From assembly GCA_913063125.1 (NCBI GenBank), contig CAJXZM010000046.1:4683-36682 (forward strand): 32,000 nt of DNA, written 5' to 3'. Within the stretch, counting starts at the first letter, position 1. Every line of letters starts with the position of its first letter. This DNA is from an uncultured Gammaproteobacteria bacterium. GTDB taxonomy: Bacteria > Pseudomonadota > Gammaproteobacteria > Pseudomonadales > Ketobacteraceae. A model generated the notes under the pieces. The model saw only the letters and a program-made list of their open reading frames with translations, made no database searches and was not told the origin of the DNA. The position numbers and the translations under genes were made by a program. Of the stretch, positions 1 through 32,000 are shown one piece after another.

Positions 1-1
1 T

Positions 2-157
2 AACAGTATCTCAGCGTCGGAAATCAAATCGTGGGAAAAATTCTCGAACGCTCGAAGCACAATGCATGAGTTTAATGGAGGGCATTTCTATTTGCACAGG
101 CTTGAACGTGAATTGTTGAGTTGTCTATCATCGTATATTGCCTCGTCTGTCGAATAA
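2..157 (+). CDS. 3' end of a CDS cut by the window edge; the C-terminus resembles an alpha/beta-fold (type II thioesterase-like) hydrolase
   Basis: Frame 2 is open from the window edge to TAA at 155-157 (NSISASEIKSWEKFSNARSTMHEFNGGHFYLHRLERELLSCLSSYIASSVE*). The GGHF(Y)L motif near the C-terminus sits where thioesterase-II/alpha-beta hydrolases carry their catalytic His. Only 51 codons are visible. Confidence 0.3.
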   Translation, partial: NSISASEIKSWEKFSNARSTMHEFNGGHFYLHRLERELLSCLSSYIASSVE

Positions 158-208
158 CAAGATTCAGTATAGAGCGTCATCACAAAAATTACTAAATAGG
201 TAAAGTTA

Positions 209-1762
209 ATGAGATTGGAAAAATGGTTTTTAGTGTTGTTTGTCTCTACGTTATTTGGTTGCTCCTTGGTTAAAAAAGTAACAGTTGATCCGTACCTAGC
301 CACTCAGGCGCCGAGTGATGAGGTTGTGGTTGGATATTTGAATCATCTTGCTGAAAACGGCGAGTGGTCTGATAGGAATGAAAAGCATCACAGTGTATAC
401 AATCAGTTGTTTCAATATATTTATCTAGAAAAAGATCAGATTCTTCGGGCGGAGAGAGTGTTGTATTCATCGCAGCGTGAGGCTTTCTTTTATGAGAAAA
501 AATACTTGGATATTAATATGATCGATAGCTCAACGATCACGATTGATACGACGGGTAATAAAAGTCTCCCAATTTCGGTGTCAATGCACTGTTTTCAAAA
601 AAATGGAGGGAAACAGTGTGGAAAATACTCTAATAGCGGTGTTCGTGGCAAATATAGTGCCGGACGATACGTTTTCGCGCGTTTTGGCTCACGTACCGTA
701 GCGGATAAATTTGTTGCGACAATTAAGGCATGGCTAAAGAAGAAGCAATCTTCTGGTAACGATACAATTGAAAATATCCTCAGAAAGCATAAACAGACGG
801 CGATGTCAGGCTCGTCATTGACGATTTCAAATTCGATTTTGGATAATTCGATATTATTGGCTATACCGGTTGTTGATATTTTTACAATTGACCGCATAAA
901 AAAGGAAATTGGCGAGTCAGCATCCATCTGTAGTAATACTTACGGTGGCAAGGAATATACCGGAGGGATAGGGTTGGAATTTGACGATTCAGAAATTATT
1001 AAAGAGGTTGATCTTAGTGAGATAGAAAAATCATTTGTGAGTTGGGAGGGTAATCATAAAGTCACTGTAAATGATTTTCTAAAACCCTCTATAATTCATC
1101 CGTATCAGACCAGACTGACTGATGCAAATACGCTTGTTTGCGCAACGCGTAAAAGTGAAGGCTATCGTTACCATTACATGTTGCGTTATTGGGGTGGGAT
1201 CAGAACCAGTTTTAATGCCCTACTCATGACAGATGCTGCTTCGTTAAAGAAGGTCGAAAAATCATTTTTAATTTCTGAAGGAAAAAAATACCAAGAACAG
1301 GCTGGTGAGAGTATAGCTACCGCTAAAGCGCAGTTAGGCGATTTATATGGCCGCACTTCATCGGAAGGCGTTGATATGCAAGTTTTGTTGGCTAAGCCTG
1401 AATTTTCAGAAAAATTCAGGCTTACGGTTCTGTTGGCTAATTACGGAAATACTGCAAAACATTTTGGTTTCGAGAGCCTGGGTGGGATAACAGATTCAAA
1501 AGGTAGAGTTTTTAAAATTATACCAGCTGGGGGCAGTGCCAGTAGAGTTGGCGTCTCGATTGGGCAGTACTGTGTTCAAGACGGAGCCAGCGTACTGCTA
1601 AATCCGGGTGTTGACTGTACTGTCATTTTCAGTATTTCAATCCCAGGTTTTTTAGTGAGTGATCCTCGTCAGGATTCAAAGACACTGATTGAAATTGACG
1701 GAAATAATATCGTGTTGAAAAAGCGATCGAAATACGATCTGAGAATCCAAAGTTTAATGTAA
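209..1762 (+). CDS. Large predicted lipoprotein of unknown function (517 aa)
   Basis: Long uninterrupted ORF. The N-terminus MRLEKWFLVLFVSTLFGCSL has a hydrophobic signal segment ending in a lipobox-like LFGC. I recognise no catalytic or domain motif in the rest. Confidence 0.7.
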   Translation: MRLEKWFLVLFVSTLFGCSLVKKVTVDPYLATQAPSDEVVVGYLNHLAENGEWSDRNEKHHSVYNQLFQYIYLEKDQILRAERVLYSSQREAFFYEKKYLDINMIDSSTITIDTTGNKSLPISVSMHCFQKNGGKQCGKYSNSGVRGKYSAGRYVFARFGSRTVADKFVATIKAWLKKKQSSGNDTIENILRKHKQTAMSGSSLTISNSILDNSILLAIPVVDIFTIDRIKKEIGESASICSNTYGGKEYTGGIGLEFDDSEIIKEVDLSEIEKSFVSWEGNHKVTVNDFLKPSIIHPYQTRLTDANTLVCATRKSEGYRYHYMLRYWGGIRTSFNALLMTDAASLKKVEKSFLISEGKKYQEQAGESIATAKAQLGDLYGRTSSEGVDMQVLLAKPEFSEKFRLTVLLANYGNTAKHFGFESLGGITDSKGRVFKIIPAGGSASRVGVSIGQYCVQDGASVLLNPGVDCTVIFSISIPGFLVSDPRQDSKTLIEIDGNNIVLKKRSKYDLRIQSLM

Positions 1763-1842
1763 TTAATATTCAGGTCGTATCTTGTTCACAAAGTAGGCCG
1801 GTTGACCTTCGAAGAGCTAGATGCTCTTTGAATCACCGAAAT

Positions 1843-1894
1843 TCTTGAGTCCCTCTATTGGGTTGTTGGAACCTTCTAGAGGGACTCCAAACAT
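1843..1894. repeat. Copy 1 of a 52-bp palindromic intergenic repeat (11-bp stem GAGTCCCTCTA / TAGAGGGACTC)
   Basis: tcttgagtccctctattgggttgttggaaccttctagagggactccaaacat. The perfect 11-bp inverted arms enclose a 19-nt loop. Confidence 0.85.
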
Positions 1895-1935
1895 GCTAAA
1901 AATTAAAATGTTGGTCAGTGTGCGCTGGAAGCGAA

Positions 1936-1987
1936 TCTTGAGTCCCTCTATTGGGTTGTCAGCACCCTCTAGAGGGACTCTAAACAT
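1936..1987. repeat. Copy 2 of the same 52-bp palindromic repeat
   Basis: tcttgagtccctctattgggttgtcagcaccctctagagggactctaaacat. There are about 5 mismatches to copy 1, four of them in the loop. The arms are identical and an A9 run follows. Confidence 0.85.
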
Positions 1988-2858
1988 CTATAAAAAAAAA
2001 GCATTATTAAAGGTGTGCTAGTAGCGAGGTTAGGTGTCTAGTATTACTGCCAATGGATTTTGTTGTGAAAAATATCATGGAGGACTTAAATAACTTTGAG
2101 GAAAGCGGCCTGTATGTGTGAATGAATTAACGATTAGAAGTCCAAATTTGTACCCGATTTTTTAAAGTCAAAAACTAACGAAATCTCAGAAGGTGCGAGG
2201 CGTCAAAGGTACCCCCACACAAAAAACACACTGTATGATTTTGTCCAATTGGCCAAAAGTGAGCAGTAGCACTATTTCTCAGCCTTAAAATGGCATTTTT
2301 GAGGCTGAGAATGATTAAAATATCAAAGGCTCCATGGAAAAACAGAAGATTTTGGCCCAATTGGTAAAAATTGTTATTGCGGATTTTTGGTCAGAGCAAA
2401 AACAAGTAAAACTCCCTGAATTAGGCTCCTTGGGCCAAAAGGGATAGTACAATTTTCCCCAGATAGGTAGGGTACATAAAAAAGGTAAAATAATGTTATT
2501 GGTATTGTGAGAAAACAGAGCACGCAAGGCGAATGATCTTCAACGAAGAATTGAGGAGGATTGGCTGTCTTAAATGGGCGCCTATAAGTCGCTTTTTGGG
2601 TGTCGTTTTTTATGTGGAATCGAGCTGTTACGATGATCTATTGTCGTAAATTACGTATATCATTATTTTTACAACCCTATCGGTTAAATTATATTGCTTT
2701 TATTGACAGCAATTATTTTCTGAAGCATTGTTCTGTTTAGGTGGTTAGCCATCGAGCTTGGCCAGAGCTTCAGCAGCACCAGCTGAAATCTGCTTCTTGT
2801 CTAAATAGAATGTTAAACTATTATGCTTTTCCCAAATTGAGGGTGAGCCTGTTAACTG

Positions 2859-3794
2859 GTGTCATGCTTGCTCGATTCAATTGAGAATTGCATTATGATT
2901 TTACATGACAAGCCTGCTTTAAAATTACTGATCACTGAGTTAGATTCTCAGCTCTCCCGTTCCAGTATCAAGATAAAGCGTTCAAGACTCTATGAAATAT
3001 TGGCGCAGTCACAAGGTTTCAAGACGAAAGCAGCCCTCGTTTCCCGGCTACCTATTTTTCTTGATACTAGCAATATAGCTACAGATGTATTGCTAGTATA
3101 TATAGAGCGGTACGATATTAAATCAGATAGTTCTACTCATCCTAATAGTTCGTTGTTAGAAAATGCAGCTTGTATTGTTCAACCTTTTCCTCTCGTAGCG
3201 CCGCCTCATAGCGGTTTAAAATTGAGTATAGATTGGGATTATGGGTTTGTTTATCGACCTTATCATTGTGAGCCAACTGGTAACTCGGGAACCTGGGATG
3301 AATTCTACCGTCGCAGTTCCAGTTTTATGTTGAATAGCATTGTGCTTGAGGACGAATATGGACGATTGCGTGAATTGATAGATCCCTCCGTTCAGCAAGT
3401 GGTAGCCGGGTACACAAATAATGGCCCAGAAGAAAAGGCTTCTTTTACAAAAGCCGCTGATGAGGCCTTAGAAAGGGTCGGAGAAATTATTGATAACTTT
3501 GAATTTGAATTCTGGGGAGGGCTTGAGCCTGGCCACCCCGCTGATCTATTTGGTGATTACATTGTCTATGACTCGGATGTTGAAGAGTTGGAGTTAACTG
3601 AGGTAGTTGTCGAAGGTGCATTACTCCTGGATCACTCTTATTCTGATATCGATCTACGATGTCTCGTCGCTACTGAACTAAAGCAGGCTTTTGCACCTGC
3701 CAATGATGAAAGCCTCTATTGTTTTTTAAAAAGCCTTCGCGATGCATGCAAGAGGAACTACGATGCTAAAAGTAGGGCAGTGACTATAGCGTAA
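2859..3794 (+). CDS. Hypothetical acidic protein (299-311 aa), no recognisable catalytic domain
   Basis: Long ORF with a GTG at 2859 and the first ATG at 2895 (MILHDKPALKLL...). The C-terminal half is rich in D/E. The N-terminal segment IKRSRLYEILAQSQGFKTKAALVSRL loosely resembles the short helical N-terminal module seen on some glyoxalase-superfamily-annotated proteins (weak, from memory). It lies directly upstream of mcrB on the same strand. Confidence 0.6.
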   Translation: MSCLLDSIENCIMILHDKPALKLLITELDSQLSRSSIKIKRSRLYEILAQSQGFKTKAALVSRLPIFLDTSNIATDVLLVYIERYDIKSDSSTHPNSSLLENAACIVQPFPLVAPPHSGLKLSIDWDYGFVYRPYHCEPTGNSGTWDEFYRRSSSFMLNSIVLEDEYGRLRELIDPSVQQVVAGYTNNGPEEKASFTKAADEALERVGEIIDNFEFEFWGGLEPGHPADLFGDYIVYDSDVEELELTEVVVEGALLLDHSYSDIDLRCLVATELKQAFAPANDESLYCFLKSLRDACKRNYDAKSRAVTIA

Positions 3795-4011
3795 TAACAT
3801 CATGGCTTTGTTGACGTAAAGACTTTGGGCGCTTTTCAGCTTCCCCAATAGATAAAGTTTGTGTTCAAGGTATTTAACAAAGCTATATTTGGGTAGGAAA
3901 AATCATTTTTAAGAAGGGCTCGAATTGCTCCTGGACTATTGATTATGATATACCATGTTACTTGGCTGGTTATCATTGGTGTGACCGAAATGCTTAATAA
4001 GGATTATATGG

Positions 4012-6402
4012 ATGGCCGATAACACAAAGTACCTTTTCGAAGGCAATGAATATGGTAAAGGCCCGTTGGTTCATGCTGTAGTAGAGCATTACACGCATGA
4101 AACAGGTGTTAGTTATCGTGAAATCAAAGAAAAATTCAGTGGTATACCCAACTCTAGGGGATTGTTGCTGGATAGCGTTTCGTATGAAGAGGCGTTCGCC
4201 GAAACTGAAGATATCGCTAAGCGCTACTTTGTAAATAAAAAGCTTACCGATTCAGGTGGAACTGTTTTTTATGTCAGTAACCAGTGGGGAATTAGCAATA
4301 TTGATGGGTTTATCCTCAAGGCTAGGGAGTTGGGGTATCAAATAGGTATCATTCCAGACTCAAGTTCAGAAATAATTCGGTATTTTAATATTTATAAAAA
4401 CAACGCCTCTGTGGAGTGGATGGGTGGTTATAAAGAGCGATGTGAGACGTTAAAAGGCATTGAACCAACAGTGGCAGCTTTTGGGGAAGAAAATATACTT
4501 GAGACGTACTGGCGATCCAACAACAACGGCATATCAAGCGTAAAACCAGGTATGCTTAGTAATGAGGAGTATTCAAATCTTAAGGATGAGCTGCCTAGTA
4601 TTGGCCTGAAAATTTCCCGAAATCCCTCTCCCGAAACTAGGATAGAAGTTGATGCATGGAGCAAGAAAGCCAAGGATGAAGGACGGTTTGATTCAATAAA
4701 GCACAGTGTAATTCATCGTTTCTTTTGTGCTTGCGCTCCAGAAATATATTGCACAATTATTAATCACGGGGATCTTAAGAAGTTCGTTAAAAAATGGAAT
4801 GCCAGGGGTTTGGGGGCCAAAATTGAGCTTTCATCAAACTGGGCTGAATTGAATAGTAAAGTTGTTCAAGCAGTTAAAATGCGAGGTTTGGATGAAGAGG
4901 ATATCTATCTAGTTAATACGTTTATCTACCGCCTCAAAGAATACCTCGTAGATGACAAAACCACCATCTTTGGGGAAGGGGTACGTGAAAAGCCAATATC
5001 ACCTGCTGACTCTGCGATAAATTCCATAGGCACGTCTTCATCTTTGAATCAAATATTATATGGACCACCCGGCACAGGTAAAACTTACAGTACGGTTGAG
5101 AAAGCTGTCGCGATTGTTGATCCTAATTTGGTAGCAATGATGGTTGATTCGGATTTGAACAAATTAGAGCAGCGAGAAAAGATCAAAGCCCGATTTGATC
5201 AGCTGCTCAGCGAGGGGCAAATAGCTTTTACGACCTTTCATCAAAGCTTTGGTTACGAAGATTTTGTTGAAGGATTAAAGGCAGAGTCTGACGATGGGCA
5301 AATCAGCTATTCGGTAGAAGACGGGGTTTTTAAGAAAATCTGCGAGCGTGCCGATCCTGCTAGGCATTCTGGTGGAATTGACGAAGCGATGGTTGACTTC
5401 AAAGAAAAGTGTACAGAAGAGCCGGTAACACTCACTACAGCTACAGGAAAACCTTTCTCTGTTAGTTATCGAGGAGGGAAGACCTTTAGTTGTTTACCTG
5501 AAGCCTCTACAAGATCCGTTGGATTGCGAGCCAACATTGATCATGTATACCGCCTTGTTCTTAACGAGGCTCCCGGAGGCCTTTATTATCCGAGTTATTC
5601 AAAAGCTATCGCCAAATACCTGACAGAAACTTACAATATTGATGTTTCTTCAACTAAACCTGTTAAGGCTGAGCCACATGTATTAATCATTGATGAAATT
5701 AATCGTGGAAATATTTCAAAAATCTTTGGGGAATTGATTACGTTGTTGGAGCCTGGCAAGCGGAAGGGACAAATGGAAGCGTTAACGGTTACCTTGCCAT
5801 ACAGTAAGGAACCATTTTCTATTCCTTCCAATTTGCATGTCATAGGCACAATGAACACCGCAGATACAAGCTTGGCCAAGGTTGATATTGCTTTACGCCG
5901 TCGATTTGAATTTGTTGAGCTGATGCCAAAGCCTGAATTACTGGAAGACCTAGTTGTTGATGGTGTGAAGGTATCCCGCTTGCTGGATACCATTAATCAA
6001 CGTATTGAACTTCTATACGACCGTGATCATTGCATTGGCCATAGTTATTTTCTCGGCTTGACTTCGTCTTCGTCAATTGAGGCGTTAGCAGCGATATTTG
6101 AAAAACAAATTATCCCATTGCTGGAAGAATACTTCTTCGAGGATTGGGCTCTGATTCATAGGGTGCTGGGTGATCACCTTAAAGGAGGTAAGCAACCTAA
6201 ATTCATTGTGAAACGTTTTGGTGACCAGAAAATGAAAGAATTGATGGGGAGCGACTGGCGGTCGGATAACAGTATTCAGCCTGTATGGAAATTAAATGTC
6301 GAATCCTTACTCGATCCACAGGCCTATATCGGTGTATATAATTCAATAACTCCCCAACAACCGCAGAAACCGTCAGAATCTATCGTTGAGGGTGTTGAGT
6401 AA
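4012..6402 (+). CDS. mcrB: McrB-family AAA+ GTPase subunit of a type IV (modification-dependent) restriction system, with a long non-canonical N-terminal region
   Basis: AAGGA RBS about 9 nt upstream. Walker A is ILYGPPGTGKTYS. The McrB signatures are HVLIIDEINRGNISKIFGELITLLE and VIGTMNTADTSLAKVDIALRRRFEF. The first 340 aa or so match nothing I recognise. Confidence 0.9.
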   Translation: MADNTKYLFEGNEYGKGPLVHAVVEHYTHETGVSYREIKEKFSGIPNSRGLLLDSVSYEEAFAETEDIAKRYFVNKKLTDSGGTVFYVSNQWGISNIDGFILKARELGYQIGIIPDSSSEIIRYFNIYKNNASVEWMGGYKERCETLKGIEPTVAAFGEENILETYWRSNNNGISSVKPGMLSNEEYSNLKDELPSIGLKISRNPSPETRIEVDAWSKKAKDEGRFDSIKHSVIHRFFCACAPEIYCTIINHGDLKKFVKKWNARGLGAKIELSSNWAELNSKVVQAVKMRGLDEEDIYLVNTFIYRLKEYLVDDKTTIFGEGVREKPISPADSAINSIGTSSSLNQILYGPPGTGKTYSTVEKAVAIVDPNLVAMMVDSDLNKLEQREKIKARFDQLLSEGQIAFTTFHQSFGYEDFVEGLKAESDDGQISYSVEDGVFKKICERADPARHSGGIDEAMVDFKEKCTEEPVTLTTATGKPFSVSYRGGKTFSCLPEASTRSVGLRANIDHVYRLVLNEAPGGLYYPSYSKAIAKYLTETYNIDVSSTKPVKAEPHVLIIDEINRGNISKIFGELITLLEPGKRKGQMEALTVTLPYSKEPFSIPSNLHVIGTMNTADTSLAKVDIALRRRFEFVELMPKPELLEDLVVDGVKVSRLLDTINQRIELLYDRDHCIGHSYFLGLTSSSSIEALAAIFEKQIIPLLEEYFFEDWALIHRVLGDHLKGGKQPKFIVKRFGDQKMKELMGSDWRSDNSIQPVWKLNVESLLDPQAYIGVYNSITPQQPQKPSESIVEGVE

Positions 6403-6404
6403 GC

Positions 6405-7727
6405 ATGCCTAGCTTTACAATTAGAGAGTATGGCTTGCTAGCAAAAGAGCCTGCTCCGGCAGGGCATACAACAAGTCTTAGTAGGCAGGTTATCCCTGTT
6501 ACAGCCTGGGACTGGTTGTTGTCAGAGGCTTGTGGTGATAGTAAACATAAGCAACTTGTAAGGCCTCGTCAGGTTGATGGCTCACTGTATTTGCAAGTGC
6601 TTAACTATGCAGGAGCTGTCACCACTCCTTGTGGTACGCAGATTGAAATTCTGCCTAAGCATATGGAGGAGTCTGATGACGCCAGTATGGTGGATAGCCG
6701 ACGCATATTAATGAAGATGTTGAATAGGGTTTATCGCCTCAATATGCGTGAGTTTGAACAGGCTGATCTTCAATTATTCAATCGCCCTTTGCCTGAAGTT
6801 TTGATTTCTCAGTTTCTATTAGAGATTAAACAGTTGGTTCGACGGGGGATTCGTTCTGCTTACCTAAACCTACAAGATGAAACACCTTATTTGAGAGGGC
6901 GTTTGCAAGTTGTCGCTCAATTACGACAACCACCTGGGCGGCAACATCGTTTTCAGGTGGAATATGACGAATTCGTACCGGATCGGCCTGAAAATCGACT
7001 GATACATGCGTCATTAAAAAAGGTCTTGGTTTGGAGTCAATCCATTGATAATCAGCGATTAGCACGAGAGCTGCTGTTTGTATTTGACGATATCCCGATT
7101 TCAACGAACTATCGTAGTGACCTTGGTCGTTGGCAGGACGACCGCAATATGCAGCATTACCGTGCCAGTAAGTCTTGGTGCGAGTTTATTCTAAAGGAAC
7201 AGTCTCCCTTCACCCTAGCAGGAGCGCACTTTGGGCAATCTTTCTTGTTCCCAATGAATGTGTTGTTTGAAAAATATGTGGCGCGAGTACTTGAACAGCA
7301 ATTGCCCGATGGCTTTAAATTAAAAGAGCAAGCAGCGAGTCAGTACCTTATTGATACGCATTGCGATAAAAAGCTCTTTCAGTTGAGCCCCGACATATTG
7401 ATAACTAGGGAGGGTAAACCTGTCACTGTTCTGGACTGCAAATGGAAAATGATTGATCAGAATAAGAGCCATGCTGAAGGCACGGACGAAAAGTCTTATG
7501 GAATTAGCCAGGGAGATATCTATCAACTGTTTGCATATGGTCAGAAGTACCTTGGCGGGAAGGGGTGTGTATATTTGATTTATCCGTCCCATCGGTTGTT
7601 CTCGACTGCTTTGCAGACCTTCCATTTTGATGAAAAGCTTAGCTTGCGTGTTATCCCGTTTGATTTGGATAGGGATTGTTTTATTCATGGTGATGATAGT
7701 GCAATTGAAATGCTCATATCTAGATAG
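6405..7727 (+). CDS. mcrC: McrC-family PD-(D/E)xK nuclease subunit
   Basis: It starts 2 nt after the mcrB stop. The C-terminal nuclease motif is SPDILITREGKPVTVLDCKWKMI (D ... D-x-K), followed by QLFAYGQKY. Size and position are typical of McrC. Confidence 0.85.
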   Translation: MPSFTIREYGLLAKEPAPAGHTTSLSRQVIPVTAWDWLLSEACGDSKHKQLVRPRQVDGSLYLQVLNYAGAVTTPCGTQIEILPKHMEESDDASMVDSRRILMKMLNRVYRLNMREFEQADLQLFNRPLPEVLISQFLLEIKQLVRRGIRSAYLNLQDETPYLRGRLQVVAQLRQPPGRQHRFQVEYDEFVPDRPENRLIHASLKKVLVWSQSIDNQRLARELLFVFDDIPISTNYRSDLGRWQDDRNMQHYRASKSWCEFILKEQSPFTLAGAHFGQSFLFPMNVLFEKYVARVLEQQLPDGFKLKEQAASQYLIDTHCDKKLFQLSPDILITREGKPVTVLDCKWKMIDQNKSHAEGTDEKSYGISQGDIYQLFAYGQKYLGGKGCVYLIYPSHRLFSTALQTFHFDEKLSLRVIPFDLDRDCFIHGDDSAIEMLISR

Positions 7728-7786
7728 TACACGCCGACAAATCCAACTCATGCTAGTTAAAAATTCAGATTTCCCTTATAAATAAC

Positions 7787-7807
7787 CTTGCTATCCTGAA
7801 TAGCAAG
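7787..7807. promoter_or_regulatory. Perfect 8-bp inverted repeat CTTGCTAT-N5-ATAGCAAG between mcrC and the XRE gene (candidate operator or weak terminator)
   Basis: cttgctatcctgaatagcaag lies 56 bp upstream of the XRE start. No T-run follows it, so a protein-binding palindrome is at least as likely as a terminator. Confidence 0.3.
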
Positions 7808-7862
7808 ATGCAAGCTAGTCCACCATTCTGTTTATCTAAATATGCATAAGTCAGGTTAAATA

Positions 7863-8075
7863 ATGATCAGATGCAACCTTTCTCGCCTCATGGGTGAGCA
7901 AAAAATGAACATTTCAGATGTTGCTCGTGAAAGTGGCTTTAATCGAAGCACGATTTCATTGTTGTACCACGAAAAAGCGAGCCGTGTAGACCTAGACGTT
8001 GTGGAAAAACTCTGTGAAGTATTTAACTGTCAAGTTGGCGATCTATTAGAAGTTATCAAAGGGGAAGAAGAGTAA
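7863..8075 (+). CDS. Small XRE/Cro-C1-type helix-turn-helix transcriptional regulator (70 aa)
   Basis: MIRCNLSRLMGEQKMNISDVARESGFNRSTISLLYHEKASRVDLDVVEKLCEVFNCQVGDLLEV is a textbook short Cro/C1 HTH layout. Its stop TAA (8073-8075) directly abuts the pglW ATG (8076). Confidence 0.85.
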   Translation: MIRCNLSRLMGEQKMNISDVARESGFNRSTISLLYHEKASRVDLDVVEKLCEVFNCQVGDLLEVIKGEEE

Positions 8076-11000
8076 ATGGATAAACTCTGGAAACAGATCA
8101 CCCCGTCAGACTATGCCTGGGAACGCGAGGCACTAGAATTCGCTAAGCAAATTTTACCGGATCATGATCCCTACCGTGCCTGGGCAAATTTTGAATTTAT
8201 TGCTCTTGATGGCTCCATCAATGAAATTGACCTGATGGTGCTGACCCCCAAAGGGCTATTTCTCATTGAAATCAAATCACATCCTGGGGTTATGCGTGGT
8301 GACGCAGGTACCTGGATATGGGAAAAGCCTACCGGCGGACGTAAGGTTTTTGATAGCCCGCGTATACTCACGGATCGAAAGGCGAAAAAGCTCGCTTCTC
8401 TATTACAGATACAACCCTCAGCAAAACGAAGTAAAGAGCGCATACCATTCCTCACTGCACATGTTTTCCTTTCAGCAGAGAACTTGGTTAATAAATTGGA
8501 TGGGCCTGCTCGTTTGAATGTTTGTACTCGTAAGAACTTCCTCCATGATATTACTCACATGGATGAAAACTGGCGCCATCGAAAAATGAATGCACCAATT
8601 GCCAAAATGCTATCCAGAGCCGTGGAAGAGGCGGGTATTAAAGAGTCTGTCCGTATGCGCAGGGTAGGGCTTTATGAATTAAAAGAGCTGCTGGATGAGG
8701 CTGATCACTTTCAAGAGTGGCAAGCCGTCCATACGGATTTAGGGATAGAACGTAAGGTGCGTATTTATCTAACTTATGGAAAGCCCGATGTTGAGGCACA
8801 ACGATTACAGAAGGCGGCTCAGCTGGAATTTCGTTTGCTGGAAGGAATAGAGCATCCAGGTATTCTTAAAGCGAAAGACTATCAAACTCACGATCACGGG
8901 CCCGCATTAGTCTATGAATATGACGCCAGTGCTACTCGACTGGATCATTTCCTATTACAAAGCAATGAAGTTAAACGCCTCGATACCCTGCAATCATTGA
9001 ACCTGTTGAGACAAATAGCAGAAGCAGTGCAATACGCCCATGGTCAAAAGCTCTATCACCGTGCGTTAAGTCCTCAAAGCATTTTGGTGAAACAGCTAAA
9101 TGACGACAAATACAGTATAAAAATAGCGAATTGGTCTACCGCTGAGCGAATATACGAAACAGAAACACAGCAAATTAGTGCGTTTAGCCACCTGAGTAGA
9201 ATGGTTCAGGAAGAGGCGAGCCCTTACATTGCCCTTGAGGCACATGCAAATGGTGAGGCGGATGGTGTCCATATGGACGTTTTCTCTCTCGGTGCGATTG
9301 CCTACCATTTATTTACCGGTAAAAAACCCGCAGAAAATGACTTAGATCTACAGGACAAACTAGGACGTGGTAATGGCCTGCAAATAACCGATGAAATAAA
9401 CGGTGCTAGCGAGATGCTGCAATATATGGTGCAGTATGCCACTCATCCCGATACCAGTAGTCGGCTTGGCTCGGTAGATGAATTTATTACCTGCCTGGAT
9501 GAGATTGAAGAAGAAATAACTCGCCCTGATACTCAACGCAATAGCGATCCGACTGAGGCGAATAAAGGGGATACCTTTGAAGGTGGCATAACCGTTAAAA
9601 AACGCTTGGGTAAAGGTGCCTGCTCTGTTGTGTTCTTAGTAGATCATCAGGGCCAGGAGAGAGTTCTCAAAATTGCTTCTGACCAAACGCACAATCGACG
9701 AATAATGCAGGAAGGTGAAACACTGGCCAAGTTCAGGCATCAAGCGATTGTTGCCTACCACAAAACTCTTGATATAGCGGGTCACACCTCATTGCTTATT
9801 GATTACACCAGTGAGGGTACTCTCGCCCAACGTATTCGCGAGTATGGTGCTGTGCAGCTTGAGTTGTTAGAACGTTTTGGAGATGACCTGTTAAGCGCAC
9901 TGGCACACGTTGAAGACAAATCTATTGTACACCGTGACTTAAAGCCTGAAAACATGGGGTTAACGTTGCAGGGTAGCCAACTTCACCTTGTATTGTTCGA
10001 TTTCTCACTTTCGAATGTAGGCTCCGATAATATTACTGCTGGTACAGTCGCCTACATGGATCCCTTTATTCGAGACGTCGGTAGACGCAGATGGGATGAT
10101 TTTGCAGAACGATTTTCTGCAGCCTTAACACTCTATGAAATGTCTGCCGGTGCGCTGCCCGGTTGGGCCTCAACTGTAGGCTTACCACTACAAATTGAAG
10201 GTGAGTTAGAAATAGACCGCACCGTATTTGACCCCACTATACGGGATCGAATGGTGGCTTTCTTTAAGAAAACCCTTGTAAGAGATGTACGAGAGCGTTT
10301 TGCCAATGTAGGGGATATGCTACGTGCATGGAGAGAAATTTTTCACGAAGCACGCAAAGATTCACAGCATCCTACGGTGCATGATGATGACAAAACCTGC
10401 CCAATCGCTGAAGCAAAGCTAGATACCCAAATTGGCCTGTTGAAACTGACACCGCAAGCGCTGGATACCTTAAGTCGTCGCAACATCAATACGGTTGCTG
10501 GTTTGATTAAGCTTAGTCGGAGTCGAGTGCGTGTCTGGACGGGAGTAGGAGTAAAAACCCGCACCGAATTATCGGATGTTATAGGCCAGCTGCAAAATGT
10601 ACTTGGAGTTGATCAACAAGCAAAAGTATTGGAAAAAAGTAATAACACAATCGTTAGTGTTGATCGTCTCTTCACTCTCTTGATGCCTAAAGTAACCAAG
10701 GCAACAGACCAAACAAAACTACGTTTTCTCAATGAATATCTTGGACGCTTAGACGAGAGTGCTCCTAAGGGTACTCATAATGTGCATTGGCCAACGACTG
10801 CCACGCTCAGTGCTCATATTGGTATTGAAACCTCAGAAGTGCGTGCGCTCACTAGCAAAGTACAAACACAATGGGGTAAAACAAAAGCAATTACCGAGTT
10901 ACGTGATGAAATAATCGAGCTGCTGGATGAAAATGGTGGTGTGATGACGGCTATTGAAATTGCAGACGCCGTTTTATTGCGCCGAGGCTCTGTACAAGAC

Positions 11001-12275
11001 AGCCCATTACGAGAACGCTGGGCCCATGCGGTTGTTCGTGTTGCCGTTGAAACTGAGCTTAGCAAACAAGAGCCACGGTGGATGTTACGCCGCTCTGGGA
11101 ACCGTTTTCTGATTGCTGATGATCGTAGTGCCATGGGAGAAGAGTTGGCAGATTATGCCAATGATTTAGGATACCTAGCGGGGGAGTGTGCCGAGCAGCA
11201 GCCTTTGTTGTCACCCATTAGGGCGCTAGAAAAAATTCGTGCCGTTCCTTCGCCAGATTCTTTTGTGGGCCTGAGTAATCACCGATTGTTGAGGCTTGCT
11301 GCCGCGGCTTCCCAAGATGCTGCCTTATCCAGCCGGGCGGAGTTCTACCCACGAAACATGAAAGCAGCTCTTGCCCTAGAGCTGGCTCAAGGCGCGCTAT
11401 TAGGTAGCAAAGCGCTGGGTATTGATGAAGTTAAATCCCGAGTGGCAGGCCGTTATCCAGCAGCAGAAACTCTACCAGGACGTCCACAACTGGATAACTT
11501 GGTTCAAGATTTAGATATTGGTTTTCAGTGGGATGGCAGCTATCAATTTCCGATGGGGAGTAATCGAGACAAAGGTGCCTATTGCTTGCCGATTGCAGGG
11601 TTAACCAACCTAGCTTCAACAAGCAAAACCCAGTATCACTTCACTAGCCACGGAGAACTCGACACCACTAGCGTAAAAGAGATCAAAGCGCTTAATCAGG
11701 AAATTAGCGCAGCAGTCAACTCAGCTCGTTTCTTAGCACTTACCGTAAGGCCACGGCAGTGGCTGCTGGCGAAGGAAAAGCTTTGTCGTGAGCACCCGCT
11801 AAAAAATATCAGTTTTGATGAGCTGTTGTTGCGCCACTTACATCAGCAGTGTGAATCTATGCCCAAACCACCGGACTGGAAAGTGGTACTTAAAGCTGAT
11901 GCAGCGGAGTCAAACTCTAAAAACTGGCAAAACCTACAACGCCTAGTACAACGGGTTTTACCTGCTATGGCAGATGAAATTAAAAATGCAGGCCAGCCTG
12001 TATTGCTGACTGAACCAGGATTAATCGCCCGTTATGAGTTGGTAAATACCTGGTTGAGTGACTTGCGCCAATACCTAATGAATGCCACTGAGGTGCATGG
12101 GCTGATTATGCTGATAGCGGCTGATGCGCAAAGTGCGTCAGCTGTGATTGATGGTGTCACCGTGCCCACAGGAGCAGGCAGTACAGAATTTGCACGCATA
12201 CCCAGTGTTTGGCTGGACGGTGGCCTTGAAGTATTGCAGTTAGATGATGGAAGAAAATCAGGAAGTAATCCATGA
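8076..12275 (+). CDS. pglW: PglW: BREX type 2 serine/threonine protein kinase (NERD nuclease-like N-terminus, degenerate kinase domain, intact kinase domain, HhH-like motif, long C-terminal region)
   Basis: NERD-like segment: GSINEIDLMVLTPKGLFLIEIKSHPG. First kinase-like domain, with catalytic residues replaced: LYHRALSPQSILV, KIANWSTAE, DVFSLGAIAYHLFTGKKP. Second domain, with intact motifs: GKGACSVVF, VLKIA, IVHRDLKPENMGL, LFDFSLS, GTVAYMDP. LTPQALDTLSRRNINTVAGLIKL resembles an RpoA-CTD-like helix-hairpin-helix. The position ahead of pglX matches type 2 BREX. Confidence 0.9.
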   Translation: MDKLWKQITPSDYAWEREALEFAKQILPDHDPYRAWANFEFIALDGSINEIDLMVLTPKGLFLIEIKSHPGVMRGDAGTWIWEKPTGGRKVFDSPRILTDRKAKKLASLLQIQPSAKRSKERIPFLTAHVFLSAENLVNKLDGPARLNVCTRKNFLHDITHMDENWRHRKMNAPIAKMLSRAVEEAGIKESVRMRRVGLYELKELLDEADHFQEWQAVHTDLGIERKVRIYLTYGKPDVEAQRLQKAAQLEFRLLEGIEHPGILKAKDYQTHDHGPALVYEYDASATRLDHFLLQSNEVKRLDTLQSLNLLRQIAEAVQYAHGQKLYHRALSPQSILVKQLNDDKYSIKIANWSTAERIYETETQQISAFSHLSRMVQEEASPYIALEAHANGEADGVHMDVFSLGAIAYHLFTGKKPAENDLDLQDKLGRGNGLQITDEINGASEMLQYMVQYATHPDTSSRLGSVDEFITCLDEIEEEITRPDTQRNSDPTEANKGDTFEGGITVKKRLGKGACSVVFLVDHQGQERVLKIASDQTHNRRIMQEGETLAKFRHQAIVAYHKTLDIAGHTSLLIDYTSEGTLAQRIREYGAVQLELLERFGDDLLSALAHVEDKSIVHRDLKPENMGLTLQGSQLHLVLFDFSLSNVGSDNITAGTVAYMDPFIRDVGRRRWDDFAERFSAALTLYEMSAGALPGWASTVGLPLQIEGELEIDRTVFDPTIRDRMVAFFKKTLVRDVRERFANVGDMLRAWREIFHEARKDSQHPTVHDDDKTCPIAEAKLDTQIGLLKLTPQALDTLSRRNINTVAGLIKLSRSRVRVWTGVGVKTRTELSDVIGQLQNVLGVDQQAKVLEKSNNTIVSVDRLFTLLMPKVTKATDQTKLRFLNEYLGRLDESAPKGTHNVHWPTTATLSAHIGIETSEVRALTSKVQTQWGKTKAITELRDEIIELLDENGGVMTAIEIADAVLLRRGSVQDSPLRERWAHAVVRVAVETELSKQEPRWMLRRSGNRFLIADDRSAMGEELADYANDLGYLAGECAEQQPLLSPIRALEKIRAVPSPDSFVGLSNHRLLRLAAAASQDAALSSRAEFYPRNMKAALALELAQGALLGSKALGIDEVKSRVAGRYPAAETLPGRPQLDNLVQDLDIGFQWDGSYQFPMGSNRDKGAYCLPIAGLTNLASTSKTQYHFTSHGELDTTSVKEIKALNQEISAAVNSARFLALTVRPRQWLLAKEKLCREHPLKNISFDELLLRHLHQQCESMPKPPDWKVVLKADAAESNSKNWQNLQRLVQRVLPAMADEIKNAGQPVLLTEPGLIARYELVNTWLSDLRQYLMNATEVHGLIMLIAADAQSASAVIDGVTVPTGAGSTEFARIPSVWLDGGLEVLQLDDGRKSGSNP

Positions 12276-15200
12276 TAAATCGAAGTGAACTATTAAAAGA
12301 CCTACAGCGTGAATTACCAAAAATTGAAAAGGATATTTTGGCTTATAGTGAGTCGCGTGAGGATTTAACTGCGCATTTGCAAGAAGAATACAAAAAGGCC
12401 AAAGATGCTGGGCGTACAGCAGAGCACTTTGTTTCCTGGCTAGAAGCACAAGTTACCCAAGCAGCAGTATCATGGGTATTGACCTGTGTGTTTGTTCGTT
12501 TTCTTGAAGATAATGGTTTGTTAGCAGAGCCTGTTTTGTCTGGGCCGGTGTCGAACCTGCACGGTGAAAAGCCCCTGCAGTATGCGAAAGAACGCATGGT
12601 GGCATATTTTAATGAAAATCCCACTCATGAAGAGCGTGAGTATTTATTTAGCCTGTTTGAACAGATAGAACAATTTCCGGTTATTGCTGAGCTACTGGAT
12701 CATCGCCATAACCCGCTTTGGCAGATTCCGGTTTCTGCTGATGGCGCTAAAAGCTTGATCGATTTTTTTCAGAAAATTGACGCTGAAAGTGGCGAAATTG
12801 TTCATGACTTTAACGATTCTGACTGGGATACCCGTTTTTTGGGAGACTTGTATCAGGACCTTTCTGAGTCAGTGCGCAAACGTTATGCGCTGCTGCAAAC
12901 GCCTGAATTTGTTGAGAGCTTTATCCTGGATTATACCCTGGATAAAGCCAAAGATACTTTTGGTTTAAAAGGCTTAAGGCTTATTGATCCTACCTGTGGC
13001 TCTGGTCACTTTTTGTTAACCACATTTGAACGGGTATTCGATGATTGGGTAAAGAGAGAGCCAGGTGAAAATAGTCGGGTATTGGCACAACGAGCGTTGG
13101 ATGTGGTGCATGGAGTGGACATTAACCCTTACGCTATTGCTATTTGTCGTTTTCGATTGTTGATTGCTGCGATGAAAGTCGCAGGTACTACAAAGATTAT
13201 AAACGCGCCGAATTTCCATTTTAATTTAGCTTGTGGTGATTCATTGCTGCATGGGAACCGTTTCGAGTGGCAAGGGCAAGGTTTGCAAGCAGAGTTGATT
13301 GATGAAGATCCAATAAATCATGCCTTGGAGGTAGAAGATAAGGATAAATTGCTGAAGATATTGGGGCAGCAGTATCATGCGGTTGTAGGCAATCCGCCAT
13401 ATATTGTTGTTAAGGATAAAGCTCTGAACCAAGCGTACCGAGATAGATACTCAACCTGCCATAGGCAGTATTCATTGGGCGTACCCTTTACTGAACGATT
13501 TTTTGATTTAACGATCCCTGCAGCTGATGGCTGTAAGTCTGGGTATATGGGGATGATCACTGCAAATAGTTTTATGAAAAGGGAATTTGGTACAAAACTT
13601 GTGCAGGAATATTTGGTTAGGAAAGATGTGACGCATGTGATTGATACTTCGGGTGCATACATACCAGGACATGGAACGCCAACAGTAATTATTTTTGCCA
13701 GAAATCGGCGTGCCAATAATGCAGTTCCCATCCGGTCTTTGTTAGGGAACCGTGCAGAGCCCTCAACACCTCATTTAGCGGAAAACGGTCGTGTTTGGAG
13801 TTCAATAATTAGTCTTCTTGAGCATCCAGGAAAAGAGAATGAATTTATTTCAGTGGAAGACAGACCTCGAGAAATTTATTCAACGCATCCTTGGTCTCTA
13901 AGCGGAGGGGGGGCATCGGCTGTTAAACAAATGTTGGAAGGGGAATCTCATTGTACTTTGGGAGAACTTGTTTCTGATGTGGGTTACTTAGCGGTAACAG
14001 GGGAGGATTCTGTCTTTATGCAAAGTCATTTTGTACTTGAGCGAAAGGGTATTCGCTGTTGGAAAAAAATGGCTTATGGAGAGGTTGTTAGGGATTGGGG
14101 GGTTGATTTCAATACGGCCTGTATTTGGCCTAATGATGATTCAGGTGTACCTATAGACTTAGGGGTTTTGACTGGTGTTCTCAACTTTATGTGGCCGTTT
14201 AAGGTTCCTTTAAGGAATAGAAAGGCCTTTGGAGTTCCAGTAGAAAAAAAGGGAATCCCATGGTGGCAGTTAAGAGAGATATATGGCCAACGTCTAGGTC
14301 GCAGAAATCTAATATTTTTTGCAGAGATAGCTAGTCATAATCATTTTTCGCTTGTCGAGGGAGGGACGTTAACTAACCAAACCGCACCAATTGTGGCTTT
14401 GTCCTCTAGTGCTGATAAGAATGACTATTTGGAGTTGGTTGGATATCTAAATAGTTCGGTTGTTGGATTCTATATGAAACAGGTGAGCCATCAAAAGCAA
14501 TTAACAGGCGGTGACGGAGTTCGTATTGAATTTATATCAAAAGTTCCATATCAGTTTTCATCGACAGCGATTAAGAAAATTCCAATTCCACCCGTCTATG
14601 GAAATATAAATTTTAAAGAAAGAATGCTGAAACTCTCAGCCGCAATTGACCAAATTCAATCTGAAATAGATCGAGAGGATGGTATTTCTTCTATAAATGA
14701 GTCTTTTAAAGTGGGGGTTTCAATCGATGTGCTATGGAAGGAAAAGCAGCGATTAAAACGTGACCTTCGAAAAAAACAGGTTCTACTACAAGAAGAGATT
14801 GATTGGGTTTGTTATTGGGGTTTTGGGTTATGTGATGAAAGCTTTCTTTCTGATGTCGAGCGCTGGTTGGGTGTCGGCCTGAGTGTGGGGCAGCGCCCCT
14901 TTGAAATTCAGTCGCAGCTTAATCAAGACGGATTTCTAGTTTCTTCTGATGTGCCTTCATTGTGGCCTGAAGAAATGAAAAACTTGTGGCGAAGGCGTAT
15001 AAATGCAATAGAGGATATTCGAGAAATAGGAGTTATTGAGAACCCTCACTACAAACGACGATGGATAGGTCGGCAAGGACTTTTTAATAAATCTTCTCGC
15101 TCTGACGAGTTAAAGCTGGCTTGCAAACAATGGATGCTAACTCGTATTGAAAACCAATATTTGAAGACTTTTAATCGCTTAATAACTTGCGCATCACTAG

Positions 15201-15997
15201 CTGATCGTATCCGTAAAGATGAGGAGTTTATAGAAATAGCTTCGTATTATACCGATAATGATATGTTCGATATTCAAAAGCTTATTTGCGAGCTTGTGAG
15301 AGATGACAATATACCTCAGATGGCCGCCGCCCGATTAAAGCCAAAAGCTCTACCAAAATTCAGGGCTTGGCTGGAGACTTGGGGTAGGCAGCGTCAAGAG
15401 GATGCCATTGATGTTGAGTTTGGGGTGGAGCAGCCTTTGTCTGAGCAGGATGCAGAAGATTCTGAAAAGCTAGCTGCTTTTGAAAGAGCTAAACTACAGG
15501 CTACGGAGAAGAAGGCACAGGATGTAGGTGATATACCTGTGCCACCAAAATATGCATCCAGCGACTTCCGAAAAGCTAGCTATTGGCCTCTACGGGGAAA
15601 GCTCGATGTGCCTAAAGAGCGATTCTTTAGTCTGCCCGGTTGTGAAAAAGATGGTGACGCTACCTTGGTAATTGGCTGGGCGGGTATGAACCATCTACAA
15701 CGAGCCCAATCTATTGCCGCCTGGTATCTCGACCGAAAGGAAGGCGAAGGTTGGGAGGCAGAAAAACTCATGCCTATGTTGGTAGCGTTGGATGAACTAA
15801 TTCCCTGGCTAAAGCAATGGCATAATGATGTTGACCCTGAATTCGGAGAACGTATGGGGGATTACTACGATGCCTTCTTAATGGAAGAGCTTCGTATGCT
15901 CAATGTTAGCCGTGATGAATTGTTGAGTTGGGAGCCTCCTGTGGCACCTAAGAAAAAACGCGCCACTAAAAAGAAAAAATCAGCCGTTGCCGAATAG
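12272..15997 (+). CDS. pglX: PglX: BREX N6-adenine DNA methyltransferase
   Basis: ATGA overlap with the pglW stop. SAM-binding motif LIDPTCGSGHFLL and catalytic motif VVGNPPYIV (NPPY). The 1241-aa size is typical of PglX. Confidence 0.92.
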   Translation: MINRSELLKDLQRELPKIEKDILAYSESREDLTAHLQEEYKKAKDAGRTAEHFVSWLEAQVTQAAVSWVLTCVFVRFLEDNGLLAEPVLSGPVSNLHGEKPLQYAKERMVAYFNENPTHEEREYLFSLFEQIEQFPVIAELLDHRHNPLWQIPVSADGAKSLIDFFQKIDAESGEIVHDFNDSDWDTRFLGDLYQDLSESVRKRYALLQTPEFVESFILDYTLDKAKDTFGLKGLRLIDPTCGSGHFLLTTFERVFDDWVKREPGENSRVLAQRALDVVHGVDINPYAIAICRFRLLIAAMKVAGTTKIINAPNFHFNLACGDSLLHGNRFEWQGQGLQAELIDEDPINHALEVEDKDKLLKILGQQYHAVVGNPPYIVVKDKALNQAYRDRYSTCHRQYSLGVPFTERFFDLTIPAADGCKSGYMGMITANSFMKREFGTKLVQEYLVRKDVTHVIDTSGAYIPGHGTPTVIIFARNRRANNAVPIRSLLGNRAEPSTPHLAENGRVWSSIISLLEHPGKENEFISVEDRPREIYSTHPWSLSGGGASAVKQMLEGESHCTLGELVSDVGYLAVTGEDSVFMQSHFVLERKGIRCWKKMAYGEVVRDWGVDFNTACIWPNDDSGVPIDLGVLTGVLNFMWPFKVPLRNRKAFGVPVEKKGIPWWQLREIYGQRLGRRNLIFFAEIASHNHFSLVEGGTLTNQTAPIVALSSSADKNDYLELVGYLNSSVVGFYMKQVSHQKQLTGGDGVRIEFISKVPYQFSSTAIKKIPIPPVYGNINFKERMLKLSAAIDQIQSEIDREDGISSINESFKVGVSIDVLWKEKQRLKRDLRKKQVLLQEEIDWVCYWGFGLCDESFLSDVERWLGVGLSVGQRPFEIQSQLNQDGFLVSSDVPSLWPEEMKNLWRRRINAIEDIREIGVIENPHYKRRWIGRQGLFNKSSRSDELKLACKQWMLTRIENQYLKTFNRLITCASLADRIRKDEEFIEIASYYTDNDMFDIQKLICELVRDDNIPQMAAARLKPKALPKFRAWLETWGRQRQEDAIDVEFGVEQPLSEQDAEDSEKLAAFERAKLQATEKKAQDVGDIPVPPKYASSDFRKASYWPLRGKLDVPKERFFSLPGCEKDGDATLVIGWAGMNHLQRAQSIAAWYLDRKEGEGWEAEKLMPMLVALDELIPWLKQWHNDVDPEFGERMGDYYDAFLMEELRMLNVSRDELLSWEPPVAPKKKRATKKKKSAVAE

Positions 15998-16009
15998 AGA
16001 AATAAAGCT

Positions 16010-19000
16010 ATGACATTAATTAAAGACCTGATTGAAATCCCAGAAAAGGTTCAGCGTGGTGATTTTGTTTTAAATCTCTCCAGCGGCCTGGCAGAAGAGG
16101 CGGTGAGTCAAACTCTGGGGCAGTATGTTGTTACACCTCAGTTGGCTAAATCTTTCGATGATGCCTTAAGCTTTATAAAAAACACGGTGGTTGGTGGGCA
16201 AAAGCGTCAGAAAGGGGCTTATCTGCATGGAAGCTTCGGTAGTGGTAAATCGCATTTTATGGCGGTGATGCATTTGCTGTTGCAGGGAAATACACAGGCT
16301 AGGGCAATTAACGAGTTGGCTCCCGTGGTGAGCAAAAACGATGATTGGTTACAGAAAACCAATATTCTGCTAGTGCCATACCACATGATCGGAGCCGCCA
16401 GTATTGAGGCAGGTATTTTGGGTGGGTATGCCAAGTATATTAAGAAGCTACACCCAGAGGCGCCAGTGCCCGGCTTTTATATGAGTAATCGCCTTTTTCA
16501 GGATGCCAAGCAACTGCGGGAGAATATGGGTGATGAGGCTTTTTTCAATACGCTAAATACTGGCGCAAGTGCAGCAGACGTTGATAATGGCTGGGGTGAC
16601 TTGGCGAGTGGTTGGGATGCCATTAGTTTTGACTCCGTATTAAACGAGCAATCTGGGTCTGAGGATAAAGACCGCCTTGTAGGTGATCTTGTAGGTACTT
16701 TCTACAGCTCAATGGTTGATATGGCCAATACAGAGTATGGAGGTTACGTCGATTTTGATGAGGGCCTGCGTATAATGACTGAGCACGCAAAGTCGCTGGG
16801 TTATGATGCGGTGATTCTTTTCCTTGATGAATTGATCCTCTGGTTAGCGAGCCACCTTTCAGATCAAAAATTCATTGCCGGGAATATTCAAAAGGTTGTG
16901 AAGTTGGTCGAACCCAGTGCACAGAGGGCCTTACCGATTGCTAGCTTCATAGCTCGTCAGCGCGACTTGAGAGAGTTTGTCGGTGATCAGTATACAGGTG
17001 CTGCACAAACGGCATTGAGTGATTCCCTTAAGTATTGGGAAGGGCGATTTCATACGATTACCCTGGAAGACAGAAACCTTCCGGTGATAGCCGAGCGCCG
17101 TCTGCTTAAGCCGATTAATGAGGCCGCGAAAAACCAAATTAATGATGCCTTTTCTTCAATGGATGCTCGGATGCGTGAGGATGTGCATAATATCCTGCTT
17201 ACCAATAAAGGGGATCGTGAGATGTTTCGCTCGTTATACCCTTTCAGCCCTGCGTTAGTGCAGGCGTTGGTGGCTTTGTCATCGGCGCTGCAACGTGAAC
17301 GTACCGCATTAAAGGTAATGTTAATGTTGCTAGTGGATCAACGGGAGACCTTGGAGTTAGGCAGCTGCATTCCGGTAGGCGACCTCTATGATGTGATTGG
17401 TTCAGAAGCAGAGCCATTCTCAGAAGCCATGCGCCTGCACTTTGATAATGCCAAAATCCTCTTTGAAAGAAAGTTGATTCCGCTGTTGGAAGAAGAGCAC
17501 CACGTTAGTTTTACAGCACTGGGTGAGCTTCCTGATACCGACACAGCCAAGCGTAGCTTTAATAATGATATGCGGTTAATTAAAACGCTACTACTCTCGG
17601 CACTGGTGCCAGAAGTGGAGTGTTTTAAACAGCTTACCGCGACTAAGTTAGCGGCGCTGAATCACGGCACCATTAAATCCCCCATCCCTGGTCGTGAAAC
17701 TCAAACTGTGCTGCAGAAATGTCGTAAGTGGGCAGGGCGTGTAGGTGAGATTAAGATCAGTGATGATAATAATCCAGTTATAGCGATTCAGCTTTCCGGA
17801 GTTGATACTGAGGCCATTTTAGAAGATGCCAAAGTACATGATAATGATGGTTCTCGGCGCAAGCTAGTTAAGGATCTTGTGTTCGAGGCCTTTGGCGTAA
17901 AAGATGAAAATCAGATGTTTTTAGAGCATCAGTTTGTCTGGCGGGGAACTCGCCGGAATGTAGAGCTGCTGTTTAGCAATATTCGTGAAATTTCTGACTT
18001 TACTACTTTTGAGGCGAGAGGGGATGATTGGAAAGTCATTATTGATTATCCGTTTGATAGTGATGGCCGTTCCCCTGCGGATGATAAAGCTCGCATCCAG
18101 GAGTATGAGGCTACCGGTGGTTCTGCTCGTACCCTGTGTTGGTTACCATACTTCCTTAGCCAAAACGCACAGCGCGATTTAGGCACACTAGTAACGCTGG
18201 AATATGTACTGAAGAATGATGAGCGATTTAATTCCTTCGGTAAACATTTGAGCCCTGTTGATCGCGGTCAAGCGAGAACGTTGCTTGATAATCAACGCAG
18301 TCAATTACGTCAACGTATTAAAGATTACTTAATGGGAGCGTACGGAGCTGCAGAACCTCTCCCTAATTCCTTGGATGATAGTGGTTCATTAGAGAGCCAG
18401 GTTATTTCCTTGGAGCAAGGGTTTAGTCCCAACCTTCCTATTGGTAGTGATTTGGGCAAGGCCTTCGAAAATCTATTGGGGCAAGCACTCAGTTTTCAAT
18501 ATTCGGCTCACCCGGAGTTTGAAAACTTAATTAAGACGGTTGACCTGGACAAGGTATTGGTTCAACTACGTCGTGCTATTCATGCCAGTAATGGCCGTAT
18601 TGATGTTGACAGCCCCTTGCGTCCGCTGATGAGATCGATTGCACAGCCGATGGGTTTGGGTGAAATGCACGAGCGCCATTTTATTTTTAAGGAAGATTGG
18701 CCCAAGCAATTGAGTCGTGAGCTGGCCAAGGACGAACAGGCGGGAGACCCTGTAACGGTTAAACGTTTACGTGCGGCAATCGATCAACCAACAGAAAAAG
18801 GCTTGCCGAACGCGCTGCAGAACTTGTTAATTATGGTGTTTGCTGAGCACGGCCAATATGCGTTTACCTTGCATGGGGGAGATTTCGAGGTTGTTTTAAA
18901 AGATATTCGTGATGATCTGGTGTTGGTAAAACAGGATTTGGCAGAGCCGTTAGTTTGGAAGGAGGGGATTGATAATGCAGGGGCTGTTTTTGGTGCTACA

Positions 19001-19681
19001 GTGAATAGCTTGCGCACTGCGAATCATCAGAACGCTCTGCAAAAAAAGGTATTGGATACCGTCAACCGATATTTGACGGATTGTGAACAACTAATCGTCG
19101 AGATTAAAACAGCATTAATTAAACTTAATCAGAGTAATCAATGTAAACGTTTGCAGAATGCAGAATACGCGTTACAACTTTCACAAGACTTGAAAAATAA
19201 AGAGGGTGCTGAGCTGGTTGCTGCTCTGGCAAACATTAAACCTGTGACGAGTTTACAGGCGTTAGCGATAAGCATGACATCGGCTGCCAGTGTTACTCAA
19301 TCATTACAAGATAATAATTGGGATCTGTTAGTCAGCATTTGGTCTTCTGACGATGTTGAAGGCAAGCGAATTAAAAAGCAGGTTTGTGATGCGGTAGTTG
19401 CCGATGAATTGGTGACATCAATAGGGCCAGCATTAAAGCAAGCGCAGGTTGATGCCACGGGAATGATTACTCGACGGACGACTTTGCCAGTGAAACAGGA
19501 GCCTGAATCTATCCCTGAGCGACCGCCCAGGGGGCAGCGAGTGGTTAAACAGGCGCAAAAATCGGGTTTAACGGGTAGTCAGGTAAAATCTTTGTTCGCT
19601 GAAATTGAAGAACAATTGGATGAGGGTTACCTGCTAGATGTGAGTTACAGCATTATTACATCCGATGACGGTGGGGAATAG
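16010..19681 (+). CDS. pglY: PglY: large P-loop ATPase of BREX type 2 (BrxC/PglY family)
   Basis: Walker A is HGSFGSGKSHF and Walker B is VILFLDELILW. It is 1223 aa and sits between pglX and pglZ. Confidence 0.85.
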   Translation: MTLIKDLIEIPEKVQRGDFVLNLSSGLAEEAVSQTLGQYVVTPQLAKSFDDALSFIKNTVVGGQKRQKGAYLHGSFGSGKSHFMAVMHLLLQGNTQARAINELAPVVSKNDDWLQKTNILLVPYHMIGAASIEAGILGGYAKYIKKLHPEAPVPGFYMSNRLFQDAKQLRENMGDEAFFNTLNTGASAADVDNGWGDLASGWDAISFDSVLNEQSGSEDKDRLVGDLVGTFYSSMVDMANTEYGGYVDFDEGLRIMTEHAKSLGYDAVILFLDELILWLASHLSDQKFIAGNIQKVVKLVEPSAQRALPIASFIARQRDLREFVGDQYTGAAQTALSDSLKYWEGRFHTITLEDRNLPVIAERRLLKPINEAAKNQINDAFSSMDARMREDVHNILLTNKGDREMFRSLYPFSPALVQALVALSSALQRERTALKVMLMLLVDQRETLELGSCIPVGDLYDVIGSEAEPFSEAMRLHFDNAKILFERKLIPLLEEEHHVSFTALGELPDTDTAKRSFNNDMRLIKTLLLSALVPEVECFKQLTATKLAALNHGTIKSPIPGRETQTVLQKCRKWAGRVGEIKISDDNNPVIAIQLSGVDTEAILEDAKVHDNDGSRRKLVKDLVFEAFGVKDENQMFLEHQFVWRGTRRNVELLFSNIREISDFTTFEARGDDWKVIIDYPFDSDGRSPADDKARIQEYEATGGSARTLCWLPYFLSQNAQRDLGTLVTLEYVLKNDERFNSFGKHLSPVDRGQARTLLDNQRSQLRQRIKDYLMGAYGAAEPLPNSLDDSGSLESQVISLEQGFSPNLPIGSDLGKAFENLLGQALSFQYSAHPEFENLIKTVDLDKVLVQLRRAIHASNGRIDVDSPLRPLMRSIAQPMGLGEMHERHFIFKEDWPKQLSRELAKDEQAGDPVTVKRLRAAIDQPTEKGLPNALQNLLIMVFAEHGQYAFTLHGGDFEVVLKDIRDDLVLVKQDLAEPLVWKEGIDNAGAVFGATVNSLRTANHQNALQKKVLDTVNRYLTDCEQLIVEIKTALIKLNQSNQCKRLQNAEYALQLSQDLKNKEGAELVAALANIKPVTSLQALAISMTSAASVTQSLQDNNWDLLVSIWSSDDVEGKRIKKQVCDAVVADELVTSIGPALKQAQVDATGMITRRTTLPVKQEPESIPERPPRGQRVVKQAQKSGLTGSQVKSLFAEIEEQLDEGYLLDVSYSIITSDDGGE

Positions 19682-19686
19682 CCATT

Positions 19687-22497
19687 ATGCCTAATTCTTC
19701 TGCAGTTAAGGCACAGACAACCAAAGCCTATGCCCCTACGCCTGTAGTGAATCAGCTGCAGGCAATCTACCAACGAGATGATGCAGCTGATTGTGTTGCA
19801 CTGGTGTGGCCAGAGGCCTTAGTTGATGTAGAAATAGTGGTAAATGTTGATAATAAGCGGACTCGCTTTGTTTATTGCCACTCTGAGCTTGCGATGCGTG
19901 AGGCATTAGTTGATCACCGTGATGCCAGTGAGCGTTTGGTGCTGCTTTCCAAGTTTGATGAAGTACATTTAGCCAAAGATGTGCTGGCGAGAATCTGGAA
20001 GAATGAACCGCAACGTATTAGCCCTTGGAAGACGTTACAGCAATTAATCAAAGTACGAGAAGTTGATCCTCGTTTGCCTAAGAAAAATGGCCGATGGATG
20101 GCGGAGGCATTGCTGGGTTGCTTTGATCGTTTTCAGGAGAAAATAGCCTTTGGCGAGGTGTTGGATCAAGACAATGCTTGGCGCGCGCTGGCGCTTGGTT
20201 ATCTGAATTATGATGAGCCAGCGTTGGATTTACAGTCATTGTTTAGCTGGTCTATCAGTAATGACGTTTCACCACTTATCAAGAAACTACCGTCAGATGT
20301 AAAGGATAATCTTGAGGATTGGCTACACCAGGGTATTCCGCAAACTAGCCAGTTAGTTCAAACCCTTCTGCTGAATGAGCAAGGTGATGACTTGCTGTCG
20401 ATTGGCCTTGCTTGTTCAGTGATGTATTACAACGGTATTGAATCACTTACGGTAGTTGATATAACTCAACTCCATATTAGCCGGGGTGTTTTTAAAGAGC
20501 GCTTCTTAGCGGGAACAACGTTTGATCAACATCTGTTGCAACAATTTGGTGGTGACGCCATCAAAACTACATTGCGGGTATTAAAAGAAAAAGGGCATCA
20601 GGTAATTAATGAGGCGCTGGGTAAAACGGAGCAAATACTGGCTAGCTTAGATTTGTTACCTGCCGTAGAACTCTCAGAGGTGTTGCCTGGTAGTCTTAAA
20701 CTGCGTTTTACGCGTTATGCTGAGTCCTTATCTTGTGTATTGGCAGGAGGTGAGGTTGAGCAGGCTGAATCTGCTTTGTCGGTGCTTAAACGACATGCGT
20801 TTGTCGGAATGCCTGCGCAGCAAGAATCAGTTGAGCGCGCCGACATGGCGCTTCGTTTGGCACGGTGGTTAAAGCAGGCTCCTGAACAGTCTGGCAGTGC
20901 TGCGAAATCAATCTCTGAATATATACAACAAGGCAGTTATGCCGATTGGGCGCGTTCGGTTGTGTGGTCAGGTGATGTGCATGAGGTGCTAAACAACGTC
21001 TACCAACAGCTAACAGAACGAGTTAGCCATATCCGTAAAAATCAGAATCAAGCTTTTTCACAACAGTTAGATGCTATTGCTCGTGGTGATGTGTTGGGTG
21101 ATCACTATATTCCGGTTGAGAATGCATTAGAGCGTATTGTTGCTCCCATTGCTGAGAAAAACCCTGTATTACTGCTTGTGTTAGATGGTATGAGTGAGGC
21201 GGTTTTTCGGGAGTTAACCGAAGATTTAATAAAACATCACTGGCTTGAACTTAAAGTTGCAGGTAACTCAGGAGATCAATGTTTGGTGGCAGCATTGCCG
21301 ACAGTTACTAAGGTTAGCCGCTGTTCCTTGCTTTCGGGCCGATTGGCTGAAGGTGTTGCGAATGATGAGAAGAAAGCGTTTAGTGGACATGCGCTATTAA
21401 AGAAAATCGCATCTACTAAATACCCACCAATGATATTTCACAAGCAAGATTTGCAGCAGACGGGCACTGGAGCGTTAAACGCAGATGTTCGAGCAAAACT
21501 GGCTAGCACGGGATACCGGGTATTAGCGGCCGTCATTAATGCGATTGATGATCAGCTTTCCAGTAGTTCTCAAGTGTCGGTTAATTGGATGTTGGATAAT
21601 GTCGCGTTGTTGCGTCAAGTGTTAGAGGCTGCTCGTGAATCGGGCCGTGTAGTGGTGATTACTAGCGATCATGGACATGTGCTCGATCATCATTCTCTTT
21701 ATCAAGCGCCGGATTCTTCTTCTGAAAATAATGTTAACGGTGAGAGGTACCAGCTTATCTCTGATAGTGTTTCTGAGCATGAAGTTAGGGTGTCGGGTGA
21801 GCGAGTAGTGACAGCGAAACAATCTGTAGTACTACCTTGGACAGAGCAGTTACGTTATACCAAATCGAAAAATATGGGTTATCACGGAGGAGGTAGTCTT
21901 CAGGAGGTGGTCATTCCGTTCGGTGTGTTTGTGAGTGCAGCTGATATTGATGTGCTTGAGGGTTGGTCAGAAGTACCGCGTAGTTTTCCCAAGTGGTGGT
22001 ATCAAGAATCAGTTAAAGCTGAAATAGCCAGCAGTTTTATTAATCCTGCTTATACAGATGCAAAGCCAGCCAGGAAACCCAAAAAATCCAAGAATGCTGA
22101 TGCAGTGGCTGAGGTGATGGATGATATGTTTGCTGCCACAGCTGATGCCGCTACAATTATAGAGGCAGCTACAGAGCCGGAAGCGGCTGCAGAAATGTGG
22201 ATAGAGGATCTTTTCAGTTCTGCTGTATATCTGCAGGTAAAGAGCAGGGTGGGTCGAACCGGGATTAAAGAAGAAGAGCTAAGAGCGTTGATTGAATTTT
22301 TGGATCAGCATCAAGGGCAGGCGATGGAGGCTGCAGTGCTTCGTTATTTAGAAAAGCCTAAAATCAGATTGAGGGGTTTTCTGGCGGGTGCTCAAAAATT
22401 ATTGAATGTTGATGGGTACCCCATTCTTTCAGTCGAGCGTGATTCTCAAACTATAAAGCTCAATATCGTTGATCTCAAAAAACAATTTGAGCTGTGA
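19687..22497 (+). CDS. pglZ: PglZ: alkaline-phosphatase-superfamily BREX core protein
   Basis: PglZ-domain metal-site motifs are PVLLLVLDGMSEAVF and VVVITSDHGHVLD, followed by GYHGGGSLQEVVIP. It is 936 aa. Confidence 0.9.
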   Translation: MPNSSAVKAQTTKAYAPTPVVNQLQAIYQRDDAADCVALVWPEALVDVEIVVNVDNKRTRFVYCHSELAMREALVDHRDASERLVLLSKFDEVHLAKDVLARIWKNEPQRISPWKTLQQLIKVREVDPRLPKKNGRWMAEALLGCFDRFQEKIAFGEVLDQDNAWRALALGYLNYDEPALDLQSLFSWSISNDVSPLIKKLPSDVKDNLEDWLHQGIPQTSQLVQTLLLNEQGDDLLSIGLACSVMYYNGIESLTVVDITQLHISRGVFKERFLAGTTFDQHLLQQFGGDAIKTTLRVLKEKGHQVINEALGKTEQILASLDLLPAVELSEVLPGSLKLRFTRYAESLSCVLAGGEVEQAESALSVLKRHAFVGMPAQQESVERADMALRLARWLKQAPEQSGSAAKSISEYIQQGSYADWARSVVWSGDVHEVLNNVYQQLTERVSHIRKNQNQAFSQQLDAIARGDVLGDHYIPVENALERIVAPIAEKNPVLLLVLDGMSEAVFRELTEDLIKHHWLELKVAGNSGDQCLVAALPTVTKVSRCSLLSGRLAEGVANDEKKAFSGHALLKKIASTKYPPMIFHKQDLQQTGTGALNADVRAKLASTGYRVLAAVINAIDDQLSSSSQVSVNWMLDNVALLRQVLEAARESGRVVVITSDHGHVLDHHSLYQAPDSSSENNVNGERYQLISDSVSEHEVRVSGERVVTAKQSVVLPWTEQLRYTKSKNMGYHGGGSLQEVVIPFGVFVSAADIDVLEGWSEVPRSFPKWWYQESVKAEIASSFINPAYTDAKPARKPKKSKNADAVAEVMDDMFAATADAATIIEAATEPEAAAEMWIEDLFSSAVYLQVKSRVGRTGIKEEELRALIEFLDQHQGQAMEAAVLRYLEKPKIRLRGFLAGAQKLLNVDGYPILSVERDSQTIKLNIVDLKKQFEL

Positions 22498-22531
22498 ATT
22501 AATAAAAAAGCAAACAATAAGAGAAAGCACC

Positions 22532-23851
22532 ATGAGCATTAGCCAACAACGAAGACAGGATATTCTCGATGCATTGCGAAGAGGTACCGTTCCTCAATAT
22601 GGCTTAGATGCATTAGCGGTTGGTTTACAGACGTTTGAAAGTGCCTTTGATGAAGAGCTGGAAAAGGTAGCGCGCGGTGGAGCGGCGTTTAAGGCTATAC
22701 GAGGAGAGTATGGTAGCGGTAAGACATTTGCCTCTCGATGGTTACGCGAGCGTGCATTTCGGCTTGGTTTCGCTTGTGCTGAAGTACAGGTCTCCGAAAC
22801 TGAAACGCCATTACATAAGTTAGAGACGGTTTACCGCAGGCTGATGGAACGATTAACAACACCCGATTCACCTTCTGGTGCATTTCGTAATATCGTTGAT
22901 TCTTGGTTCTATACACTGGAGGAAGACGTGTTGGAACAACAGGATATCGATCCTGATGATGTAGATACATTGGTTGAGGCAACAGATGCCTTGATGGAAA
23001 AACGTTTGGGGGAAGTCGTGAGAACTGCTCCTGCGTTTGCTTTAACGTTACGGGCCTATCGGCGTGCGTTGGTTGAAGGGAATGATGAAATTGCAGATGG
23101 TTTGCTAGCCTGGATGGCTGGGCAGCCGAATATCTCAGCTTCTGTAAAACGTTATGCAAAGATTAAAGGCGATATTGACCATTTTGGTGCGCTGAGTTTC
23201 TTGCAAGGTGTGCTGATGATATTAAAAGACTCGGGTCACCCAGGGTTGTTGTTGGTACTGGATGAAGTGGAAACTCTTCAGCGTATGCGAGGGGATGTTA
23301 GAGATAAAAGTTTGAATGCGTTGCGCCAACTGATGGACGAAGTCGATGGTGGGCGATTTCCTGGATTGTACCTTGTGATAACAGGTACCCCGGCTTTTTA
23401 TGATGGGCCAATGGGTGTGCAAAGATTGGCCCCTCTTGCACAGCGGTTGTCGGTAGATTTCGCGACGGATGCGCGTTTTGATAACCCAAGGGCTGTGCAG
23501 ATCCGGTTGAAGGGCTTTGATCGTTCGTCATTAGAGGAAGTTGGTCGTAAAGTACGGGATTTATACGCACAGAACAGCCAGGCACGCGAACGTGTTTCGA
23601 CGCTGGCAGATGATCGTTATATTGCCGACTTGGCAAATGCGGTGACGGGCAATCTGGGCGGTAAAGTTGGTATTGCGCCGCGTATTTTTCTTAAGAAATT
23701 GGTGGGTGATGTATTGGATCGTATTGACCAATTTGATGACTTCTCACCTAGAGAGCATTATGCATTAACGATTTCTGATACTGAGTTGACGGATGTTGAA
23801 CGCGCGTCTAAATCCGCAGACAGTGTTGATGATATAGAGCTAGATCTATGA
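22532..23851 (+). CDS. brxD: BrxD: BREX type 2 ATP-binding protein
   Basis: Walker A is IRGEYGSGKTF and Walker B is GLLLVLDEVETL. The N-terminus MSISQQRRQDILDALRRGTVPQ is typical of this family. I prefer the ATG at 22532 over the ORF-track start at 22469, which lies inside pglZ. Confidence 0.85.
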   Translation: MSISQQRRQDILDALRRGTVPQYGLDALAVGLQTFESAFDEELEKVARGGAAFKAIRGEYGSGKTFASRWLRERAFRLGFACAEVQVSETETPLHKLETVYRRLMERLTTPDSPSGAFRNIVDSWFYTLEEDVLEQQDIDPDDVDTLVEATDALMEKRLGEVVRTAPAFALTLRAYRRALVEGNDEIADGLLAWMAGQPNISASVKRYAKIKGDIDHFGALSFLQGVLMILKDSGHPGLLLVLDEVETLQRMRGDVRDKSLNALRQLMDEVDGGRFPGLYLVITGTPAFYDGPMGVQRLAPLAQRLSVDFATDARFDNPRAVQIRLKGFDRSSLEEVGRKVRDLYAQNSQARERVSTLADDRYIADLANAVTGNLGGKVGIAPRIFLKKLVGDVLDRIDQFDDFSPREHYALTISDTELTDVERASKSADSVDDIELDL

Positions 23852-25953
23852 GCGAGTTTGATAAGCTCCATCCAGCGTTACAGCACCATATTGTTAATAG
23901 TCTTGGCTGGCCTGGTTTGCGTCCCTTACAAGAGAGCACTATTCAACCTGTATTAGATGGTGAACATGCGATTTTATTAGCACCGACCGCAGGCGGCAAA
24001 ACGGAGGCAGCTTGCTTTCCTATATTTTCTCGTATGCTTACGGAGAATTGGACTGGGCTGAGTGTACTTTATATCTGCCCAATTAAAGCGCTGTTGAATA
24101 ACCTTGAGGAACGCCTTAGCTATTATGGACAGTTACTTGGCCGAAGTGTGGCTGTTTGGCACGGAGATATTAGCGCTTCTCGCAAAGCAAAAATTATTGC
24201 TGATCCCCCCGATATACTGTTGGCGACGCCTGAATCTTTAGAGGTAATGTTGGTATCCAACCGTATTGATCACCGTATTCTGTTTGCCAATGTACGAAGT
24301 GTCATTATTGATGAGGTTCACGCTTTTGCCGGGGATGACCGCGGTTGGCATTTGTTATCTGTATTGGAGCGAATCAGCGTTATTGCGGGACGAGAATTAC
24401 AGCGTTTGGGATTATCTGCGACAGTGGGTAACCCTGAGGTGTTATGCGATTGGTTGGCAAGCTCATGTGAGTCCAAACGCAGTGTGATTAACCCGCCTGC
24501 AGAAAATAATGTCGTTCCAGATGTTCAGGTCGATTGGGTGGGTTCGGTTCGTAATGCGGCTATTGTTATATCCCGTTTGCATCGTGGTGAGAAACGATTG
24601 GTGTTTGTTGATAGCCGCTCCCGAGTGGAAGAGCTGGCAATGGAGTTGAGAGGCTTGGGAGTGGCTACTTATGTATCACATAGCTGTCTTAGCCTAGAGG
24701 AGCGTTGCTCTGCAGAGGAAGCATTTTCTCAAGGTTCTGATTGTGTCATTGTCGCTACTTCCACTCTGGAGCTAGGTATCGATGTTGGTGATCTGGATAG
24801 AGTTATCCAACTAGATTCCCCCTTTACAGTCGCTTCTTTTCTTCAACGTATAGGTAGAACAGGGCGGAGAGCGGGTAGTTCTCGCAACTGCTTATTTCTA
24901 GCGACTAAAGAGGATGCGTTTCTTAGAGCGCTTGCATTGTTGAAATTATGGCAGAAAAATTTCGTTGAGCCGATTGAGCCACCAGCGAGACCGATGCATA
25001 TTTATGCACAACAAGTGATGGCACTGACACTACAAGAGAACGGCATCATTGCTCAGGATATCGGCGCATGGCTTGGAGCAATGCCTGGGTTTTCTTCTGT
25101 AGCGATTAAAGAAAGAGAACAAGCTGTTGAATACATGCTTTCGACGAGTGTTCTCCATTCTGATTCAGGTATTTTGGGGGTTGGACGCACAGGTGAAAAT
25201 TCCTTTGGCCAGAAAAATTTCATGGAGCTGTTTTCGGTATTTACTAGTCCACCAATGGTTAAGGTTTTCCATGGGAAGCAAGAGCTAGGTGAAGTTCATC
25301 AGCTGACCTTTGCTGTGAAGGAGGAGGGGCCTGCGCTGCTTACATTGGGAGGAAGAAGCTGGATAACCAAGTATATAGATTGGGCCCGAAAGAAAGCCTA
25401 TGTTGAACCAACAGATATGCGTGGACGCTCGCAATGGCTAAGTTCTGGACAGCCAATGCAGTATGAAATGTGCCAGGCTATCGCTGAAACCCTGTTAGAT
25501 GAGGACGTCCAAGACGGATTGTCTACGCGCGCTCAAAACCTGCTTGAGGAACTGAAGGAAGAGTTTGGCTGGTTGGAAGAGGGTAAGACAACACTTTTGA
25601 TTGATTCGGATGGAAACGCAAATTGGTGGACATTTTCTGGACGTCTCTTGAATGCCGCGTTTACTGAAGTTTTGGCGGGTGAAGCGGACAAGGTTGGCTC
25701 TGATAATTTGTGTATCACGTTTTCCCATGTGTATGATGTGGAGGCATTAGTGAATAAAGTCAGAGATATTATGGGCGGCAAATCGAGCGATATTTGCCTT
25801 TCCTTGGAAGAAGACTTTATTCAGGAACTCAAGTTTTCGGAATGCTTGGCGCAGAAGGAAATAGATAAAGAGATTTTGGCTAGGTATTCACTTGGTAGGG
25901 ATTTTGATCGTTTTGCACTGCGGGGACTTGTTATATTACATACGGGCATATGA
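23848..25953 (+). CDS. brxHI: BrxHI: Lhr-like DEAD/DEAH-box superfamily 2 helicase of BREX type 2
   Basis: ATGA overlap with the brxD stop. Helicase motifs are LAPTAGGKTEA (I), IIDEVHAF (II), LSATVGNP (III) and LQRIGRTGRRAG (VI). Confidence 0.85.
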   Translation: MSEFDKLHPALQHHIVNSLGWPGLRPLQESTIQPVLDGEHAILLAPTAGGKTEAACFPIFSRMLTENWTGLSVLYICPIKALLNNLEERLSYYGQLLGRSVAVWHGDISASRKAKIIADPPDILLATPESLEVMLVSNRIDHRILFANVRSVIIDEVHAFAGDDRGWHLLSVLERISVIAGRELQRLGLSATVGNPEVLCDWLASSCESKRSVINPPAENNVVPDVQVDWVGSVRNAAIVISRLHRGEKRLVFVDSRSRVEELAMELRGLGVATYVSHSCLSLEERCSAEEAFSQGSDCVIVATSTLELGIDVGDLDRVIQLDSPFTVASFLQRIGRTGRRAGSSRNCLFLATKEDAFLRALALLKLWQKNFVEPIEPPARPMHIYAQQVMALTLQENGIIAQDIGAWLGAMPGFSSVAIKEREQAVEYMLSTSVLHSDSGILGVGRTGENSFGQKNFMELFSVFTSPPMVKVFHGKQELGEVHQLTFAVKEEGPALLTLGGRSWITKYIDWARKKAYVEPTDMRGRSQWLSSGQPMQYEMCQAIAETLLDEDVQDGLSTRAQNLLEELKEEFGWLEEGKTTLLIDSDGNANWWTFSGRLLNAAFTEVLAGEADKVGSDNLCITFSHVYDVEALVNKVRDIMGGKSSDICLSLEEDFIQELKFSECLAQKEIDKEILARYSLGRDFDRFALRGLVILHTGI

Positions 25954-26089
25954 CCAATATGCTAGCTTTCTGAGTGGGTGACACCGATATATCGGGTGCT
26001 AATCAAGAAGGATTCATCGGGCCATAGGCTAGCGTCATTGCAGCTAATCCCTAACGGTTTACGTATCAAAGTTATACTAGGAGGGGAAT

Positions 26090-27652
26090 ATGACCTTAAG
26101 ATTTATGAAAGTCGGATATGAATCAACGATTCCATCGGTTGGAAATAATGTTGCGTATCTTGCTGTCAATAACTGGGATGATTATGATCATAAATCACTT
26201 TTCTATTTGACGGTGTATGATCAGCATGGCCAAAGGTTTGATGTCGGTGATGTTAAAATAGGATTTGTAGGTCAAGGTATTGGGTGGACAGAGAAATCGT
26301 TGCCAGATGTGGCTTTTGAAGGTTTAGCTGATGACTTTTTCTCTCTTGGACAGGATGTTGACTATTATCGGGTTATTGCCGAAGACCTGCCAGAATATAT
26401 TAGATTAATTCTGTTAGATAAACTGAAAGATGTAGTGAATGATTGGGATCTTTTGGAACGAATAAGTGATGAACCGGTGTTTAGTGTCTCGCTAACAAGA
26501 AGTGTTAGCTCTCAAGTAGTTTTCGATCAATATCGACGCGTGTTAAATCATGACGCCGTTTTAACTAAATATAATTTTTCCTATAGTAAACCGGCGACAG
26601 ATAACTATTCGGGTGTTGCACTGGAATTTAAAGTTGTTCCAGATACGAAGCCATCAACTAATATCCATGTTCTTATTGGTCGCAACGGGATAGGTAAGAC
26701 AACCATTTTAAGCAATATGGTTCGCTCCTTGGTTTTCCAGAAGTATGATGAGAGCGGTTGTTTTTTTGATAATGAATCCTCCGATTTAGAAAATAATATT
26801 ATTGATCCGGGGTCGTATTTTTCTGGTGTTATCTGTGTCTCATTTAGTATTTTTGACAAATTCACTCCGCCCAAAGATCAGGAGGATCCAAATGAGGGCA
26901 TATGCTTTTCCTATGTGGGTTTGAAGGAGTTGCTTGATTCTGGAGGAGTTAATATAAAGGATCCCGAACAGTTGGAAGATGAGGTTGTTGAAAGTTTAAA
27001 GGTGTGTTTTAGCCTAGTAAAAAAGAAACAGCGTTGGCTTAAAGCCATTGGTAACTTGGAATCAGACGATAATTTTGCAGAGATGAATTTGGCAAGGCTT
27101 TCTGAAGAAGTGGATGAACATGAGCTGGAGAAAAGGGCTAGGAATAAATATTCGAGAATGAGCTCTGGTCATGCCATTGTGTTCTATACGATAACTAAGC
27201 TGATTGAAAAAATTGAAGAAAAAACACTTGTGATTATTGATGAGCCGGAAAGTCATTTGCATCCCCCATTGATATCAGCTTTTATTAGAGCATTATCCGT
27301 CCTTTTGAGCAATCGAAATGCAGTTGGAATTATTGCAACGCATTCTCCTGTCTTGCTACAAGAGGTTCCAAAATTATGTGTGTCAATATTGACGCGATTG
27401 AGGCTTGAAGGCAGTATTGAACGCCCAGAACAAGAAACATTTGGGGAAAATATTGGAACATTGACCCGTGAAGTATTTGATTTGGAAGTGTCTAGATCTG
27501 GTTTTCATGATCTGTTGGCTAAAGCTGTTGAGTCAGGTAAAAGTTATGATGAAATAATCAAAGAGTATTCTGAACAAATTGGAGGGGAAGCAAGGGCCAT
27601 TTTAAAGGGGATGGTTTATAGACGTGATCATCCTCAAGGGGGTGGGGTTTAA
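26090..27652 (+). CDS. ABC/AAA_15-21-type ATPase with an N-terminal extension of about 190 aa; Septu PtuA-like
   Basis: Strong RBS (AGGAGG) upstream. Walker A VLIGRNGIGKTTIL begins only near residue 195. ABC-signature-like RMSSGHA, Walker B TLVIIDEPESHLHPPL and H-loop IIATHSPVLL are present. It is translationally coupled to an HNH gene. Confidence 0.7.
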   Translation: MTLRFMKVGYESTIPSVGNNVAYLAVNNWDDYDHKSLFYLTVYDQHGQRFDVGDVKIGFVGQGIGWTEKSLPDVAFEGLADDFFSLGQDVDYYRVIAEDLPEYIRLILLDKLKDVVNDWDLLERISDEPVFSVSLTRSVSSQVVFDQYRRVLNHDAVLTKYNFSYSKPATDNYSGVALEFKVVPDTKPSTNIHVLIGRNGIGKTTILSNMVRSLVFQKYDESGCFFDNESSDLENNIIDPGSYFSGVICVSFSIFDKFTPPKDQEDPNEGICFSYVGLKELLDSGGVNIKDPEQLEDEVVESLKVCFSLVKKKQRWLKAIGNLESDDNFAEMNLARLSEEVDEHELEKRARNKYSRMSSGHAIVFYTITKLIEKIEEKTLVIIDEPESHLHPPLISAFIRALSVLLSNRNAVGIIATHSPVLLQEVPKLCVSILTRLRLEGSIERPEQETFGENIGTLTREVFDLEVSRSGFHDLLAKAVESGKSYDEIIKEYSEQIGGEARAILKGMVYRRDHPQGGGV

Positions 27653-28491
27653 TGCGAAAAATTCCTAAGCCAACTGTTGATGTTAGTCTTGTCTATGATG
27701 CATGCTTGAGCGGGATAGGTAATGTAGATAAACAAAGCCGTTTTGTTAGCCACAAAGGGAATGTGCTATATGCTGCTTCTGAGTACGAAAAAAAAGCTTT
27801 TGATTCGGAAATATATCAAATTAAAGCATGTGACGAGTGTATTACAGTACCTTTAGTTACAAAGGATGAGCAAAAAAAGCTTTATGTAGAACAAATGGCA
27901 AAGCTTGGCCGGCCGGGTAGAGGTTATTATGATATTTTGAGGGGGGCTGCGAGGTTATGTCCTTTTTGTGGGATTAGTTCAGTAAGAACATTAGAGCATT
28001 ATTTACCGAAGGCTCAATACCCCGATTTGGCTGTGGTACCAGTTAACCTGATACCTTGCTGTAGAGATTGTAATACTGAGAAACTTGACGCTAAAATTGA
28101 CGGTATCGAAGACCAGAATATTCATCCATATTTTGATGATTTTACTCAGGAGCAATGGCTTTTTGCAGATATTATTGATTTATATGGGCCTTCAGTGGTA
28201 TTTCGTGTGAAGCCCCCAGCTGCATGGAGTAGTAAATCTCAATACAAAGTAATGAACCACCTAACAACTTATAGTTTGGACGAGAGGTTTGGTGATCTTG
28301 GGAACGGCGAGATAGAAGGTGTCAGGAAGGAAATGACTGATCTATTTGATGATGCTGGTTCGCAAGCAGTAAAAACTCAGCTAGAAGAAAGAGCTGCGAG
28401 TTATGCGGAGCGGAATCTGAATTGTTGGCAGATGGCTCTTTATCAAGCTTTGGCAAATAGCAATTACTATTGCCAGGGTAATTTTGGATAG
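27652..28491 (+). CDS. HNH endonuclease; Septu PtuB-like partner
   Basis: TAATG overlap with the ATPase gene. The HNH/zinc-ribbon core is LCPFCGISSVRTLEHYLPKAQYPDLAVVPVNLIPCCRDCNTEK. Confidence 0.75.
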   Translation: MRKIPKPTVDVSLVYDACLSGIGNVDKQSRFVSHKGNVLYAASEYEKKAFDSEIYQIKACDECITVPLVTKDEQKKLYVEQMAKLGRPGRGYYDILRGAARLCPFCGISSVRTLEHYLPKAQYPDLAVVPVNLIPCCRDCNTEKLDAKIDGIEDQNIHPYFDDFTQEQWLFADIIDLYGPSVVFRVKPPAAWSSKSQYKVMNHLTTYSLDERFGDLGNGEIEGVRKEMTDLFDDAGSQAVKTQLEERAASYAERNLNCWQMALYQALANSNYYCQGNFG

Positions 28492-28773
28492 AATAAATTC
28501 AGGTTTTTCTCCAGTTAGGGCTGAGGAATCCCTCATAGGTCGCCGATCAAAGGTTCCCGCACCGCCAAAACGAGAAGAATATGGTAGCCCAGGCGTTCTT
28601 TCCTCTACTTTTATCGGCTACAAAACGCTGCGAGAAAAAATGCGTACCAAGGCCTTTAAGTTACTCCTTTGCTGGTGGAATAAATCATAAAAACGCTCGT
28701 ACTAACACTGGCGATCATCATAGCCAGCATTTCATTATGTTCTTTAATCCTATATCTGGGGTTTAGCTCAAAC

Positions 28774-29430
28774 ATGCATCCTTCGTTTACTGTGTCCAAA
28801 TCCACGCTATTGAAGCCTGAATTCACTTCCTATGAATTTAAGTACAAGGCAGGAAGTAGTTTTATCGTTAATTATGAGGGGAGTATTTTGTTACTAACCG
28901 CCCATCACTTATTTGGGCCTGCTGCGGGTCTACATAAACGGTATTCTAGAAAAGAACTGGTCTCGCTAGCTCCTTCAGTCAGGACTTTTCTCTATGACAG
29001 TGGGGAGTTGCATGCAGAGTCGAAGCAATTTGTTCCCGTCAATGATGACACTGAATACAAAAGGGGCGATGCTAAGCAGGATTTGGCGATATTTAAAATT
29101 GATAATACTCAGTTGGATTCACTAACGCTTGCCAAAACAGCGCCTTCAAAAGGTGATGTTGTCTACTTATACGCACGACTTAACAATGACTCTGTTGATG
29201 ACACGCTACTACACAGTGCAACCGTTACAGAATCGAGTGAGAAAATTCTTGAATATAGGTATCACAATCGATTCCTAAACCCCAGGGCTACAAGCGGAGC
29301 TCCCGTTTTAGATCAATCTGGCGAAGTAGTGGGGTTAAATGTTACCGCAGCGGGGGTTCCTATATTTAACTGGAAGGGCAGAGCCAACCCAGTGTCATCG
29401 ATTAGACATTTGTTGGATGCCAGCCTCTAG
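28774..29430 (+). CDS. Trypsin-fold (chymotrypsin-like, Trypsin_2-type) serine protease, no signal peptide
   Basis: The catalytic triad contexts are in the canonical order: LLLTAHHLFG (His), KQDLAIFKI (Asp), PRATSGAPVLDQSGEVVGL (Ser). The N-terminus MHPSFTVSKSTLLKPEF is not hydrophobic. Confidence 0.75.
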   Translation: MHPSFTVSKSTLLKPEFTSYEFKYKAGSSFIVNYEGSILLLTAHHLFGPAAGLHKRYSRKELVSLAPSVRTFLYDSGELHAESKQFVPVNDDTEYKRGDAKQDLAIFKIDNTQLDSLTLAKTAPSKGDVVYLYARLNNDSVDDTLLHSATVTESSEKILEYRYHNRFLNPRATSGAPVLDQSGEVVGLNVTAAGVPIFNWKGRANPVSSIRHLLDASL

Positions 29431-29467
29431 GGTCTCCAGCAATGACCCAAGTTACCTAGTGGAAATT

Positions 29468-29506
29468 ATGTTTGAGCCGAATAGGCGTGTTATTCGGCTC
29501 AAACAT
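29468..29506 (+). terminator. Very strong 16-bp perfect stem-loop downstream of the protease gene (terminator-like, no U-tract)
   Basis: ATGTTTGAGCCGAATA-ggcgtgt-TATTCGGCTCAAACAT lies 38 bp after the stop at 29430. It is followed by gagatcat, not a T-run. Confidence 0.4.
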
Positions 29507-29536
29507 GAGATCATACTATGGTCACGATAGATGGCA

Positions 29537-29700
29537 TATCGTGACGGTGTCTTGATGAGACTTATCACCCTGCAAGACTTAACCTAGATTTGATGATCCA
29601 GAGTTGGTTTCTATATGTGATAAACACCCATGCAAAACCAAATGATTTGGTTGATTTATAAGCGTGCGAAATACTCATCTGTCGCATAGATATAAAAAAC
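29537..29700. repeat. Diverged copy A of a 160-190 bp segment that recurs at about 29911-30101
   Basis: Blocks such as tcgtgacg, gagacttatcaccctgcaagacttaa and aacctagatttgatgatccagag...ctatatgtgata...gcaaaacc...atttggt align with copy B. By eye they are roughly two-thirds to three-quarters identical. Confidence 0.5.
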
Positions 29701-29910
29701 GGCCTAGAAAGCTTATTTATTTCAATATAATCAATGGGTTGATGTGTTTTTGGTCTTCGTCTCATCTACCACATGAATATCTATACTCGTGAAAAACGGC
29801 TCATCTACGGCATGAATATATATTGACCAATAGTGTATGAAGGATACGAGTGGCCGACTTTGTCCTATCAAGACAAAGTCGCTCCAGGTTAACGTGGTAT
29901 TATCGCGCCA

Positions 29911-30101
29911 TCTCGTGACGAGGCTTGTCACCTTGTGAGGCTTAATTTAGCGGAGGTCTTTCTAGTTCGATAGTCAAAACCTAGTTTTGATGATCTAGAA
30001 GTGGGCTCTATATGGGATATGCACCACCGCAAAAGCCTGCAATTTGGTGCATTTCTATGCATATTAGTCCAAAAGGTGCTTCGTAAGTCATTGATATATA
30101 A
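29911..30101. repeat. Diverged copy B of the same segment, immediately upstream of the tRNA-Ala-like remnant
   Basis: tcgtgacg, gaggcttgtcaccttgtgaggcttaa and aacctagttttgatgatctagaag...ctatatgggata...gcaaaagcc...atttggt. Copy B carries an extra insert of about 25 nt relative to copy A. Confidence 0.5.
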
Positions 30102-30169
30102 GGGGCTGTATCCTGCGTTGCACACTGGCAGTGTTGAGGTCAGCGGTTCGATCCCGCTAGGCTCCACCA
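30102..30169 (+). pseudogene. tRNA-Ala-derived remnant (no D-arm, disrupted anticodon stem, intact T-arm and CCA end)
   Basis: GGGGCTGTA + TCCTGCGTTGCAC... + GAGGTCAGCGGTTCGATCCCGCTAGGCTCCACCA. The 5' 9 nt, the CCTGC-xTTGCAC half of an Ala(UGC) anticodon arm and the 3' 34 nt all resemble the E. coli tRNA-Ala sequences I recall. The element is only 68 nt and cannot form a cloverleaf, because acceptor pairs 6:67 and 7:66 are broken. Confidence 0.5.
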
Positions 30170-30184
30170 AATTTCGATTATTGC

Positions 30185-30260
30185 GTCCCCATCGTCTAGT
30201 GGCCTAGGACACTGCCCTTTCACGGCAGTAACGGGGGTTCGAGTCCCCCTGGGGACGCCA
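30185..30260 (+). tRNA. tRNA-Glu (anticodon UUC)
   Basis: GTCCCCATCGTCTAGTGGCCTAGGACACTGCCCTTTCACGGCAGTAACGGGGGTTCGAGTCCCCCTGGGGACGCCA folds by hand. The acceptor stem is GTCCCCA/TGGGGAC and the anticodon stem is CTGCC/GGCAG with loop CTTTCAC. The T-stem is GGGGG/CCCCC, and the 3' CCA is encoded. It is very close to the gammaproteobacterial tRNA-Glu. Confidence 0.95.
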
Positions 30261-30269
30261 CTATTCAAT

Positions 30270-30302
30270 AAAAAAGCCGAGCTTTTAGCTCGGCTTTTTT
30301 AT
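30270..30302. terminator. Rho-independent, bidirectional terminator between tRNA-Glu and the convergent hydrolase gene
   Basis: aaaaaAGCCGAGCttttaGCTCGGCTtttttt. It has an 8-bp GC-rich stem with an A-run before it and a T-run after it. Confidence 0.8.
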
Positions 30303-30320
30303 GTCTGAAAATTGGTCAAT

Positions 30321-31226
30321 TTATTTTGTCGCTAACGCAACATAGATTTTTTCGAAATGACGTTCAAATAGTAAGTGGCTTTCCTTTGGTAAAATCTCAA
30401 TGTGGTGATTTTTAAATTCGGCTGCCAATTTATTGATCATTGGTGTCGAGATCACGGGGTCATTTTCGCCATGCCAAAAGATGTGTTCGATGTGATTGCC
30501 TCCAGCGTCAAAATTCCAGCTGGAGAATAGCGGGCGTAGTTTATTGATGCATGCAGATACGCCTTGTTTGAGCGCTCTATCCATATTGCTGAGAGTATGT
30601 TCGAAGATACTAGTTTCTTGATACCAAGATCGATCTAGTGCGGTAAGAATGAGAGCTCCAGTTGATGATGACACGAGCCTTTTAAAAGAGGGTTCGATGC
30701 CATCTTTTAATAGTATTTTGTACAAGTGGGCGCTCATGTTGGGGGATTTCTTAAGGATCCCTAGTGCACTTTTTAACAGCATCGGACTATCGGATTGGTC
30801 TACAATATCCTGAGCTCGAGGTATTCCTGATACTATTCCAACCCGCGAAACCCGATCTTTGAAATGATTCGCGCAGGCAAGTGCGTAAGGCGTGCCTGCA
30901 CAGCGGCCTAATATTGAAAACTGCTTAACGCTTAGTAAGTTCAATAGTTCCTCTATGTCATGGCAAAAGCTTGTTATTGTTCTGCCAGGTTGTGGTGTGG
31001 AATCGCCGCAATCTGACCTTTCTGCAACAATAATTCGTATGTTATTTGCCTCAATATAACTATTTGAGCCTAAAGGTGGTTCCAGAGCAGAGCCTGCCGT
31101 ATTGTGAAAAAACAGTATTACGCTCCCTTGTGGGGGGGCGTAACATTTGTAAGACAGTAACCTACCGTCGGAAAGGCGGAAGTTAGAGATATGATCTTTT
31201 TTCGAATAAACGGGGTAGCTATCTAG
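30321..31226 (-). pseudogene. Alpha/beta-hydrolase-fold protein, possibly decaying (no canonical start for the N-terminal third; nucleophile elbow reads GRCAG)
   Basis: The ORF track gives 30321-30944 from a TTG. The same frame stays open up to 31226 and encodes a typical hydrolase N-terminus (FRLSDGRLLSYKCYAPPQGSVILFFHNTAGS...). That stretch contains no ATG/GTG/TTG. The expected GxSxG is FSILGRCAGTPYALA. On this coding strand, a C7 run (read as G7 on the + strand) lies at 31132-31138. Confidence 0.5.
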
Positions 31227-31800
31227 CTATTTGGTTCCTGAATGAGTGCCTTGGCTGTTTTGCTTTCCGCTGGAGATAGGTTATACAGTTTCGTCAGAAG
31301 TAGGGTGTCGACGGTGATCGGGTCTGAGGGGGCGAGAAAATAGGCGAACAAAGAATTTTTATGGATGTCGTCTTCACTTATTTTCATAAAATACAGTGTA
31401 TATTTTTTCTGTGAGAAAGAAATATTTCGGGATGATAGCTCTTCGTCATTTGATAGGAACGCTACTATTTCCTGGCTCCAGGGTGTCCACGCAGTGTCGA
31501 TAAGAACAAGGGCTCCTCTGCTGTAATGTGGTTATAAATCTCAGAAACTAACCCGCTATAGTCTACTTGAGGCCATTTAGTTTCTATGTTTGAGCTTGAT
31601 ATCTTCTTGATGGTAAGGCCCTTGCAACATTCCTTGATTTGGTGGGGAAACGCCAGGTTGGCTTATGTATATGGTGTGTTTTTTTGGGGGGGTACGCGCT
31701 TCCTGATTATCTATACTCTCCTTCCCGTGGAGTGCCCCTGATAACACGCAAAGTTTTTCGCTTTTGCCTTAGAAGAGGGCGGTGGTGTTGTGAACTCTAG
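31223..31800 (-). pseudogene. Possible frameshifted, 3'-truncated remnant of a LuxR/GerE-type regulator
   Basis: Minus-strand translations in three frames give consecutive protein-like pieces. The last is a 54-aa ORF (31223-31387) ending ...LLLTKLYNLSPAESKTAKALIQEPNS*, which stops at the start of what looks like a LuxR-type HTH. No intact ORF of 60 aa or more exists here. The junction with the hydrolase frame is the sequence TAGCTATCTAGCTA. Confidence 0.3.
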
Positions 31801-31917
31801 TAACAACTTGTATCTGATCCATCGTTAATCTGTAAAAAACGTTTTGTTAATTTGTCTATATAAGTGTTCCTATTAAATAACGGGGATGCATATACACATT
31901 TATATAAGGAAGTAATA

Positions 31918-32000
31918 ATGAAAAAACTAAATTTAGTAGGAAGTGTAATACCGCTCGTTCTCGCATTATCCGGTTGTGGTGGTGACGAAAGCGTTAGTTG
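31918..32000 (+). CDS. 5' end of a lipoprotein gene (runs off the window)
   Basis: AAGGAAG RBS 7 nt upstream. MKKLNLVGSVIPLVLALSGCGGDESVS has a classic signal peptide with an LSGC lipobox. Confidence 0.7.
   Translation, partial: MKKLNLVGSVIPLVLALSGCGGDESVS

Follow-up and report, generated by a model that had tools for sequence, protein, structure and literature searches.

The 32,000-nt stretch of DNA analysed here (the window) carries what its sequence indicates is a complete type 2 BREX (Pgl-type) system for phage defence, apparently a functional one, located in a defence island of an uncultured gammaproteobacterium, probably a marine one. Its seven genes are co-oriented (Table 1), and the explanation that fits them best overall, in which we have considerable confidence, is a type 2 BREX system expressed as one unit with the XRE gene as its autoregulator. 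The BREX system itself is of an ordinary, well-catalogued kind; the modest interest of the locus is in the regulator and the palindrome at the operon head. The original prediction had placed the host among the Gammaproteobacteria, consistent with the nearest PglW relatives, but it overstated the rarity of non-actinobacterial type 2 BREX, which is common and already annotated: there are more than 2000 PglW homologues, dozens of those in Gammaproteobacteria already carry the NCBI name PglW, and a 2026 survey reported type 2 BREX in 1309 taxa.

Table 1. Genes of the type 2 BREX locus and the candidate operator at its head (window positions 7863-25953 for the genes).
Feature	Position	Strand	Remarks
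Candidate operator	7787-7807	n/a	Palindrome, 56 nt upstream of XRE ATG; may overlap promoter
XRE (HTH_26), Cro/C1-type HTH	7863-8075	+	70 aa; DNA-binding domain only; putative operon autoregulator
pglW	8076-12275	+	1399 aa; NERD nuclease-like, pseudokinase, Ser/Thr kinase, RNA polymerase alpha-CTD-like domain, C-terminal half
pglX, BREX-2 N6-adenine DNA methyltransferase	12272-15997	+	1241 aa
pglY, BrxC-type P-loop ATPase	16010-19681	+	1223 aa
pglZ, BREX-2 alkaline-phosphatase-fold protein	19687-22497	+	936 aa
brxD, ORC/Cdc6-like AAA+ ATPase	22532-23851	+	439 aa; revised start
brxHI, Lhr-like SF2 DEAH helicase	23848-25953	+	701 aa

Identity of the system

For each of the six BREX proteins there is a full-length match to a type-2-specific PADLOC or NCBIfam profile, and independent profile libraries recovered each of the assignments that had been proposed (PglW, PglX, PglY/BrxC, PglZ, BrxD and BrxHI). 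Chance is no issue for this call, because the E values range from 0 to 1e-203. The gene order given by the ORF layout and the profiles is the canonical one for type 2. PglW scored 1523 bits with the PADLOC model and 1646 with NCBIfam BREX_PglW (cut-off 990); its Pfam domains are NERD, two Pkinase and RNA_pol_A_CTD, and the motifs HRDLKPEN, DFS, GKGACSV and VLK are present. PglX scored 1328 bits (PADLOC) and 1271 with BREX_2_MTaseX (cut-off 400), with Eco57I, MmeI_Mtase and DUF7008 domains and NPPY at residue 374. PglY matches PADLOC BrxC-PglY over its full length at 1492 bits and has Walker A (GSFGSGKS) and Walker B (LFLDE) motifs; its 1034 bits with the NCBIfam PglY model fall under the cut-off of 1700, which we count against the assignment. 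PglZ, with a Pfam PglZ domain, scored 813 bits (PADLOC) and 778 with BREX_PglZ_2 (cut-off 200), and BrxD, in which both Walker motifs are seen, scored 694 (PADLOC), 676 (NCBIfam BrxD, cut-off 350) and 480 (Pfam BrxC_BrxD). BrxHI scored 968 bits with PADLOC BrxHI, has Pfam DEAD and Helicase_C domains and carries motifs I (APTAGGKT), II (DEVH) and III (SAT).

These data leave the type 2 identity almost certain. That the locus is a decayed remnant, or instead some other system built from comparable genes (a further BREX subtype, MADS or a Dnd/DISARM hybrid), is extremely improbable and is effectively refuted by the PADLOC and NCBIfam scores. PglW does match MAD6 in part (NCBIfam, 253 bits), the XRE protein matches mad1 weakly (E = 2.7e-4), and type IIG enzyme profiles also match PglX; yet the MAD6 score is under its cut-off of 460, the remaining mad components are absent, and the type-2-specific PglX and PglZ models score far above their cut-offs, against just 30-59 bits for the type 1, 3, 5 and 6 models. 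Hidden brxA, brxB or brxL homologues had been named as grounds for another subtype; no ORF scanned in the window matches BrxA, BrxB or BrxL. Decay is further argued against by the seven ORFs, all full length with no internal stops, and by catalytic motifs that are intact wherever tested.

Organization of the operon

The tight packing described in the original prediction holds. The ORF layout shows the ATGA overlaps at both 12272 and 23848, and the remaining junctions measure 0, 12, 5 and 34 nt. The last of these depends on the start of brxD: the mechanical ORF begins at TTG 22469, and because the BrxD profiles begin at residue 22 we moved the start to ATG 22532, 34 nt past the pglZ stop. The XRE gene had been called fused to the 5′ end of the operon; it does abut pglW, its TAA stop (8073-8075) being followed directly by the pglW ATG at 8076, but it is a separate ORF and not a translational fusion. 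Upstream, 135 nt separate it from its neighbour mcrC, and the conserved palindrome lies within this gap.

Judged from gene spacing, the seven genes most likely form one transcription unit, with a single 18-kb transcript. An arrangement with internal promoters, for example before pglX, pglY or brxD, in which XRE would control pglW at most, is unlikely. It has a precedent in Streptomyces coelicolor, with its two operons pglWX and pglYZ, and many relatives carry insertions of 0.5-5 kb at pglW/pglX and pglX/pglY, so these gene blocks can be uncoupled. Weak promoter-like matches on the + strand also occur within pglW and pglY. However, such matches are rarer than in shuffled sequences (26 against 32.9), and every junction in the window is 34 nt or shorter. 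No convincing intrinsic terminator was found inside the operon.

The XRE gene and its relatives

The XRE protein belongs to Pfam HTH_26 (78 bits, 6e-22), and its predicted model has five helices (pLDDT 76.5) and matches the folds of SinR, DdrO, HipB, the CapH N-terminal domain and C proteins. Homologues 45-71% identical to it directly precede a wide range of defence genes: brxA-brxB-brxC of type 1 BREX (L097, L102), DrmD (DISARM), DruE (Druantia), GmrSD, HKD-Snf2, restriction-modification genes (type I, type IIG and C5 methylases), SIR2, MzaB and RtcR-CARF genes. A small HTH gene lies directly before pglW in about one third of the sampled PglW loci and none is detectable in about two thirds, so the regulator is optional.

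We favour the view that XRE is a dedicated transcriptional regulator of the BREX operon, inferred to be an autoregulating controller that may act as repressor, activator or both. An incidental neighbour, left over from a mobile element or forming the edge of the neighbouring McrBC module and functionally unrelated to BREX, would be in keeping with how common XRE-family HTH genes are in islands and prophages, with a family that is not specific to BREX-2 and with the dispensability of the mad1-type first gene in MADS. We regard this as very improbable, given how consistently the gene keeps its place. The PglW loci examined, 1.44 Mb in total, contain 23 small ORFs that match the two HTH profiles used; each of these sits immediately before pglW and on the same strand as pglW, with none elsewhere. 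XRE and pglW stay joined, with a spacing of 0 nt or an overlap of 1-4 nt, in no fewer than eight independent genomic contexts spanning Gamma- and Betaproteobacteria, although the genes upstream differ: L001 has an integrase fragment there, L008 and L021 have other genes, and on plasmids the neighbours are CRISPR cas genes (Sphaerotilus) and an IS21 element (Polaromonas). PglW of both plasmids is just 38-39% identical to that of the window, and the Sphaerotilus XRE is 53% identical. The palindrome-bearing gap after mcrC likewise argues against a McrBC remnant. It is also improbable that XRE acts on the PglW kinase as a HipB-like partner, or is its substrate, serving as an antitoxin or as a repressor released by phosphorylation instead of a simple autoregulator. 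The layout does mimic HipB-HipA, with a small XRE gene abutting a Ser/Thr kinase gene and probably translationally coupled to it; HipB is among the fold matches, PglW seems toxic if expressed alone, and in CapK-CapS a kinase phosphorylates a repressor and thereby de-represses an immune operon (PMC13373217). Against this, close XRE homologues head kinase-free operons (type 1 BREX, GmrSD, methylases, SIR2), the 70-aa protein consists of the HTH domain alone, with no added interaction domain, the PglW kinase is Hanks-type and not HipA-type, and PglW loci mostly lack any XRE gene.

A conserved palindrome upstream of XRE

The gap upstream of the XRE gene holds the palindrome CTTGCTAT-CCTGA-ATAGCAAG, with perfect 8+8 arms around the core TGCTAT-CCTGA-ATAGCA (7789-7805). 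There is one perfect copy in the window, whereas many homologues have two, a point that we count against the regulator model. It is conserved ahead of XRE-pglW in L001/L085, L086, L087, L008 and L021, where the flanks diverge, and on two betaproteobacterial plasmids (L150 and L153), and DNA similarity between loci begins a few bases upstream of it. More broadly, of 60 distinct genes for XRE homologues, 36 have a CTG- or CAG-centred 6-N5-6 palindrome upstream, against 1.17 +/- 1.08 (maximum 6) in shuffles and 2 of 37 control regions; the arms vary between XRE subfamilies. We lean, by a modest degree, towards this candidate operator being the XRE binding site. The left arm can also be read as an extended -10 (TGnTATCCT) and, in the BREX-2 clade, is more conserved than the right, so the conservation could partly be that of a promoter element and not an operator. 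In the gap after mcrC a consensus promoter scan gave no sigma-70 site on the + strand, which also counts against the proposed explanation.

Proposed mechanism

By analogy with the studied BREX and Pgl systems and from family knowledge, PglX would methylate adenine at N6 within a specific motif and so mark the DNA, the conserved core would consist of PglY and PglZ, PglW, with its NERD, kinase and DNA-binding or sensor half, would transduce or execute the response, and BrxD and BrxHI would supply an ATPase and helicase module. Transcription would start just upstream of the 70-aa XRE gene, where an XRE dimer would bind TGCTAT-CCTGA-ATAGCA, overlapping the promoter-like element, and so autoregulate the whole operon, in a role similar to those of C proteins in restriction-modification systems and BrxR in type 1 BREX. 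Such control would hold the amounts of toxic PglW and PglX steady and let the module move between genomes as a self-contained unit. There is a need for operon control: PglX shows toxicity when PglZ is missing, PglW also appears to be toxic to E. coli (PMC4365076), and deletion of brxR in type 1 BREX leads to higher expression and toxicity (PMC9122589). In MADS, deletion of mad1, the analogous first gene, had little effect on defence, which we count against the regulator model.

Comparison with known systems

Among defence regulators, BrxR/CapW (wHTH-WYL-WCX), found in type 1 BREX and other defence operons, is likewise encoded by the first operon gene and, like the XRE homologues, precedes many different systems (PMC9122589, PMC9122601). 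Its gene shares a transcript with the operon, and the protein recognises a pseudo-palindrome that precedes the start of that gene (PMC9122589, PMC9122601). XRE is unrelated to it in sequence and, as a 70-aa Cro/C1 HTH, has no WYL/WCX ligand-sensing domain. C proteins (C.AhdI, C.BclI, C.Esp1396I) are also small and XRE-fold, and their genes lie co-oriented just upstream of a potentially toxic gene, with upstream palindromic boxes; some XRE homologues head restriction-modification genes as they do. The folds compare at TM-scores of 0.67-0.75, with sequence identity of just 16-21%, and C proteins usually belong to HTH_3 and not HTH_26. C proteins stagger the expression of methylase and effector; XRE cannot, because it precedes the entire operon, methylase included. 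CapH with CapP and CapK with CapS also pair an HTH repressor gene with an adjoining immune operon, and XRE matches the N-terminal domain of CapH in fold (7t5u, TM 0.71). CapH and CapP have divergent orientations and react to DNA damage; next to the window XRE there is neither a gene for a CapP metallopeptidase nor one for a CapK kinase. MADS of Pseudomonas aeruginosa (mad1-mad8) is another multi-gene, methylation-associated defence operon, with the small regulator-like mad1 in first place and MAD6 as its NERD-kinase protein; the window's weak matches to both stay under the family cut-offs, and PglY, PglZ, BrxD and BrxHI replace the other mad genes.

With S. coelicolor A3(2) Pgl the window has in common six gene families (brxD and brxHI as defined for BREX type 2), the order pglW-pglX-pglY-pglZ, and NPPY, kinase catalytic motifs and PglY Walker A that were shown to be essential there. 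As originally stated, the S. coelicolor genes form two operons, which lie 6 kb apart (PMC4365076), whereas the window has a single compact block of about 18 kb, DNA of 45% GC, a probable gammaproteobacterial host and an XRE gene at the head. The G tract in its pglX is just G7, coding for a conserved Gly run, and its PglW is just 29% identical to that of an actinobacterial plasmid (Streptomyces sp.).

Annotated BREX-2 relatives occur in Gammaproteobacteria bacterium UBA3067, Microbulbifer sp. ZKSA004 and Alkalimarinus alittae and on plasmids of Sphaerotilus sulfidivorans and Polaromonas naphthalenivorans CJ2; in the closest loci PglW is 82-93% identical to that of the window. Relatives differ in their flanking islands and in accessory genes inserted between core genes (YhcG-type nuclease, CopG-MazF, ParA-like or ATPase genes), of which the window has none. 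RefSeq labels the XRE genes of the two plasmids 'helix-turn-helix transcriptional regulator'; both plasmids and the UBA3067 contig have the same XRE-pglW head and upstream motif as the window.

Identity of the type 2 BREX locus

All six large proteins of the locus gave end-to-end PADLOC matches (PglW 1523 bits, PglX 1328, BrxC/PglY 1492, PglZ 813, BrxD 694 and BrxHI 968). PglZ, an alkaline-phosphatase-fold protein with the Pfam PglZ domain, scored 778 bits against the NCBIfam model BREX_PglZ_2 (cut-off 200), placing it in the type 2 subfamily. PglX scored 1271 bits against BREX_2_MTaseX (cut-off 400), versus 31-59 bits against the BREX-1, 5 and 6 models; it is a BREX-2 N6-adenine methyltransferase with NPPY at residue 374 and a DUF7008 domain by Pfam. 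PglW (BREX_PglW, 1646 bits, cut-off 990) is a Ser/Thr kinase in which Pfam recognized NERD, two kinase domains and an RNA polymerase alpha-CTD-like segment, and its catalytic motifs HRDLKPEN, DFS and VLK (with the invariant Lys) are intact. PglY is a P-loop ATPase with Walker A and B, matched by the PADLOC BrxC-PglY model over residues 1-1213. Against the NCBIfam equivalog NF047891 ('BREX-2 system ATPase PglY') it scored 1034 bits, below the curated cut-off of 1700, and the NCBI pipeline would probably withhold the specific name. The PglY homologue on a Sphaerotilus plasmid is labelled merely 'DUF6079 family protein'. BrxD (NCBIfam 676 bits, cut-off 350; Pfam BrxC_BrxD) also has Walker A and B. 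NCBIfam holds no BrxHI model, and the best matches of BrxHI there were Lhr-type DEXH helicases, in agreement with its earlier naming as an Lhr-like helicase; its motifs I-III are intact. The adjacent, overlapping brxD and brxHI genes encode an ATPase-helicase pair.

Misclassification of the locus as another system is excluded by the subtype-specific profiles. NCBIfam models of BREX types 1, 3, 5 and 6 reached 30-59 bits against the window proteins, no stand-alone BrxA, BrxB or BrxL, the markers of types 1, 3 and other subtypes, was matched among the 15 window proteins scanned with PADLOC, and when all large ORFs were scanned, neither PADLOC nor NCBIfam revealed a hidden brxA, brxB or brxL or another BREX subtype. 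The MADS system was considered as well and rejected: MAD6 (253 bits by NCBIfam, cut-off 460) and mad1 (E = 2.7e-4) were both sub-threshold, and the PADLOC and NCBIfam profiles gave no matches to mad7 or mad8. The locus is a complete type 2 BREX, as the original prediction had it: type-2-specific profiles recovered all six assignments, and the search for a rival subtype came out empty.

Organization of the operon

The operon consists of seven tightly packed ORFs on the + strand, whose previously noted coordinates and spacing were correct (see the table for positions and junctions). The XRE gene had been described as fused to the 5′ end of the operon; it does abut pglW, but it is a separate 70-codon ORF with no translational fusion. 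The mechanically called brxD ORF starts at a TTG (22469), but the BrxD profiles begin at its residue 22, and the real start is therefore the ATG at 22532. GC content is 45.4% in the BREX block versus 41% in the flanks. The promoter scan found no consensus sigma-70 promoter upstream of XRE. No intrinsic terminator was found 3′ of brxHI, just a hairpin lacking a T-run, so that read-through into the next system is possible. The only Rfam match at gathering threshold was a tRNA-Glu.

pglX contains a G7 run within the codons of the conserved HPWS-x-GGG(G)A motif. Relatives have mixed GGN codons at this site, some GC-rich ones have G6-G7 runs, and the three G7 runs in 32 kb are about the expected number. 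Phase variation through this tract is thus not supported. It stays conceivable, because the pglX tract through which Streptomyces coelicolor Pgl phase-varies is merely G8 (PMC4365076).

Features of the window and of related loci (window positions unless a locus is named; L-numbers are our handles for loci outside the window)
Feature	Position	Size or spacing	Description
Tandem repeat	1843-2027	93 nt, 2 copies	78% match, A9-11 run inside; in the 1.1 kb gap between ORFs 209-1762 and 2895-3794
McrBC-type restriction pair	4012-7727		Directly upstream of the BREX module
McrB-like AAA+ protein		796 aa	AAA_5, McrB lid, N-terminal domain matching PADLOC PDC-S57
McrC		440 aa	Pfam McrBC, 323 bits
Candidate operator	7787-7807	56 nt before XRE ATG	Perfect palindrome
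Type 2 BREX operon	7863-25953	18 kb	XRE, pglW, pglX, pglY, pglZ, brxD, brxHI
XRE	7863-8075 (+)	70 aa	Head of operon
XRE-pglW junction		0 nt	TAA then ATG
pglW-pglX junction		-4	ATGA
G7 run in pglX	13907-13913
pglX-pglY junction		12 nt
pglY	16010-19681
pglY-pglZ junction		5 nt
pglZ-brxD junction		34 nt
brxD-brxHI junction		-4	ATGA
Hairpin 3′ of brxHI	~25977-25999		No T-run
PtuA-like ATPase and PDC-M01B	26090-28491		Two-gene candidate defence system just 3′ of brxHI
Trypsin-like peptidase	28774-29430		Downstream, stand-alone; Pfam Trypsin_2
Direct repeat	29581-29663 and 29978-30060	83 nt, 397 nt apart	Two copies, 73% identical; non-coding, before tRNA-Glu
Repeat pair	29758 and 29797	27 nt
tmRNA-like fragment	30102-30169	15 nt before tRNA-Glu	Sized like a tRNA
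tRNA-Glu(UUC)	30185-30260
Terminator hairpin	~30269-30300		Strong; 3′ of tRNA-Glu
Region upstream of the window	L149 1-9949		1434-aa VgrG-like T6SS spike protein, Imm49 and Imm11 immunity genes, Rhs fragment, IS240-family transposase fragment
Accessory genes between BREX-2 core genes of relatives	L001 14194-15237; L151 7300-7846; L150 17121-20400; L153 6954-8123		YhcG/DUF1016 PD-(D/E)XK nuclease, CopG-MazF toxin-antitoxin, ParA-like and hypothetical genes, ATPase
XRE homologue before type 1 BREX	L097 6001-11172; L102 6001-11046		62-63% identical, directly before brxA-brxB-brxC, the start of type 1 BREX
HTH_17 gene at the XRE position	L010, L013, L018, L036, L038, L044, L051, L055, L060, L061, L065, L068, L072, L076, L077, L079, L082	2-177 nt to pglW	MerR/excisionase-type, 60-80 aa

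Distribution of related loci

The finding was real and correctly interpreted, but a type 2 BREX locus of this kind is not very unusual and sounds rarer than it is: PglW has 2194 homologues at E <= 1e-20, dozens of them named "BREX system serine/threonine kinase PglW" by NCBI, and a 2026 survey reported type 2 BREX in 1309 taxa and dissected PglW, BrxHI and BrxD domain by domain (PMC12839542). The best homologues, up to 93% identical, come from marine Gammaproteobacteria. Taking one genome per species, full-length relatives were found in Gammaproteobacteria, Planctomycetota, Acidobacteriota, Cyanobacteria, Myxococcota and Desulfobacterota, and the order pglW-pglX-pglY-pglZ is kept in them. Many genome loci have gaps of 0.5-5 kb at two points, between pglW and pglX and between pglX and pglY, with insertions that include a YhcG nuclease, CopG-MazF, and ParA-like and ATPase genes; the window locus is free of such core-gene insertions.

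Surroundings of the operon

The window lies on a 240 kb contig (JGI metagenome 3300030037), and the surroundings of the operon are a defence island. In the candidate system that follows brxHI, the PtuA-like ATPase matched PADLOC PDC-M01A (647 bits) and PtuA1 (622 bits), and its gene overlaps by one base that of the PDC-M01B protein (279 aa, 293 bits). GC content falls to 39% in this pair, and no clear terminator lies between it and brxHI. The trypsin-like peptidase weakly matched the protease part of the PADLOC retron-type 'RT-Protease_XI' models; no reverse transcriptase was found near it. The two ORFs that border the tandem repeat at the left of the window had no match in Pfam, PADLOC or NCBIfam.

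Close to the tRNA-Glu gene, a tRNA-sized fragment ending in ...GGTTCGATCCCGCTAGGCTCCACCA looks like the two termini of a tmRNA, with an Rfam tmRNA score (21 bits, E = 6e-6) well short of the gathering threshold. This fragment could be what is left of an attachment site at the island's right edge. A search reaching 10 kb upstream from the window found neither an integrase nor an intact tmRNA or tRNA target, but a T6SS VgrG, immunity genes and an IS fragment. The island thus goes on upstream, with anti-bacterial and anti-phage conflict genes grouped in it.

A small XRE gene is kept at the head of pglW

The XRE protein is a Cro/C1-type HTH protein (Pfam HTH_26, 78 bits), predicted to form a bare five-helix domain (pLDDT 76.5). 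Its fold matched SinR, DdrO, the N-terminal domain of CapH, restriction-modification C proteins and HipB with no discrimination among them; a sequence search of solved structures likewise returned generic XRE-fold regulators only, and functional classes were not separated. Orthologues 64-78% identical to it abut pglW in a UBA3067 contig (L001) and in four other loci (L008, L021, L086 and L087), where the upstream genes are quite different. On betaproteobacterial plasmids of Sphaerotilus sulfidivorans and Polaromonas naphthalenivorans, XRE homologues (53% identical in S. sulfidivorans) overlap pglW by 4 nt, and the PglW proteins there are just 38-39% identical to that of the window. In the metagenome sample, the homologues upstream of pglW were all at least 77% identical to the window XRE.

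More distant HTH_26 genes occupy the XRE position in three loci (L024, L026 and L029), and a non-homologous HTH_17 gene is found there in 17 loci from Halomonadaceae and other Pseudomonadota, Planctomycetota, Cyanobacteria and a Nitrospiraceae MAG. The two HTH profiles picked out 23 of 8050 small ORFs in the PglW loci (1.44 Mb), each of them immediately 5′ of pglW and on its strand (23 of 73 informative loci). Since these profiles were built from ORFs upstream of pglW, the informative part of this result is that no matches occurred elsewhere.

A CTG-centred palindrome precedes many of the XRE genes

Upstream of XRE lies a perfect palindrome, CTTGCTAT-CCTGA-ATAGCAAG, which is the sole perfect copy in the window; no second copy within 3 mismatches was found in the intergenic region. 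It is the first DNA block shared by the window and other XRE-pglW loci, the sequence farther upstream being unrelated. One of the two betaproteobacterial plasmids carries TGCTAT-GCTGC-GCAACA at -52 and the other TGTTAT-TCTGC-GCATCA at -36. Searching for 6-N5-6 palindromes with at most one mismatch in the arms and a CTG or CAG centre, we found them in 36 of 60 distinct upstream regions of XRE homologues, compared with 1.17 +/- 1.08 in shuffled sequences (maximum 6 in 200) and 2 of 37 control regions 1.7 kb away. The arms vary by subfamily (TGCTAT, TGATCT, TGTCAT, AGTACT, TGACCT, TTACCT and TGCCCT), and in many loci two copies flank a TTGCAA -35-like box. This pattern looks like that expected of an autoregulator family with diverging specificity. 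The left arm is more conserved than the right in the BREX-2 clade and, by manual reading, can be taken as an extended -10 (TGnTATyCT; TGnTATCCT in the window). Operator and promoter probably overlap in this clade.

The XRE family precedes other defence operons

Homologues 45-71% identical to the window XRE directly precede many defence genes. These include type 1 BREX brxA-brxB-brxC, DISARM DrmD, Druantia DruE, GmrSD, an HKD-Snf2 protein, type I and MmeI-type methylases, a C5 methylase, a methylase-HNH protein, SIR2, MzaB, an RtcR-CARF protein and Fic, in loci picked for sizeable downstream ORFs, which are therefore not an unbiased census. As its members stand before type 1 BREX, one regulator family heads both BREX types. 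Regulators of immune operons listed in the literature are C proteins, BrxR/CapW, CapH+CapP and CapK+CapS (PMC13373217), and our incomplete literature search turned up no account of a comparable stand-alone XRE or of a small HTH regulator of BREX-2.

Proposed role of the XRE gene

With slightly more doubt than conviction, we propose that XRE and the CTG-centred palindrome form a portable regulator-plus-operator family of defence operons, so far undescribed. On this reading the cassette has been set co-directionally at the heads of type 2 BREX, type 1 BREX, DISARM, Druantia, GmrSD, R-M, SIR2 and Mza systems, and its operator arms would co-vary with the protein subfamily. The HTH_17 gene at the same spot in other phyla hints that head-of-operon control may recur throughout BREX-2 as an overlooked component. 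A promoter at the palindrome would drive transcription of the operon, and an XRE dimer would bind the palindrome and regulate its own expression, by repression or by activation. Such autoregulation may buffer the level of toxic components and make the module portable. From other members of the family, PglX is known as an adenine methylase acting at a specific motif. In them PglZ offsets the toxicity of PglX, and resistance needs the PglW kinase and PglY ATPase activities (PMC4365076); BrxD is linked with BrxHI as an ATPase-helicase pair (PMC12839542). XRE has no sensor domain, and a response to infection would therefore need another factor. Directly established here are which genes are present and that they are intact, their synteny and the conservation of the cis-element.

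That XRE is an incidental neighbour of BREX is contradicted by the XRE-pglW junction, which is kept in many contexts. Proximity to a kinase gene could also mean that XRE is a HipB-like antitoxin or a substrate of PglW; HipB is among its fold matches, but this reading is unlikely because the XRE family also heads kinase-free systems. Internal promoters within the operon are possible, and are compatible with autoregulation from the head of the operon.

The new part is the regulator cassette, which is worth following up; the BREX-2 locus itself, being of a well-known kind, adds little. Many unrelated defence systems are fronted by a bare XRE domain whose operator class can be recognised. If confirmed, this would provide a simple sequence rule for locating defence operons and their promoters, and a sensor-less family would stand beside C proteins, BrxR/CapW, CapH+CapP and CapK+CapS. 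The window locus is free of insertions, 18 kb long and moderately AT-rich, and it brings its own regulator and promoter region. This suits it to synthesis and to work in E. coli on the mechanism of BREX-2, including the role of the kinase and whether host or phage DNA is methylated. Close relatives that are easier to handle occur in cultured strains of Pseudomonas, Shewanella, Halomonas and Microbulbifer.

Comparison with known regulators

The arrangement differs from HipBA in that the PglW kinase domains are of the Hanks type (Pfam Pkinase and PK_Tyr_Ser-Thr), with no HipA match. Unlike CapH+CapP, it includes no CapP (ImmA/IrrE-type) metallopeptidase among the window proteins scanned, the neighbours of XRE being McrC and PglW. 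The 70-aa XRE matched only HTH_26, HTH_3 and HTH_31 in Pfam and lacks the wHTH, WYL and WCX domains of BrxR/CapW; by analogy, the role demonstrated for BrxR of type 1 BREX (PMC9122589) resembles the one proposed for XRE. In layout there is a likeness to C proteins: the window XRE is a small XRE-fold protein encoded directly upstream of pglW and co-oriented with it, and a palindromic, C-box-like candidate operator precedes its gene, with similarity to C.BclI, C.AhdI and C.Esp1396I at the level of fold only (16-21% identity).
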